A stretch of DNA of 64,000 nt from an uncultured Chlorobiota bacterium. Its GTDB lineage: Bacteria; Bacteroidota; Bacteroidia; Bacteroidales; JAADGE01. Position 1 is the first letter of the stretch. Each line of letters begins with the position of its first letter. The translations under genes and the position numbers were made by a program. Of this stretch, positions 1 through 64,000 are shown one piece after another. The DNA lies in NCBI GenBank assembly GCA_947311255.1, contig CAMZKL010000016.1:30959-94958 (forward strand), given 5' to 3'. The notes beneath the pieces were generated by a model. The model did no database searches and was not told where the DNA came from. It worked only from the letters and a program-made list of their open reading frames with translations.

Positions 1-3000
1 GTGTAGAATTTCTGCATTTTCAGGTGTACCGCTAAAAGTTTTAGTTTCGGAATTAAAATTTAACCAATTAGGCAACATACTTCCGTTTTCTAATTCTGCT
101 GAATATGTTAGTATATCTCCCAAATCAACATCTGCAAAAGTATTTTCTGGAATTAAATAAGTGTACAATTCAGTTGTATTAGTTTCCATATCCGGAATTT
201 CATTAAGAACAACAGGTGCATCATTTGTATTTATAACAGTGATTTTAAAATCCTGAGATGCAGATGCTCCCATTTTATCAAAAGCAGTTATTTTAACAAA
301 TATATCCCCAACATTATCATTTGTAGCAAGCCCGGTAAATTTTAATGTTTCACTATCAAAATGTAACCAACTAGGAATTTCTATACCTGAAATTAGTTTT
401 GCAGAATAATTTATAATTTCATCATTTGCATCATTTTCAGCAAAGATATTATTTGGAATTGTGAAATTAAAATTATTATCTTCAAAAACTTCTTTGTCTA
501 AAATTTGATTTATAACAACAGGTGCATTGTTTTTAAAGAAACGTAATTCAAATCTGTTTGCTGAAACACCTGCCACACAACTAAATGTGTAATTATTTAG
601 AGATTGCTGATTTAAGTAAATTTCAGTATTACTCTCATTATCAATAAAATAAACGCGAGTTTCTTTAAAATTAAAATCTTCTAAAGAAATAGAATAAGTT
701 CCTGCTTGTCCAATTTTAATATTTAAAGGAACAACAAGTCCATCCATTTCAGACTGTGCAAGTGCATTAATAGATAATGGAGTTTGATCATTTAATGTTA
801 AAGAATAAATATGAGGTACATTTGTTGATGTACTGTACAATTTAAAGGCATCAAAATTTTCGTCATAACCTTCTGTTGCATTTGATTTGAAATATATAAC
901 TGCATAATCATTAAAACCGTTAGCTTCCATTTTTAATTTTATAAAATTTGGTTTAAGATTTTCTTCTTTTGTTGATTTCAAATAATTTACAGAAGAATGT
1001 ACTCTGTGAGAATTTTGAAAAGTAAAGCCTGCATTATCAGCTGTTGCATGAACAAAAAATGCTTGCATTGGTGCAACTTCATTAGATAAATTACCACTTC
1101 CGGAACTTATTCCTCCTGCGTAACTTGCGTATTGATTTCCATCCCAAACGTAAATTCCATCATCTATATTTGTTCTTCCTACTTTTGCTAAGTCCCAATC
1201 AATAGCAGAAGGATATGGATTTGAAACTAAATGCCAACCATCATAGTAATTTGGAAGTGGACCTGCTTGTGCATCGTTTACTGTGTGCGTTAACCCATTT
1301 ATGTTTATATTTCCTGTATTAGGAGTTCCTGTAAACGTAATTAGTTGATTTTCAGTTGTGTAAAAAGCATAGCCTGTTTCAACTTCCATTGGGTCGTTTG
1401 TTACTTGGTTTGCATAGGCATGAGTCCAAGCACGAGCTAAACTGTCAGAATTAAATGGTCCGGCAGGTGATGTTAAAGGATTACCGTCAAGATCATAAGT
1501 TTCGTCATATACATAAAAATTTGGATTAAAATCACCCGAAGAATGAGATTGAGTAAATAAATCACTTCCTGCATTTCCTCCTAACTGAATAGGTGAGGAC
1601 AGGTAGTGAAATTTATTTGCAGATATATATCTTTCAGCTTGCATTGTTCCTGAGCCACTTATAGTTCCGTTATCAATAAATGAGGCAGAAGGTCCTTCTC
1701 CTGTGGGTGATTTTAAAATTAATGTACCATTAAGAGTGAAATTTCCTGTTGCTGTTAGACTTTTGTTAGCATTTATTGTTAGTGTTCTTCCAACTTGTAA
1801 ATCAATTGCCTTACAGAATGCAGCTATATCAATTGTTGGTTCATTTGTAACTCCTGAATTAGGAATAATTATATCATCTACTGCCGTAGGTACAACATTA
1901 TTGTTCCAGTTTGCAGGCAAATTCCATACAGCAGATACATCACCTTCCCAAGTTAATGTAACAGGAACATGATTTGTACTTAAAGTAAAGAAATTTCCTG
2001 TACCAAATTCATTAAATGATGTTGTGTTTGAATTTTGAGTTACAGTTCCACTTGTAGCATTTCCAACTATTGTATTTGTTGCATCAACTTCATTCCACGC
2101 ATTTGGTGTTCCTGTTTGCCATTCTGCAATTCTTATGTTAGCTCTGCTTGCAGCATCAGTTGTCATTGCACTAATTGCATCCCAACGAACTCTTACTTTT
2201 GCTGTTGCTACAACACTGCTTTCAACTCTCCAATATTCATTGTTGCTTACAACAGTTAGAGGTGCATTGAAAATGCTAGGGTCATATCCATCATTATTTG
2301 GGTTATGGTTGTAATATTGTGCTATCCAGTAATTTGAAACTGATGATCCTATTACTGAAACATTCCCATTACGATTATCATTTCCAACAGGGAAATTAAA
2401 ATGCTGTCCGGATGTTATGTTCTTACTTAAAGGACCGTCAACAAATTTGCCTGTGCCAGCTCCGGAAACAATGTTTTCTAAGGAATTTGTTAATTTTAAA
2501 ATATTAGTTGCATCAGTATGAATAACACCAGCATCAAAAGTTAATGTTTGTTCTATATCAGAAGGAATGTTCATGTCAATACCATTTGTATTATTAACAA
2601 TAAAATGGTTGAAAGAATTTGCTCCTGTAAATCCACCAGTTCCTGACATTGTTTGCATACCTGATGTTCCATTAAGCTCGACAATTGAACTTGCACCAGT
2701 TCCAGCATCAAATAGTCCTGAGTTATATACAATATTCTTGTGAATTTCTAATTTTCTGTCAAATTCATTAACTACTTTAAGGGTAGCAGCTCCATCTATT
2801 GAGAAATTTCCAAGAACAATTAAATCAAGGTTTGGTAATTCTCTCTTGTTTGTTCCACTAAAAACTAAATTGTTTACTTGTGGAATATTACTTAAAACGC
2901 TGTAATTATTAGAACCTCCAAATTCAAGTGTTCCTCCTGTTTCTGCAAGGAATGCTTCATAAAAACCACCAGGTAATGTTCCTCTTTCAGAATATAAAGT

Positions 3001-4767
3001 TCCTGTTCCTGAAATATTTCCTACTCTGTTTGCAAAAGTAGTTCCAACATCTAATGTTCCTAATATTTCTGATGAATATGCATTAATAAAATTAGCTGAA
3101 GTTTGAACTCTGTCTCCTACCAAAATTCTTACTCTTGAACCTCTTGGTATGTCAGGTAAACCTAATGTTGCAGGTAAAACCCATGTTCCGGTTCCATCGT
3201 CAACTCTCCAAGTACTTGCAGTATTCCAATCCATTAAACCGCCGGTACCATTTGATTGATATAAAGCAACATTGTCCGGTATTGCATCATTTATTCCGGC
3301 AATATAATCTCCGTTAAAATCTGCATCTGAGGCATTGCTAAAATCAAATATTAATTTTTGATTTGTTTCATCAAATTTACTTACATCGCCGTATTTTGTC
3401 CAATCTCCGGAGCCGTTTGCCAAAAGTTTTGCTGTTATATAATCAAAAACAGTATATGGTGCTGTAACTTCAACATCATCAGCATTATAAAAGAACTCAA
3501 CAGTACCTGTTCCGTCTGTAAAATTTTCAGATTTAAGAACCCAATAATATTGTAAAACATTATCTGCATCAACAATTGAAGGAACTTCTGAGTCTTCTAT
3601 AATGGAAGGATGAATTTCGTCTGCGGGTTTGGCAATAATAAATCCGGTAGAACTTGTATTTTGTGTAAGAGTTACTAAAACAGGTGTATATTTGTTTGCA
3701 GCACCGCTTACTGAACCTACAGGATATGTAAATGTTATTGCTCCAGATGGAAAAAACTTTTTAACACCATAATCTGAAAAAGATACATTTGTTCCTATCA
3801 TATTATTAACTCCAAAAGGATTTGCTTCTTGAATTATGCAATTTATTCCAAGAGTTAAAATGTTTCCTCCAATGTTTAAAACCCCGGCTTCTAATTTAAG
3901 ATAATCTTTTATAAAAGGAGTATTTCCAACCGGAAGAACTACGTTATTTCCATTGTTTATAGTTAATTTTCCGAATGTACCGCTTCCTGTTAAAGTTTGT
4001 TCGGAAGTTCCTAACATTGAAATTCCGTCTTCAATTCCTGTTCCTCCATATACATGAACTGCATTATTATTTAAGTTTCCTAAAACATGAATTTCGTTCG
4101 CATTATCATTTAAAGTTCCGGTTTCAAGATTAAGAATATTTTCAACAATTAAATCTGTTGATGTTCCGGAATTTAAACTTAATATTTGTGTGTTTTTATT
4201 TGTTAAATTCCAAAAAGTTGTATTCCCTGTAATTTGTTGGTTTGTAGCGGATTTAAAATAAGTAGTATTTCCGTTTGCAGTAAATGTTCCTGCATTTGTA
4301 AAGTCTCCGTAGCAATTTAAATCAAGCGTGTTTGCATTAAATTCTGTTCCTGCTTCAATTGATAATTCTCCATCAAGATTAAGCGGAATAGTCCACATTT
4401 TAGCTTTTGGGCTGTTATGAGAATTAAGTGTTAAGTTTTGAAGATGAATTGTTGAATAAATTCCAAATTCTTGATTAACATCTGTATTTCCATTCCCAAG
4501 AGTAATTGTTGTTCCGGAACTTAAATTACTTGTTGCAGGGTCAAGATATAAACTTGCAAAAGTAGGGTTAGTTTGTTGACTTACAATTGTTAAACTTCCA
4601 GCAGTGTGTGTAAAATTACTTCCTGTATTTAGAATTTCAAAAACTCCTCTGTTCCCTTCGGGAGCAGAATTTTTACCAACTACAACTGTTCCGCCTGTTT
4701 GGATGTAATTTAATATGCCGGAAGTTGAGTTTAAACCTCTTCTGATTTGAGACCCAACTGTTAGAAC
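1..4767 (-). CDS. In-frame C-terminal continuation of the giant surface protein (>1589 codons, runs off the left edge), ending in cadherin-like/He_PIG Ig domains
   Basis: Manual translation in the same frame stays open: VLTVGSQIRRGLNSTSG...GWHLVSNPYPSAIDW...APMQAFFV...NNAPVVINQILD...PSWLHFDSETLKFTG...NDAPVVLNEIPD...TFADVDLGDILTYSA...LPNWLNFNSETKTFSGTP; absent from the ORF track because no stop lies inside the window. Confidence 0.85.
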
Positions 4768-7700
4768 TCAACTTGAAATTTCTAGTGTTGCATTTCCAGA
4801 TGATGAATATTGAATATAGTTATTTCCGTTATTTGCATTGTCGTCCATATTTACAGCACCTCCTGATATGAGTAATTTTCCATCAAGAAGAATACCTGTA
4901 TCATCTCCCGAAGCATTTACTTGTCCTGCTCTAATTTCTAGTGCTGCTTCGACAGGGATTTCAAAATTGTCATCGCCGGTTGTGAGGTCTATATTTATAG
5001 CTGCGTTATTAAGAATAAGTGTACCATTCTTCATTTCGAGTGCTTTTTTAACTCCTGCACCAAGAGTTGGTCCATTAAGGTTAAAGTCATTTTGAAAAGT
5101 GAAAGTATTTGTTTGGTTAGTACCTTTATTCATTTCAATACGATACAAATCCATAATTGTCCCACCTGTATTTGTGTATGTATTGTTTGTTTCGCCATCT
5201 AATTCAAGGATTACACTAGTTCTATCTGTTGCTGTGAAAAGGTCTATATTATCTTCATTTATAATAATATCTCCTCCAACTATGAATCTGTGTTCTAATG
5301 TGCTTGCAACTCCCGGGTCATCCACCATTATAGGGTCAGAAATAACCACATTCCCTTTTACAGTAACTGTTACAGGACTTCCAGTAGCCGGGAAATGAAA
5401 ATTACCTCTATTTGCTTGCCAATCTTGGTCTGTTATTCTTAAATTCCTTTTAATTAGAATATCATCTGCTGCAATAATATCGTAACAGTGATAGCCTGAA
5501 ACTAAATCATAATTGATTACAAGGTTTGCTTGATCAATTGTATAATGTGCTGATTCAAAAAATACAGAAGGAGCTGGTTGAGGGATATTATTCATAGTGT
5601 AAGAAGAACCTCCTGAAGTTGTAAAAATTAGATATCTGGAACTGCTGTGAGAAGCAAAATCTCCAAAATCTCCACTAACTACCGGACTTACATGCCTATT
5701 GAATGAAATTGTCCCGGTACCTTTTACTACACCAATATCATAAGGTACTGTATTTACGTAAAATTGTACTCGCGAGCCAGCATTTGTAAGGTTTACCTCA
5801 GCTGGATTTTGTGAACTTGGTTGTGCTGTCCCTGCATTTGTATTATCAACATCCATAATATCACCAGCACTAATAATGACAATACTTCCTGCTGTGGGCA
5901 CTTGGTTTTCTACCCAATCAGCAGCAGTAGTCCACCTTCCACGATTAGGGGGATTTTTTGTATGAGCATTTGAGTGAAAAATTGCAACAGTACCGGTAAA
6001 CCTTGCAGTTACTCCCGCAGTATAGTTTGCTTTTTCAAGAGTAAAACCTGTATCAGTTTGCCCGTTAAATGTAATTCTGTTATTTCCTGCATTTACACCT
6101 TCATTTTCAGGAACTGTTTCATCTTCATAGCTTCTTGTATAAGGATTCTCATCTAAAACTTTCCCTGCCACATAATTTGTTTCTGTTCCTACAATATCAG
6201 AATCATCATAATCAAACTGAACAGAAGTAACAGTTGGTAGTGTAGTAAAATCACTATAGCCAACTCTCCAATAATAATCAAGCAAATCGCCACTTCCTAA
6301 ATTTGTTGTTTGAAGTTCGCCGTCAACAGGTCTTATTGTTATGTATCCGTCATCTGAAAAGTTGCTTACTATTACTCTAGCAGGAGTGTATCTGTTTGAA
6401 GTAGTTCTAGTTCCAAGAGGAAATGTATATGTCCCGTTTGCAGTTGTTAATATTGATATGCCGCCGTCAGAATGATTTCCGTCAGAATATATCATTCTAT
6501 TAACATTTGCTTGATTACGTGTAAGATTGTTAGGAGTAGAATTGAGATGTAAATAATCAACTTTAAGATTATAGGATGCTATATTATATAAACCCTGAAA
6601 AAATCCTATTCTTTTTATATAAATATCACTTGTAAAAGTAATAGTTCCTGTAGAGTTGAATTTTATATTTCCAAATAAAGCCCCATTTTCAGATAGAACT
6701 GTTAAATCTCCGTCTCTGAACATTACATATGCTGTTCTTGGAGTTGTTCCATGCGTATAAAAACCCAATTCACCAATTTTAGAAACAAAAACTCCTTGAA
6801 AAAGTCTAACGGATTGTCTTCCTTGGTCAAGAATTCCGCTTTCAATTCTGCAATCATTTACAACATGAACCAAACGATTGTGCCACTCAGCACCTACCAC
6901 ATTAGGGTCTTTGTTCGGATCTCCCATAACAGTTATTCTTGTCCCTTGTGATTTGTTCACTGTAAAGTTGTAGAAATATTGCTCATATCCGTCATCTGTA
7001 TTATGCCCGATATATAATTCTCCATCTTCTGCTCCGTTGAAAATAGTTGTATTTGTTCCGTAAACATAAGAGGCCCCTTCTTCAATAGAAAAGTTTCGTC
7101 CTACTGTTAAGTTTTCATTGTTAGTAATAAAATCATTAATTGATGCCTCTAATGTTAAATCGTTTAATACAACAAGTGGTTGTGCCGCTAAATCGGCATC
7201 AGAATTTCCGTTAATATTTGTTCCTGCATCTAAAACATGGTCAGCTGAATTGCCGGCAGTATTTCTCATAATTAAATTATAAAAAGGTGCCGTCGAAGTA
7301 ATTTTGAAATTATTTGTAGTTCCTGCAATCTCGGCAATTACTGTTCCGCCTGTTATATTTATATTTGAAGCATCAGAGCCTATAAAAATACCTCCTGAAT
7401 TAGAATCCGAACCATTTGCATCATATATATGTAATGTTCCTCCTGACATATTAAATACATTGCCAGGATAAGTCATTGAAAAGTGATAATAATTACCATT
7501 AGTATTTGTCGGATTAATTATATTTGCACTACCTCCTGATTGAATATAACTTCCTACATGAGAAGCACCTAGAACTGATGTTCTTATTTGATTTGCAGTT
7601 AATGTGCCACCTTCAACTTGTACTGAACCTGCACCTCTTAAAGTAAATCCTTGCGGAACAAGAGCTTCAAAAGTTCCTGCTGTAATTTTAGCAACACCAT

Positions 7701-10098
7701 AAGGTACAATTGCATTGGAAGGTGAACTTGTTGATACTGTACCGCCGTCAACCCAAAGCATCGCAGCCTCTGAAATATTGTAATTACCGTTTCTGTTTAA
7801 ATGTGGAATTTCAACATTGTTTCTAATACGAACAGTACCTCTTAATAAACCTAAAGCATTATTATTTGAAGCTAGTTGGGCAAGTCCGCTATGAGCCTGG
7901 TGTGCATATCCAAAAAGTTTAAAATTAGCTGTTGAACTTGCAGAGATTGATAATTCATAGGTCATATCAGTACCTTTATCTATTTCAATTCTGTAAAAAT
8001 TAGTTATTCCGTTGCAAAGTACTGTTTGATTAGAGTTGTTACTTAAAAAGTTAGCATCTACAATACCGTTTGTTGCTTCTCCATCGTAATATGCGGAAAC
8101 TAAAGGTAAAGTCCTGTTTGTAAACTTAACAGTACCGTTGTTAGTAAAATTTCCATATATATTAAATTGATGCCTTGCATTTGCTGTGCCAGTTAAAATT
8201 TGACCAGTATTTTCAATAAAAACGTTTCCTTTAACAGTTAAATTTAAGTTTGTTGTTGATGCGTTGTCATTAATTTGGAAATTTCCTGTCTCAATAACTA
8301 ATTTTCCGTTAATTGTATAGTCTGCAAGTTGTGTTATTGTATTTCCTGGTGCTGATAAATCAACTTCCATATTGAAAAAAGTATGAGCAGTTGCTAAGTT
8401 GTATGAACCACCTTGCCATACAACAGTACCTTCTCCTTGTCCTGCTGAAACGAAATGGGTTGCATCTCCCAAAGGGAAATTATCGCTTGCAAGTCTTATT
8501 CTTCCACTTCCATTTATTTTTGTAAAATTGTGTCCTGTTGTTGTTCCTATATCTAAAATTCCATCCACAACAATATCTGCAACAATTTTATTGTTTGTTG
8601 TAATTGTAATGGTTTTACCGGTGTGAATAATGACTTTATCTCCTGAAAGTGGAATTTCATTAGCAGGATTGTTTGGCAATGAACCTGATGGGTCTAATGT
8701 CCAAAAAGTTGGAGTGTCCCAGTCTCCACTTGCAAGAGCATACCACGTTCTTCCTGCAACGCCTTCTATTGGACTGTTTGTTTGATTGTCAGTTCCTATG
8801 GTATAATAACCATCTGATAAGTTTGCATTTGCGATATTAAAAAAAACTTGGTCAGCATCTAAAGTTCCTTGCGATGCTACTGTAACTTTTGAATATGCAC
8901 CTGTTGTGGCAGCTCTGTATAGTAGCACATAGTTTGCCACATTTGCAGGATATTCTCCGTCTGTTAGTGCTTCTTTAAAATCAAATATAAGTTTAGCATC
9001 TATTCCATCAGTTGAGTTTTTTTTAATATACCACTGTCTTGCCCATGATGCTTGTGTACTTGCGGGTAAATCTCCTCCAGTATAAGTTGTTGTTGAATTA
9101 TTTGTTGTATTAGAATGTCCCAACATAAGATATTCTCCATTTGCAAGGGATGAATTCCATTCGTAAAGATATAATCCTCCGGAAGAAGTTTGAGTATGAT
9201 TTCCATCTGCTTCTTGTCCAATACCTGCTATGTTATGCACATAAGAAGCATTGTTTCCTGTATATTTATCATTAGCAGGTGTTGCAAAAGCAAGATTATA
9301 TTTTTCGCTTAGGTAATTTTCAACAATTAGTCTTTGTGCTGAATTTAAGAATGAGTTATACATAATTATTTCGGCAATTTCTCCTTGGAATGCTTGATTT
9401 GGAGCAAATGGTGCTCCGGTTCCGGAATTATCTTGTTCACCTCCAATAGCCAATCTTCCTCCTGAGGGAATAGAACCAGTCCTTGTTCCTGTATGTATTT
9501 GATTGCCATCTCTGTAATAAATAATATTACCTCCGCTACTTTTCCATTTGTGAGACATTATTTGCCAACTCCCCGAGTTATAGTCAGGTTCACCTGCAGG
9601 AGGATTATAAACTCCTCCATTTATAAATGTCATCATATTATTGTTATCATATAACAGAAAAGCATTATCAACAGTTGAAGTATTATATGAAATAAGTCCA
9701 TCTCCAGAATCTGTAGTTTTATAAATCACAAAATTTGTTATTCCTGATGTTGGCATATCATTAAAAGGATCTATAACTATTCTGTTATTTACTTTTGAAA
9801 ATTCTGCTCTTGGATGTCCATTAATATTTCCAGCATTATCTCTAAAAATTGGTGTAAACCCAGAAGTTAATTGAGTTAGGTTATTTCCATTTCCTGAAAC
9901 ATCATTCCAAGTTGCGAGGTCATTTCCATTTGTATAAGCCAATGTGCTAGCATCAAGCCAAAGTACATTTTTAGGTTGGCCAGCAGAACCATCAGTACTG
10001 CCAACACCACCTGGTCCTGTTTGAGAATAAAGATTTAAACTTAAAAAACTAATTAAAAGAAAGATAAAAGTTTTTTTAGGTTTTAGATTAATTTTCAT
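4768..10098 (-). CDS. Giant secreted surface protein/adhesin, N-terminal 1776 aa (signal peptide, LamG/pentraxin-like domain, long Gly/Asn/Thr-rich beta-repeat region); ends at an in-frame TGA but the frame continues
   Basis: Signal peptide MKINLKPKKTFIFLLISFLSLNLYSQ; LWLDAS...WNDVSGNGNN...FQGEIAEIIMYN...IVENYLSEKY LamG-like pattern; repeated W-x-W-x-P-x-D-x-VII motifs; read-through gives ...LEISS*VLTVGSQIRR. Confidence 0.85.
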   Translation of the reverse strand: MKINLKPKKTFIFLLISFLSLNLYSQTGPGGVGSTDGSAGQPKNVLWLDASTLAYTNGNDLATWNDVSGNGNNLTQLTSGFTPIFRDNAGNINGHPRAEFSKVNNRIVIDPFNDMPTSGITNFVIYKTTDSGDGLISYNTSTVDNAFLLYDNNNMMTFINGGVYNPPAGEPDYNSGSWQIMSHKWKSSGGNIIYYRDGNQIHTGTRTGSIPSGGRLAIGGEQDNSGTGAPFAPNQAFQGEIAEIIMYNSFLNSAQRLIVENYLSEKYNLAFATPANDKYTGNNASYVHNIAGIGQEADGNHTQTSSGGLYLYEWNSSLANGEYLMLGHSNTTNNSTTTYTGGDLPASTQASWARQWYIKKNSTDGIDAKLIFDFKEALTDGEYPANVANYVLLYRAATTGAYSKVTVASQGTLDADQVFFNIANANLSDGYYTIGTDNQTNSPIEGVAGRTWYALASGDWDTPTFWTLDPSGSLPNNPANEIPLSGDKVIIHTGKTITITTNNKIVADIVVDGILDIGTTTGHNFTKINGSGRIRLASDNFPLGDATHFVSAGQGEGTVVWQGGSYNLATAHTFFNMEVDLSAPGNTITQLADYTINGKLVIETGNFQINDNASTTNLNLTVKGNVFIENTGQILTGTANARHQFNIYGNFTNNGTVKFTNRTLPLVSAYYDGEATNGIVDANFLSNNSNQTVLCNGITNFYRIEIDKGTDMTYELSISASSTANFKLFGYAHQAHSGLAQLASNNNALGLLRGTVRIRNNVEIPHLNRNGNYNISEAAMLWVDGGTVSTSSPSNAIVPYGVAKITAGTFEALVPQGFTLRGAGSVQVEGGTLTANQIRTSVLGASHVGSYIQSGGSANIINPTNTNGNYYHFSMTYPGNVFNMSGGTLHIYDANGSDSNSGGIFIGSDASNINITGGTVIAEIAGTTNNFKITSTAPFYNLIMRNTAGNSADHVLDAGTNINGNSDADLAAQPLVVLNDLTLEASINDFITNNENLTVGRNFSIEEGASYVYGTNTTIFNGAEDGELYIGHNTDDGYEQYFYNFTVNKSQGTRITVMGDPNKDPNVVGAEWHNRLVHVVNDCRIESGILDQGRQSVRLFQGVFVSKIGELGFYTHGTTPRTAYVMFRDGDLTVLSENGALFGNIKFNSTGTITFTSDIYIKRIGFFQGLYNIASYNLKVDYLHLNSTPNNLTRNQANVNRMIYSDGNHSDGGISILTTANGTYTFPLGTRTTSNRYTPARVIVSNFSDDGYITIRPVDGELQTTNLGSGDLLDYYWRVGYSDFTTLPTVTSVQFDYDDSDIVGTETNYVAGKVLDENPYTRSYEDETVPENEGVNAGNNRITFNGQTDTGFTLEKANYTAGVTARFTGTVAIFHSNAHTKNPPNRGRWTTAADWVENQVPTAGSIVIISAGDIMDVDNTNAGTAQPSSQNPAEVNLTNAGSRVQFYVNTVPYDIGVVKGTGTISFNRHVSPVVSGDFGDFASHSSSRYLIFTTSGGSSYTMNNIPQPAPSVFFESAHYTIDQANLVINYDLVSGYHCYDIIAADDILIKRNLRITDQDWQANRGNFHFPATGSPVTVTVKGNVVISDPIMVDDPGVASTLEHRFIVGGDIIINEDNIDLFTATDRTSVILELDGETNNTYTNTGGTIMDLYRIEMNKGTNQTNTFTFQNDFNLNGPTLGAGVKKALEMKNGTLILNNAAINIDLTTGDDNFEIPVEAALEIRAGQVNASGDDTGILLDGKLLISGGAVNMDDNANNGNNYIQYSSSGNATLEISS

Positions 10099-10158
10099 AT
10101 TTATAGATTTAATTGGTTAATATTATCTTTTAGTTTTATAAAAGAATATGATATATAC

Positions 10159-10175
10159 TTCAAGTTCTGTGCCAA
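10159..10175 (-). promoter_or_regulatory. Putative sigma54 (RpoN) -24/-12 promoter for the giant surface protein gene
   Basis: Minus strand reads TTGGCACAGAACTTGAA = TGGCAC-N5-TTGA versus consensus TGGCAC-N5-TTGC, about 60 nt upstream of the start codon. Confidence 0.55.
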
Positions 10176-10391
10176 AGGGGAATGTTTTAGGTAAACATAA
10201 GGTTAACAGATATTTTAAGTGATAGAGTTTATTTCAAATATTATATGATAGTACAGTTTTTTAGATAAAAGGTTGCATTATTTTGACGAAAGGATAGTTT
10301 TATTACATAAATAGAGTGAATTAATGTCTTCAATTATTTTTGCAGTAATAAAAATAATAACTTAGGAGTGCAATTTTTAATGGTAATTTAT

Positions 10392-10399
10392 TATTTTTG
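10392..10399 (+). promoter_or_regulatory. Bacteroidota primary-sigma -7 element upstream of iorA
   Basis: TATTTTTG matches TAnnTTTG; no clear -33 TTTG. Confidence 0.4.
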
Positions 10400-10446
10400 C
10401 GAAAGTGGTAAGAATATAAATTTACGTATATAAAATACTAAAAAAA

Positions 10447-12057
10447 ATGGATAAATTACTTTTATTAGGAGACGAAGCAATTGCACAAGCTGCAATTGAT
10501 GGCGGATTATCTGGTGTATATGCATATCCGGGTACTCCCTCAACAGAAATTACAGAATATATTCAAAAGAATAAATACGCAAAAGAAAAAGGAATTCATA
10601 GCGAATGGTCAGCAAATGAAAAAACTGCTATGGAATCTGCAATTGGGATGTCTTATGCTGGAAAACGAGCAATGGTTTGCATGAAACATGTAGGATTAAA
10701 CGTTGCTGCTGATGCTTTTATGAATTCATCAATAACTGGTGTTAATGGAGGACTTTTAGTTGTTGTTGCAGATGACCCTTCAATGCATTCATCTCAAAAT
10801 GAGCAAGATTCTCGTTATTTTGCTGATTTTGCTTTGATGCCAATATTAGAACCTTCAAATCAACAGGAAGCATATGATATGATTTATGATGGGTTTGAAT
10901 TATCTGAAAAGTTTAATACCCCAATCTTAGTTAGAATTACTACAAGGCTTGCACATTCAAGAGCTGGGATTTCTAGAAAAGGAGTAAAGAAAGAAAATGA
11001 AAATTCATTGCCCTCTGACCCTAAGCAATTCATTTTACTTCCATCAATTGCAAGAAAAAATTATAAAGTTCTTATAGGAAATCAAGTTCATTTTGAAAAA
11101 GCATCAGAAGAATCTAAGTATAATCGATATTTTGAAGGAAAAGATAAATCATTAGGAATTATTGCTGCCGGAATTTCATACAATTATCTTATTGAAAATT
11201 ATGAAGATGGCAAAGCACCCTTTCCTGTATTAAAAATCAGTCAGTATCCTTTACCTTCTGATATGATAAGGAAAATTTATGATGAATGTAAAGAAATTTT
11301 AGTGTTAGAAGAGGGTTATCCTTTTATTGAAAATAAATTAACCGGTGTATTGGGCGATAAAAAAATAAAAGGGCGTTTAACAGGAGATTTACCTAGGGAT
11401 GGAGAGCTTAATCCAAACCATGTTGCAGTTGCATTGGGATTAGAAGAGATAAAAAATGATGTTATTCCAGAAGTTTTAGAAGCTAGACCACCAGTATTAT
11501 GCCCTGGTTGCGGACATACTGACGTTTTTAATGCATTGAATGAGGTTATGGCGGATTATGGATCAGGGAAGGTATTTTCTGATATTGGTTGCTATACTCT
11601 TGCAGCATTACCACCTTTGAATGCAATTAATACCTGTGTTGATATGGGAGCTTCAATTACAATGGCAAAAGGTGCAGCAGATGCAGGGATGAAAAATGTT
11701 GTTGCTTTTATTGGAGATTCAACTTTTACTCATTCGGGTATGACAGGATTATTAGATTGTGTTTATGAAAAAAGCCCTGTAACAATTATAATTTCTGATA
11801 ATGACACAACTGGAATGACTGGCGGGCAAGCATCCCATGCCGAACATGTTTTACATCAAATATGTAAAGGTTTAGGGGTTGAAGAGGAACATATAAGAAG
11901 TTTTATTCCTTTAAGAAAAAATCACAATGAAGCTCTTGAAATTTTAAGAGAAGAAATTGAGTATGAAGGAGTTTCTGTAATTATTCCTCACAGAGAATGT
12001 GTAAGAACTTTGGAAAGAAAACATAAAATTAAAGCTAAAATTAAGAAAATGAAGTAA
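10447..12057 (+). CDS. iorA: Indolepyruvate:ferredoxin oxidoreductase alpha subunit
   Basis: LLGDEAIA, AYPGTPSTEI, MKHVGLNVAAD, DDPSMHSSQNEQDSR, RPPVLCPGCGH, SDIGCY and TPP motif IGDSTFTHSG. Confidence 0.95.
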   Translation: MDKLLLLGDEAIAQAAIDGGLSGVYAYPGTPSTEITEYIQKNKYAKEKGIHSEWSANEKTAMESAIGMSYAGKRAMVCMKHVGLNVAADAFMNSSITGVNGGLLVVVADDPSMHSSQNEQDSRYFADFALMPILEPSNQQEAYDMIYDGFELSEKFNTPILVRITTRLAHSRAGISRKGVKKENENSLPSDPKQFILLPSIARKNYKVLIGNQVHFEKASEESKYNRYFEGKDKSLGIIAAGISYNYLIENYEDGKAPFPVLKISQYPLPSDMIRKIYDECKEILVLEEGYPFIENKLTGVLGDKKIKGRLTGDLPRDGELNPNHVAVALGLEEIKNDVIPEVLEARPPVLCPGCGHTDVFNALNEVMADYGSGKVFSDIGCYTLAALPPLNAINTCVDMGASITMAKGAADAGMKNVVAFIGDSTFTHSGMTGLLDCVYEKSPVTIIISDNDTTGMTGGQASHAEHVLHQICKGLGVEEEHIRSFIPLRKNHNEALEILREEIEYEGVSVIIPHRECVRTLERKHKIKAKIKKMK

Positions 12058-12126
12058 AGATTTCATACAAAGAATATATTGAATTAAGTGAACTTTACAT
12101 AAAAACAAAATCATAAAATAAATAAT

Positions 12127-12708
12127 ATGAAATCAGATATAATTTTATCAGGAGTAGGGGGGCAAGGCATTTTGTCAATTGCTGCAACAATAGGAACAGC
12201 TGCATTGCAAAAAGGTTTGTATATGAAACAATCTGAGGTTCATGGAATGAGCCAAAGAGGTGGCGATGTTTCATCAAATATGAGAGTGTCAGACAAGCCG
12301 GTTGCATCAGATTTAATTGCAAAAGGAAAAGCTGATGTAATTATCTCGGTTGAACCGATGGAATGTTTAAGGTATATATCATTCTTAAAACCAGATGGTT
12401 GGCTAATTACAAATTCAAAACCTTTCAATAATATTTCTAACTATCCGGATTTGGAAGATATTTTTAATGAAATAAGAAAAGTAAAAAATCATATAATAAT
12501 TGATGCAGATGCAATTGCAAAGGAATTAAAATCTATACGATCTTCAAATATCGTAATGCTTGGTGCTGCATCGCCATATATAGATATGGAATATGATAGT
12601 TTTAAGGATGCTTTGAAAGCAATTTTTGGTAAAAAAGGGCAAGAAATTGTTGATAAAAATATTGAAGCCTTGGATAAAGGAAGGGAATTTACTTTGAGTC
12701 AGAAATAA
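12127..12708 (+). CDS. iorB: Indolepyruvate:ferredoxin oxidoreductase beta subunit
   Basis: GVGGQGIL, SEVHGMSQRGGDV, NIVMLGAAS; directly downstream of iorA. Confidence 0.95.
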   Translation: MKSDIILSGVGGQGILSIAATIGTAALQKGLYMKQSEVHGMSQRGGDVSSNMRVSDKPVASDLIAKGKADVIISVEPMECLRYISFLKPDGWLITNSKPFNNISNYPDLEDIFNEIRKVKNHIIIDADAIAKELKSIRSSNIVMLGAASPYIDMEYDSFKDALKAIFGKKGQEIVDKNIEALDKGREFTLSQK

Positions 12709-13175
12709 TGAGTTCTAAAAAAATGCAAAAATTATTAAGGCGGGTATCATGGTATCCGCCTTATTTAGGTGCAGGAATTAAACTAAAAAAGTATAATAAA
12801 GATTTTACTTGTTTTGAAGTTGAGTTAAAAATGAGATGGTTTAACAAAAACTTATTTGGAACTCATTTTGGAGGTTCATTATATGCAATGTCCGATCCAT
12901 TTTTTGTTTTTATTGTGTTGAATTATTTGGGGCAAGAATATGTTATTTGGGATAAGTCTGCAAAAATAATTTTTATGAAACCAGGAAAAGGAATTGTAAA
13001 AGGTGTTTTTAAAATTAAGAAATCAAGACTTCAAGAAATTAAAGAAGAAATTAATATTATAGGTAAAAATACATATATATTTACAGGAGAAATAAAAAAT
13101 TCAGCAAATGAAATTGTGGCAAAAGTTGAAAAGGAAATTTATATTCGAAAAAAAGATTATAATAGCTTTCTTTAA
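12708..13175 (+). CDS. DUF4442/YiiD-like hotdog-fold protein (putative acyl-CoA thioesterase)
   Basis: WYPPYLGAGI, NKNLFGTHFGGSLYAMSDPF, IWDKSAKIIFMKPG; TAATG overlap with iorB. Confidence 0.8.
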   Translation: MSSKKMQKLLRRVSWYPPYLGAGIKLKKYNKDFTCFEVELKMRWFNKNLFGTHFGGSLYAMSDPFFVFIVLNYLGQEYVIWDKSAKIIFMKPGKGIVKGVFKIKKSRLQEIKEEINIIGKNTYIFTGEIKNSANEIVAKVEKEIYIRKKDYNSFL

Positions 13176-14173
13176 ACTTTTAAGCTCGCAGGTCTAATGC
13201 TTTCATCTTTTTTTCTGAAAATAAGCCTTCTAAAAATATTATATAAAATTCCTGCCCCATAAGAACATAATTGAATAAAAGAAGCAAAAACACTTAACAC
13301 CCCAATTTTAATACTTTTGTTTTGAATACTTGCATCAGTAAAAAATATGATTGCAATTAATGAAAGAGATGCTAAATACAAATAAAAAAGAAAAGGATTT
13401 ATAAAAAATGAAATCCACCCTAAGGCAATGTAAATAACAAATAAACTTGGTAAAAAAAAGATTGGTTTTAAAGCAGTGCCATGTCGCATTTGGAGGTCTA
13501 TTCTTGCTTTACCATGTAAGAATAATTGAGTTGCAAATTTTTTAAAATTTATTTTTCTTTTGTGAAAAACTTTTGCATCTGGAATTAGAGATGTTTTATA
13601 ACCTTTTGCATGAAGCCGCATACTTAAATCTATATCTTCGGCAACTTTTAAATTGCTGTATCCGTTTACTGAAAAAAAAGCATTTCTTGAAACTCCCATA
13701 TTAAAACCCCTAAGTTGATATTTGCCTGCATGTACTTTTTTTCCTCTAATGCCCCCTGTTGTGAGCATAGAAGTCATGGCATAATTTATTGCTTTTTGAA
13801 CATTAGAAAATGATTTTTCAGCATCATCGGGTCCTCCAAAACCATCAACTTTATTTTTTTTAAGAAACTGATTAACTTTTTTAATGTAATCCGGCGGAAC
13901 AATACAGTCTGAATCAATAAAAATAAAAAAATCTCCTTTTGCATTTTTGCAACCAAAATTTCTTGAAGGGCTTATTCCAAGACCTTTTTTGTGGAAATGA
14001 GTTACAGAAACTTTATCTGAATAGAAATTTACAACATCTTTTACAGAATTATCAGGACTAGCATCAACAATAAGAACTTCAAAATTACTTTCAGTTTGTT
14101 TTGTCATACTTTCAAGAAACTCTTTTACATCTTCTTTTCGCTTAAATGTGGGGATAACTATTGAGAAAAACAT
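13172..14173 (-). CDS. Glycosyltransferase family 2 with C-terminal membrane helices
   Basis: FSIVIPTF, EVLIVD, SRNFG, FIDSDC (DxD), AEDIDLS. Confidence 0.9.
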   Translation of the reverse strand: MFFSIVIPTFKRKEDVKEFLESMTKQTESNFEVLIVDASPDNSVKDVVNFYSDKVSVTHFHKKGLGISPSRNFGCKNAKGDFFIFIDSDCIVPPDYIKKVNQFLKKNKVDGFGGPDDAEKSFSNVQKAINYAMTSMLTTGGIRGKKVHAGKYQLRGFNMGVSRNAFFSVNGYSNLKVAEDIDLSMRLHAKGYKTSLIPDAKVFHKRKINFKKFATQLFLHGKARIDLQMRHGTALKPIFFLPSLFVIYIALGWISFFINPFLFYLYLASLSLIAIIFFTDASIQNKSIKIGVLSVFASFIQLCSYGAGILYNIFRRLIFRKKDESIRPASLKV

Positions 14174-14210
14174 CTTTTAAATAATATTAATGAAGTTATT
14201 TTTTGCAAAA

Positions 14211-15092
14211 CTAAAAAAGAAACCTTTTTCTGAAATTATAATAAGGATATTTTTTTGCTCCAATTTCATTTTGTAAGTTTATGTGATTTGAATTTATTCC
14301 AAAGAAATCAAGAGTAACTGCAGTTTCAGAATTATTTTCAATATAGTTATTTATTAATCCGCATAGTGCTTTTTTGTTTTTTGCTTCTTTCGAGTGTACA
14401 GAATAAACAATATTTACAGTATTATGAGAAGAAATAAGCAGAATCGCTGCAATTAGTATGTTCTTATCGTTAAAAGCCCCTATAATTTTACCTTTATTTT
14501 TTCTTAATGAAACTGCTGATAGTAATCTTAATTTATCATTTGTTTTTTTGTTGAAATTATCTTCAATAGAGGAAAGAAGGACTAAACCATTAGGCAAAAT
14601 ACCGTTATTATAAGATATTTTATTTTTTTTTGCAATTTCAATGTCTTTGTTGAACTTCTTAGAAAATGACTTTTTAATTATAGTGTAAGGACTTATTAAA
14701 TCAAGTTTAAAAGATTCTTTTTTAGAATGCTTTACTTTTTCAAAAAGATTTAAATTCTCAGTTTCTATATTAATAAACTTAAAATTAGAATAAATTTTTT
14801 TTTGTATTTCAATTAATGTTTTAGAAGATATACTGTTTGAAATAAATAAATTTATTTTACTGAAAAAAACCGGTTGAAAAAGACCATATATTTTTGTAAT
14901 GTTTTTAACAGGAAGAGGTATAACAGCAACATATTTTCCAACTATTATTGCGTCCCACTTTTTACAAACAGAATCTAGATACCAAGAGTAAGCAAATGCA
15001 CTTCCGTTTTGAGAATGTGAAATACATTTGTCCCATAAATTGTAATCTATATCTTTGTTATTTACGTATTTAACTTCCTTAATGGAACTCAT
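14211..15092 (-). CDS. Conserved hypothetical protein, probable GNAT/FemAB-like fold
   Basis: IDYNLWDKCI...AYSWYLDSVC...AVIPLP N-terminus and TLDFFG C-terminal motif resemble Bacteroidota FemAB/GNAT-like proteins. Confidence 0.55.
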   Translation of the reverse strand: MSSIKEVKYVNNKDIDYNLWDKCISHSQNGSAFAYSWYLDSVCKKWDAIIVGKYVAVIPLPVKNITKIYGLFQPVFFSKINLFISNSISSKTLIEIQKKIYSNFKFINIETENLNLFEKVKHSKKESFKLDLISPYTIIKKSFSKKFNKDIEIAKKNKISYNNGILPNGLVLLSSIEDNFNKKTNDKLRLLSAVSLRKNKGKIIGAFNDKNILIAAILLISSHNTVNIVYSVHSKEAKNKKALCGLINNYIENNSETAVTLDFFGINSNHINLQNEIGAKKYPYYNFRKRFLF

Positions 15093-16550
15093 TTATTTAT
15101 TTTTCAAAATAAATTTATCATAAATAAGCAAACCTATAACAGTTGCTATTCCTATTGCACTGAAAATATACCATATTTGTGAGGGATTGTATGTATCCCA
15201 TAAGTATTGAGTAAGTTCAATGCTAGAAAAATTCATTTGTTTAGCAGCTTCTTCAAAAAATTGATTTTGGGTGAAATTTTTGCTTATTTCAGGTATTTCT
15301 AATCCCCTTTCTGCAATTTCTATTTTTAGTAGTGAAGTTTTGTCTGATAAGTTCTGATAAACATTTCCCGATAAAAATCCTGTAAAGAAATTTCCTGCAG
15401 CAACCGGTAAAAATGAAGTTCCCATGTAAAGAGCTTCTTTTCCTTTTGGAGCAATTTTTCCAACATATTCAGTAAATTTTGGAGAACTTGCCATTTCGCC
15501 TATTGCAAAAATAAAAATTCCAAAAATTAAATAAAAAGGATTGTTTGTTGCAAATGTTAAACCTATTCCAATTGCATTAATAATTATTCCTGTTATAATT
15601 GCATTTACAGATTTTAATTTCATAACAATTGTGGAAACAATGATTTGTAGTAGAACAATTAATCCTGCATCTAAATTAATTAGCATTTCAGGTGCAATAT
15701 CATGCTGTTTTGTTCCTAAGAAACTTGCTAACCAGGGAGAAATCTTATGAATTGAATTGTACAAAGCAGAAGTATCAATCCATTGGTTAATAAAATTAGG
15801 TAATGTGTAAAAAAGTTGGTTAAACATTGTCCAAAAACCAATCATTATAAATAAGAAAATTAACAGTTTTTTATCTTTTAGGGCAGTATAAATATTTGAT
15901 AATGAGGTTTTTATGGTGTCAATAAGTTTGCTTTTGGATTTTTCTCTGTCTGGTTCTTTATAGAATAAAATAACAATAAGTAAGTTAATTACTAATGCAA
16001 CAATTGACATATAAAAAACAAATCTCCATCCTGTATTGTTATTCATATGCCTAAGTTTTGAAGCAATAAAAGGGCCAATAAATCCTCCAATATTAACAAT
16101 CATATAAAAAATCCCGAAACCTATTGAAGAAGTTTCATCATCTGTAGTTTTAGCAATTGTTGCAGAAATTACAGGTTTAAATAATGCTGCTCCTATTGCA
16201 ACCCATAGGAAAGCGGCAAAAACTGAATAATATTCTGTAAAATAACTCATCATAAAATATCCTGAAGCATATATTGAATATGCAACAATTAATATTTTTT
16301 TGTAGCCTATTTTATCCGCAATTGCACCTGTAATAACAGGCAAAAGATATAGTATTGCAGTAACAATTCCCATCATTAAGCCTTTTTGGCTTTGTGAGAA
16401 TCCTAATGCCCCTGTATCTGTTGAGTTTGTAAGATATAATGCAAGCACTGTAAATAAACCATACCATGCAATACGCTCAAACATCTCCATTGTGTTTGCT
16501 ACCCAAAACACTTTAGGAAACTTTTTTATTATTTTTGAAAATTTGCCCAT
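15093..16550 (-). CDS. MFS transporter, POT/PTR-like oligopeptide:H+ symporter
   Basis: MEMFERIAWYG (ExxER), GAIADKIGYKK, GFGIFYMIVNIGGFIGP, GEMASSP; many transmembrane segments. Confidence 0.85.
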   Translation of the reverse strand: MGKFSKIIKKFPKVFWVANTMEMFERIAWYGLFTVLALYLTNSTDTGALGFSQSQKGLMMGIVTAILYLLPVITGAIADKIGYKKILIVAYSIYASGYFMMSYFTEYYSVFAAFLWVAIGAALFKPVISATIAKTTDDETSSIGFGIFYMIVNIGGFIGPFIASKLRHMNNNTGWRFVFYMSIVALVINLLIVILFYKEPDREKSKSKLIDTIKTSLSNIYTALKDKKLLIFLFIMIGFWTMFNQLFYTLPNFINQWIDTSALYNSIHKISPWLASFLGTKQHDIAPEMLINLDAGLIVLLQIIVSTIVMKLKSVNAIITGIIINAIGIGLTFATNNPFYLIFGIFIFAIGEMASSPKFTEYVGKIAPKGKEALYMGTSFLPVAAGNFFTGFLSGNVYQNLSDKTSLLKIEIAERGLEIPEISKNFTQNQFFEEAAKQMNFSSIELTQYLWDTYNPSQIWYIFSAIGIATVIGLLIYDKFILKNK

Positions 16551-16801
16551 ATTTAAATTTTTAAGATGCGAATATAATTATATAATTATAAAAAAATGGT
16601 TCTCCTAATCTTTTATGAAGAGTAATTGTTTATTTTCTAGATATTTTAATGATACAATTTATAATTATTCAATGATATAATGCTTTTGAAATCCGCATTA
16701 AGTAAATGTTTTCAAGATTGTTTTTACATGGGTTTTAATTTGTTTTTTATATTTAGTTCATTCAATAATGTGAAAAATTCTAAAAGTTGAATTAGACATC
16801 A

Positions 16802-17494
16802 TCATATAATCCCTTCGTCAGCAAAGCTGTAATAGTCTGAATAAGAAACAATTACATGGTCAAGTAAAGAAACGTCAATAGTTTTGCAAGCGTCTTTTAA
16901 TTTTTTTGTAATTGAAATGTCTGAATTGCTGGGTTTTGTATTGCCGGAAGGATGGTTATGGCAAACAATTATGCTTGATGCTGTTTTTTCAATTGCAGCT
17001 TTTAAAATTATTTTTATGTCAATTACTGTCCCTGAAACACCACCTGAGCTAATTTTTTTTATTTCCATAATTTTGTTTGCTCTGTTCATTAAAATCAACC
17101 AAAATTCTTCGTATGGTAAGTCGCCTAATTTATGTCCAAAAATTTGAAAAATGTCTTTGCTATTTCTAATCTTCTTTCTTTCAATTACTTCCGAGATTTT
17201 TCTTCTTTTCCCTATTTCAAGTGCAGCAATTATTGAAATTGCTTTTGCTTCACCAATTCCTTTAAATTTTTGCAGTTCATTAACATTTAGTTTTGCTAAG
17301 TTGTTAAGATTATTTTGGGTATCAGATAATATTCTTTTTGATAGTTCAACAGCAGATTCTTTTCTATTTCCTGAACCTATTAATATTGCAATTAATTCAG
17401 CATCGGATAAACTGTCTATTCCTTTATTTAAAAGTTTTTCTCTGGGTCTGTCGTCACTTGCCCAATTTTTTATTGAAGTTTTTTTATAGTGCAT
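16802..17494 (-). CDS. radC: RadC family (JAB domain) protein
   Basis: DDRPREKLL, LSDAELIAILIGSG, HhH motif FKGIGEAKA, HNHPSG...SxSD, LLDHVIV; ends TGA TGA. Confidence 0.95.
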   Translation of the reverse strand: MHYKKTSIKNWASDDRPREKLLNKGIDSLSDAELIAILIGSGNRKESAVELSKRILSDTQNNLNNLAKLNVNELQKFKGIGEAKAISIIAALEIGKRRKISEVIERKKIRNSKDIFQIFGHKLGDLPYEEFWLILMNRANKIMEIKKISSGGVSGTVIDIKIILKAAIEKTASSIIVCHNHPSGNTKPSNSDISITKKLKDACKTIDVSLLDHVIVSYSDYYSFADEGII

Positions 17495-17617
17495 TAAATG
17501 ATTTAATAAATTGTAAATATTCTTAATTTGTAAGGTGCAGGTTTATAGTATGTTATATGTTTGTGGTAAATATATTTAATATTTTATAAGTTTTTTTATG
17601 GAATAAATGCATAATTA

Positions 17618-17757
17618 TCATCTCATAGTCAAACAAACATAATTAAACAATTAACAAAAGATTTATGAGATTTAATTAACCTAAACCTAAAACTTATTAA
17701 TCTAAATTAACAAACAAGGAAAACTGAAAAACTACTCTTAATTGAGTAGTTTTTTTT
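17618..17757 (+). ncRNA. Candidate small RNA (5' stem with A/C-rich loop, A/C-rich linker, intrinsic terminator)
   Basis: ATCTCATA (17620-27) pairs with TATGAGAT (17664-71); nearly G-free AAAC/TAAC/CTAAA-rich strands; terminator hairpin with T8; no plus-strand CDS upstream. Confidence 0.35.
17727..17757. terminator. Intrinsic terminator, probably bidirectional
   Basis: AAAAACTACTC-TTAATT-GAGTAGTTTTTTTT. Confidence 0.75.
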
Positions 17758-18317
17758 ATATTTTTATTCTCATAACTAATACATCATTAACTTGTATAGT
17801 GTTTTTTTTCCATTTATCAAATTCTTTTTTTACTTTTATGCCTACAATATAATCGGATATTTGCATAGTTTTTATTGAATATTTATAAGCATTTTTATAA
17901 TCTTCTTTTTTCCAAAAAATTTCAGAAAATCTTTGATATGCAATTGCAGTATATTTTATTTTATGAGTTTTTAAAGATTCTTTTTCAATTTCGTTACAAT
18001 AAAATAAACTTGAATCATATTTGAATTCTTTGTAGTAAGAGCGACTTATAATATCTAAAAAACTAAGTTTCTTCAATGTTTTATTTATTTTTTCAGAAAA
18101 TGTTATTCCTATTTTAGCATACGATATGGCTTCGAGGTAATTTTTTTTGTTATTATTTTTTTAAAATATCTAAAAGTAAGTTTGTTTTTATGTCGTAATT
18201 TGTGGAATTATTGTAAGAATTTATCAATGAATCAATTTTATATTCTTGCGAAAAACTTATTAGAAAATTTAATAAGATATAATAACTTGTTAATATTATT
18301 TTAAAAGTAAAATTCAT
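17756..18317 (-). pseudogene. Secreted TPR-like protein frameshifted in an A7 run (~186 aa if corrected)
   Basis: ATG at 18317 gives a signal peptide MNFTFKIILTSYYILLNFLISFSQEYKIDSL..., stopping just after T7 at 18156-18162; removing one base joins it to ...NNNKKNYLEAISYAKIG... and the 17756-18076 ORF (helical, YDSSLFY/YKNAYKY). Confidence 0.6.
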
Positions 18318-18333
18318 TTGAGAAATTATGAAG

Positions 18334-20166
18334 TTATTTTTTAAGTTGAATAATTAATGATGATTTTTTATCTATAGTAATTTTATCAAGATTATAAATC
18401 TTTTCTGAAATTATATCTTTTCCACTTGAATAGCCTTTCAAAATTTCATTAAAACGTTTGCAGTCAACAGTTCTTTCTTCTAAATTATTATTGTTAAGTA
18501 AAATCATAACTGCCTTATTTTCGATATATCTAAAATATACATATACATTATTTTCAGGAACAAAATGTAGAAATTTACCTTTTGTAATAGCTTCATTTGT
18601 TTTTCTAAAATCTGCAATTTTTTTTATGTAATTGTAAATTTCGTTTTGTTCTTTTGTTCTTCCTTCTTTTGTGAAAGCGTTAATTTTATCATTTTTCCAT
18701 CCTCCCGGAAAATCTGTTCTTATGTGTCCGTGCCCTTTATGTTCATGCCCAGTTGTAAGAATTTCTGTTCCGTAATAAATCATTGGAATACCTCTGCAAG
18801 TTAATAAAAAGGCTAAACCCATTTTCAACTTGTTAATATCTTCTCCCACGGAAGTGAAATACCTGTCTAAATCATGGTTGTCTAAAAAGATTAGATTATT
18901 TCCTGCATTTTTATATAAAAAATCTTGTGCAAGAATGTAGTATATTGAAGATAAACCTTCTGTCCAACTGTCACTTTGGTTAAAGGCATCTCTGCTTGCA
19001 TAATAAAGAGGAAAGTCTGTTGTTGAATTAAGGTTTGAATTATAATTGCCGGAAATAGGGCTATTTCCACTGAAATATGCAGTGAAGGCAGGTTTTTGCA
19101 ACCAAGTTTCTCCTAACAAAGTGAAATCGGGGTATTCCTCATGTACTTTTTTTGCCCAGTCAGCCATAAAGTCTTTAAAAGGGTAGGGCTGTGTGTCCAT
19201 TCTAATTCCGTCTAAATCTGCAAATTCAATCCACCATAAGCTGTTTTGTATCAGGTAGTTTGCAAGAAAAGGGTTGTGTTGGTTTAAATCAGGCATATGT
19301 TCGTCGAACCAACCTTGTGTCATTCTTTTTCTATCGTTTTTTGATGCGTGAATATCAGAAATTGTACTTCCTCTAAAATTTGAACGATAATCCGGATTTG
19401 TATTTGCCCAATTTTTCGTTGGTAAATCTTTCATCCACCAGTGGTTTATACTGCAATGATTAAATATCATATCCATTATCAACTTCATGTCTTTTTTATG
19501 AAGTTCATCTGCAAGTTTTTTGTAATCTTGGTTTGTGCCGAAACGTGGGTCTGTTTTATAAAAATTTGTTATTGCATAGCCATGATAAGAATATTTAGGA
19601 TTATTGTTCTCTATTGTTGGATTTAGCCATAGTGCTGTTATTCCCAAGTTTTTTATGTAATCTAAATTGTTTATAACTCCTTCAATATCACCACCATGTC
19701 TGCCGTTTGGGTCTTCTCTGTTTGTTTTTTCAAGAATCCCGACAGCTGTGTCATTTTTAGTGTTTCCATTTGCAAATCTGTCCGGCATTAATAAATAAAT
19801 GAAATCGGCACTTGAAAAACCTCTTTTTTTGTTTGATTTTTTTTTCAGCTCATATTTGTGTTTTGTAAGAATTTTACCGTTTGTAAAAATTATGTCAAAA
19901 GTACCAGGTTTAGCATCTTTATTTATTTTAATGTCCACAAATAAATAATTTGGATTGTCAACTCTATTAACTTTTAGAAGTTTAACTTTATCAGAAATTA
20001 TTTGCACTTTTGAATCTGTAATTTTTTTGCCGTGAATAAGTAATTGCAAATTTGGATTTTTCATTTTTACCCACCAATTTGGCGGTTCAATTTGTTGTAT
20101 GTAGTTTTCTTGGGCAGAAATAGAAACAGATGCAAATAAAATTATTAAAAATATCAGTTTCTTCAT
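18334..20166 (-). CDS. GH13 cyclomaltodextrinase/neopullulanase (SusA-like), secreted
   Basis: IEPPNWW N-domain, YLLMPDRFANG, SYHGYA, DMIFNH, DGIRMDT, LLGETW, FLDNHD. Confidence 0.92.
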   Translation of the reverse strand: MKKLIFLIILFASVSISAQENYIQQIEPPNWWVKMKNPNLQLLIHGKKITDSKVQIISDKVKLLKVNRVDNPNYLFVDIKINKDAKPGTFDIIFTNGKILTKHKYELKKKSNKKRGFSSADFIYLLMPDRFANGNTKNDTAVGILEKTNREDPNGRHGGDIEGVINNLDYIKNLGITALWLNPTIENNNPKYSYHGYAITNFYKTDPRFGTNQDYKKLADELHKKDMKLIMDMIFNHCSINHWWMKDLPTKNWANTNPDYRSNFRGSTISDIHASKNDRKRMTQGWFDEHMPDLNQHNPFLANYLIQNSLWWIEFADLDGIRMDTQPYPFKDFMADWAKKVHEEYPDFTLLGETWLQKPAFTAYFSGNSPISGNYNSNLNSTTDFPLYYASRDAFNQSDSWTEGLSSIYYILAQDFLYKNAGNNLIFLDNHDLDRYFTSVGEDINKLKMGLAFLLTCRGIPMIYYGTEILTTGHEHKGHGHIRTDFPGGWKNDKINAFTKEGRTKEQNEIYNYIKKIADFRKTNEAITKGKFLHFVPENNVYVYFRYIENKAVMILLNNNNLEERTVDCKRFNEILKGYSSGKDIISEKIYNLDKITIDKKSSLIIQLKK

Positions 20167-20222
20167 TTTATGTGTTTTTATAGAAAGATTAATTGTTTTT
20201 AAAGTAGTTGAAATATTAAGTA

Positions 20223-20543
20223 TTAAACTAAATCTCTAATTTCAATGAGCATTGATTTAATGTTTTTTAGTTTTTTAATAACTTCAAAATTTTGAATAGT
20301 AGAGTTTTTATTTTCTTTAAGTTTTAGCTTAGCCCCTTCTAGAGTTAATCTTTTTTCTTTTACAAGGTGGTAAATTAAATGTAAGTTGTTAACATCTTCC
20401 AGAGTGAATAGTCTGTTTCCTTTTTTGTTTCTTTTTGGTTTTAAAATACTGAATTCATTTTCCCAATATCTTATAAGAGAAACGTTTACATTGAACATTT
20501 CAGCAATCTCGCCAATTGTGTAGTATAATTTTGTTAATTTCAT
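20223..20543 (-). CDS. MerR-family HTH transcriptional regulator
   Basis: YYTIGEIAEMFNVNVSLIRYWENEF...NRLFT. Confidence 0.9.
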   Translation of the reverse strand: MKLTKLYYTIGEIAEMFNVNVSLIRYWENEFSILKPKRNKKGNRLFTLEDVNNLHLIYHLVKEKRLTLEGAKLKLKENKNSTIQNFEVIKKLKNIKSMLIEIRDLV

Positions 20544-20648
20544 TATAAGATTATTTTAATTTTTATATTACAAAATTATTGAAATATACAGGAAATAATT
20601 CAACATTATTTTTTTACAAATTTATTTAAATTTTTTTAAGAATAAAAA

Positions 20649-21326
20649 TTAGTCATCTAATAAATCCGGTCTTAGTTTTTGAGTTTTTTCTTCTGCTTGT
20701 TGCATTTTCCAATTATCAATTTTTTTAAAGTTACCTGAAAGTAAAACATCGGGAACTTTAAGTCCTTTATATTCAGAAGGTCTTGTATAAACAGGAGGTG
20801 CTAATAGATTGTCTTGAAAAGAATCTGAGAGGGCAGATGTTTCATCAGAAATTGCACCAGGAATTAATCTTACAATACTGTCAATAATTACTGCTGCTGC
20901 CAACTCACCACCTGTTAGCACATAATCTCCAATAGAAATTTCTTTTGTAATGTATTGATCTCTAATTCTTTGGTCAATTCCTTTATAATGTCCGCAGAGT
21001 ATTAAGATATTTTTAAAAGATGAAAATTTATTTGCAGTTTTCTGGTTAAATTTTTCTCCATCAGGCGAAGTGTAAATTATTTCATCATAATTTCTTTGAG
21101 ATTTTAAATATGAAATTGCATTATCAACAGGTTCAATCATCATAACCATTCCAGCTTCGCCACCAAACGCATAATCGTCAACTTTTTTGTGTTTGTCTGT
21201 TGTAAAGTTTCTTAAATTATGTATATGTATTTCTGCGAGTCCTTTTTCTTGCACTCTTTTTACAATTGAATGTTGCAGAGGGCTATCTAATAATTCCGGG
21301 AGGACTGTTAATATATCTATTCGCAT
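20649..21326 (-). CDS. trmD: tRNA (guanine37-N1)-methyltransferase
   Basis: [53 protein letters not shown]. Confidence 0.97.
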
Positions 21327-21388
21327 TTTTGCTGTTTTAAAAAATGTTAAGTTTCAAATTTCGTCAAATATATGCTTTGCAATTAAAT

Positions 21389-22327
21389 TTATCCGTAATA
21401 ATGTTGCAATATAGCCCCAATTTCCATAAAATATGCTATTCCAACATGAATAATTATTCCTCCAAAAATATTTCTTTTTGCTAATGCGTGAACACCCAAA
21501 ATAAAACCGCCAAAAAAAGAACTAATTGCTTCGCCGGCAGGTTTTCCAAAATGAATAATTACATATGCTGCTGCCATTGGGAGCACTGCTTCTCTTCCCA
21601 AAACTCTTGACATCCCAATAACTAATGCTCCTCTGAACATAAGCTCTACACTAATGAAATCTGTTCCGTATGCAAGTTCAAAAATGCCAATTGTTTGTAA
21701 TTGACTTAATCCAAATACAGGATCTCTATTCCAAAATTTATATTGAGGATAAGATTGCTGAAAATCAGCTTGAAAAGATGCTAATGCAATTAATGGAATC
21801 ATAAGTATTAACATTAAAAGGAAAGGTCTGTAATTCATACCTTTGTATCTTAATCCATATAAATGTTTATCTTTTTTATCGTAATATGATTTAACTGCAA
21901 AGAAAATAATTAAAAAAGGAATAATTCTTTTAAGTTCTTCCATTATTCTTATAGAAAAAAATCTTTCTCCTCCTTTAAATTGTGTAAAGTCAAAAAATGA
22001 ACGATATTGCCAAAAAGCTATAAAAACACCAAATGTTCCAAAAAAGATTAAACTTTTTACCCAAAACTCTGTTTGTTTTAGTTTGTGTTGTTGTTTTTTT
22101 ATGAAAAGTACAGGAATTATTACTGCATAATAAGGTGTTATGTAAAATAATGGATAAGCCCAAAAACCACTTAACTTTCCATAGTTTTTGTCAACATAGC
22201 TATCTTCAAAGTCATATTTGTAGTTAAGGTATAGTGCGATAGCAAGAAAAAGAAAAGTATATAAATAAGCATAAATATTAAAATCTTTTTTCAGGAAATC
22301 TCTTATTTCTATAATAATTTCTTTCAT
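21389..22327 (-). CDS. CPBP (CAAX/Rce1-like) intramembrane glutamic endopeptidase
   Basis: SVELMFRG, YVIIHFGKP, GIIIHVGIA; multi-pass membrane protein. Confidence 0.85.
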   Translation of the reverse strand: MKEIIIEIRDFLKKDFNIYAYLYTFLFLAIALYLNYKYDFEDSYVDKNYGKLSGFWAYPLFYITPYYAVIIPVLFIKKQQHKLKQTEFWVKSLIFFGTFGVFIAFWQYRSFFDFTQFKGGERFFSIRIMEELKRIIPFLIIFFAVKSYYDKKDKHLYGLRYKGMNYRPFLLMLILMIPLIALASFQADFQQSYPQYKFWNRDPVFGLSQLQTIGIFELAYGTDFISVELMFRGALVIGMSRVLGREAVLPMAAAYVIIHFGKPAGEAISSFFGGFILGVHALAKRNIFGGIIIHVGIAYFMEIGAILQHYYG

Positions 22328-22641
22328 TTTTAGTTCAGTTTTTAAAGAATTGCCGAAAATAGATAAAAAAAACTAAAATATTTTTTTCATTTCAAACTTT
22401 ATCATTATACTTGCAATATATTTGAAACGAATTTCAGTTTCATCCTGAATTTAATCACTTAATCATATTTAAAGAATTGAATACATACGATAATATCGTA
22501 ATTTCAATATTTATATATTCTTCAAACTATATTCTATAAAAAAATATCCAAGTTGAAAATTGATATACAAACTACTATATAATAAATCTACAATAAATAT
22601 ATATTACTAAGAAAACTAATTAAATAATTAAAAAAATATAA

Positions 22642-24384
22642 ATGTACGACATTTTAGAACTTCAAAAAATGAAGGTTCTTGACTTGCGTGAAATAGCAAA
22701 AGGACTTGACATTAAAAAAATTGACAAATTTAAAAAACAAGACTTGATTTATGAAATCTTAGATCAAGCCGCAATTAAAGGGAATCAACCCTCTGCTAAA
22801 AAAAATGAAGAAAGAAAAACTAATACTAGAAAGCCTGTAAAACCAAAAAAACAGCCGCAGAAAGTAAATAAAAGTTTTCAGAAAAAAGAGAACATAACAG
22901 AACATAAAAAAAATCTTAAGATTGAAAAAACTTCTGAAAAAAAAACACCAATTAAGCAGAAACTTCTTGATAATAAAAAAGAAGTAAAAACTTCATCTCC
23001 TATCCAACAAAAACAAAGGAAACCTGTAGAAAGGCGAACTGATGAGAAAAAAACGGAGAATAAACAACACGAAAAGAAAAAAGAACACAAAACTTTTGAA
23101 AAAAAACAAGATAATAAACCTGAGAATAAATTTCAAGATAAAAAAAACGAAAATAAGCCAGAAAACAGGCATGTTAAGAAAGATAATAATGCAAATCAAA
23201 ATAATAAGCATAAAAAACATCCAGACAATAATAGAAACAAAAGTTTTAATCCAAAACACGAGTTTGATGCAATTATTCAAAGTTCAGGTGTTTTAGAAAT
23301 TATGCCTGACGGATATGGCTTTTTAAGATCGGCAGACTATAATTATTTTAATTCACCTGACGATATTTATGTTTCGCAATCCCAAATTAAACTTTTTGGT
23401 TTAAAAACAGGAGATACTGTAAAAGGTCAAATAAGACCTCCAAAAGACAGCGAAAAATATTTCCCTCTTATAAAAGTTGACGGTATAAACGGAAGAAAAC
23501 CAGAGAATATTAGAGATAGAATTCATTTTAAACACCTTACACCACTTTTCCCAGATGAAAAGTTTAATATAACAGCTAATAAACCTTCACTCTCAGCTAG
23601 AGTAATAGATTTATTCTCACCTATAGGAAAAGGGCAAAGAGGATTAATTGTTGCTCAACCAAAAACAGGAAAAACTGTTTTGCTTAAAGAAATTGCAAAT
23701 GCAATTGCTAATAATCATCCTGAGGTATATATGATTGTTCTACTTATAGATGAACGTCCAGAGGAGGTTACAGACATGGAGCGAAGTGTAAATGCAGAAG
23801 TTGTTGCTTCAACCTTTGATGAACCGGCAGACAGGCATGTGAAAGTTTCTGAAATGGTAATTCACAAAGCAAAAAGATTAGTGGAATCCGGACATGATGT
23901 TGTTATTCTTTTAGACTCAATTACCAGATTAGCAAGAGCATACAATACTGTCTCTCCATCTTCCGGGAAAGTTCTATCGGGTGGGGTAGAAGCAAGTGCA
24001 TTGCATAAACCTAAAAGATTTTTTGGGGCAGCCAGAAATATTGAAAATGGAGGTTCTTTAACAATTATTGCAACTGCTTTGATTGATACAGGTTCAAAAA
24101 TGGATGAAGTTATTTTTGAAGAATTTAAAGGAACAGGAAATATGGAACTTCAATTAGACCGAAATTTATCAAATAAAAGAATATATCCTGCTGTTAATAT
24201 TACAGCTTCAGGTACAAGAAGAGAAGATCTTTTATTTGGAAAAGATTTACTTAGTAAAATGTATATTCTAAGAAAATATTTAGCAGATATGAACCCTGTT
24301 GAAGCTATGGAATTTATGAAAGAAAGATTAATGAGAACTAGAAGCAATGAAGAGTTTATTATTTCAATGACTTCTGGAGATTAA
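22642..24384 (+). CDS. rho: Transcription termination factor Rho with long N-terminal low-complexity insert
   Basis: [72 protein letters not shown]. Confidence 0.98.
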
Positions 24385-24404
24385 GGCTTAATATTTGTAT
24401 AATG

Positions 24405-24448
24405 AAATGCACTTGACCATAACAAATTGGTTAAGTGCATTTTTTTTT
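24405..24448 (+). terminator. Intrinsic terminator after rho
   Basis: AAATGCACTTGACCA-loop-TGGTTAAGTGCATTT followed by a T run. Confidence 0.8.
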
Positions 24449-24479
24449 CTTAAAATCTATTTATATCTAAATTTTATTA

Positions 24480-26864
24480 ATGAATAAGTTTTTTTTAGTA
24501 TTTTTCTTTTTTCTTTTTTCTTTAAAATCATTTTCACAACAAGTTTTTGTTGTTGATGAAAATATGAAACCAATTGAGCACGTTGTTATTTATAACGATT
24601 TTCATTCTGTTTTTACAAATTTTATGGGAAAAGCTGATGTAAGTGAATTTGTTGATAATAAGATAATTATATTTAAACATACTTCTTATAAAGATATTCA
24701 TATTTCATATGAAGAAATTAAAAATAACAATTTTACTATTAAATTAACAGAAAGCACACTAAATCTCAATGAAGTTGTGATTTCTGCAAACAGTTGGGAA
24801 CAAAATAAAAATGAAGTCCCTAACAGAATTAATGTAATTTCAAAAAAAGTAATAGCATTTAATAATTCTCAAACAACTGCAGATTTATTGAAAACGTCTG
24901 GCGAAGTTTTTATTCAAAAAAGTCAACTTGGAGGAGGAAGCCCCATGATTAGAGGCTTTTCCGCAAACAGAGTGTTGCTTGTCGTTGATGGAGTAAGAAT
25001 GAATAATGCAATATTTAGAAGTGGGAACTTACAAAACGTTATTTCATTAGATGCAAACTGCATTGAAAACTCCGAAATTATTTTTGGACCTGGTTCAGTT
25101 GTATATGGTAGTGATGCTCTTGGCGGTGTAATGGATTTTCATACTTTAAAACCAAGTTTCTCAAAGCATGATAGCCTTAAATTTTCAGGGAATGCAATGA
25201 TGAGATTTTCATCAGCAAATAATGAAAAAACAGGGCATATTGATTTTAATATAAGTAGAAAAAAAATTTCAAGTATTACAAGTTTCTCATACAGTAATTT
25301 TGATGATTTAAAAATGGGAAATATTGGAAATGAAGAATATAAAAGAACAGAATATGTTGAAACAACAGAAGGTATTGATGTTGTTGTGAAAAATACGAAT
25401 GGAAATATTCAAAAATTTTCAGGATATAATCAAATTAATTTAATGCAGAAAGTTAGTTTTAAACCCACTAAGTTTTGGAACTTAACTTATGGTTTCCATT
25501 ATTCAAAGACTTCTAATGTTCCTCGCTATGATAGGCTTTTGCAATATAGCAAAGGTAAATTAAAATACGCAGAATGGTTCTATGGACCACAACAATGGAT
25601 GATGAATAATTTTACTTTTAAAAAAACAAAAGAAACAGTATTGTTTTCAAAAGCAAAATTAGTATTAGCACAACAAGATTATTCTGAAAGCAGACATGAC
25701 CGGAAATTTGGCAATGCAGAAATAAGAAAAAGATATGAAAATGTTAAGGCTTTTTCAGCAAATCTTGATTTTGAAAAGAAACTTAAAAATAAATTATATC
25801 TTTTTTATGGGACAGAATTTGTTTTAAATAAAGTCTATTCAATAGGAAAAAAAGTTAATATTAATGATGGTACTGAAACAATTGTTGCAAGTCGTTACCC
25901 AAATAATTCTACTTATTCGAGCTTTGCTTCTTATATTTCTTTTAAGAAAAATATTACAAAAAAAATAACTTTTAGTAGTGGAATAAGATATAATAGAATT
26001 TATGCTTATGCAAAATTAGATACAGTATTTTATGATTTTCCTTTTCAGGCAATAGATTTAAATTTAGGTGCTTTTAACGGAAGTGCCGGTTTTGTTTTCA
26101 GACCAGATACTTGGCAAATAAGTGTTAATTTATCTTCCGGATTCAGAGCTCCAAATATAGATGATATGGCAAAAGTTTTTGATTCTGAACCTGGAAGTGT
26201 TATTGTGCCTAATGATGATTTAAAACCGGAACTTGCATATAATACAGATTTTGGAATTGTAAAAATAATAAATAATAAGATTAAAATTGATGTTACAGTA
26301 TTTTATACTTTCTTGAATAATGCACTAATTAGGAAAGACTTTACTTTTAATGGACAAGACTCAATTTTATATGACGCAGAAATGAGCAAAGTTCAAGCCA
26401 TTGTTAATGCTGATAATGCAATTATTTATGGTTTTCAAATTTCATTAAAAGCAGAATTAATTAATAATCTTAATTTATCTTCAAATTATACTTTTACAAA
26501 AGGCTTTGATTCTGAAAATAAACCATTAAGACATGTAGCTCCGGCATTTGGAACTACACATTTAATATTTCAGAAAAATAGATTTAAATTTGATTTGTAT
26601 TCCGAATATAATACTCAAATTTCGGCTGATAATTTAGCTGAATCTGAAAAAAATAAAAAATATATGTATGCTATTGATAATAAGGGTTATCCATATTCTC
26701 CTTCTTGGTGCACTTTTAATATAAATTCTTCATGGAAAATAAATAAAACTTTTACTATAAAAGCCGCTGTTGAAAATATTCTGGACTATAGATACCGTCC
26801 ATATTCTTCCGGAATTGTTGCAGCGGGTAGAAATTTTGTTTTTTCATTGAGGCTTAATTTTTGA
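24480..26864 (+). CDS. TonB-dependent receptor (non-SusC; possibly iron/heme/cobalamin class)
   Basis: LNEVVISA TonB box, SPMIRGF..NRVLLVVDGVRMN plug, GPGSVVYGSDALGGV, GFRAPN, GRNF...NF C-terminus. Confidence 0.92.
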   Translation: MNKFFLVFFFFLFSLKSFSQQVFVVDENMKPIEHVVIYNDFHSVFTNFMGKADVSEFVDNKIIIFKHTSYKDIHISYEEIKNNNFTIKLTESTLNLNEVVISANSWEQNKNEVPNRINVISKKVIAFNNSQTTADLLKTSGEVFIQKSQLGGGSPMIRGFSANRVLLVVDGVRMNNAIFRSGNLQNVISLDANCIENSEIIFGPGSVVYGSDALGGVMDFHTLKPSFSKHDSLKFSGNAMMRFSSANNEKTGHIDFNISRKKISSITSFSYSNFDDLKMGNIGNEEYKRTEYVETTEGIDVVVKNTNGNIQKFSGYNQINLMQKVSFKPTKFWNLTYGFHYSKTSNVPRYDRLLQYSKGKLKYAEWFYGPQQWMMNNFTFKKTKETVLFSKAKLVLAQQDYSESRHDRKFGNAEIRKRYENVKAFSANLDFEKKLKNKLYLFYGTEFVLNKVYSIGKKVNINDGTETIVASRYPNNSTYSSFASYISFKKNITKKITFSSGIRYNRIYAYAKLDTVFYDFPFQAIDLNLGAFNGSAGFVFRPDTWQISVNLSSGFRAPNIDDMAKVFDSEPGSVIVPNDDLKPELAYNTDFGIVKIINNKIKIDVTVFYTFLNNALIRKDFTFNGQDSILYDAEMSKVQAIVNADNAIIYGFQISLKAELINNLNLSSNYTFTKGFDSENKPLRHVAPAFGTTHLIFQKNRFKFDLYSEYNTQISADNLAESEKNKKYMYAIDNKGYPYSPSWCTFNINSSWKINKTFTIKAAVENILDYRYRPYSSGIVAAGRNFVFSLRLNF

Positions 26865-28100
26865 TTTATTAATCTTAATAGTCTTATTTTTTATAATTGG
26901 CTTTGCCCAAAAACTAATGCTTAAAACATAAGCAAGTGCTAAATAATTTAAGAACATTCCTGTTTTTAAACTTGTAAGGTCGCTCAAAAAACCTATTAAA
27001 AGTTGAACAACTGCACCACCCATAATTCCTGTCATTAAAATTCCGGCAAATGAACCGTGATGTTTTAAAACAGAATTTAATGCTAATGAAATTATTATAG
27101 GGTACATTACTGATAAAAACAATCCGCTGACTTGAAATGAATACAAAGAAATTTGTGCTGTTCCGAATAATGCTCCCGTTAAACTTAAAAGAGCAAGAAT
27201 TGTAAATATTTTAAGAACTAATTTACTGTCAATTAATTTTAGTAAAACCAAACCAATTATTCCTCCTATTGTAAGAAGTCCCCAGAAATTTCCAACTGAA
27301 TTTGCCCCAACTGTCTCATAATCAAACCCATGATATACTTGCAGGAACTTTGACATCCAATATGAAATTCCTTGTTCTGCACCCACATAAGCAAAAATTC
27401 CTAAAAAATAAAGAATAACTAACTTGTTTTTAAATAAGTCAAAATAACTTTCTTTTGTTCCGACTTTTTCGTCTTCTTTAAGCTCAATTTTCGGAAAAGA
27501 AAAAAATAAAATTAAAAAAATCATTATTAAACTTGCAATTGCAAATAACCAGTAAATTGATACCCACGACATACTTTCCGGTGTTAAATCTGAAAGTGTT
27601 TTTATGAAAAATCCTTGACTGTTATTATTAATGTTTGTAACTAACCAAGAATAAATTTTAGGACTGATAAATGATGCTGCACCAAAAATTAATTGAGCAA
27701 GAACAGATGTAAAAGCATAATGTTCCTCACCTCCGGCAACTCTGAGTAAAGGGTTTATAACTACTTGTAAAATAGCCATTCCTGTACCGATGGTAAATAA
27801 TGAAAAAATAAAAATTCCGAAAGAAGGCAGTTCAGAAAATAAAATTGAACCCAATAGTGCAAGAACAAATGCAAAAATCATCATTTTTTTAGCACCATAT
27901 TTTTCTAATAGAAAACCTGCCGGAATTGACATTACACCATAAGCAATAAAAAAAGAAAAGGGTAAAAAACCTGCCATTGTTTCGCTAAGACTGAAACTTG
28001 ACGAAACACTCGGATTTAAAGCCCCAAGAATATTTGTTAAAAATGATATTACAAAAAATGTTATAAGTATAAGTAATACAATGGCGTAATTTCTTTTCAT
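26844..28100 (-). CDS. Sugar MFS permease (GluP/FucP-like family), last gene of the PUL
   Basis: FFIAYGVMSIPAG, LQVVINP, GIFAYVGAEQ, SVMYPII, GIMGGAV. Confidence 0.88.
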   Translation of the reverse strand: MKRNYAIVLLILITFFVISFLTNILGALNPSVSSSFSLSETMAGFLPFSFFIAYGVMSIPAGFLLEKYGAKKMMIFAFVLALLGSILFSELPSFGIFIFSLFTIGTGMAILQVVINPLLRVAGGEEHYAFTSVLAQLIFGAASFISPKIYSWLVTNINNNSQGFFIKTLSDLTPESMSWVSIYWLFAIASLIMIFLILFFSFPKIELKEDEKVGTKESYFDLFKNKLVILYFLGIFAYVGAEQGISYWMSKFLQVYHGFDYETVGANSVGNFWGLLTIGGIIGLVLLKLIDSKLVLKIFTILALLSLTGALFGTAQISLYSFQVSGLFLSVMYPIIISLALNSVLKHHGSFAGILMTGIMGGAVVQLLIGFLSDLTSLKTGMFLNYLALAYVLSISFWAKPIIKNKTIKINKSKIKPQ

Positions 28101-28130
28101 TGTTCTATTTTAAATTTTGTAAATAAAAAT

Positions 28131-28162
28131 ATATCTGCCTGTTTTTAAAAACAGACAGATAT
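28131..28162 (-). terminator. Hairpin/terminator between the surface lipoprotein and MFS genes
   Basis: ATATCTGCCTGTTTTT/AAAAACAGACAGATAT inverted repeat with a T-rich tail on the minus strand. Confidence 0.6.
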
Positions 28163-28180
28163 TTATAAGATGCTATTTTT

Positions 28181-29023
28181 CTATGGAATATCAGGATTTG
28201 TTCCTTTTTTCTTAAAACTCCAACCCCAACCTGTTTCTTCCGAATCTAATTGGTCTTGCCACAAAATTAATTGGTTATCTGTTAAAAGTTTTATTTCATA
28301 AGTTCCGTTTATTGTTGTTGCCGGATTTGTACAATCAATGTTATAATCAAGAATATACGGATTTTTAACTGTTAAAGTCATATTTTCGGTATCAAGAATA
28401 AATGTTCCGTGTACACCTTCATCGCCTTCAACATGATGGTATGTATAATTTATTCCTCCGGTTAAATCAAAAACCATTTCCCCGTTTATATCAGGCGTTA
28501 TTTGTACACACTGTCCCCAACTCCAACTTGGTTGCCATCCATCGCCGTTCCAAGCATCAAGTTCTGCTTGATTTCCTGTTTGGTAGCAATAATCCGGTAA
28601 ACCTGTTGCGGGGTCTGTATTATACACCCAGGTTGTTCCGGAACCTGCACCTGTAAGTTCTTTCCACACAGGCATATTTGCAACTTCAGGGTCATTATTA
28701 TCTACTGTAAAAGTTTTTGTTGTTGTTATTCCTTCGCCTCCTGTTCCTGAAATTTTGCAAGAAACCGTATAATCGCCAGCAAAAGGGTAGTATGATGTAA
28801 CTTTCTGTCCTGTTGCTACTTGTCCGTTTCCTAAATCCCATGAAAAAATAAAACTTCCTTCGGATATTGCCGTAAAAACCGGATTGTATGGGTCTGAATT
28901 GTTAATTTTAATTTCTCCTGATGTCGGAGGATTTCCAAGACTGCCAAATTTGTCTTTTTGCGGTTGGCAAGAATAAAGTATCGCCAAAATAAATATTATT
29001 GTAATATATTTTATATGTTTCAT
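28181..29023 (-). CDS. PKD-domain lipoprotein, probable surface glycan-binding protein of the PUL
   Basis: Lipobox LYSC; FSWDLGNG...YYPFAGDYTV PKD pattern; Trp-rich C-terminal half; follows susD. Confidence 0.75.
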   Translation of the reverse strand: MKHIKYITIIFILAILYSCQPQKDKFGSLGNPPTSGEIKINNSDPYNPVFTAISEGSFIFSWDLGNGQVATGQKVTSYYPFAGDYTVSCKISGTGGEGITTTKTFTVDNNDPEVANMPVWKELTGAGSGTTWVYNTDPATGLPDYCYQTGNQAELDAWNGDGWQPSWSWGQCVQITPDINGEMVFDLTGGINYTYHHVEGDEGVHGTFILDTENMTLTVKNPYILDYNIDCTNPATTINGTYEIKLLTDNQLILWQDQLDSEETGWGWSFKKKGTNPDIP

Positions 29024-29039
29024 AATATATGCTTTTAAT

Positions 29040-30515
29040 TTAATAAGGATTTTGTGTTAAATTAGGATTAAGATTTATCTCAATTTGAGGAATCAGAAGG
29101 TATCTTTTATTATCTGTAAAGCCGGTAATTAAATTACCCCTTCCTGTTCTCATTAAATCCCAATATCTGTGTCCTTCCATTGCAAGTTCAACACGTCTTT
29201 CGTGATATACTGCCTCTAATGGGTCGGAAATAGTAGATGTTCCTAGACCAACTCTTGCTCTAACTCTGTTTACAGGTGTTTGCCAGTCTCCGCCAATATG
29301 TGCAGCTGCTTCTGCTTGCCATAATAATACATCTGCAAAACGAATAACATGTAAATTCATTCCCGCTTGGTCTTCTCCGTTTCCTCTTTGGCTTGCCGGC
29401 AATGCTCTTTTTTGATTATAATATCCAGTGTAACTATCTGGATTATGTACGGGGTCTTGCAGGGTATAAAAAGTTTCCTCATCTCCGGTCCCTGCCCATA
29501 ATACTTCTAAATTTGTAATTATTGTAGAATCTCGTCTTGGGTCTGTTGCTTCAAATTCGTCATATAAATCTTGTGTAGGTTGGTCAAATCCCCATCCTCC
29601 GTTTCTGTCATCACGGCTTCTCATAATAACTTCAAGATGTGCTCCTTCATTTTCGTCTAACCAACCCGGCATTTGAAAATCTTTAAATTGAATATCGAAA
29701 ACAGCTTCTACTCCATTATCTGCATCAATTGTAAAGAGATGTCCGTAATCAGTATCTAAATCAAATTCTCCCGAATCAACAACTTCTGTTGCAGCATCAT
29801 AAGCATCTTGCCATTTTTCTTCAAAAATATATGTTTTTGTAAGCAGAGCTTTTGCAGATCCCCAAGTTGCTCTTCCTATTTCTTGTGCCGATAAACTGCT
29901 TTTTTTCGGCAAATCAATAATAGCTTCTTTCAAATCTTTTTCAATTGCTGCATAACATTCTTCAATAGTATTTCTGGGATTAGTATATTCCGAAGGAGCA
30001 AGAATATGGTCAACAATAGAAACTCCGCCAAAAGTTTTCACTAAATTAAACAGATAAAAAGCACGTAAGAATTTTGCTTCTGCAATAACTCTTTTTCCGA
30101 CAACATTGCTAACATATTCATTGCCCGTTACACCTTCTATTAATTTATTTGCCCGGTTTATTCCTATGTAAAAGTCTCTGTATCTTTCATATACTAATGG
30201 GTTTTCGGCATTTGCACTAAAAGTTGTAAGTGCAAAAATTTCTGCATAGTCGCCGTCTCCACCACCGCCTTTTTCTGCATCATCGGAACAAGCATCACCA
30301 ATTGCCCATTCTGTTAATTGAGAATAATTATATCTTCCCAAAGGGTCATAAACTCCTGCCAAAGCATTTAATGCGGCATCATCGTTTGCAAAATATGCGG
30401 CATCTGCCATTGTCGGAGGCGGAGTATTTAAAAAATCTTTTGTATTACACGATTGTATCACAATTATTGTGAATAAAAGTGATAATGATTTTAATATTAT
30501 TTTTTTTATGTTCAT
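29040..30515 (-). CDS. susD: SusD/RagB family lipoprotein
   Basis: Lipobox IQSC; EAKFLRAFYLFNLV, IRFADVLLWQAEA, ERRVELAMEGHRYWDLMR, NPNLTQNPY. Confidence 0.93.
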   Translation of the reverse strand: MNIKKIILKSLSLLFTIIVIQSCNTKDFLNTPPPTMADAAYFANDDAALNALAGVYDPLGRYNYSQLTEWAIGDACSDDAEKGGGGDGDYAEIFALTTFSANAENPLVYERYRDFYIGINRANKLIEGVTGNEYVSNVVGKRVIAEAKFLRAFYLFNLVKTFGGVSIVDHILAPSEYTNPRNTIEECYAAIEKDLKEAIIDLPKKSSLSAQEIGRATWGSAKALLTKTYIFEEKWQDAYDAATEVVDSGEFDLDTDYGHLFTIDADNGVEAVFDIQFKDFQMPGWLDENEGAHLEVIMRSRDDRNGGWGFDQPTQDLYDEFEATDPRRDSTIITNLEVLWAGTGDEETFYTLQDPVHNPDSYTGYYNQKRALPASQRGNGEDQAGMNLHVIRFADVLLWQAEAAAHIGGDWQTPVNRVRARVGLGTSTISDPLEAVYHERRVELAMEGHRYWDLMRTGRGNLITGFTDNKRYLLIPQIEINLNPNLTQNPY

Positions 30516-30527
30516 AACTTTAATGTT

Positions 30528-33500
30528 TTAAAAGGTTAAATTAATTCCTAAACTATAAACTCTTGCTTGCGGGTAAAAACCTCTGTCAACTCCAATGTCA
30601 AGCGGATTATAATTATTTGTGCCTATTTCTGGATCTAGTCCCGAATATTTTGTAAGAGTATATAAGTTTTGAGCATTTATATAAATACGCAATTTTTGTA
30701 AATGTGTTTTTTTAAGAATTGATGAACTTAAACTGTACCCTAATTGCAAAGTTTTTATTCTTAAAAAAGAACCGTCTTCAATAAACCTGTCAGACATTAA
30801 AGAATTGTTAACATCAGCAGCATTCATTCTGGGGTAGCGAGCATCGTTTTGTGTGCCTTCACCTGTCCATCTGTTTGTCATATCACTTCCAAGGTTCCAA
30901 GTTGCAGTAGATGATCTTTTATAAAAAGATGTTCCGTTAAAAATTTTATTTCCCTGAACTCCTTGCAATGCTAAATTAAAATCAAAACCTTCGTACATTA
31001 AGTTTGCATTTAAAGCAAAAGTGTATTCCGGAAGCGGACTGCCTAGGAAGAAAAAATCTAATTCTCCGTCGTTATCAGCATCAACATATCTAACATCACC
31101 AGGAGCAACATTTGTTTGTGCTGATTGTGCATCAATTTCTGCTTGATTTTGAAAAATTCCGTCTGTTTTGTAGCCATAAAATTGTGCAATCGGTCTTCCT
31201 GCAACAGTTCTTGTAACATTATAAGAGTTCATAAAAGGAGCACCGTCAATAAACGCATCTTCAACACCGAGGCTTATAACTTCATTTTTAATTTTACTGA
31301 AATTAAGACCAAATGAATATTTTAATTTTTTATCATAATTTGTATAAACTGTTGAAAACTCTATTCCTGAATTTTTCATATCTCCGACATTTTGAACAGG
31401 AGGTGATTCAATACCTGTTTGTGCAGGAACCGGTTTTGACATAAGCATATCAGTTGTGTTTTTAATGAAATATTCAATTGTTCCTGATAATTTTCCTTTA
31501 AAGAAGCCGTAATCTATTCCAAAATTTGTAGTTGTTGAAGTTTCCCATTTTAATTCAGGATTTCCCACGCTCGGAAATGAACTTCCGGAAACAAGATTGC
31601 CTCCCCAAATATAATTTGCACCCGAACTTGCAGTTGTAACAGCAGAATAGGGAGGAACACTTCCTTGATTTCCGATTTGTCCCCAACCGGCTCTTAATTT
31701 TAAGTTGCTGACATTCTTAAAATCTTGCATAAATCCTTCTTGCGAAATTACCCAACCAGCAGAGAATGAAGGAAAATATCCCCAAATATTCTTTTTAGGA
31801 AATTTTGAAGAGGCATCTGCTCTGAAATTTGCGGTTAATAAATATTTATTGAGATAGTTATAATTAATTCTTGCTAAATATGAAAGCATTTTTGTTTGAC
31901 TTATACTTCCCCAAACAGTTGCGGCATTATTTCCTGTTGCATTATCAATATATCTTATATCTGGGTTGTCTGATGGAACATTGTTAACTGAAATGCCGTT
32001 GTATTTATATTCAAAACTGTATGTTTCGGCACCGATTAAAGCACTTAAAGTATGTTCTCCGTATGATTTTTTATAGTTTAATGTGTTTGACCATTGCTTT
32101 GTAAGTCTGTTAGAATTGTTTTTGAATAAATTACTGATTGAGTTTTGTTGAACAGAACTTACATAATAAACAGGTTTATATTCATCGGTTTCGCCAAAAG
32201 AATATTCCAAAGAATAACTTGTTTTGAAATTTAGATTTTTTGCTATTTTAAGGTCTGCGAAAATATTTCCGATGGTTCTGTAAACTACATCATTATTGTT
32301 AGTGTATTCTAGTATTGCAGCGGGGTTCCAAGTGTCATTGTAAATGCCTGCTGCATATGTTCCGTCATCATATTTGACTTGTGATGCCGGGTCTTTTGAA
32401 ATTGATGTAATAATTATGCTTGTCCATTCGTCTTGTTCTGCAACATTTTTGTATTTATCTTTTGCAAGAGTAATGTTTTCACCGATTTTTAACCAAGATT
32501 TTACATTGTAAGATGAGTTTGCTCTGAAAGAAATTCTGTCGAAACTTGTTTTTTTAACAATACCTTCTTGCTTAAAGGTGTTTGCACTAAAAAAATAGTT
32601 TCCTTTTTTATTTGCGCCTGAAAAAGAAATGTCATTACTGTTTATTACAGCATTTTTATTTGATATTTCATTGAACCAGTTTGTGTTTTTTAATGCAGAG
32701 GGGTCGGTTATCGGGGCAGTATTTCCTGCTGCAACCATTGCTTCATTTTTTAAAGTTCCCCAAGTTTGGGCATCAAGAACATTTGTTGAACGCCAGAAAT
32801 TTTGAACTCCGTAGTATGAATTAAAAGTAACTTGTCCGCCTTTTTTTCCTTTTTTTGTTGTAATAATTACAACTCCGTTTGAACCTCTTGAACCGTAAAT
32901 TGCTGTTGCAGATGCATCTTTAAGTACTTGTATTGATTCAACATCGTTTGTATTTAAAAAATCAACATCGTCAACCATCATTCCGTCAACAACATATAGA
33001 GGTTCAGAATCATTAATTGTTCCTATGCCTCTAATTCTTACCATAACACCTCCGCCGGGAGTTCCTGAATTTGATGTTACACTGACTCCCGCAATTTGTC
33101 CTTGCAATGCTTGGTCAATTGTGCTTACCGATTTTTTTGCAACTTCATCCATATCTACTACGGAAACAGAGCCTGTGAGATCTTTCTTTTTTTGAGTTCC
33201 GTATCCAACAACAACAACTTCATCTAAGTCTAATAAATCAATATCAAGTTGAATATCTATTTTTGTAAGATTTTTTATTTCAATAGTTTTAGGGATATAT
33301 CCTATGTAAGAAACTTGAATGGTTTTTGTAACTTCAGGTACATTAATTGTGTATTTTCCGTTAGAATCAGTAATAGTAGCAATGTTGGTATTAGGTATAA
33401 TTACAGTAGCACCAACTATTGTTTGATTTGTGTTTGATGCAGTAACAGTTCCCGATATTATTTTTGTTCTGTTTTGTGCATTTATATTACTTTGTATCAG

Positions 33501-33572
33501 TAATAAAAACGTAATTAAAAAACTAAGTTTAATAAAAACGTTTGTCTTTGATTTTGTTTTAAAAATATCCAT
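30528..33572 (-). CDS. susC: SusC/RagA TonB-dependent transporter
   Basis: LDEVVVVGYGTQKK, VRIRGIGT, VLKDASATAIYGSRGSNGVVIITTKKG, LKWETSTT, FIEDGSFLRIK, YPQAR. Confidence 0.95.
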   Translation of the reverse strand: MDIFKTKSKTNVFIKLSFLITFLLLIQSNINAQNRTKIISGTVTASNTNQTIVGATVIIPNTNIATITDSNGKYTINVPEVTKTIQVSYIGYIPKTIEIKNLTKIDIQLDIDLLDLDEVVVVGYGTQKKKDLTGSVSVVDMDEVAKKSVSTIDQALQGQIAGVSVTSNSGTPGGGVMVRIRGIGTINDSEPLYVVDGMMVDDVDFLNTNDVESIQVLKDASATAIYGSRGSNGVVIITTKKGKKGGQVTFNSYYGVQNFWRSTNVLDAQTWGTLKNEAMVAAGNTAPITDPSALKNTNWFNEISNKNAVINSNDISFSGANKKGNYFFSANTFKQEGIVKKTSFDRISFRANSSYNVKSWLKIGENITLAKDKYKNVAEQDEWTSIIITSISKDPASQVKYDDGTYAAGIYNDTWNPAAILEYTNNNDVVYRTIGNIFADLKIAKNLNFKTSYSLEYSFGETDEYKPVYYVSSVQQNSISNLFKNNSNRLTKQWSNTLNYKKSYGEHTLSALIGAETYSFEYKYNGISVNNVPSDNPDIRYIDNATGNNAATVWGSISQTKMLSYLARINYNYLNKYLLTANFRADASSKFPKKNIWGYFPSFSAGWVISQEGFMQDFKNVSNLKLRAGWGQIGNQGSVPPYSAVTTASSGANYIWGGNLVSGSSFPSVGNPELKWETSTTTNFGIDYGFFKGKLSGTIEYFIKNTTDMLMSKPVPAQTGIESPPVQNVGDMKNSGIEFSTVYTNYDKKLKYSFGLNFSKIKNEVISLGVEDAFIDGAPFMNSYNVTRTVAGRPIAQFYGYKTDGIFQNQAEIDAQSAQTNVAPGDVRYVDADNDGELDFFFLGSPLPEYTFALNANLMYEGFDFNLALQGVQGNKIFNGTSFYKRSSTATWNLGSDMTNRWTGEGTQNDARYPRMNAADVNNSLMSDRFIEDGSFLRIKTLQLGYSLSSSILKKTHLQKLRIYINAQNLYTLTKYSGLDPEIGTNNYNPLDIGVDRGFYPQARVYSLGINLTF

Positions 33573-33603
33573 ATGTTTTGTTTATTAATTATTGTTTCAA
33601 ATT

Positions 33604-34644
33604 TTAATTCAAATAGTTTATATAATCGTTTCGCAGAACAGAAGCTGAATTACTGTTCGGTCCGGTGGGGCACATATCTTTATAATATTGATATGTTATA
33701 ATCCTTCGTACATAGTTTGCTGAAATATCTAATTTTTGTTTAAGTGTACTAAAATTTTCGGGCGTGTTGTCGGGTTTAAATGTTTCAATGTCAGCCCAAA
33801 ATGCTCCTTCGTAATTACTGTCCGTATATAATCCTTTATTTGCTGCTTGGAAATATGAGTCTAAGTTGTTAACAGTACAATGATTTACTCCTATTCCGTC
33901 TTGCAACAAAATTAAGTCTAAATTGCAAGATCCCATTCTTTTCATAAATGTTCTGAAAGTGCTTATATCGGTTAAATTTTCATTAAAAAAAACAGTTGTT
34001 GTAACTGGTTTATCACTAATTTCTTTGCAGTAGCTAGAAAGAGGGTTTATTAAATTGTTTTTTAAGATGTTAAAATTGTTTTCGCTGTTATAATAATACG
34101 GCGCAGCTTCATGAGAAATATACCAGCCTGCAAATGCTTTGTTATGTTTAAATGCTTGCCAAATATCATCTGCTAGTTTTTTAGACCTTTGAACATGAAT
34201 GTTTAATTCACTTGTGTTTGTTGTATTGCTCCAAAAGTTTTCATTAAAATATAAGCCCGTAAAAACTTTAATATTATTTTTTTCTGCTGATTTAAATAAG
34301 TTGGACAATGCATTTTCATACTTAATTGTACTGTATGTATTTTCGGAATTTGTCCATAAATATTCATTATAAGCTGTATATTGAATAAAAAGAATTTTTA
34401 TTCCGATTTCTTTCATCTCTTGCATATGTGTATCCCATTGAGAATCTGTCCAACTTGTTTTATTCCAAAAATCAATAAATGTTCCGTTTATATATGCCGA
34501 TGTTGACCCGTTTCCTGCAATAATTGTTGTATCATTTGCCTGTGGTTCAGCTTCGGGATCAATAGGTTTGGGCTTACATGCAAACAAAATTATTACAAGC
34601 ATAGGGAAAATAATATTTTTTTTATGATATAGAAAAGTTAGCAT
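33604..34644 (-). CDS. DUF4434-like TIM-barrel lipoprotein (putative glycoside hydrolase)
   Basis: Lipobox LFAC; INGTFI, W...QEMKEIGIKILFIQ, AFAGWYISHE, LLQDGIG, FWADIETF. Confidence 0.75.
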   Translation of the reverse strand: MLTFLYHKKNIIFPMLVIILFACKPKPIDPEAEPQANDTTIIAGNGSTSAYINGTFIDFWNKTSWTDSQWDTHMQEMKEIGIKILFIQYTAYNEYLWTNSENTYSTIKYENALSNLFKSAEKNNIKVFTGLYFNENFWSNTTNTSELNIHVQRSKKLADDIWQAFKHNKAFAGWYISHEAAPYYYNSENNFNILKNNLINPLSSYCKEISDKPVTTTVFFNENLTDISTFRTFMKRMGSCNLDLILLQDGIGVNHCTVNNLDSYFQAANKGLYTDSNYEGAFWADIETFKPDNTPENFSTLKQKLDISANYVRRIITYQYYKDMCPTGPNSNSASVLRNDYINYLN

Positions 34645-34662
34645 AATGAATGAGTATTTGAT

Positions 34663-34690
34663 AAAAAGGCGGTATAATATTAACCGCCTT
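34663..34690 (-). terminator. Internal hairpin/terminator within the PUL
   Basis: AAGGCGGT-9 nt-ACCGCCTT followed by TTT on the minus strand. Confidence 0.65.
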
Positions 34691-34703
34691 ACATTAAGTT
34701 AAA

Positions 34704-35537
34704 CTACCTGATTATGTTCATTTTCATTGTTTTTGATAAATCGGAAGTTTTTAAAGTATAGAAATAAATACCTGATTTAAGGTTTTCAACATTAATATCA
34801 ACAGTATTATTTCCTGCTGGAAAATTATTGTTAATAGCATCTATTATTTTTTTTCCGGAAATATCATAAATTGAAATATTTACAAAATCGGGTTTTTCCA
34901 ATGTGAATTTTATTGCAGTAAGATAGTTCGCAGGGTTAGGAACATTTTGCGATAAAGTAATTCCGGAATTTTGAATGTCAGTAACATTTGAACCTGCAAG
35001 TTCAATTAAATGAATGTCATCAAGCCAAACAATATTTCCTGTTCCTATTGCTCCAAGTTGAAAAACATAGTTACATTCACCAGTAACATCTGCAACAAAA
35101 GTTTCTTCAAAAGTTTGCGGACTTGTGCCAACGCTTAGAGTACTTGTGTAATAGTTATCCCAAGGGCTGTTAACTTCTTGAATTACTTGTTCAACTGTTA
35201 TGTCGGTATTTGCAACAGCAGTATATTTTACTGTGTAACTTTTTCCGCTTATAAGTCCTCCCGAAATACTTTGTGCAAAGCCAAATTCCCAACTTTCGCC
35301 TCCGCCTCCGGTTAAAGTTATTTTAGCACTGTTTGTTCCTTCAAGAACGCTTGTATTATCTATTTCTGCTGTTCCGTTTGTTTCTCCCCAAACTTCCCAA
35401 TTGTTAAGTGCATCATCAAAAGAATTGTTCAAAAGTATCTCTGTTTGAGAGTTTACGTTTAGATTACTTCCCAAAAAGAAAATCAAAAATAATGATATTG
35501 AGAAGAGCGATTTTAAAAAAGTATTTTTAAGTACCAT
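34704..35537 (-). CDS. CBM4/9-like carbohydrate-binding domain plus T9SS C-terminal sorting domain; no catalytic domain
   Basis: Likely start MVLKNTF at 35537 (signal peptide ending NSQ); LLNNSFDD..W..W, SWEFGFAQ, GKSYTVKY, VWLDDIHL; CTD LSQNVPNP...IYDISGK...SGIYFYTL. Confidence 0.8.
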   Translation of the reverse strand: MVLKNTFLKSLFSISLFLIFFLGSNLNVNSQTEILLNNSFDDALNNWEVWGETNGTAEIDNTSVLEGTNSAKITLTGGGGESWEFGFAQSISGGLISGKSYTVKYTAVANTDITVEQVIQEVNSPWDNYYTSTLSVGTSPQTFEETFVADVTGECNYVFQLGAIGTGNIVWLDDIHLIELAGSNVTDIQNSGITLSQNVPNPANYLTAIKFTLEKPDFVNISIYDISGKKIIDAINNNFPAGNNTVDINVENLKSGIYFYTLKTSDLSKTMKMNIIR

Positions 35538-35562
35538 AATAAAAAAATTTAAAAGTGAATAA

Positions 35563-36675
35563 TTAATTAAAATTTGCTGATGAAATAAAAATTTCATTGC
35601 TTATTGATTGTTTATATGCGTTAAGTGCCTCCGGAGAACTGTCAATTCTAAGAAGTGTTGTTCCAAAGTTTTCATTCCAATATGAAACGGCTTTAATTTC
35701 TGGGTAAAAATTTCCGTTTTCTTTAACAGAATTTAAAGCATTTGTAATCCATTGCGGTTTTTGATGTGCTTCATTATCAACAACTCCCCATTCAAGTATT
35801 GCAATTGGTTTTCCTGTTGCGGAAATTGATTTTACTTCATTCCAACCGTCGTTTAAAATGTTTTGAAATTCGTTCCAATCATCATTTGGTTCTTGTTTTC
35901 CATATACACTGATTCCAATCCAATCTATATAATCGTCACCAGGATAGTATCCTTTCATGTTATTCCAACTTGTTTCAGGATTTGAGTAAATATCAATATG
36001 AAAAAACCATGTTATGTTTATTGCACCTTCATTATTACAAATGTCAATTATGTGTCTGTATGCATCTCTGAAACGTTCCATTCCGTCGTATAGATTATTG
36101 GCTCCGTATTCATTTTTTGTGTTTCTTCCGTTATATTCTGCATTCCAAGGAAACCAATCTCCGTTAACTTCGGTGCCGAATTCAACGAGCAAAGGGATTT
36201 TTGTGTTTTTTGCTTCTTTTGCCCAAAGTTTTAGGTCGTTATCAAAGTTTCCGTCAATAAATTTTTGCATTGTGTAAACCGGGTCTGGTCCTCCTTCGTT
36301 GAAATTTGACCTTGGCATCATTCTTATAAAAGGTATTCTTCCTAAATTATGAATGACAGAAACTTCCTGGGAGGGAAATTTAATTCCCCCTTTTTCAGAA
36401 GTCCAATTGTTTGAAAAATAAACCCAAGTTAATTGTTTGTTTGCTAATGTTTCAAAATCTGTAATTCTGTTTTGTGTAACAATATCTTCTGTTCCGCCTA
36501 AATCCGGAAAAGCAGAATGATATATTTTATTATTTTCGGGTATTGCCAATTTCATTCCTGTTAAGTCTGTTGTGTCACCTTCAACAGGTTTAATTGGTTC
36601 CGGTCCTTTGCAAGAAGAATTTGCAAAAAGGAAAAAACTTATTGTTATGAATAAATATTTTGTTTTATTTTTCAT
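35563..36675 (-). CDS. GH26-like glycoside hydrolase lipoprotein
   Basis: Lipobox NSSC; EFGTEVNGDWFPW (acid/base region), YYPGDDYIDWIGISVY, KPIAILEWGV (nucleophile region). Confidence 0.82.
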   Translation of the reverse strand: MKNKTKYLFITISFFLFANSSCKGPEPIKPVEGDTTDLTGMKLAIPENNKIYHSAFPDLGGTEDIVTQNRITDFETLANKQLTWVYFSNNWTSEKGGIKFPSQEVSVIHNLGRIPFIRMMPRSNFNEGGPDPVYTMQKFIDGNFDNDLKLWAKEAKNTKIPLLVEFGTEVNGDWFPWNAEYNGRNTKNEYGANNLYDGMERFRDAYRHIIDICNNEGAINITWFFHIDIYSNPETSWNNMKGYYPGDDYIDWIGISVYGKQEPNDDWNEFQNILNDGWNEVKSISATGKPIAILEWGVVDNEAHQKPQWITNALNSVKENGNFYPEIKAVSYWNENFGTTLLRIDSSPEALNAYKQSISNEIFISSANFN

Positions 36676-36678
36676 TTT

Positions 36679-38292
36679 TTATTGAGAGAATGATGCATTT
36701 GAAATAAATAATGAATTGTTTACGGCATTTCTATATGCGTTTTTTGCCGAATTTGATGAATTTATTTTTAAGTTAACATTAAAACCGTTATCATTAAAGT
36801 TTTCGTGCCACCAGCACATTGCATCAATGTCTTCTGCATATGTTCCGTTAGGTCCTACTGCATTGTATGCATCTGTAATCCATTGAGATTTGTTGCCTAA
36901 TGAGGGATAATCTATAACACCCATTTCAAGAACAGCAATGGGTTTGCCTGAATTTGAAATTGATGATATTTCTGCCCAATTATCATTCAGCATATTTTCA
37001 AAAGACCACCAACCGTCATTTGTATCTTGCGGTCCGTAAACACTAAGTCCAATCCAATCAATATAATCATCGCCAGGATAATAATCTTTCATTTTGTTCC
37101 AGCTTACTTGGGGGTCGTTGTCTGCATTTACATGAAAAAACCAAGTTACATTATTAACACCTCTTGAATTAAAAATGTCAATAATATGTCTGTATGCATC
37201 TCTAAAACGTTCAGCTCCGTCATATTTGTCAGGATTTCCGTATCCTGTTTTGTTATTTTTACCATTCCATTTTGCATTCCAAGGAAACCAATCTCCGTTA
37301 CATTCTGTTCCAAATTCAATAAGCAAAGGATATTCCACAGCTTTTGCATTGTCAGCCCATTGTTCTAATTCTGCATCAAAGTTACCGTCTATAAAAGCTT
37401 GCATTGTGTAAACAGGGTCGGGAGTATCTTCATCTTCATTTCTTGGCATTATTCTGATAAACGGTACTTTTCCTGCATTATGAATAATATTTACTTCTGA
37501 TTGCGGAAAGTGTATTCCGTCAAACCAATTGTCTGAAAAGTATGCCCATGTAATATCTTTGTTTGCAAGGTTTTCAAAGTTACTGATTTTATTTGCAGAA
37601 ACTTCATCTTCAAAACCTCCGAAATTTGTGTATGCCGAATGATAAATATGTGTTCCGCTTGGTTCTAAAAGTTTTGTTCCCGTTTGCTGGTTTTGTGTTT
37701 TTATTTCAATAACTAAATAATCTAAATTGCTGTTTTCGTTTGCATTATTAGATTTATACATTAATCTTATTTCTCCGTTTGATGATTTAATAAAGTTATT
37801 TGAAGTTTTTGTCCACTCATTGCTTGACCATTTCCAATCTTGTGCAAATGTATTTTTGCCGAGAGTTACCCATTTGTTGGTTGAAAAATTTCTTATTTTC
37901 CAATACCATTTTTGACTGTTGTATTTTCTTCCTTTGTAGTTTGTTTTTACTTTTATTTCTACAACTTCACTTTTGTCTATATCATCAGGTAAATAAAAAT
38001 ATATGTATCCTTGATAACGTTGACTGTTTGGTTGAAAATCAATATATTTGTTCCAATTATCTTGTGTTCCTGATTGGTCTTTTGTGTTTAATTTGCTTAA
38101 AGGTGCATCTTGCCAATATCCTTTGCTGTTTGTTATATGGTCGACATATAAAGTATGAGTAATACTTTTATCGGCAGTAATTATCGGAGAATTATCGGGT
38201 GTTATAGATTTTTTTTGAATTATGTTTTCTTTTTTGCAAGAAAATGCAAACATAATTATTAAAATAAATGTAAATTGTTTTAAATTTTTCAT
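36679..38292 (-). CDS. GH26-like glycoside hydrolase lipoprotein with an extra N-terminal Trp-rich beta-sandwich-like domain
   Basis: Lipobox AFSC; EFGTECNGDWFPW, YYPGDDYIDWIGLSVY, KPIAVLEMGV; ~150 aa N-terminal module ending LDYLVIEI. Confidence 0.82.
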   Translation of the reverse strand: MKNLKQFTFILIIMFAFSCKKENIIQKKSITPDNSPIITADKSITHTLYVDHITNSKGYWQDAPLSKLNTKDQSGTQDNWNKYIDFQPNSQRYQGYIYFYLPDDIDKSEVVEIKVKTNYKGRKYNSQKWYWKIRNFSTNKWVTLGKNTFAQDWKWSSNEWTKTSNNFIKSSNGEIRLMYKSNNANENSNLDYLVIEIKTQNQQTGTKLLEPSGTHIYHSAYTNFGGFEDEVSANKISNFENLANKDITWAYFSDNWFDGIHFPQSEVNIIHNAGKVPFIRIMPRNEDEDTPDPVYTMQAFIDGNFDAELEQWADNAKAVEYPLLIEFGTECNGDWFPWNAKWNGKNNKTGYGNPDKYDGAERFRDAYRHIIDIFNSRGVNNVTWFFHVNADNDPQVSWNKMKDYYPGDDYIDWIGLSVYGPQDTNDGWWSFENMLNDNWAEISSISNSGKPIAVLEMGVIDYPSLGNKSQWITDAYNAVGPNGTYAEDIDAMCWWHENFNDNGFNVNLKINSSNSAKNAYRNAVNNSLFISNASFSQ

Positions 38293-38304
38293 AACTTTTA
38301 TTTA

Positions 38305-41169
38305 TTATTGATATTTATCTTGAACAATAAAAGGTTGTTTCCCTTCTAAATCTTCTTTTGAAAATTTTGCAGTTATAGTTTTTTCTTCTCCCGGTAAAAG
38401 GATTAAAAAGTTGTCAGACCAAAATGTCGGTAAAACTTCTTCTCCATTTTTTCCTTTTGTTATCATTAATCTTTTCATAAAAGCAAGTTTTTTACTTGTA
38501 TTTTTAACTATAACAGTTGCCATAATTTCATTTTCTTCGTCTTTAAGAGTTGATTTTATAACTAAGTTAACATTTTCAAGATTTGCTAAATCCGTAAAAT
38601 CTACTCTTTTTGAGAGTTCTTTACTGTCAAGCCTTGCACGTTTTAAAGCTGCATAAACTTTTTTGTCAAGTTTGTTGCTTTCGGGAGCAAACCAATAGAA
38701 ATTGTCGGATAAAATGTTGTTTTTGTCGTCTTTCAGAATTAATTTTACAAAATATGTTGATTTTATATTTTGTGGTTTTTTTACAGAAAATACTTCTGTA
38801 TATTTATTTTCTTCTATGTTTAAATTTTCTTCTTTTTCAGAAATTACATTTAAATTAAAATCATAAACTTTAACAGATACTTTTAAGTTTTTATATTGCT
38901 TGTATGTTGCATTAATAACAGAAACTTTAAAATTATTTTCATTTAGTTGAATATGAAGTGGTTCCATTGCTTTTTTTGCAAAATAATATGCCGAAGTAGG
39001 GTTTAAATACCAATCGTAAAGTTGCCAAACAACAGTAGGCCATGTTGAATTAAGTTTCCATAACATTACTCCGCTTGTAATGTCCCACATTCTGTGATTT
39101 GCAGCTTCGTACATTGCTCTGTAACTTGCAGCATTAATATATTGTGCATTTTTTATATATTCTTGAGCGGTTTTTGGTTTTCCGTATCGTGAGCGTAAAG
39201 CAACATCGTATGCTCTGTACACATATCCGTCATCGTCCCATGCTCCGTGATGTGCCCATTTTTTATTCAAAGGATAAATGTCTGTTTTTTCTGATTTTTC
39301 AATATCATTAATAAACTTTTTCATGCTCGTGTATGTAGGAACGGAAGGTACACCGAGTTCATCTCTGAACATTTGTTGTTTAACAGATAAAACCATATCG
39401 TAATAATACTTGTGAGGGTACCATGTGTAGTCGGGAGCACCGTCGTCGGTTATACCTAATGGTAGATCTTCTTTCATATAGGGGGTTAATTTGTCAACAT
39501 CCCAGTCGTAGCTGGAAGTTGGGACAAATTCTCCTGTAGGATGATTTTGTTTTAGAAGTTTTTTTACAGGGTTATATATTTCTTCTCTAACGATTGTTTC
39601 GCATTGAAGCGTCCAAAGAGATAGGGAAGGGTGGTTTCTGTATCTTTTAATAATATCGTCGGCATTACTTATCGCTAAATCGGCATCTTTAGGGTTTGCA
39701 AATGATGCTGTTCCTGGGTAAGATGTCCAACACTGGAAGAATGTTTCCCACATCATAAGTCCGTATTTATCATATGTTTCCATGACATATTCGGGAGGCG
39801 AAGGCATATCTTCATTTGCAATCATTACAACATTTGCGTTTGCCAAAAGTCTTGCTTCATTGTACATTCTTTTTGGGTTCATATTAAGCATCATATCTGG
39901 TTGTAACCATCCGCCTCTAGCAAATATCTTTTTCCCGTTTACCCAAAATATTCTCCCGAATTCACCGTCAATTTCTTTTAATGTATTTGTAAGTTCTCTG
40001 ATGCCGAATGTTGTTTCGCTTATATCGGAAATTTTTTTGTTTTTAATAAATTCCAATTTTAATTTATGAAGGTTTTGATTTCCGTAACCGTTTGGCCACC
40101 AAAGCAAGGGGTTTTTAATACTTAATTGTGGAAAGTCATTGTAATCAACACTTACGGTTATTGTTTTGTTTGCAGGAATTTCAACTTGTTTTTCGAAAGT
40201 TATTGTTTTAAAATTACCTTTCATTTTTTTCTTATAGCTGTAAAAATCAACTTCTTTTACAAAATCAATTGTTCCTTTTATTTTTCCTTTAACAGGTTTG
40301 TTAGAAGTATTAATAAGTTCGGCACTAATTGTTAAGTCTGCTTTTGTTGTGTCCGGCAGGTTAAGTTTTGTAATAATATACGGGTTTGTAATATCAACAT
40401 CATTTGTAAATGTTAAAAATACATCTTGATAGATACCCATATTTCTGTCTCTTACAACGGGAGCACAATCCCATCCGGCAGAAAATTTAAGAGTTGCATC
40501 TTTAAATATTTCTGTTCCCCAACCTCTTTGAGGTCCGAAAACTTCTAATTGAGCACCCGGATATGGAGTTCCGATGTTATCAACTTGATAAATTTTTACG
40601 GCAAGTATATTTTTTTTATCTTTATTTACATAATCAGTAATGTTAAATTTGTATCTTTTAAACATTCCGACCATATTTTTTGCATTGGTTAGTTGTTTTC
40701 CGTTAATCCAAACGTCTGCTCTGTAATTTATTCCGTCAAAATTTAACCAAATATTATTGTTTGTGTTTTCTTTTTCGATATTAAATTCAGTTCTGAACCA
40801 ATAGGGGTTTTTAAAAGGATTCGGATGGTTTTTGATATGTGAATATTTTTCTAAATTTAAGCGTTTGTTTAAAGAGTCGGAAGCATCAGGAATAAGGAAA
40901 TTGTTTAAATCAAAATGCGGATCGGGGTAAATATTTGCATTAACAAGAGCTCGTAAAACTGTTGTAGGGACTTCCACGTTTAACCATTTTTCATCTTTAA
41001 ATTGCGGTGTGGAAATTTCTTTATCTTTTTCTGGTATTTTTAGTGATGATATTAATTTCCAATCTTTTAGAAATTGTTTTTTGAAGATGTCTTTATTTTT
41101 GTTATCTTTATTGCAAGAGAAGAAAGATAATAATATGATTATTAATATGTTAATTTTTATATTTTTCAT
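38305..41169 (-). CDS. GH2 lipoprotein, exo-beta-D-glucosaminidase (CsxA)/beta-mannosidase-like
   Basis: VPTTVL, WLNFDGINYRADVWING, RDRNMGIYQDV, LWWPNGYG, RYRNHPS, GVMLWKLNSTWP...WQLYDWY...AKKAMEPLHIQ, WSDNFLILLPGE. Confidence 0.85.
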   Translation of the reverse strand: MKNIKINILIIILLSFFSCNKDNKNKDIFKKQFLKDWKLISSLKIPEKDKEISTPQFKDEKWLNVEVPTTVLRALVNANIYPDPHFDLNNFLIPDASDSLNKRLNLEKYSHIKNHPNPFKNPYWFRTEFNIEKENTNNNIWLNFDGINYRADVWINGKQLTNAKNMVGMFKRYKFNITDYVNKDKKNILAVKIYQVDNIGTPYPGAQLEVFGPQRGWGTEIFKDATLKFSAGWDCAPVVRDRNMGIYQDVFLTFTNDVDITNPYIITKLNLPDTTKADLTISAELINTSNKPVKGKIKGTIDFVKEVDFYSYKKKMKGNFKTITFEKQVEIPANKTITVSVDYNDFPQLSIKNPLLWWPNGYGNQNLHKLKLEFIKNKKISDISETTFGIRELTNTLKEIDGEFGRIFWVNGKKIFARGGWLQPDMMLNMNPKRMYNEARLLANANVVMIANEDMPSPPEYVMETYDKYGLMMWETFFQCWTSYPGTASFANPKDADLAISNADDIIKRYRNHPSLSLWTLQCETIVREEIYNPVKKLLKQNHPTGEFVPTSSYDWDVDKLTPYMKEDLPLGITDDGAPDYTWYPHKYYYDMVLSVKQQMFRDELGVPSVPTYTSMKKFINDIEKSEKTDIYPLNKKWAHHGAWDDDGYVYRAYDVALRSRYGKPKTAQEYIKNAQYINAASYRAMYEAANHRMWDITSGVMLWKLNSTWPTVVWQLYDWYLNPTSAYYFAKKAMEPLHIQLNENNFKVSVINATYKQYKNLKVSVKVYDFNLNVISEKEENLNIEENKYTEVFSVKKPQNIKSTYFVKLILKDDKNNILSDNFYWFAPESNKLDKKVYAALKRARLDSKELSKRVDFTDLANLENVNLVIKSTLKDEENEIMATVIVKNTSKKLAFMKRLMITKGKNGEEVLPTFWSDNFLILLPGEEKTITAKFSKEDLEGKQPFIVQDKYQ

Positions 41170-41184
41170 TTTGTGTTTTATTAT

Positions 41185-42069
41185 TTATAAAGCTAATGCT
41201 GCTGCACCGATAAAGCCGGCATAGTCTCCGAGTTCTGCAAAAACAATTTTTATTTTTTGTGCAGGGACTTCACAAATGTTTTTTAATAATTGTTTTTCGG
41301 TATGTTTTAAAAAGAATTTTCCAGCATTAGAAATTGAGCCTCCTAATATTACAATTTCAGGGTCTAAAATATTTATGCTCCATGCCATTGCATAAGCTAA
41401 ATGTTCTCCGAATATTTTCCAAGTTTCCAAGGCATCTTTATCATTATTTTCGGCAAGTTTAAAAATTTCGACAGATTCCATGTCTTTTCCCGACACGGAT
41501 TTGTAAATTTTTGAAACGCCTTTTCCTGAGATGTAATCTTCAATTATTCCAGATTTGTACGGAGAAATCCAAATTTCACCAGCAGTTTGGGTTGCACCAT
41601 TTAGAATTTTACCGTTAATAATTACTGCAGCTCCAAAACCTGTTCCCAAAGTAAAACCTAATACATTTTTTTTGGATTTTCCTGCTCCGAAAATAGTTTC
41701 GCCGAATATTAAGCAATTAGCATCATTATTAATAAATACTTTTGTATTAAAATAATTTGCAATTGTATGTTGTAACGGAAAATAATTCATGGTAGGAAGT
41801 TGTGGACATTCCAGAATTATTCCTGTTTTTATGTCCAAAGGACCTGTTGTTCCGATTCCAATTCCGGCAATATTGTTTATGTTAACTTCTAATCTGTCAA
41901 AAATAGTTTCAATACTTGACGTTATTCTTTGAATAATTCTTTCAGATGGGTCATGCCCGTCGGTCGGAATCTTAACAGGAACGCATAAAACTTTACCTTT
42001 TTCGGATATTGCACCTGTCATAATTTTAGTTCCGCCTAAATCAACTCCTATGTATATTTTTTTTGCCAT
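41185..42069 (-). CDS. ROK family sugar kinase
   Basis: IGVDLGGTKI, GIGIGTTGP, INNDANC, TLGTGFGAA, AGEI, LGGSIS, AGFIGAA; no HTH domain. Confidence 0.92.
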   Translation of the reverse strand: MAKKIYIGVDLGGTKIMTGAISEKGKVLCVPVKIPTDGHDPSERIIQRITSSIETIFDRLEVNINNIAGIGIGTTGPLDIKTGIILECPQLPTMNYFPLQHTIANYFNTKVFINNDANCLIFGETIFGAGKSKKNVLGFTLGTGFGAAVIINGKILNGATQTAGEIWISPYKSGIIEDYISGKGVSKIYKSVSGKDMESVEIFKLAENNDKDALETWKIFGEHLAYAMAWSINILDPEIVILGGSISNAGKFFLKHTEKQLLKNICEVPAQKIKIVFAELGDYAGFIGAAALAL

Positions 42070-42083
42070 ATTAAGGTTTTTGT

Positions 42084-43136
42084 TTATTCAACAGCTGTTA
42101 CTTTTGCTCCGTGTGAAAAACTGCCGGCTTCAAATCCTTTATTTTTTGCATATTCATCAATATAAAGCTGAATGGGTATTATACTTTCAATTGAAAATAA
42201 GAATTCATCTTGTTCCGGTATATTTAAGATTTTTATTTTATTGTTTGAGATATTTATTTCTGAATTAGTAATAATTAAAACTTTGCCTCCGAAGTTTGCA
42301 ATATCTTTTGCCATTTTTAGGTTTTGCTCAAAAGTTTTTCCTTTTGGAATAAATATTATTGTTTTTACACCTTCTTGAACCATTTCTATGGGGCCGTGTC
42401 TGAATTCTCCACCGAAATATCCGGTTGCCGCAACTTTAATGGCTTCTTTAAACATTAGACTGCTTTGCATTGCGGAAGCATAGGCAGGTCCTCTTGCAAT
42501 TATTTGTATTGTTTCTATGTTGCCGAAAAAATAAATGTGTTTTGAAATGTTTTTTTGATAAAAATTAATTCTTTCTTCAACATCAATAATTAATTTTTTG
42601 ATTTTTTTAATTTTACTGTCATTCCATTCATCATTTATGTACCATGCAAAGATGTATGTTACAAGAAGTATTGAAACAAATGTTTTTGTTGATGTCATTT
42701 TTTCCTGTCCTGCATTACTGTACAATGTATAATCTGATTTTTTGTCAAGAGTACTGTTTTTGGTATTTGTAATTCCTAAACATTTAACTTTTTTAGGAAT
42801 ATTTTTTAATATTTCAACGACTTCGTAGCTTTCTCCTGATTGAGAAAAGCAAACGAGAAGTGTTTCCTTATTAAGCACTTGAAAATTATAATGTAATAAT
42901 TCGCCGGCATTAATTACAAAAGTACTTATTCCCATTTTGCTGAATATATTTGATGCTGCAAAAGATGTGAAATAAGAACTTCCCATTCCCGTAAAAATTA
43001 TTTGCTCAAATTCATTGTTTCTCAGCATTCTTTTCAGTGCGGATAAAGTTTTTAAATTATCTTCATTTAAATACAGTTTTAGTGTATTTTCTAATGCTTT
43101 CGGTTGTTCTGTAATTTCTTTTAAAAATAAGTTCAT
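42084..43136 (-). CDS. Stand-alone double-SIS protein of the GlmS isomerase-domain type (putative hexosamine-6-phosphate deaminase/isomerase)
   Basis: KEITEQP, GMGSSY, SQSGES, TSTKTF, FKE...GEFRHGPIEM; no glutaminase domain; start MNLFLKEI at 43136 overlaps the upstream stop (TAATG). Confidence 0.85.
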   Translation of the reverse strand: MNLFLKEITEQPKALENTLKLYLNEDNLKTLSALKRMLRNNEFEQIIFTGMGSSYFTSFAASNIFSKMGISTFVINAGELLHYNFQVLNKETLLVCFSQSGESYEVVEILKNIPKKVKCLGITNTKNSTLDKKSDYTLYSNAGQEKMTSTKTFVSILLVTYIFAWYINDEWNDSKIKKIKKLIIDVEERINFYQKNISKHIYFFGNIETIQIIARGPAYASAMQSSLMFKEAIKVAATGYFGGEFRHGPIEMVQEGVKTIIFIPKGKTFEQNLKMAKDIANFGGKVLIITNSEINISNNKIKILNIPEQDEFLFSIESIIPIQLYIDEYAKNKGFEAGSFSHGAKVTAVE

Positions 43137-44059
43137 TATTTTACTTTTATCATTTTTAAATTCCAAATAGTTTTTTCTTTATCAAGTGCATGTGAGTATG
43201 ATACATATAGTTTATTGTCAATTACATACTGGAAAGCACATGCATCATTATTTGAAAGTATCGGATTGTTTTTTGCTCTTTTGTAATTGCCGTCTATTTT
43301 ATCGGAATAAAAGGCATTAGTAACCCATTTTCCGGATAGTTTTCCGGTGTCAAATTCTTCAACTAAAAGATAGTATGTATTGTTATAAAATGCTATTGAA
43401 GGAGCAGCAATGGTTTTTGATAAAGAAATTATGAATTTTGGTTTGCTGTCTTTAAGTTTTAAAATATTATTTGATTTTTTTATGGCAATATTCCATTTTT
43501 TGTTTGTTTTTGCTCTTTCAGTACCGTTATAATAAAAGAGATAAAAATTATTGTCGTTTTTATTAAAATAAATAAAAGGGTTTTGGTTTTGTTTTCCTTT
43601 TTCAAAAGGCACAATAACTGTCTTATTGTTGAAGTCTGTTCCGTCTTTGCTTGTCTGCATTACAATTCTGCTGTCATAAGATTTATTATATTCAGCATAA
43701 AACATATAAAAAGTTTCATTTGCAAAAATAACTGTCGGCCATCTGCAATTTTTATTTATTATTGGGTTGTGTTCATATTTTTCCCAATATTCTAAATCGT
43801 TGCTTCTGGCAAGACCGCTTTTTTTTACCAATGGATTTGTGTTGTTATAGTGGTCCAATCCGTAATATGCCCAATATTTATATCCGTCTTTATTGGCTTC
43901 AACAATTGAAAATGTGTGTACTTTATTTGCATCCCAATTGCATTTGTCTCCTTGTAAAATTACTGAATTCCAAACAATTGACGGATATTCATTTTTTTGA
44001 GCAAATGTTTTAGCTCCGAATATTAAAAATATTAATAGACTTAATTTTAGGGTTTTCAT
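43136..44059 (-). CDS. Secreted five-bladed beta-propeller protein of the GH32/43/130-like superfamily
   Basis: Signal peptide; repeated blades YWAYY, GLARSNDLEYWEK..NPII, FYMFY, SKDGTDF, FYLFY, YYLL, NNPIL. Confidence 0.65.
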   Translation of the reverse strand: MKTLKLSLLIFLIFGAKTFAQKNEYPSIVWNSVILQGDKCNWDANKVHTFSIVEANKDGYKYWAYYGLDHYNNTNPLVKKSGLARSNDLEYWEKYEHNPIINKNCRWPTVIFANETFYMFYAEYNKSYDSRIVMQTSKDGTDFNNKTVIVPFEKGKQNQNPFIYFNKNDNNFYLFYYNGTERAKTNKKWNIAIKKSNNILKLKDSKPKFIISLSKTIAAPSIAFYNNTYYLLVEEFDTGKLSGKWVTNAFYSDKIDGNYKRAKNNPILSNNDACAFQYVIDNKLYVSYSHALDKEKTIWNLKMIKVK

Positions 44060-44237
44060 TTGTATAAGTTTGTTTAATTAATTCATTTTAAATAAGTTGC
44101 TTGTGCGTTCGTATTTATAACACTTGTGTTGTTTTTATATTGGAACATTTGCTTTTTTGCAAGTAATTTGTATGCCTGTTTATAGTTATACCCTTGTGTG
44201 TCAAAATTTTGGAATGGGTATTTTATTTTATTAAAAT

Positions 44238-45020
44238 TTATACAGTTGTAATTTTCACTCCTAATTTTTCATACATTGATAATTCGGTATCTGTCATTTT
44301 TTTTGTAGTTATTATTTTATCAAGTTTTTCAATTTTAGAGATTACTGCCAAACTACGTCTTCCGAATTTAGATTCATCTGCAAGCAAAATAATTTCGCCG
44401 GAAACATTTATCATTGTCTGTGTTGTGCTTGCTTCGTTTATGTTTGGAGTTGTTAATCCGTGTTCAAAATCAATTCCGTCTGTTCCTAAAAACAGTTTGC
44501 CGGAAGATAATCTTTTCAAAACGGTTTCTGCCAAGGGTCCGATTAGTGTTAATGTGTCTTTAAAAAGGTTACCTCCTGTTAAAATTACTTCAATATTTGA
44601 ATTTATTAATTCAACTGCTATATTTAAAGCATTAGTAATAACAGTTATGTTTTTTTTGTTAAGTATTTCTTTTGCTAATAAATTTGTGGTTGAACCGGAA
44701 TCTAAAATTATTGTATCTCCTTCTTTAATCAACTTTGCAGCTTCTTTTACGATTCTTAATTTTTCATCAAGAAATATTTTTTCTTTTTCGGTAAGAGCTA
44801 AACCTCTAAATAACTGATTGTTTTTTATAGCTCCTCCGTGTGTTCTTTTTAAAGCTCCAGACTTTTCTAATACAGCTAAATCTTTTCTGATGGTAACAGC
44901 TGTTGTATTGAATTTTTCAATAAGGTCATTTGTTGAAATCCTATTTTTTTTATCAAGAATTTTTAAAATTTCCTCTCTTCTTTCTTCTTGAAAAATGTTA
45001 TTTTCACTTACATACTTCAC
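44238..45020 (-). CDS. DeoR/GlpR family repressor, AgaR-like
   Basis: ERREEIL, TIRKDL..LE, RTHGGA, IILDSGST, ITNALNIA, LLADESKFGR; GTG start. Confidence 0.92.
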   Translation of the reverse strand: MKYVSENNIFQEERREEILKILDKKNRISTNDLIEKFNTTAVTIRKDLAVLEKSGALKRTHGGAIKNNQLFRGLALTEKEKIFLDEKLRIVKEAAKLIKEGDTIILDSGSTTNLLAKEILNKKNITVITNALNIAVELINSNIEVILTGGNLFKDTLTLIGPLAETVLKRLSSGKLFLGTDGIDFEHGLTTPNINEASTTQTMINVSGEIILLADESKFGRRSLAVISKIEKLDKIITTKKMTDTELSMYEKLGVKITTV

Positions 45021-45066
45021 TGCACTATCTTTTAGTTTTGCATTTAAAATAATTTACTAGTATTTA

Positions 45067-45096
45067 AGTTCGTTTACTTTCGTTTACTTTCGTTTT
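45067..45096 (-). promoter_or_regulatory. Tandem 10-bp repeat operator, AgaR-type CTTTC-N5-CTTTC
   Basis: AGTTCGTTTA CTTTCGTTTA CTTTCGTTTT directly downstream of the predicted -7 box of the deoR-led operon. Confidence 0.7.
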
Positions 45097-45097
45097 G

Positions 45098-45128
45098 CAA
45101 TTATAGGACATTTTTTTAATTTTACAAA
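45098..45128 (-). promoter_or_regulatory. Bacteroidota -33/-7 promoter of the PUL
   Basis: Minus strand TTTG-19 nt-TATAATTG (consensus TTTG-N19-21-TAnnTTTG, one mismatch). Confidence 0.6.
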
Positions 45129-45591
45129 ACAAAATGTTGTATAACATAATTTTTTGTGTTATGATATTTTTTAATAGCATTTATAGATGTACAACTAATT
45201 TTATAGATATGTTTTACTTTATTGCCGCTAAGTTCAGATTTTATTATTTCACTTAATTTTTAACTTAACCCAATATCTACACAAGGAGTATTCTTCCTTT
45301 TTATGAAGCATTTTGTCATTTTATGTATTTATATACAAGTTCATTCTTTTTTACTCATCTTAGAAAAGAACTTTTAAATAATACGTATTAATTATCTCAT
45401 ATTCAGACAACAATAAAGATTAAAAAAAAAGAAACTTAATACTTAGGAAATTTGGAAATACTTAAAATTTACAGTATTATAATATGTTTATATTCAATAA
45501 ATTATAAGTTGCAAATATTGATTTTATATTTGAGAAAAGAATTTAAATTCTAATAATTAGATTTTTAAAATAATTTATTAGTTTGCCATGC

Positions 45592-46392
45592 TTAATTTTT
45601 TATTATTTTAAAGTAGTTTTCAGAAATTATTTTTAATATTTCATTATTTGTTGAAAAATGTGTTGTATTTATTTGATTTACAGCTAAAACACCAATTGAT
45701 GTCCCTGTTATAAATGCGGCATCAAAGTTTGCTATTTCTTTCAAGAAAATATCTTTTTCTAGAACTTTAATATTTTTTTTGTTGCAAATTTTAAATATAA
45801 AATCTCGTGTTATTCCTTTTAAAACATCTCTTGATTTTGGAGTTGTAAGTTTGTTATTTTTAATGAAAAATATATTTGACTTACTGCATTCCGTAATTTT
45901 ATTATTTTTAGATATTAATAATGTTTCAAAGACATTTTTGTTTTTTGTATTAGATTTAAGAAACTCTCTGAGTTTATAGTTTATTACTTTTGCATTTGGG
46001 TCTATACGTTCAATTTTTTTAGAAATAATTTTCACTCCGTATTCGTAAACATCAGCTTTAGGTTCAATGTTTTGTAGAAAGAAACAAATTAATGTATTTT
46101 TTCTACCATAAAATCTTATTACAAACTTTAACCTACCATTTTTAATTTTATTGATTTCAATAAGTTTTAAAACTTGTTTTTTTACCTCTTTATCAGAAAT
46201 TGAAATTTTTAAATTTTTAATTTCTGCAGATTGATGGAATCTTTTTAAATGCTCATCAAAAAAAAGAGGAGAATAATTTGAAATTTTAATAACTTCATAA
46301 ATTGAGATTCCTTTTTCCAATTCTGAAATTTGAAAATCTTTTACAGGAATCTTTTTTCCATCAACTATAAAATAATTTGCTATACAAGGCAT
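45592..46392 (-). CDS. Class IV aminotransferase (IlvE/PabC-like)
   Basis: IYEVIK, FDEHLKRF, NAKVIN (PLP Lys), ITECSKSNIFF, VLKGITR, AFITGTS. Confidence 0.88.
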   Translation of the reverse strand: MPCIANYFIVDGKKIPVKDFQISELEKGISIYEVIKISNYSPLFFDEHLKRFHQSAEIKNLKISISDKEVKKQVLKLIEINKIKNGRLKFVIRFYGRKNTLICFFLQNIEPKADVYEYGVKIISKKIERIDPNAKVINYKLREFLKSNTKNKNVFETLLISKNNKITECSKSNIFFIKNNKLTTPKSRDVLKGITRDFIFKICNKKNIKVLEKDIFLKEIANFDAAFITGTSIGVLAVNQINTTHFSTNNEILKIISENYFKIIKN

Positions 46393-46505
46393 AATTTATT
46401 GTAATTTAATGCAAAATAAAATATAAATTCGTAAAAATTGTTAAATTTGAGAAAATTAAAGAAATCTTTAATATTTTTATGCTTTTAATCTTCAAAAACT
46501 TATAG

Positions 46506-47228
46506 ATGAAGTTATATACTGATAAAGTTGTGAAAAGATACGGTAAAAGAACCGTAGTAAAAGGCATTTCCTTAGATGTTAACAAAGGTGAAATAGTTGG
46601 GTTACTAGGGCCTAATGGAGCTGGAAAAACTACAACTTTTTACATGATTGTCGGTTTTATAAGACCAAATGAAGGGAATGTTTTTTTAGACAATATAAAT
46701 ATTACAAAATTACCAATGTATAAAAGGGCAAAGATGGGTATTGGTTATTTGCCACAAGAAGCATCCGTTTTTAGAAATTTATCTGTTGAAAATAATATAA
46801 AAAGTGTTCTTGAAATGACAAAAATGTCAAGAAAAGAACAAAAAATACAAACTGAAAGGTTAATTGAAGAATTTGGACTAGATCATATTCGTAAAAGTAA
46901 AGGAATTCAGCTATCTGGAGGAGAAAGAAGAAGAACCGAAATTGCAAGAGCACTCGCAATTAATCCTGCTTTTATTCTTTTAGACGAACCCTTTGCAGGT
47001 GTTGATCCTATTGCTGTTGAAGATATACAATCAATTGTAAGAACATTGAAGGAAAAAAATATTGGAGTGCTAATTACCGATCACAATGTTCATGAAACTC
47101 TCAGGATAACAGATAGATCTTATTTGCTTTACGAAGGCAATATTTTAGAAGCCGGAACAGCGGAAGATTTAGCATCTAATCCTGAAGTAAGAGAAAAGTA
47201 TTTAGGAAAGAATTTTGAATTAAGATAA
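46506..47228 (+). CDS. lptB: LPS export ABC transporter ATP-binding protein
   Basis: [62 protein letters not shown]. Confidence 0.97.
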
Positions 47229-47231
47229 TTT

Positions 47232-47275
47232 AAAAGAGTTCAATTTTTAAAAATGAAAATGAACTCTTTTTTTTT
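47232..47275. terminator. Bidirectional terminator between convergent lptB and pgm
   Basis: AAAAGAGTTCA...TGAACTCTTTTTTTTT. Confidence 0.7.
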
Positions 47276-47289
47276 AAGTATGACTTTTT

Positions 47290-49017
47290 TTAAATACCTA
47301 AATCAGTTTTTATTTCTTCAATCTTTACTTCAAGCATAGAATTAATTTCTTCAAATTTATCTTTACAACATAAATTAGATTTTAATCCTATATAAAACTT
47401 TATTTTTGGTTCAGTTCCAGAAGGTCTTACTGTAATTTTATAACCATCTTCGGTAAAGAATTGAATAACATTAGATTTTGGAAGATTTATGGTTTCAACT
47501 GTGTCTGTTACAATGTTTTTAGATTGTTGTAAAAAATAATCTTTAACTTTTGTGATTTTTGAAGCTGCAATAGTTTTTGGAGCGTTTTTTCTAAAATTAT
47601 CCATCATTGCTCTAATTTCCTCATTTCCCTTTTTCCCTTTTTTAACAAGGTTTACTAATACTTCTTTATATAAGCCAAACTCAATATAAATATCAATAAG
47701 CATTTCATAAAAAGATTTTCCTTGTTCTTTTGCCCAAACAGCGGCTTCGGAAATGAGTGCTGCGGACATAACAGCATCTTTGTCTCTTACAAACTCTCCA
47801 GCTAAATATCCATAACTCTCTTCGCCCCCGCCAATGAATAATTTTTTACCTTCGTTTTCTTTAATTATTTCAGCAATAAATTTAAAACCTGTTAAAGTAT
47901 CAAAATACTCAATATTAAATTTGCGAGCAATATCTGCAAGTAATTCAGAGGTTACAATTGTTTTTACAATGTATTCATTCCCTTTTATTAAATTTCTGTC
48001 AATTTTTGATTTTATAAGAAAATAAATTAATACTGATGCGGTTTGATTTCCGTTTAATAGTATAAAATTGTTTTTTAAGTCTTTAACTGCAATTCCTACA
48101 CGGTCTGCATCAGGGTCAGTTGCTAAAACTAAATCTGCATCTACTTCTTTTGCTTTTTGAATAGCCATTTCAAGGGCTTCTGCATTTTCCGGATTTGGAG
48201 AAATTACAGTAGGGAAGTTACCGTCAACAATATCTTGTTCTGGAATATTAAAAATGTTTTTAAAACCGAATGCTCTCAAAGTTTCGGGAACAAGTTTAAC
48301 TCCTGTGCCATGGATAGGAGTGTAAACAATTTTAAAATCATCATGTTTTTCAATAATATCTTTAGAAACAGATAAAGTTTTTAGTTTGTTTAAATATAAG
48401 GTGTCAAAATCTTCTCCAAGACTAATTATATTTCTTTTTATACTTTCAAATTTTATATCATCCACATTTGTAATCTTATTAACTTCGGATATAATGTTTT
48501 TATCATGAGGTGCAACAACTTGTCCGCCATCATCCCAGTATGCTTTGTAGCCATTATATTCTTTTGGGTTATGTGAAGCAGTTATAACAACACCACTTTG
48601 GCAATTAAAATGTCGCATTGCAAAAGATAATTCTGGGGTAGGTCTTAAACTTTCAAATAAATAAACCTTAAAACCATTTGCAGAAAAGATGTCTGCTGTA
48701 AGTTCTGCAAAATATCTGCTGTTGTTTCTGTTGTCATGGGCAACAGCAACTTTTATTTGTTTTAGATTAGAGAAGTTTTTAATAATATAGTTACTTAAGC
48801 CTTGAGTTGCTGCTCCAATAGTATATTTATTAACTCTATTGGTGCCAACTCCCATAATACCTCGCAAACCACCAGTTCCAAATTCTAAATTTTTATAAAA
48901 AGCGTCTTCTAATTCTGTAGGGTTGTTTTCAATAAGTTTTTTAACTTCTTTTTTAGTCGCATCGTCATATTTTCCATTAAGCCAAATTTCAGCTTTTTGT
49001 AATATGTTATTTTTCAT
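47290..49017 (-). CDS. pgm: Phosphoglucomutase/phosphomannomutase (alpha-D-phosphohexomutase)
   Basis: LEFGTGGLRG, ITASHNPKEYNGYK, ATDPDADR, GGEESYG, RPSGTEPKIKFY. Confidence 0.95.
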   Translation of the reverse strand: MKNNILQKAEIWLNGKYDDATKKEVKKLIENNPTELEDAFYKNLEFGTGGLRGIMGVGTNRVNKYTIGAATQGLSNYIIKNFSNLKQIKVAVAHDNRNNSRYFAELTADIFSANGFKVYLFESLRPTPELSFAMRHFNCQSGVVITASHNPKEYNGYKAYWDDGGQVVAPHDKNIISEVNKITNVDDIKFESIKRNIISLGEDFDTLYLNKLKTLSVSKDIIEKHDDFKIVYTPIHGTGVKLVPETLRAFGFKNIFNIPEQDIVDGNFPTVISPNPENAEALEMAIQKAKEVDADLVLATDPDADRVGIAVKDLKNNFILLNGNQTASVLIYFLIKSKIDRNLIKGNEYIVKTIVTSELLADIARKFNIEYFDTLTGFKFIAEIIKENEGKKLFIGGGEESYGYLAGEFVRDKDAVMSAALISEAAVWAKEQGKSFYEMLIDIYIEFGLYKEVLVNLVKKGKKGNEEIRAMMDNFRKNAPKTIAASKITKVKDYFLQQSKNIVTDTVETINLPKSNVIQFFTEDGYKITVRPSGTEPKIKFYIGLKSNLCCKDKFEEINSMLEVKIEEIKTDLGI

Positions 49018-49234
49018 ATTTTCTTAAATTTTAAAATTTATGTAAAAATGCTTATTTTTTTTAATAAAAAAAAACATCTCATTTTAATTCTTTATAATAA
49101 TATGTAATTTGTTTATTACCAGTTAGATATAAATATTATTAACAATAATTAACATTTATTGCAATTCTATATTGCTGAATTTTAGATAGTTGCAGATATT
49201 TTGAAAAAATATTTGAAAATTAAATCATTTTGAG

Positions 49235-49266
49235 TTTGTAAGAATGTTATTTTTTTGTTAAGTTTG
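49235..49266 (+). promoter_or_regulatory. Bacteroidota -33/-7 promoter of the second susC operon
   Basis: TTTG (49235-38)-20 nt-TAAGTTTG (49259-66), perfect consensus. Confidence 0.7.
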
Positions 49267-49310
49267 TGGGATAAAAATGAATTTAATTGTTAACTAAAAA
49301 TTGTTTGTTT

Positions 49311-52300
49311 ATGAAAAAACTAATGCTATTACTGGCATTCTTCTCAATTGTAGGAATGCAAGTTTATGCTCAAAAAACGGTAACAGGTACAGTTATTGAT
49401 GACTCAGGAGAAGGTGTTCCCGGAGTTAGTGTACTTGTAAAAGGAACAACAGTAGGTACGATGACTCTTGGTGATGGTACGTACTCCGTAGAAGTTCCTG
49501 ATGGATCTAACACTTTAGTATTTTCATACATTGGTATGGAAACTCAAGAAGTTGCAATTTCCGGAAATGTTATGAATGTTACATTAAGTGCATCAAGTGA
49601 AGATATTGATGAAGTTGTTGTAACAGCTTACGGTATTGTAAGAGAAAAACGTGAAACTACCTATCAAACTGAAAAAGTTTCTAGTGAAGAACTTATGACT
49701 AGTGCACCTACAAGAGCTGCTGCTGGTTTAGTAGGTAAAGTTGCCGGTATGCAGGTTAATCTTCAAGATAATGGAGTTAAGCCTAATGCGCAAATTCTTT
49801 TAAGAGGTTTAAGATCTGTAAGTGGAAATAATGAAGCACTTGTTGTAATTGATGGTTCAATTTCTTCTATGAGTGCATACAATGACCTAAATCCAAATGA
49901 CATTGAAAGTCAAAACATTCTTAAAGGAGCAAATGCTGCTGCCCTTTATGGTTCTAATGCAGCAAATGGTGCTTTAATTGTTGTTACAAAAAAAGGAACT
50001 TTATCTGAAAAACTTACTGTTGGTTTAAATTCATCAGTTACGTTTGAAAAAGTTGCTTATATGCCAGATTTTCAAGATCAATATGGTACTGGTTGGGCTG
50101 GTGCTTATGACAATGTTGAGAATACAAACTGGGGACCACGTTTTGACGGAACTCTTCGTCAAATTGGACCAACATTCCCTGCAGGCCATGCATTAACTAC
50201 TCAAATGGTTCCTTATGCTCCTGTTAAAGATAATCTTAAAGATTTTTTCCAAACAGGTAATACTATCATTAATGATATTTATTTAAAAGGTGGTAATGAA
50301 ACAAGTACATATTATTTATCTGTTGGAGACCAAAGAACAAAAGGTATTGTTTTAGATGACTCTTACAGAAGAAATACAATAAGAGTTAATGCTTCAAAAA
50401 CTATTGATAAAGTTGTTTTAAGTTCAAATATCAGTTTCTTAAATGACAAGGTTGATGTTGTTGGTGATAATATAGGAGATCAAGATAGACCTTTATATTG
50501 GTTTGTTTTAAATACATCTGCAAATATTCCTTTATCAACTTACAAAGACTGGGAAAATCCTAAGAGTTATGCATATGCTGATAATTATTATAATGCATAT
50601 TACCAAAACCCATATTGGGCAATAGGGACTAACAGAAATATTGATTACTCCAACAGATTTAATGGAACTTTTAATGTTAAATATGATGTTTTTGATTGGT
50701 TAGTTTTTAATACTAATTTTAATGTTAATAATTCTTGGGGAACTGGTAAAGATTGGAGAGCATCACAAGCCTATGATGCAACTCTACAACCATCTCATTC
50801 TTATGTAAGCTCTAAAGTTGAAGATTTTGAATTTCAAGATTCAAGATATAACTTAAATGCAATATTTTCTTCCAATAATAATTTAACTGATATGATTTCT
50901 TTAAAAGTTAATTTAGGAGCTGCAACTGATTCAAGAAAATACAGAGAAAGTACTATTACTGCAAACAATCTTAGTATAGAAGGTTTTTATGATGTTTCTA
51001 ACGGAACAGGATCACCTGTAATTAATGTTAATCAATCACAAAGAAGAGGAATTGGTGTTTTTGGAGATATGACTTTAGGTTATGGAAATTTTATTTTCCT
51101 ATATGCTTCTGGAAGACAAGATTGGACTTCAACATTACCTGTTGATAATAACAGTTATTTTTATCCTTCTGTTGGTCTTTCTTTTGTTGCAACTGATGCA
51201 ATATCTGCATTGAAAAATAATAGTATTTTATCCGATGCAAGATTTACAGTAAGTAATTCAACCGTATATTCTTCTTTCAGACCATATTTGACTAATGAAT
51301 CATATAGTCAAGCCGGAGGTTTTCCTTATGGAGATGTGAACGGATTTGATTTGTCAAGAACAGCTATTGATCCAAACATTAAAAAAGAAAAACTAAATAC
51401 AACTGAAATTGGTATGAATTTATCATTTTTAAAAGACAGAATTAGTTTAGCTACTTCGTATTATATGACTAAAACAACCGATTTAATTACTTACACAACT
51501 CCTTCAACAACATCTGGTGCAACAAGAGTTCTTACAAATATTGGAGAATTACAAGGTAAAGGTGTTGAATTAACTCTTGGTGCAACTGTATTAGATATGA
51601 AAGGATTCAAATGGCAATTAAATGCTAATTATACATCAAATTCCTCAAAAATAATTTCTATCAAAGATGATTTGGATGAAATTAGTATTTGGAGTACTGA
51701 TTCTTGGGGTGTATATGCTGTGAAAGGTGAAGAATTCCCTCAAATTAAAGCAAATACCTATAAAATGCATGATGGCAAATTTATTATTAACCCATCTACT
51801 GGATATCCAATTCAAGAAGAAGGTGTTCATAATATGGGAAGAACAACTCCTAAATATATAGCTGCCTTAACTTCAATATTTACATATAAAGGCTTTTCTC
51901 TTTCAGCAACTGGAGATTACAGAACAGGACATGTATATTACGAGCAAGGATCTGATGTAATGGAATTTACAGGAAGATCTGTTGCAAGTGTTTCTGCAAA
52001 CCGACAAGATTTTGTAATTCCTAATTCTGTTTACGAAACAAGTCCTGGAGTTTTTGTTGAAAATACAAATATTCAGGTACAAGGTGGAGATATGAATTAT
52101 TGGAAAGATATTTATAATCAAGTGAAATCTAATTATATAAAAGATGCAAGTGCTCTTAAAATTAGAGAATTAACTTTCTCGTATGAACTTCCAAAGAAAT
52201 TTGTAAAGAAAGCAAAATTAGAAAAATTAAAAATTGGTTTTGTAACAAGAAATCTTAAAACTTGGTTGCCCGCAGATAACAGATTCTCTGATCCTGAGTT

Positions 52301-52418
52301 TAAAAATCAGGTTTCAAGAGGAGGAAGTACTACACCTGCGAATGCTATTGGTATTGGTGGATATATGCAATCTCCTCCAACTTGGTCATACGGATTTAAT
52401 CTTAATATTGAATTTTAA
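49311..52418 (+). CDS. susC: SusC/RagA TonB-dependent transporter
   Basis: Likely ATG start MKKLMLL at 49311; IDEVVVTAYG, LLRGLRS, LKGANAAALYGSNAANGALIVVTKKG; C-terminal aromatic residue. Confidence 0.93.
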   Translation: MKKLMLLLAFFSIVGMQVYAQKTVTGTVIDDSGEGVPGVSVLVKGTTVGTMTLGDGTYSVEVPDGSNTLVFSYIGMETQEVAISGNVMNVTLSASSEDIDEVVVTAYGIVREKRETTYQTEKVSSEELMTSAPTRAAAGLVGKVAGMQVNLQDNGVKPNAQILLRGLRSVSGNNEALVVIDGSISSMSAYNDLNPNDIESQNILKGANAAALYGSNAANGALIVVTKKGTLSEKLTVGLNSSVTFEKVAYMPDFQDQYGTGWAGAYDNVENTNWGPRFDGTLRQIGPTFPAGHALTTQMVPYAPVKDNLKDFFQTGNTIINDIYLKGGNETSTYYLSVGDQRTKGIVLDDSYRRNTIRVNASKTIDKVVLSSNISFLNDKVDVVGDNIGDQDRPLYWFVLNTSANIPLSTYKDWENPKSYAYADNYYNAYYQNPYWAIGTNRNIDYSNRFNGTFNVKYDVFDWLVFNTNFNVNNSWGTGKDWRASQAYDATLQPSHSYVSSKVEDFEFQDSRYNLNAIFSSNNNLTDMISLKVNLGAATDSRKYRESTITANNLSIEGFYDVSNGTGSPVINVNQSQRRGIGVFGDMTLGYGNFIFLYASGRQDWTSTLPVDNNSYFYPSVGLSFVATDAISALKNNSILSDARFTVSNSTVYSSFRPYLTNESYSQAGGFPYGDVNGFDLSRTAIDPNIKKEKLNTTEIGMNLSFLKDRISLATSYYMTKTTDLITYTTPSTTSGATRVLTNIGELQGKGVELTLGATVLDMKGFKWQLNANYTSNSSKIISIKDDLDEISIWSTDSWGVYAVKGEEFPQIKANTYKMHDGKFIINPSTGYPIQEEGVHNMGRTTPKYIAALTSIFTYKGFSLSATGDYRTGHVYYEQGSDVMEFTGRSVASVSANRQDFVIPNSVYETSPGVFVENTNIQVQGGDMNYWKDIYNQVKSNYIKDASALKIRELTFSYELPKKFVKKAKLEKLKIGFVTRNLKTWLPADNRFSDPEFKNQVSRGGSTTPANAIGIGGYMQSPPTWSYGFNLNIEF

Positions 52419-52431
52419 AACTATATAAAAT

Positions 52432-53928
52432 ATGAAAAATATAATAAAATATACAACAGTGCTTTTACTAACAGGAGTGTTGCTGTTTACATCTTGTAAA
52501 GAATATTTAGATGTAAATACTGACCCGAACAATCCAACTGAGGTTTCTCCGGATTTAATTCTTCCTGTTGCACAAAAATACACAGCAAACATTATGAATG
52601 CTTCTGACGCTGGCGGGAGAAGATTAGCAGCCCTTTCAAACTTAATGATGTATAATTGGAGTCAATCTGATGGATTTTCATGGTATAATGATGAGTTTAA
52701 CTATTTAGTTACAACAAACTTTTATAGTGCTCTTTTTGACAGAGTATATCCTTATGCTTTGAAACAATATACTGAACTTGAAAATCTTGAAGCTGAATAT
52801 GACTATTATAAAGCAATTGGAATGATTATGAAAGCATATCATTTTCAAATTTTGGTTGACTTATACGGAGACATACCTTATTCTGAGGCATTACAAAGAG
52901 CCACAATTCCAACTCCAAAATATGATGATGCACAGACAATTTATGAAGATTTAATTGTGAAATTAACAGCAGCAATAGATTTAATTAATAATGTGCCAGA
53001 ACTTCATAAAACGCCAGATACAGATGATGCTATTTTTGGTGGAGATATGATGAAATGGAAACAATTTGCCAATTCAATTAAGTTAAGAATTCTTACAAGA
53101 CAAATGAGTATGTCTGGAAGAAGTGCTTATTTAACAGCTGAATTTGCAGCAATTGCAACTGAAGGCTCTGGATTTATTGATGCTGATGTAGCAATTAATC
53201 CTGGTTATTTAAAAGAAAAGAATAAACAAAATCCATTTTGGAATCTTTATGGAAAAGATGAAGGAGGAACTTTAACTTTAACAAGCAAAGCAACTTGTGC
53301 AACACAATGGGTTTTAGATTATTTAACTAATTCAAATGACCCAAGAATTGATTTTATATATGAAAAACCTGCTGACGGACATTTAGGCGTTCCTCAAGGG
53401 CTTAAAGATTATGATACACCTATCCCAGATGTTTATATGCCAGACAAAGTATCTAATTTAGGACCAGGCGTTTTAAAGGGACCCTCACAAGGTGCTGTTA
53501 TTTATACATTAGCAGAATGTAAATTTAATCAAGCAGAAGCTGCATTGCCAGGAAATGGATATTTAGCTGCAAATCCAAAAAGTCTTTATGAAGAAGGTAT
53601 AGAAGCTTCTTTTGCATATTTAGGTGCAACAGGTGCAAGTACTTATTATGGTCAAAGTATGAACAATGTTGGATATGATGCTTCTGCAAATAAATTAGAA
53701 GCAATTATAACACAAAAATGGATTGCAATGAACAGTATAACAGCCGAACAATCTTGGTTTGATTATAGCAGAACAGGTTTTCCTTCAAACCTTCCTGTTC
53801 CAATGTTTGCTCCTACTACTGACAGACCGGTAAGATTATTTTATCCTTCAAGCGAAATATCAGCTAACGGAGGAAATGTTCCTACACAACCAGATGCTTT
53901 TACTGCTAAAATATTTTGGGCAAATTAA
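52432..53928 (+). CDS. susD: SusD/RagB family lipoprotein
   Basis: Lipobox FTSC; LDVNTDPNNP, LVDLYGDIPYSEAL, PKYD, WKQFANSIKLR, IITQKWIA, RTGFP, RLFYP. Confidence 0.93.
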   Translation: MKNIIKYTTVLLLTGVLLFTSCKEYLDVNTDPNNPTEVSPDLILPVAQKYTANIMNASDAGGRRLAALSNLMMYNWSQSDGFSWYNDEFNYLVTTNFYSALFDRVYPYALKQYTELENLEAEYDYYKAIGMIMKAYHFQILVDLYGDIPYSEALQRATIPTPKYDDAQTIYEDLIVKLTAAIDLINNVPELHKTPDTDDAIFGGDMMKWKQFANSIKLRILTRQMSMSGRSAYLTAEFAAIATEGSGFIDADVAINPGYLKEKNKQNPFWNLYGKDEGGTLTLTSKATCATQWVLDYLTNSNDPRIDFIYEKPADGHLGVPQGLKDYDTPIPDVYMPDKVSNLGPGVLKGPSQGAVIYTLAECKFNQAEAALPGNGYLAANPKSLYEEGIEASFAYLGATGASTYYGQSMNNVGYDASANKLEAIITQKWIAMNSITAEQSWFDYSRTGFPSNLPVPMFAPTTDRPVRLFYPSSEISANGGNVPTQPDAFTAKIFWAN

Positions 53929-53946
53929 TTTAAAAAATTTTAAAAT

Positions 53947-54786
53947 ATGAAAAATATAAAATATATAATACTGTTATTTATAAGTTTTGCAATGATTAGC
54001 TCTTGCGACTTATTTAAAAAAGATGAAACATTTGTTGAAAATAGCAAGGGTCCAAACTTTGTAACTTTTGAAAAAAGTAATATCATTTACTCACAAGTAG
54101 CAACAGGTGATGAATATACTTTTGAAGTTGAAATTAAAGTGGCTGGACCAACAGTTGCTGATTTAACTGCAGATGTTCCTGTAACAATTGAAATAGATCC
54201 AACTTCTACTGCTATCGCAGGAACTCATTACAGATTTGACAATAATACATTGACATTAAAAGCAAATAATAATTATTTAGGTAAATTCTATGGGACTATG
54301 ATAACTGATGGTATAGTTGCTCCTCTTCCTGCTGATCCTAAGATTATTTTTAAAGCTAAAGTAAATGGTGTTGATGGTGTTGTTGCAAGTGGAAAGCCTG
54401 TCACGGTTAATCTTGTTTATGGTTGCCTTTCGCATTTTGAAGGAACTTATGATGTAACTACTCAATATACTGCTTATGATGGAAGTGTATCTACTTTAAC
54501 TTGGACAGAAGATATTACTAAAACTGGAGTTGAAGAATACAGAACAACACGAGTTGGACATTGGACTCCTGTACAATTAGGAGGAACTCCTGGTTTTACA
54601 TTTTTTAATAAATGTGATGACTTTTCTGTCCCTGGACAAAATTTAGTTGATTTATACGCAAATTGGGTTTCAGGAAATGGTAGTGCTAATGCAACAGGTG
54701 ATACTTTAACGTTTAATTATACAATTTGTTACCCTAAAGGTAGCGATCATTGTAGAAGTTATTCTTGCGAATTTGTAAAACAATAA
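53947..54786 (+). CDS. Surface lipoprotein with Ig/Calx-beta/DUF1735-like N-domain
   Basis: Lipobox ISSC; STAIAGTHY motif; FEGTYDV; downstream of susD. Confidence 0.7.
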   Translation: MKNIKYIILLFISFAMISSCDLFKKDETFVENSKGPNFVTFEKSNIIYSQVATGDEYTFEVEIKVAGPTVADLTADVPVTIEIDPTSTAIAGTHYRFDNNTLTLKANNNYLGKFYGTMITDGIVAPLPADPKIIFKAKVNGVDGVVASGKPVTVNLVYGCLSHFEGTYDVTTQYTAYDGSVSTLTWTEDITKTGVEEYRTTRVGHWTPVQLGGTPGFTFFNKCDDFSVPGQNLVDLYANWVSGNGSANATGDTLTFNYTICYPKGSDHCRSYSCEFVKQ

Positions 54787-54810
54787 TTAATAATTTAAAA
54801 TAAAATTATA

Positions 54811-55650
54811 ATGAAAATAAATCTTAAATATAATATATTTGGGTTAGCTTTGTTGATTATAGTCAGTGTTATGGGCTGTAAAGAAAAGAAAGTTACGGAC
54901 CCTATTGATCCTGCGGTTCATCCCGTAGCAACATTCACTACCGATTTTACAGGTAATAGTGTTTTTGAAGGTGATACAATAAAATATACAATCACAATTG
55001 ATAAAATGCTAACAAGATCACTTACTTTTTCTTTAAAAGTTACAGATACAACTGCTACGGCTGTAGATGGAGAAGACTTTACTTGGGAACCAGTTGTCAT
55101 GGCTCCATATACAAATGAAGTTACTTTTAATGTAATTTTTAAAAATACTAGTGTTCCTAGAGCCGTTCGTACTGCAAAATTCGAAATAGGTGTGTTCCAG
55201 TTAGCTGAAAAAAACTTACTAGGACCAGCTACCAAAAATCCTGTACATAACCTTACAATTATGAATAATAATGCAAGATTTTCTTTTGAATGGACTCCTG
55301 CAGCTGAAGGTGAAGATGTAAATGATATGGATATTGTAATAGTTAATGAAGCAATGACAGCAGTTATGGATGGATGGGCAGGAGCTACAAGTAATAATCC
55401 TGAATATACTGCTTTATTAGGAAGTGTTGATGATGGCACTTATTATTTAGAAGTTGATCCGTATGATATTTACAGTGCTGCTATGAATTTCACGCTAATT
55501 AGCCAAGGTTCTGGTCTTAGTATTAATACTGGAACAGGAACATTTGATATGAGTCAACTTGATACATACGAAGATGGTGGAGTTGGTAAAAGAATAATGA
55601 AAATTGTTAAAGTTGGCAATGAATATACTTTTACTCAACTTATAAATTAA
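54811..55650 (+). CDS. Surface lipoprotein of unknown function (Calx-beta-like N-domain)
   Basis: Lipobox VMGC; SVFEGD, TAVDGEDF; DMDI...NPE...DGTYYL C-domain. Confidence 0.7.
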   Translation: MKINLKYNIFGLALLIIVSVMGCKEKKVTDPIDPAVHPVATFTTDFTGNSVFEGDTIKYTITIDKMLTRSLTFSLKVTDTTATAVDGEDFTWEPVVMAPYTNEVTFNVIFKNTSVPRAVRTAKFEIGVFQLAEKNLLGPATKNPVHNLTIMNNNARFSFEWTPAAEGEDVNDMDIVIVNEAMTAVMDGWAGATSNNPEYTALLGSVDDGTYYLEVDPYDIYSAAMNFTLISQGSGLSINTGTGTFDMSQLDTYEDGGVGKRIMKIVKVGNEYTFTQLIN

Positions 55651-55674
55651 ACTTTCATTATTAAATGATAATTT

Positions 55675-55707
55675 AAGAAGCTGTCTTTCAAGGCAGCTTC
55701 TTTTTTT
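55675..55707 (+). terminator. Intrinsic terminator of the susC/D operon
   Basis: AAGAAGCTGTCTT-TC-AAGGCAGCTTCTT followed by a T run. Confidence 0.82.
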
Positions 55708-55745
55708 ATTTAGAAATATTATATTTGCAAAATATATATTAGTGT

Positions 55746-56819
55746 ATGTCTATAAAAAAAAATAAAAAATCGGCACTATCCATAAAAAAAGGAGTATCAC
55801 AAGTTAAAAAACTTGATAAAAAAACAATAGTTAAATATACTTTGTCTAAAAAAACTAGAAAAACGCCCAAATTTTTTTTAGAAGGTATTTTGAAAAATAA
55901 TATATCTGTTTTAAGCCAAGCAATAACTTTAATTGAAAGTTCAAAAAAAGAACACAAAGATAAATCTCAAGAAATAATAAACTTATGTTTGCCATATTCC
56001 GGAAAGTCTCTACGGGTTGGCATTACGGGAGTTCCTGGTGTTGGTAAAAGTACATTTATTGAGGCTTTGGGAATGATGTTGGTTAACAAAGGGAAAAAAG
56101 TTGCTGTTCTTGCCATTGACCCTTCAAGTAAAAAGTCTGGCGGGAGTATATTGGGAGATAAAACAAGAATGGAAGAATTAAGTGCAAGTAAAAATGCTTT
56201 TATCAGACCTTCGCCAGCAGGAAGTACTTTGGGAGGTGTAACCCGAAAAACTGCGGAAACAATTATCCTTTGTGAAGCGGCTGGTTTTGATGTAATCTTT
56301 GTTGAAACAGTTGGTGTAGGTCAATCGGAACTTGCAGTAAGTTCAATGACAGATTTTTTTCTTTTGCTTATGCTTGCAGGTGCCGGAGATGAATTGCAAG
56401 GGATTAAACGAGGCATTATGGAAATGGCAGATGCAATTGTTATAAATAAAGCAGATGGAGATAATATAAATAAATCTAGACTTGCTATGGCAGAATATAA
56501 AAATGCTTTACATTTGTTTCCTGCATCTAAATCCGGTTGGATTCCAATTGTTAAAACTGCATCTGCATATACAAAAAATGGTATTGAAGAGGTTTGGGAC
56601 ACAATTTTGGAATATGAAAAACTTGTAACAAAAACATCTTATTTATTTCAGAAAAGAAACGAGCAAGCAAAATACAGAATGTATGAAACTATAAACGAAG
56701 AGTTGAAAAATCGTTTTTATAATGATATACAAAATAAAAAAAAGATTTCAGAACTTGAAAAGAAGGTTCTTTCCGGAGAAATTAGTCCTTATTTTGCTGC
56801 AAAAGAGCTTTTAAAATAA
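55746..56819 (+). CDS. meaB: Methylmalonyl-CoA mutase-associated GTPase
   Basis: LSQAITLIES, GITGVPGVGKSTFIE, AIDPSS..SGGSILGDKTRM, ETVGVGQSE, GDELQGIKRG, INKADG; -7 box TATATTTG at 55720-27. Confidence 0.95.
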   Translation: MSIKKNKKSALSIKKGVSQVKKLDKKTIVKYTLSKKTRKTPKFFLEGILKNNISVLSQAITLIESSKKEHKDKSQEIINLCLPYSGKSLRVGITGVPGVGKSTFIEALGMMLVNKGKKVAVLAIDPSSKKSGGSILGDKTRMEELSASKNAFIRPSPAGSTLGGVTRKTAETIILCEAAGFDVIFVETVGVGQSELAVSSMTDFFLLLMLAGAGDELQGIKRGIMEMADAIVINKADGDNINKSRLAMAEYKNALHLFPASKSGWIPIVKTASAYTKNGIEEVWDTILEYEKLVTKTSYLFQKRNEQAKYRMYETINEELKNRFYNDIQNKKKISELEKKVLSGEISPYFAAKELLK

Positions 56820-57301
56820 TATTTTTAATTTTAGAGTAACTATTAAATGTATTAACTGAACATGGCAAACTCATACTTTTATTTTTCAACACAATTTATG
56901 AAATTTAATAATTAAAACTAAGGTTTTTTAAGAATAATGAAACTAAAAAATGTAAAAATCAAAAATTAATGTTATCGTGACACGTTAAAACGAGACAAGA
57001 TTCAATGCAAATTAATAATTTTAATTAAGTATGAGTTTACCCTTGATTAACTGAAGCCTTTCATAATTCCTTAACATAACATACTGTATGAAAATTAAAT
57101 AAAATTGATTAACGATTGCTTTATTTCATGTAAAATTGGATTTTTGTCCATAACTTATTGATATTTTTGTATAAATATTGAATAATTTAAATTGTACTGC
57201 ATTGGCATAAATGTTATTGTTAGACAAAAATAAATTTGGAATCTTGTTTTTACATAGTCATAGAAGCCGTGGGTTTAAAAGTACTATACTCATTAATTTG
57301 T

Positions 57302-58087
57302 TTAACTTTTTCCAAACTTCTCAAATACACCTAAACCAAATAAAGCGAAGTCAAATTTTACAGGGTCTTTTTTATCAAATTGTTTTAAATTATCAGTAAG
57401 TTCCTCAACTGCTTTCCAATCATTTTGTTTTCTTGTTAGCATACCCAATGCTCTTGCCGTATTTCCTACGTGCACATCTAAGGGTATTTTTAATGCAGAA
57501 GTAGGAATATCTTTCCATAAACCAAAATGAACACCTCTTTTATCTTTTCTAATCATCCACATAAGAAACATATTTAAGCGTTTTGCAGCCGATTTTTTTT
57601 CAATATTTGCAATATGCTTTTCTGTTCTTTTTTCGTGTGGTAGTTCAAAAAAAATTTCTCGGAAGTATTTTATTGCAGAATAAATTGTTCTGTCAGTTTT
57701 GTACCCTTGTGTAAAAACTTCTTCTAACCCTTTATGGTTCTTGTATATGTATTGAAGAGCAGCAAGAAAATATTTGAAATCAACAAGTTGAAATGTCCTG
57801 TGTGTAAAGTCATTTATGTTTTCTAAATCAGCTTTTGATAAATTAATAATGAATTCATAAGGATTATTATGCATAATATCAACAATTTTTTTTGCATTTC
57901 TAATAATCATCTTTCTGTTTCCCCATGCTATTGTTGAACTTAAAAAAGCAATAATTTCAATATCTTCTTTTTTTGAAAATTGGTGTGCTATTTGAATCGG
58001 GTCAGATTTGATAAACTCAGGTGTATTATACTGATTATGTTTTTCTTCTAGAAGTTCTTTTTGAGTATTTTTAGAAATTTTATTCAT
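57302..58087 (-). CDS. TIGR02757/DUF2400 family protein
   Basis: SDPIQIAH, IAWGNR, SAAKRLNMFLMWMIR, IPLDVHVG, DPVKFDFALFGLG. Confidence 0.9.
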   Translation of the reverse strand: MNKISKNTQKELLEEKHNQYNTPEFIKSDPIQIAHQFSKKEDIEIIAFLSSTIAWGNRKMIIRNAKKIVDIMHNNPYEFIINLSKADLENINDFTHRTFQLVDFKYFLAALQYIYKNHKGLEEVFTQGYKTDRTIYSAIKYFREIFFELPHEKRTEKHIANIEKKSAAKRLNMFLMWMIRKDKRGVHFGLWKDIPTSALKIPLDVHVGNTARALGMLTRKQNDWKAVEELTDNLKQFDKKDPVKFDFALFGLGVFEKFGKS

Positions 58088-58157
58088 TTTTTAATATTAT
58101 CTTGCAACTATTATTAAATTTATCATCATAAAAGTAAATAATATAAATAATTAAAAC

Positions 58158-60614
58158 ATGAATAAATTAAGTTTTCTTTCAATATTGATACTATTTTCAA
58201 TATCTGTTAATTCTCAGGTAAGAAATGTTAATCCGGACAAAAATTCAGAGCCATGGCTGTTAGGAGGATTGCGAATCCCTTCGCAAGAGGAGATTAATAA
58301 AATACCGGTTGTAGTTAATTCGTATGAAAAAAGTAATAAAGACTTACCAACAACACTAGATAATTCTACAAAACCTTATTTTAGACCTGTTTTCAATCAA
58401 ACTGATGGGAGTTGTGCACAAGCAAGTGGTATTGCATATAGTTTTACCTATGAAATTAATAGAGAAAGAGGAACTAGTGCAAATTCAGGTGAAAACCAAT
58501 ATCCTTCTCATTACACCTACAATTTTTTGAATAATGGAGATGGTGCAAATGGTTCTTGGTTTTGGGATGGCTGGGAAATAATAAAAGCAAATGGTTGCCC
58601 AAATGTTTCTACTTATGGAGGGCTTGCAGATAACGGTGCTAAATACTGGATGAGCGGTTATGGTGATTATAGAACAAATATGAATAACCGTGTAAAAGAT
58701 GTTTTTTCTATTGATGTTTCTACACCTGATGGATTAGAAACTTTAAAACATTGGATGTATGATCATCTAGAAGGAGAATCCGATGGTGGACTCGTAAATT
58801 TTGGAGCAGGAATTAGTGATGGAGATTATAATATGACTTGGGATAATATAATTACTAAATGGCATAATTCTGCTAATCATGCAATGACTTTTGTTGGTTG
58901 GGATGATAATATCGAATATGATTATAATAATGATGGAAATATTACAAATGATGTTGATATAAACGGAGATGGAATTGTAAATATGCAAGATTGGGAAAAA
59001 GGTGCATTGCTAATGGTAAACTCATGGGGAACTTGGTGGGGGAATAATGGGAAAGCATATGTTATGTATAAATTACTTGCAGATCCTATTTCAGAAGGAG
59101 GTATTTTTTCAAATAAAGTTTATTCAATACATGTAAAAGAAAGTTGTACTCCGCAACTAACAATGAAAGTTAAAATTGCACATAATTCAAGAAATAAAAT
59201 TAAGATTTATGCAGGAGTTTCTTCTGATTTAAGTGCATCAGAACCTGAAAATACAATTTCTTTTCCTTTGTTTAATAAACAAGGTGGAAGTTATGATATG
59301 CGTGGAAATTCGTCAACACCAATTGAAATTACTCTTGATATTACTCCTTTGTTAAGCTATGTAAATAGTGGAGAAAATTCTAAATTCTTTCTTTTAGTTG
59401 ATGAAAACGATGGAACAGGAACATCTACTGGGCAAATTTATGATTTCTCAATTGTTGATAATGCAAATACCGAAATAATATGCAATCAGCATAATGTTGC
59501 AATTGTTAATGATGATATCACTACTTTAAGTTTAAATGGAAATGTTTCTTTTGATTCTCCAGAGATTACAACAATGAGTCTTGATAATGCAATTGTAAAT
59601 CAAACATATTCGCAACAATTAAATGCTACAGGTGGTACACAGCCATACAATTGGTCGGTTGTAATTGAGTATAATGAAGAAAACTTAAATGATGCTTTCC
59701 CCATAGCAACAAATCTATTAACACCAACAGATTATGATGATGGATATGCTTCTAAAACGATTGATTTTGAATTTCCTTTCTTTGGAGAAGAATATAATCA
59801 ATTATATATTTCTACTGACGGATCTATTGTTTTTGAGCCTCAGTTTTCATATATTAGAAGTGAAGATGCTATAAAAGGGGCAAAAGTAATATCTGTTTTT
59901 GCGTCAGATTTAATGATTTTCCCTGCTAATGGAGATGGACTTTTTTATGAAGGGGATGAAAATAGTGCAACTTTTAAATGGAAAACTTCTTTGTATGGTA
60001 ATGAATCTGCAAATATTGAAGTTGCTCTTAAATTATATCCCTCAGGTGAAATTAAATTCTTTTATGGAGATAATATAACCGATGGTTTAGTTTGGGCTGC
60101 AGGTATATCATATGGAGATAGGATTAATAGTGTGATTTCTTCAAATTCGGGAATTTATAATCCTGATAATGAAAAACTGAGATTTATATCTATACCATTT
60201 CCAAAAGGAATGTCAATAACAAATGAAGGTGTATTTGAAGGAACTCCAACACAAGAAAATGGTTCTTGGAATATTAGTTTTGCTGTTACAGATTATAACA
60301 ATATAACTAAAATAAAACAACTTACTTTTGCAACTTCAAGTTCTGAAGTTCAAAATATAGACAAACAATTTGTTGAAATTTATCCCAATCCTGCAACAGA
60401 TTTTCTAAATATATCATACTTATTAAAAAATGAGTCTTATGTGAAGATACAAATTTTAGATATTACAGGAAAAATTATTAAAACCCTTATAAACGAAAAA
60501 CAAAGGGCAGGAGATTATAATGTTTTTAAAAATATTAATATTTCTTCTGGTTTATATATGTTAAGAGTAGAAGTAAATGGTAATTTATTTTCGAGGAAAC
60601 TTATTATAAAATAG
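58158..60614 (+). CDS. T9SS-secreted papain-like (C1) cysteine peptidase with accessory Ig and NIDO-like domains
   Basis: NQTDGSCAQ (Gln/Cys), NHAMTFVGWD (His), VNSWGTWWG (Asn); CTD IYPNPA...ILDITGK...SGLYMLRV...KLIIK. Confidence 0.85.
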   Translation: MNKLSFLSILILFSISVNSQVRNVNPDKNSEPWLLGGLRIPSQEEINKIPVVVNSYEKSNKDLPTTLDNSTKPYFRPVFNQTDGSCAQASGIAYSFTYEINRERGTSANSGENQYPSHYTYNFLNNGDGANGSWFWDGWEIIKANGCPNVSTYGGLADNGAKYWMSGYGDYRTNMNNRVKDVFSIDVSTPDGLETLKHWMYDHLEGESDGGLVNFGAGISDGDYNMTWDNIITKWHNSANHAMTFVGWDDNIEYDYNNDGNITNDVDINGDGIVNMQDWEKGALLMVNSWGTWWGNNGKAYVMYKLLADPISEGGIFSNKVYSIHVKESCTPQLTMKVKIAHNSRNKIKIYAGVSSDLSASEPENTISFPLFNKQGGSYDMRGNSSTPIEITLDITPLLSYVNSGENSKFFLLVDENDGTGTSTGQIYDFSIVDNANTEIICNQHNVAIVNDDITTLSLNGNVSFDSPEITTMSLDNAIVNQTYSQQLNATGGTQPYNWSVVIEYNEENLNDAFPIATNLLTPTDYDDGYASKTIDFEFPFFGEEYNQLYISTDGSIVFEPQFSYIRSEDAIKGAKVISVFASDLMIFPANGDGLFYEGDENSATFKWKTSLYGNESANIEVALKLYPSGEIKFFYGDNITDGLVWAAGISYGDRINSVISSNSGIYNPDNEKLRFISIPFPKGMSITNEGVFEGTPTQENGSWNISFAVTDYNNITKIKQLTFATSSSEVQNIDKQFVEIYPNPATDFLNISYLLKNESYVKIQILDITGKIIKTLINEKQRAGDYNVFKNINISSGLYMLRVEVNGNLFSRKLIIK

Positions 60615-60946
60615 TTTTTGGTATTTTTTTCATTGTAGTTTGATAAATTTTTAAATTTACAAAGTTAAGCTACACCGACACTTTGTGTACAGATAATAAT
60701 TAGAATACTAAAAATAAATAGTTTAGAGGATGATTAATGTCTATTTTCTCTCCCATTTAAGTTGGAGCTTATAAATACCACTATTTATAATGGTTTTAAC
60801 CCGTCTTTTAATGTCTTTTTTCGGACAACGATGATTTATTCGTTTTAAACTTATATGCTAAAAGACGTTTTTTTATTTTATTTGTTAGTTTAGTCTAAAA
60901 AACTAAAATACTAAAAGAAACCTAGCAGGGAGGGAACCAAACTAAT

Positions 60947-63900
60947 TTATATTTTGAATCCTAAAATTAAAATATCATCAATTTGTAAAGAATTAGCTTT
61001 CCAATTATAGAATGTTTCTTCAATAATTTGTTGTTGCTCATCCATGTCTTTATCTGAAATTTCAATAAGTAGTTCTTGGAAACGTTTTATTTTAAATTTT
61101 TTGCCTGTTTTTCCGTTAAATTGATCAACATAGCCATCTGAGAACATATAAACAATATCATCTTTTTGAAGTTGGAATTTTATATTCTTAAATGGAATTT
61201 CTTTAATAAATACTCCAACAGGATTGAATGTTGGTTGCAGAACAATTATTTCTTTGTTTCTAACTATGTATAGAGGATTAATGGCACCGGAATATTCAAA
61301 CTCATTAGTTTTTTTATTTAAAGCACAAATAGCCATTTCAATTCCTTCGTCTCTTTCTTCAAGCCTACCTTTTTGTTTTAATAAAACTTTAATTTCTTTT
61401 CTTAATTCTTCAAGTACCTGACTTGGTTGTGTTATTTTTTTATTCGAAACAATTTCTGTTAGCATAGAAATACCAAGCATACTAACTAATGCGCCAGGTA
61501 TCCCGTGTCCTGTGCAATCTGCTGCTACAACAACAACATGATGTTCTCCCTTTGATTTGTATTCTTTTGCCCAATAAAAGTCGCCACTTAAAATGTCTTT
61601 TGGTTTATAGAATAAATTAAATTCTTGAAAGTTATTTCTGAAAATTTGCAATGAAGGAAACATTGCATCTTGAATTTTTCCTGCATAATTAATACTGTCT
61701 GTAATTTTATCATTACTTGTTTGTAATTCTTCTTTTTGTTCTTTTAACTCTTCTTTTTGCGTTTTAAGTTCTCTGGTTCTTTCGTTAACTTCATTTTCTA
61801 ACTTACGTTTTGCTTTTTTTAGAGAGCGGGTTCTTAATTCAAATATTGAGAATGTTATTACAATTAATATAAATAGCATTAAAGTAGTAAACCAAGTTTC
61901 TTTCCAAAAAGGTGCCTTAATTTCAAAAGAGAAAGTTGCAGGAACTATATTCCAAATGTTGTCATTATTTGCAGAAATAACTTGAAATTGATATTTTCCG
62001 GGAGTAATATTTGAAAAAACAGCAGTTTTTACAGTGCTTGGTGGGGACCAATTATCATTTTGTCCAATCAATCTGTAAGAGTATTTTACACTCTTAGGAT
62101 TTGAAAAACATAAGCCTATATAATTTATACTAAGGTGGTTATTGTTATAAGGTAAAACTAAATTTTGAGGAATATTTTTGTAATTTACAGAATCTGTATA
62201 TATATGCCAATTAGTTTTTTTAAAAAATAATCTAATACTAGAAATGTAAATTTTATTTTTAATAGTATTAGTTTTATCAGCTGATTTATTGTATTTTGCT
62301 GCTCCATTAACCGTTCCAAATCATATATCTCCATTTTTGTCTTCCAGTGCAGCATTTATATTTGTTTCAATCCCAATAAAACCTTCATTTTTTGTATAGT
62401 TTTTTATATCAATAAGCTCATTATTTTTATTGAAGATTAATTTATCAACACCTTTTTCACTTCCACACCAAAGGTTTCCTTCTGTGTCAGAAAAAAGGAG
62501 ATAAATATTGTCAGAACTTAAACCGTCTATTTTTTGAAATTGTTTAAATACATATTTTCCGTTTTCTTTGGTTATTTTAAAAACTCCGTTAGAGCCTGTT
62601 CCCATCCATAATGTTCCTTTTCTGTTAATAATTGTTCTGTAATATACTTTTTCAATATTTGTATTTATTTTTGTAACATTTTTCCCATTATATTTGAAAA
62701 GTCCTTCGTTTATAGTTCCAATCCAAATATTATTTTCATTATCTTCGCAAAATGTCATTATATCTTTGGCATATAAACCAATTTCTTTTCCAAATTGTTT
62801 AACATTTGTACCATCATATAAATATACACCTCTACTATTTGTTCCAAACCATAAATTGTTTTTACTATCTTTATAAATTGTTAAAATTCGTTTGGGAATT
62901 TCCTCGCCAGAAGAAGTTTTTATTTTTGAAAATGTTTTCCCGTTATATTTTATTATTCCGTTATTTCCCGAAGCAAACCAAAGATTACCAAATTTATCAG
63001 TTTCAACATCAAAAAAATGATTGTCTATTGTTCCGTTGTCTTTATTATAGTATGTGTATTTCTTTCCGTCAAATTTTGTTAATCCAAATCCGTAAGTACA
63101 AAACCAAATATTACTGTCCATATCTAAGTTCATTCCCATAACAATCTCATTCTCAAAAGTACTAATTTTATCATAATGAATAAAGGGAATTATGGTATTG
63201 AGCATTGTTGCACCATTTCTACCTCCTATCCAAATGTTTTTTTCATTATCTTCAAAAATTGATAAAACTGCAGTGTTTGTAAGGCCATTTTTTGCAGTAA
63301 TATTATTGAATTTATTGTCTTTTAAAAAACCGCAACCTGCTTGTTCAGAAGAATATCAAAGGTTATCGTCAGAATCAATAAGAACATTATTAATGTTGTT
63401 ATTTAATAAACCGTTTTTTAATGTAAAATTTTGTATTGTAAAATCAGGAGATATTTTGTAAATACCAAAGTTTCTAGATGAAATCCATATATTTCCTTTT
63501 TTGTCTTCGGCAAAAGAAGTCATTGGTTTAACAATATTATTATAAATTTTAGGGATTTCAGTAAAATTGTTATCCTTAAATTTGTATATTTTTCTGTTGC
63601 CTAATGCTAATATATCTCCATTTTGTTTTATTAAAAATTGAATAGGATGTATTTTCTTTGATATTTTTAAAATTACACCATCATCAAAAATATTTGTCCC
63701 TTTAAGTGTTGATATTATTATCCTGCCATCATTTAATTCAAAAGTTCTTAAAATAAAATTTGAGAATAAGCCTTCTTCTTTAGTGAAAGTTTTAAATTTA
63801 CCTTTTTCTAATTTAGACAGCCCATTTTTTGTTGAAATCCAAATTCGTCCTTTCTTGTCTTGTATAATATGTGAAACAATATTATTTTTAAGACCATTTT

Positions 63901-64000
63901 TGTTATTGTAAATTTTATAATTAAATCCGTTAAATTTTACAGCACCGTTTTGAGTTGCAAACCATAAATACCCTTCTTTGTCTTGTGTTATATAATCTGC
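60947..64000 (-). pseudogene. Beta-propeller (Reg_prop) + Y_Y_Y + TM + SpoIIE/PP2C phosphatase sensor; one reading frame interrupted by two in-frame TGA codons; runs off the right edge
   Basis: Manual translation shows the 60947-62071 and 62321-63205 ORFs and the upstream sequence share one frame; stops only at 62321-23 (KNGDI*FGT) and 63356-58 (DSDDNL*YSS); repeats QDKEGYLWF, EDKKGNIWI; YSYRLIG; SGDFYW, AADCTGHGIPGA, FSDGYVDQF, DDILILG. Confidence 0.8.

Follow-up and report, generated by a model that had tools for sequence, protein, structure and literature searches.

The 64,000-nt window analyzed here contains 13 co-oriented genes on its minus strand (26844–45020), and this cluster raises the question of which glycan it degrades and how the released sugar reaches central metabolism. 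An earlier note had described the cluster as a polysaccharide utilization locus (PUL), and this identification was borne out. The gene list, order and strand given there, from the DeoR regulator through the MFS transporter, were all matched by profile searches and open reading frames (Table 1), and the reported lack of NagA, NagB and tagatose aldolase held for all 13 products (0/13 matches). The PKD gene and the MFS gene, the last of the locus, are separated by a terminator-like hairpin (28162–28131). The true start of the SIS protein is likely to be the ATG at 43136, which yields a protein of 350 aa.

Table 1. Genes of the locus, with coordinates in the window and the underlying evidence
Feature	Coordinates	Strand	Evidence
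DeoR-family regulator (HTH_DeoR + DeoRC)	44238-45020	-	DeoRC 170 bits, HTH_DeoR 60 bits
Secreted five-bladed beta-propeller, 307 aa	43136-44059	-	AF2 model; 0 Pfam/NCBIfam matches
Stand-alone GlmS-isomerase-type SIS protein	42084-43166	-	GlmS model 190 bits
ROK-family sugar kinase	41185-42069	-	ROK 196 bits
GH2 lipoprotein with C-terminal Ig_GlcNase domain	38305-41169	-	profile matches; CsxA 230 bits
Lipoprotein, N-terminal GH114_assoc + GH26	36679-38292	-	GH114_assoc 119 bits, GH26 41 bits
GH26 lipoprotein, second copy	35563-36675	-	Lic26A-like GH26 domain
Secreted CBM4_9 protein with T9SS C-terminal sorting domain	34704-35597	-	CBM_4_9 38 bits, Por_Secre_tail 48 bits
DUF4434 lipoprotein	33604-34644	-	DUF4434 211 bits
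SusC-type TonB-dependent transporter	30528-33572	-	TIGR04056 872 bits vs cut-off 368
SusD-family lipoprotein	29040-30515	-	SusD_RagB 104 bits, SusD-like_3 71 bits
PKD-domain lipoprotein	28181-29023	-	PKD 24 + 22 bits, both below cut-offs
MFS sugar transporter, GluP/FucP/NagP type	26844-28100	-	MFS_1 106, gluP 103, NagP 78 bits

The synteny search for which the earlier note had called was performed with the propeller protein as query, and 50 metagenome loci retrieved in this way, each 8 kb or longer, were examined. The gene order recurs across many environmental bacteria, as SusC-SusD-PKD-DeoR-propeller-SIS-MFS-ROK-GH2-DUF4434, and the module was also found in G004, G044, G401 and L019. Among the 50 loci, SIS was present in 49, ROK and MFS in 43 each, GH2 in 42 and DeoR in 41, followed by SusD and PKD (28 each), SusC (27) and DUF4434 (26). 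GH26-like genes (6/50) and CBM4_9 genes (4/50) were rare. The MFS gene of the sister loci is located between SIS and ROK, and its product is about 30% identical to that encoded here. The PKD orthologues (53–64% identity) follow SusD in 28 loci and travel with SusC/SusD; the PKD lipoprotein is probably a surface glycan-binding protein. As the same order is found on dozens of independent metagenome contigs, the grouping is beyond chance. The locus belongs to a new type of PUL that is widespread in Bacteroidota and neighbouring phyla.

The substrate could well be a beta-linked glycan that consists of, or contains, a non-acetylated 2-amino-2-deoxy-hexose. We tentatively favour this hexosamine reading as the best one; the simplest case would be glucosamine, in the form of chitosan-like or partly de-N-acetylated material. 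The conservation of the module counts in its favour, and so does the SIS protein, which aligns with the isomerase half of the GlmS model only (model positions 246–607). The equivalents of GlmS S303, S347, Q348, S349, E488, H504 and K603 were retained in 50 of 50 SIS orthologues, and the C-terminal tail is GlmS-like (GAKVTxxE). Lys603, the Schiff-base residue, and this tail serve the amination chemistry of GlmS. In PMC10201695, the catalytic residues named for SIS-fold GlcN6P deaminases are S303, S347, E488 and H504. Two results count against the assignment: the K485 position is occupied by Met in all 50 orthologues, and the protein reaches none of the NCBIfam equivalog cut-offs (GlmD 78 of 580 bits, NagB-II 74 of 430). 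It is presumed to be a hexosamine-6-phosphate deaminase/isomerase.

The gene content of the source genome (94.5% complete) is in line with such a role. In this genome PF01182 (NagB) and GH20 were not found, and no NagA exceeded the cut-off (best score 25 bits), which leaves the SIS protein as the sole deaminase candidate detected; a full-length GlmS is encoded elsewhere (827 bits). The regulator also points to an amino sugar, as its best NCBIfam model is AgaR (226 bits, below the cut-off of 260); it is likely a sugar-phosphate-sensing repressor of the locus. The ROK kinase reaches no equivalog cut-off (glucokinase subfamily, 158 bits versus 260). Further genes come from the sister loci: the locus in G044 contains a GH20 together with a true CsxA-type GH2 (RLEG and GSD motifs), and a NagB-like gene lies downstream of the locus in L019. 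Four loci encode an N-acyl-D-glucosamine 2-epimerase (607–684 bits, cut-off 600). Judged by their profile matches, these accessory genes appear to encode hexosamine enzymes, which counts for an amino sugar. Two points weigh on the other side. Both G044 and G401 have NagA and PF01182 matches elsewhere in their genomes, so the SIS protein is not the sole route there, and no recognised chitosanase family is encoded in the locus described here.

The same genes can be read in terms of a neutral beta-mannoside or beta-mannan, the alternative named in the earlier note. The GH2 would then be a beta-mannosidase variant, DUF4434 and GH26 would be mannanase-like, the propeller would be a GH130-like hydrolase of beta-mannosides, ROK would phosphorylate mannose, and SIS would isomerise the hexose phosphate to fructose-6-phosphate without deamination. 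Sodium:solute symporters and AGE-family genes in some sister loci are compatible with this proposal, but the AGE genes are the four epimerases mentioned above, which score only 55–75 bits with the cellobiose 2-epimerase model. The source genome already contains ManA for the isomerisation of mannose-6-phosphate, a task for which the SIS protein is thus not required, and the Schiff-base lysine and the GlmS tail kept in 50/50 orthologues also count against the proposal. On these and the following results, we regard a beta-mannan target as unlikely.

The GH2 lipoprotein yielded mixed results. Its best match among solved structures is CsxA (229–231 bits, compared to 134 bits for a beta-mannosidase). 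In the alignment, E394 of CsxA corresponds to E453, S468-D469 to C523-E524 and E541 to E604, and Arg392 is replaced by Ala. In all 46 orthologues the CsxA Glu394 site is occupied by a Glu-Asp pair, in place of the Trp of mannosidases and the His of most GH2s. According to PMC6566704 and PMC12243196, Glu394 of CsxA binds the C2 amine. This residue argues for an amino sugar and against a mannoside. In contrast, the Ser-Asp motif, described in PMC12243196 as strictly conserved in glucosaminidase subfamily GH2_16, is lacking in all 46 orthologues. At the position before the acid/base Glu, 19 of them have Asn, 17 have Ile, 6 Cys and 4 Val, and the canonical Asn-Glu of those 19 sequences would fit a mannosidase. 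In a FastTree phylogeny of 35 rows, the Glu-Asp clade (SH-like support 100) adjoins mannosidase-like GH2s with Trp/Asn-Glu, and the two true CsxA-type sequences fall outside, which counts against the amino sugar and for beta-mannan. One of the Trp/Asn-Glu sequences, from L027, is encoded in a PUL with a 121-bit GH26, and its best PDB match is also CsxA (199 versus 152 bits). The best match to CsxA therefore says little about the substrate. With the Ser-Asp motif lacking and a clade of its own, the GH2 is not a CsxA-type enzyme. It is presumed to be an exo-beta-glycosidase for a C2-modified sugar.

These results also bear on chitosan (beta-1,4-GlcN) as the specific target, which would make the GH2 an exo-glucosaminidase resembling CsxA and would give the GH26-like or DUF4434 proteins a role as new endo-chitosanases. 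Every point in favour of a hexosamine applies here as well, the GH2 has its best PDB match in CsxA, and the GH26 domains as well as DUF4434 retain the two catalytic Glu residues. However, the GH2 lacks the Ser-Asp motif, and 44 of the 50 loci lack GH26 genes. In G044 the Glu-Asp GH2 adjoins the true CsxA-type GH2 and GH20, which suggests a specificity other than plain exo-beta-1,4-glucosaminidase. We know of no chitosanase in GH26, and no report of one was found in the literature searched on chitosan, PULs and DUF4434. No result identifies chitosan as the substrate, and we consider it an improbable target.

The two GH26 lipoproteins are paralogues (57–58% identity). Their domains match the Clostridium thermocellum lichenase Lic26A with 77–84 bits (84 bits for the copy at 36679–38292), far above mannanases (about 25 bits), and the pair of catalytic Glu residues is conserved. 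In the copy at 35563–36675, E109 of Lic26A corresponds to E169 and the second catalytic Glu to that of an LEWG motif. The GH114_assoc domain, named by Pfam after the GH114 glycoside hydrolases with which it is associated, counts for an amino sugar. Lic26A as the best PDB match, together with the 38-bit CBM4_9, might indicate a mixed-linkage or other neutral beta-glucan. This seems very improbable, as the GH26 (6/50) and CBM4_9 (4/50) genes are lineage-specific additions, and glucose would require neither a dedicated SIS protein nor this GH2, so that a beta-glucan target would not account for the conserved core. For beta-mannan, too, lichenase-like GH26 domains in 6/50 loci speak against the proposal. 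The absence of GH26 genes from 44 of 50 loci makes them accessory to the locus type, and they cannot be its general endo-enzyme; in the earlier note, the endo step had been assigned to the GH26-like or DUF4434 proteins.

The DUF4434 protein is predicted to fold as a clan GH-A (beta/alpha)8 barrel, in which E179 and E287 are invariant across 17 sequences. The top structural match is 4h41 (BT_0435; Z 32.4, 278 aligned residues), followed by a GH5 beta-mannanase (21.4), GH164 (21.0) and CmMan5A (20.4). The closest characterised folds are thus GH5 and GH164 beta-mannan enzymes, which favours beta-mannan and counts against an amino sugar; the margins are small, with GlmA at 19.8 and PgaB at 18.2. 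The protein is presumed to be a retaining beta-glycosidase.

The propeller protein has a visible signal peptide and was modelled with five blades (AF2 pLDDT 87.5). Its VIA Z-scores were 26.2 and 26.1 for GH43, 26.0 for GH159, 25.2 for the Flavonifractor plautii GalNAc deacetylase 6n1b (269 aligned residues) and 23.2 for GH130. The model resembles GH43, GH130 and GH137, and no family could be assigned. Relatives at 50–70% identity are numerous, and H48, H290, D43, D272, E123, E181 and E234 are invariant in the family. The likeness to GH130 would suit beta-mannan, but GH130 phosphorylases are cytoplasmic, whereas this protein carries a signal peptide. The near tie of 6n1b with the top matches (25.2 versus 26.2) leads to another possibility, namely that an N-acetylated substrate, e.g. 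a bacterial wall polymer with GlcNAc or ManNAc, is de-N-acetylated by the propeller in the periplasm before GH2 frees the amino sugar. This would explain how such material could be used although no NagA was detected in the genome, and the invariant His, Asp and Glu residues would fit. However, a propeller profile searched against PDB sequences (best E for any entry 1.9e-4) showed no likeness to the deacetylase, weak GH43 matches are listed among the precomputed Pfam annotations of many homologues, and the spacing of D43, D169 and E234 appears to resemble the GH43 triad. We thus rate this variant as quite unlikely; the propeller is presumed to be a periplasmic glycosidase.

Returning to the hexosamine reading, the locus probably supplies central metabolism with an amino sugar by means of several enzymes of putative activity; the sugar, every activity and the location of each step are inferred. 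Oligomers would be captured and imported by SusC, SusD and the PKD lipoprotein, and would be trimmed to the monomer by the GH2 lipoprotein, the DUF4434 barrel and the secreted propeller. In this lineage, the two Lic26A-like GH26 lipoproteins and the T9SS-secreted CBM protein would be added at the surface. The MFS transporter would bring the monomer into the cytoplasm, the ROK kinase would convert it to the 6-phosphate, and the SIS protein would form fructose-6-phosphate and ammonium, with the DeoR repressor sensing the sugar phosphate. Taken together, the PUL and the MFS/ROK/SIS route from monomer to ketohexose-6-phosphate and ammonia proposed in the earlier note stand, the latter as plausible, given that the catalytic set, as listed in PMC10201695, is complete in 50/50 SIS orthologues. 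A CsxA-type GH2, a general endo role of GH26, chitosan as the substrate and the analogy to the Shewanella Aga pathway find no support or are weakened.

That pathway consists of AgaR, AgaK, AgaS and AgaP. Like the locus, it forms an amino-sugar module with a DeoR regulator, a ROK kinase, a SIS deaminase and a GGP-type permease, but with regard to protein families the analogy does not hold: the AgaS model yields 37 bits (cut-off 529), AgaR remains below its cut-off, and tagatose-pathway genes are absent. The GlmS-like character of the SIS protein speaks for fructose-6-phosphate as the product. The Bacteroides beta-mannan loci contain GH26, GH130, a 2-epimerase and a symporter, and the locus family shares GH26, a five-bladed propeller, AGE genes and sodium:solute symporters with them. 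It differs in that its epimerases are of the N-acylglucosamine type, its propeller is secreted and not assignable to GH130, and its GH26 genes are lichenase-like and rare.

Regarding single proteins, CsxA of Amycolatopsis orientalis (GH2_16, PDB 2vzs) and the GH2 share the multidomain layout including Ig_GlcNase, the nucleophile Glu and Glu at the Glu394 site. They differ in the Ser-Asp motif, which is Cys-Glu here and Ile, Asn or Val plus Glu in orthologues, and the locus GH2 falls into a clade of its own that is closer to Trp/Asn-Glu GH2s. BT_0435 of Bacteroides thetaiotaomicron (PDB 4h41) has the family and fold of the DUF4434 protein (24% identity, 55 bits by sequence) and was deposited as 'putative alpha-L-fucosidase'; no functional report, including for BT_0435, was found in the literature searched under DUF4434 and PF14488. 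Shewanella NagB-II, Thermococcus GlmD, the GlmS isomerase domain and the locus SIS share two SIS subdomains, the phosphate-binding Ser, the Glu488 base and the ring-opening His504 (PMC10201695). The locus SIS is nearer to GlmS (190 bits) than to GlmD (78) or NagB-II (74), all below cut-offs. It lacks the glutaminase domain of GlmS and keeps the C-terminal tail with Lys603, before which PDB alignments to the shorter deaminases end.

The chitin route of Thermococcus kodakarensis comprises a deacetylase, the exo-glucosaminidase GlmA, a kinase and GlmD. It is described in part in PMC6566704. It uses GH35 instead of GH2 and an ADP-dependent kinase instead of ROK, whereas the locus has a SusC/SusD outer-membrane system and no recognisable deacetylase. 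Nevertheless, the logic of the proposed route is the same: free GlcN, released by an exo-glucosaminidase, would be phosphorylated and then deaminated by a SIS protein, without a NagA/NagB step.

The gene content, order, and strand of the locus listed in the earlier note were confirmed with Pfam and NCBIfam: 13 co-oriented genes run along the minus strand and encode a DeoR regulator, a propeller protein, a stand-alone SIS protein, a ROK kinase, a GH2, two GH26-type proteins, a CBM4_9 protein, a DUF4434 protein, SusC, SusD, a PKD lipoprotein, and an MFS transporter. A TIGR04056 match of 872 bits with an adjoining SusD_RagB gene, five glycosidase-like genes, and a regulator gene, all on one strand, identify the locus as a PUL. 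The translations of the GH2, both GH26 proteins, the DUF4434 protein, SusD, and the PKD protein have lipoprotein-type N-termini, whereas the 307-aa propeller protein carries an ordinary signal peptide. The CBM4_9 protein bears a T9SS tail, the first GH26-type protein has an N-terminal GH114_assoc domain (119 bits, Pfam), and the PKD-like match of the PKD lipoprotein is weak. The transporter is of the GluP/FucP/NagP type. The PKD gene and the MFS gene are separated by a terminator-like hairpin of 14 pairs, and the MFS shares only about 30% identity with its counterpart in sister loci, which is located there between SIS and ROK. The MFS gene may therefore form a unit of its own or have replaced another. 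A promoter scan yielded 111 sites compared with 93.7 ± 7.9 in shuffled sequence; as the sites are no more common than in shuffled sequence, no promoter is claimed.

The genes flanking the locus are housekeeping genes or unrelated. A gene for a 794-aa TonB-dependent receptor is convergent with the locus; at their ends, this gene and the MFS gene share 21 bases. Elsewhere in the window, two 279-aa proteins without a Pfam match are encoded after a second SusC/SusD pair (1043 and 498 aa), and there is no glycosidase nearby. At the window edge, a He_PIG Ig-domain protein longer than 1465 aa and a 1776-aa protein with a pentaxin-like domain are encoded.

Coordinates of the locus, of genes discussed individually, and of neighbouring and related features
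Feature	Sequence	Position	Strand	Remark
Locus of 13 genes	window	26844-45020	minus	
Propeller gene	window	43136-44059	minus	
SIS gene	window	42084-43166	minus	
GH2 gene	window	38305-41169	minus	
Hairpin	window	28131-28162	minus	
TonB-dependent receptor gene	window	24480-26864	plus	
Second SusC/SusD pair and two 279-aa proteins	window	49287-55650	plus	
He_PIG and pentaxin-like genes	window	1-10098	minus	He_PIG protein extends past the window edge
Lone GH26-like ORF (L004)	G011:C178	4706-5668		also in G003, G009, G010, G012, G013, G018
Split GH2 orthologue	L021	11-2784		
Variant locus (L047/L048)	G044:C62	about 69600-88950		
CsxA-signature GH2 region	L037	10001-16628		Paludibacter MAG

Next, the recurrence of the locus was analyzed. 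Among close relatives, the whole locus was found only in G004, a genome of the same genus, with protein identities of 87–96%, and the other genomes of the genus contained just one lone GH26-like gene. The N-terminal part of this ORF of about 350–360 aa aligns with the last 70 residues of the GH26 proteins encoded in the window and its remainder with residues 210–460 approximately; these swapped matches suggest that the (beta/alpha)8 barrel is circularly permuted. With the GH2 as query, species-representative genomes gave 24 loci, four of which had a GH2 identity of 62–94%. One of the four, in a Flavobacteriaceae MAG (L019), has the order DeoR-propeller-SIS-MFS-ROK-GH2 beside a divergent SusC/SusD pair. 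In L021, the GH2 orthologue (62% identity) is split over two adjacent frames, which cover query residues 7–466 and 469–952; the split reflects either a frameshift or a fault in the assembly. When 400 other genomes were sampled evenly across the phylum, the propeller was present in two (G044 and G401). In both, DeoR-propeller-SIS-(MFS)-ROK-GH2 precedes a gene for a TonB-dependent receptor of about 972 aa.

When metagenomes were scanned with an alignment of the 307-aa propeller family, 80 loci were obtained, and the 50 loci with a length of at least 8 kb were analyzed. Homologues of SIS were present in 49 loci, of the propeller, the query itself, in 47 (the ORF caller missed the remaining three), of ROK and MFS in 43 each, of GH2 in 42, of DeoR in 41, of SusD and PKD in 28 each, of SusC in 27, and of DUF4434 in 26. 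These counts are lower bounds, because many contigs stop within the locus. The gene order shared across loci was SusC-SusD-PKD-DeoR-propeller-SIS-MFS-ROK-GH2-DUF4434. GH26-like and CBM-T9SS homologues were found in only 6 and 4 of the 50 loci, respectively, and thus both GH26 proteins and the CBM protein are additions of a few lineages. Taken together, the window locus represents a conserved locus type rather than a chance grouping, and its core glycosidase candidates are the propeller, the GH2, and the DUF4434 protein.

The propeller family is well conserved, with many relatives at 50–70% identity, most of them unnamed. The AF2 model is five-bladed (pLDDT 87.5). The window protein had no match in Pfam (E up to 0.01) or NCBIfam, although many of its homologues have precomputed matches to PF04616 (GH43). 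Structural comparison placed it close to GH43 (Z 26.2 and 26.1), GH159 (26.0), the F. plautii GalNAc deacetylase 6n1b (25.2), GH137 (24.9), GH32 (24.4), and GH130 (23.2), and with Foldseek and VIA-align the matches were nearly tied across many families. The family profile reached a top E-value of only 1.9e-4 against PDB sequences, with 3.5e-4 for GH43 and 0.0047 for the GH130 chain 9fj8, and the phmmer E-values were marginal as well. Assignment to a single family was set aside because of the missing Pfam and NCBIfam matches, the marginal profile E-values, and the tied folds. In three related loci (L087, L113, and L122) the propeller gene is tandemly duplicated.

The SIS protein matched the GlmS model with 190 bits, but only at model positions 246–607, the isomerase half. 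The glutaminase domain is absent, and in an alignment with the full-length GlmS that the genome also encodes (827 bits), the protein begins at the isomerase domain. Alignments with this GlmS and with family members showed that the C-terminal tail is GlmS-like. The equivalents of Ser303, Ser347, Gln348, Ser349, Glu488, His504, and Lys603, the Schiff-base residue of GlmS (GlmS numbering), were kept in 50 of 50 sequences, and Lys485 was replaced by Met in all 50. Four of the kept residues, Ser303, Ser347, Glu488, and His504, are described in PMC10201695 as the catalytic set of NagB-II, a GlcN-6-P deaminase with a SIS fold. The scores were below the curated equivalog cut-offs of both GlmD (78 versus 580 bits) and NagB-II (74 versus 430 bits), and PDB alignments to these shorter deaminases stop before the C-terminal tail of the SIS protein. 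As it falls under every curated cut-off, the SIS protein is a member of neither characterised type of SIS deaminase. The pathway of the Shewanella Aga type, which the earlier note had invoked as a parallel, was not recovered: AgaS scored 37 bits (cut-off 529), AgaR, the top NCBIfam model for the DeoR regulator, scored 226 bits (cut-off 260), and Pfam and NCBIfam revealed neither an aldolase nor a tagatose kinase among the 13 locus products.

The source genome, which is 94.5% complete, contained no match to NagB (PF01182), nothing above 25 bits for NagA, and no GH20, and it encodes a class I ManA. In the absence of NagA and NagB matches, the SIS protein is the only candidate hexosamine-6-phosphate deaminase found in this organism, and the presence of ManA means that it is not needed for mannose. 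NagA and PF01182 matches were also missing elsewhere in G004. In contrast, both occur elsewhere in the genomes of G044 and G401, which counts against the SIS protein as the sole route. Our preferred reading, to which we give somewhat less than an even chance, is that the PUL serves a beta-linked glycan from which a free, non-acetylated amino sugar is released, with glucosamine as the simplest candidate. The MFS would bring the free amino sugar into the cell, the ROK kinase would phosphorylate it, and the SIS enzyme would deaminate the phosphate to fructose-6-phosphate.

The 954-aa GH2 was assigned to its family by five GH2-related Pfam domains above the cut-off, and the TIM-barrel model reached 19.5 bits compared with a cut-off of 21; an Ig_GlcNase domain is also present. 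Its top match among solved structures was CsxA (229–231 bits, compared with 134 bits for beta-mannosidase). As a control, the GH2 of L027 was analyzed, which is of the Trp/Asn-Glu type and sits in a PUL with a 121-bit GH26. It also matched CsxA best in the PDB (199 versus 152 bits). Overall similarity to CsxA is therefore no guide to the substrate, and the best PDB hit was ruled out as an argument.

Individual residues were compared in HMMER alignments. E453 of the window GH2 corresponds to Glu394 of CsxA, Cys523-Glu524 to the acid/base motif Ser468-Asp469, and E604, the Glu of FRDELG, to the nucleophile Glu541. Glu394 binds the C2 amine according to PMC6566704. For GH2_16 glucosaminidases, PMC12243196 describes Ser-Asp as "strictly conserved" in place of Asn-Glu, and a Glu at the position of His in other GH2s and of Trp in mannosidases. 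The Glu-Asp pair, which sits where CsxA has Glu394, was invariant in the 46 GH2 orthologues of the conserved module, and the catalytic Glu residues (equivalents of the acid/base E524 and the nucleophile E604) were kept throughout. The residue preceding the acid/base Glu was Asn (19), Ile (17), Cys (6), or Val (4), and the Ser-Asp motif of GH2_16 was found in none of the 46. More distant relatives (33–38% identity) have Arg-x-Trp-Gly and Asn-Glu, and two sequences, the GH2 of L037 and the second GH2 of G044 (G044b), bear the RLEG and GSD motifs that mark the true CsxA type.

A FastTree phylogeny was calculated from 35 uncharacterised sequences, namely 18 of the 44 distinct Glu-Asp sequences (random picks plus four genomic ones), all 15 Trp/Asn-Glu sequences, and both CsxA-type sequences. 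In the midpoint-rooted tree, the Glu-Asp GH2s formed a single clade (SH-like support 100) that adjoined the Trp/Asn-Glu sequences, and the two CsxA-type sequences fell outside the group holding both other types. Judged from its sequence, the window GH2 thus belongs to a distinct GH2 clade with an acidic pair at the site that recognises C2 substituents, and, despite the Glu at the Glu394 position, it is not a member of GH2_16. The placement beside the Trp/Asn-Glu types points to a manno-configured substrate. It is one of several features that bear on a different reading, according to which the substrate is a neutral beta-mannoside; we regard this as unlikely.

The DUF4434 protein was assigned with 211 bits to PF14488 (cut-off 30), and two Glu residues, E179 and E287, were invariant among 17 sequences. 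Its structure model (pLDDT 84.2) matched BT_0435/4h41 (Z 32.4), followed by clan GH-A enzymes, namely a GH5 beta-mannanase (21.4), a GH164 beta-mannosidase (21.0), the exo-mannosidase CmMan5A (1uuq, 20.4), chain 5gsm, which we take to be the archaeal glucosaminidase GlmA (19.8), and PgaB (18.2). The margins among the matches below 4h41 are small. The nearest characterised folds are thus those of beta-mannan enzymes, a second feature in favor of a manno-configured substrate. The literature searched yielded no functional report on DUF4434, PF14488, or 4H41.

Both GH26 proteins reached 41 bits with the Pfam model (cut-off 20.2). Their domains matched the lichenase Lic26A with 77–84 bits and mannanases weakly. 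In the 370-aa protein, E169 corresponds to E109 of Lic26A, and the Glu of an LEWG motif to the second catalytic Glu. No functional data on the GH114_assoc domain were found in the literature on GH114 and carbohydrate-binding modules. In the chitosan version of the earlier note's proposal, the GH26 or DUF4434 proteins would be new endo-chitosanases. This version is possible, but the position of the GH26 genes outside the conserved core argues against it, and the role proposed for the GH26 proteins was not upheld as a feature of the locus type.

The sister loci contain several accessory genes. An AGE-family gene follows DUF4434 in five of them. Four of these genes scored 607–684 bits with the N-acyl-D-glucosamine 2-epimerase equivalog (cut-off 600) and 55–75 bits with cellobiose 2-epimerase, and the fifth scored 346 bits. 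The NCBIfam scores ruled out mannobiose or cellobiose epimerases. A NagB-like protein (1045 bits) is encoded a few genes downstream of the locus in L019, sodium:solute symporters were present in three sister loci, and Sugar_tr transporters in two. The order in G044 is DeoR-propeller-SIS-ROK-GH2(Glu-Asp)-TonB receptor-T9SS protein-GH20-GH2(CsxA type)-FGE-sulfatase-domain protein-T9SS protein, so that its extras are a GH20, a true CsxA-type GH2, an FGE-sulfatase-domain protein, and T9SS proteins. This variant lacks SusD; as a lead only, the T9SS protein after the TonB receptor resembles a right-handed beta-helix in the Atlas. In L037, the CsxA-signature GH2 is immediately followed downstream by genes for a ROK kinase and SusC, and this locus is a candidate for a bona fide chitosan-type PUL in Bacteroidota.

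The common theme of the accessory genes is hexosamine metabolism rather than mannan metabolism. The ManNAc/GlcNAc epimerases, and the presence in G044 of a true CsxA-type GH2 and a GH20 alongside the Glu-Asp GH2, also point to a manno-configured substrate. Together with the GH2 tree and the DUF4434 folds, these features keep the neutral beta-mannoside reading alive and suggest a mannosamine-type substrate as well. In the latter case, the Glu-Asp GH2 would be a beta-mannosaminidase of beta-mannosidase-like ancestry, the SIS protein a mannosamine-6-phosphate deaminase, and the substrate a bacterial wall polymer that contains ManN or ManNAc, such as a secondary cell-wall polymer or a teichoic-acid linkage unit, attacked by the propeller, DUF4434, and Glu-Asp GH2 proteins. 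The invariant change of Lys485 to Met would then belong to a SIS family specific for ManN-6-P. This proposal would unite the resemblance of the GH2 and DUF4434 proteins to mannosidases with the amine-type Glu-Asp pair, and also the four sister-locus 2-epimerases with the CsxA-type GH2 and GH20 of G044, but we judge it to be the right one with only a small probability, lower than that of a neutral beta-mannoside.

PULs are the chief means of complex-glycan turnover in Bacteroidota, and each PUL type that is solved usually adds enzyme families and a carbon source not recognised before. In the case of this locus, the carbon source would also be a nitrogen source. If the substrate is indeed a non-acetylated hexosamine glycan, as in our preferred reading, the locus would show how Bacteroidota use such cationic polymers without NagA or NagB, would reveal new activities for GH2 and GH26 and a function for DUF4434, and would provide new enzymes for the processing of chitosan or cell-wall glycan.

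The locus type is found in reference genomes of several lineages as well as on many independent metagenome contigs, and the source names include a Proteiniphilum isolate, a candidate cultured carrier. No description of this gene combination was found in the searched literature, and searches on chitosan PULs (glucosaminidase, SusC, Bacteroidota, GH2) likewise retrieved no account of one. PULs and SIS deaminases are kinds already known. New is the conserved combination, here in a genome without NagA or NagB matches, of three core glycosidase-like proteins with a stand-alone GlmS-type isomerase, which, by its sequence scores, differs from the two characterised types of SIS deaminase.
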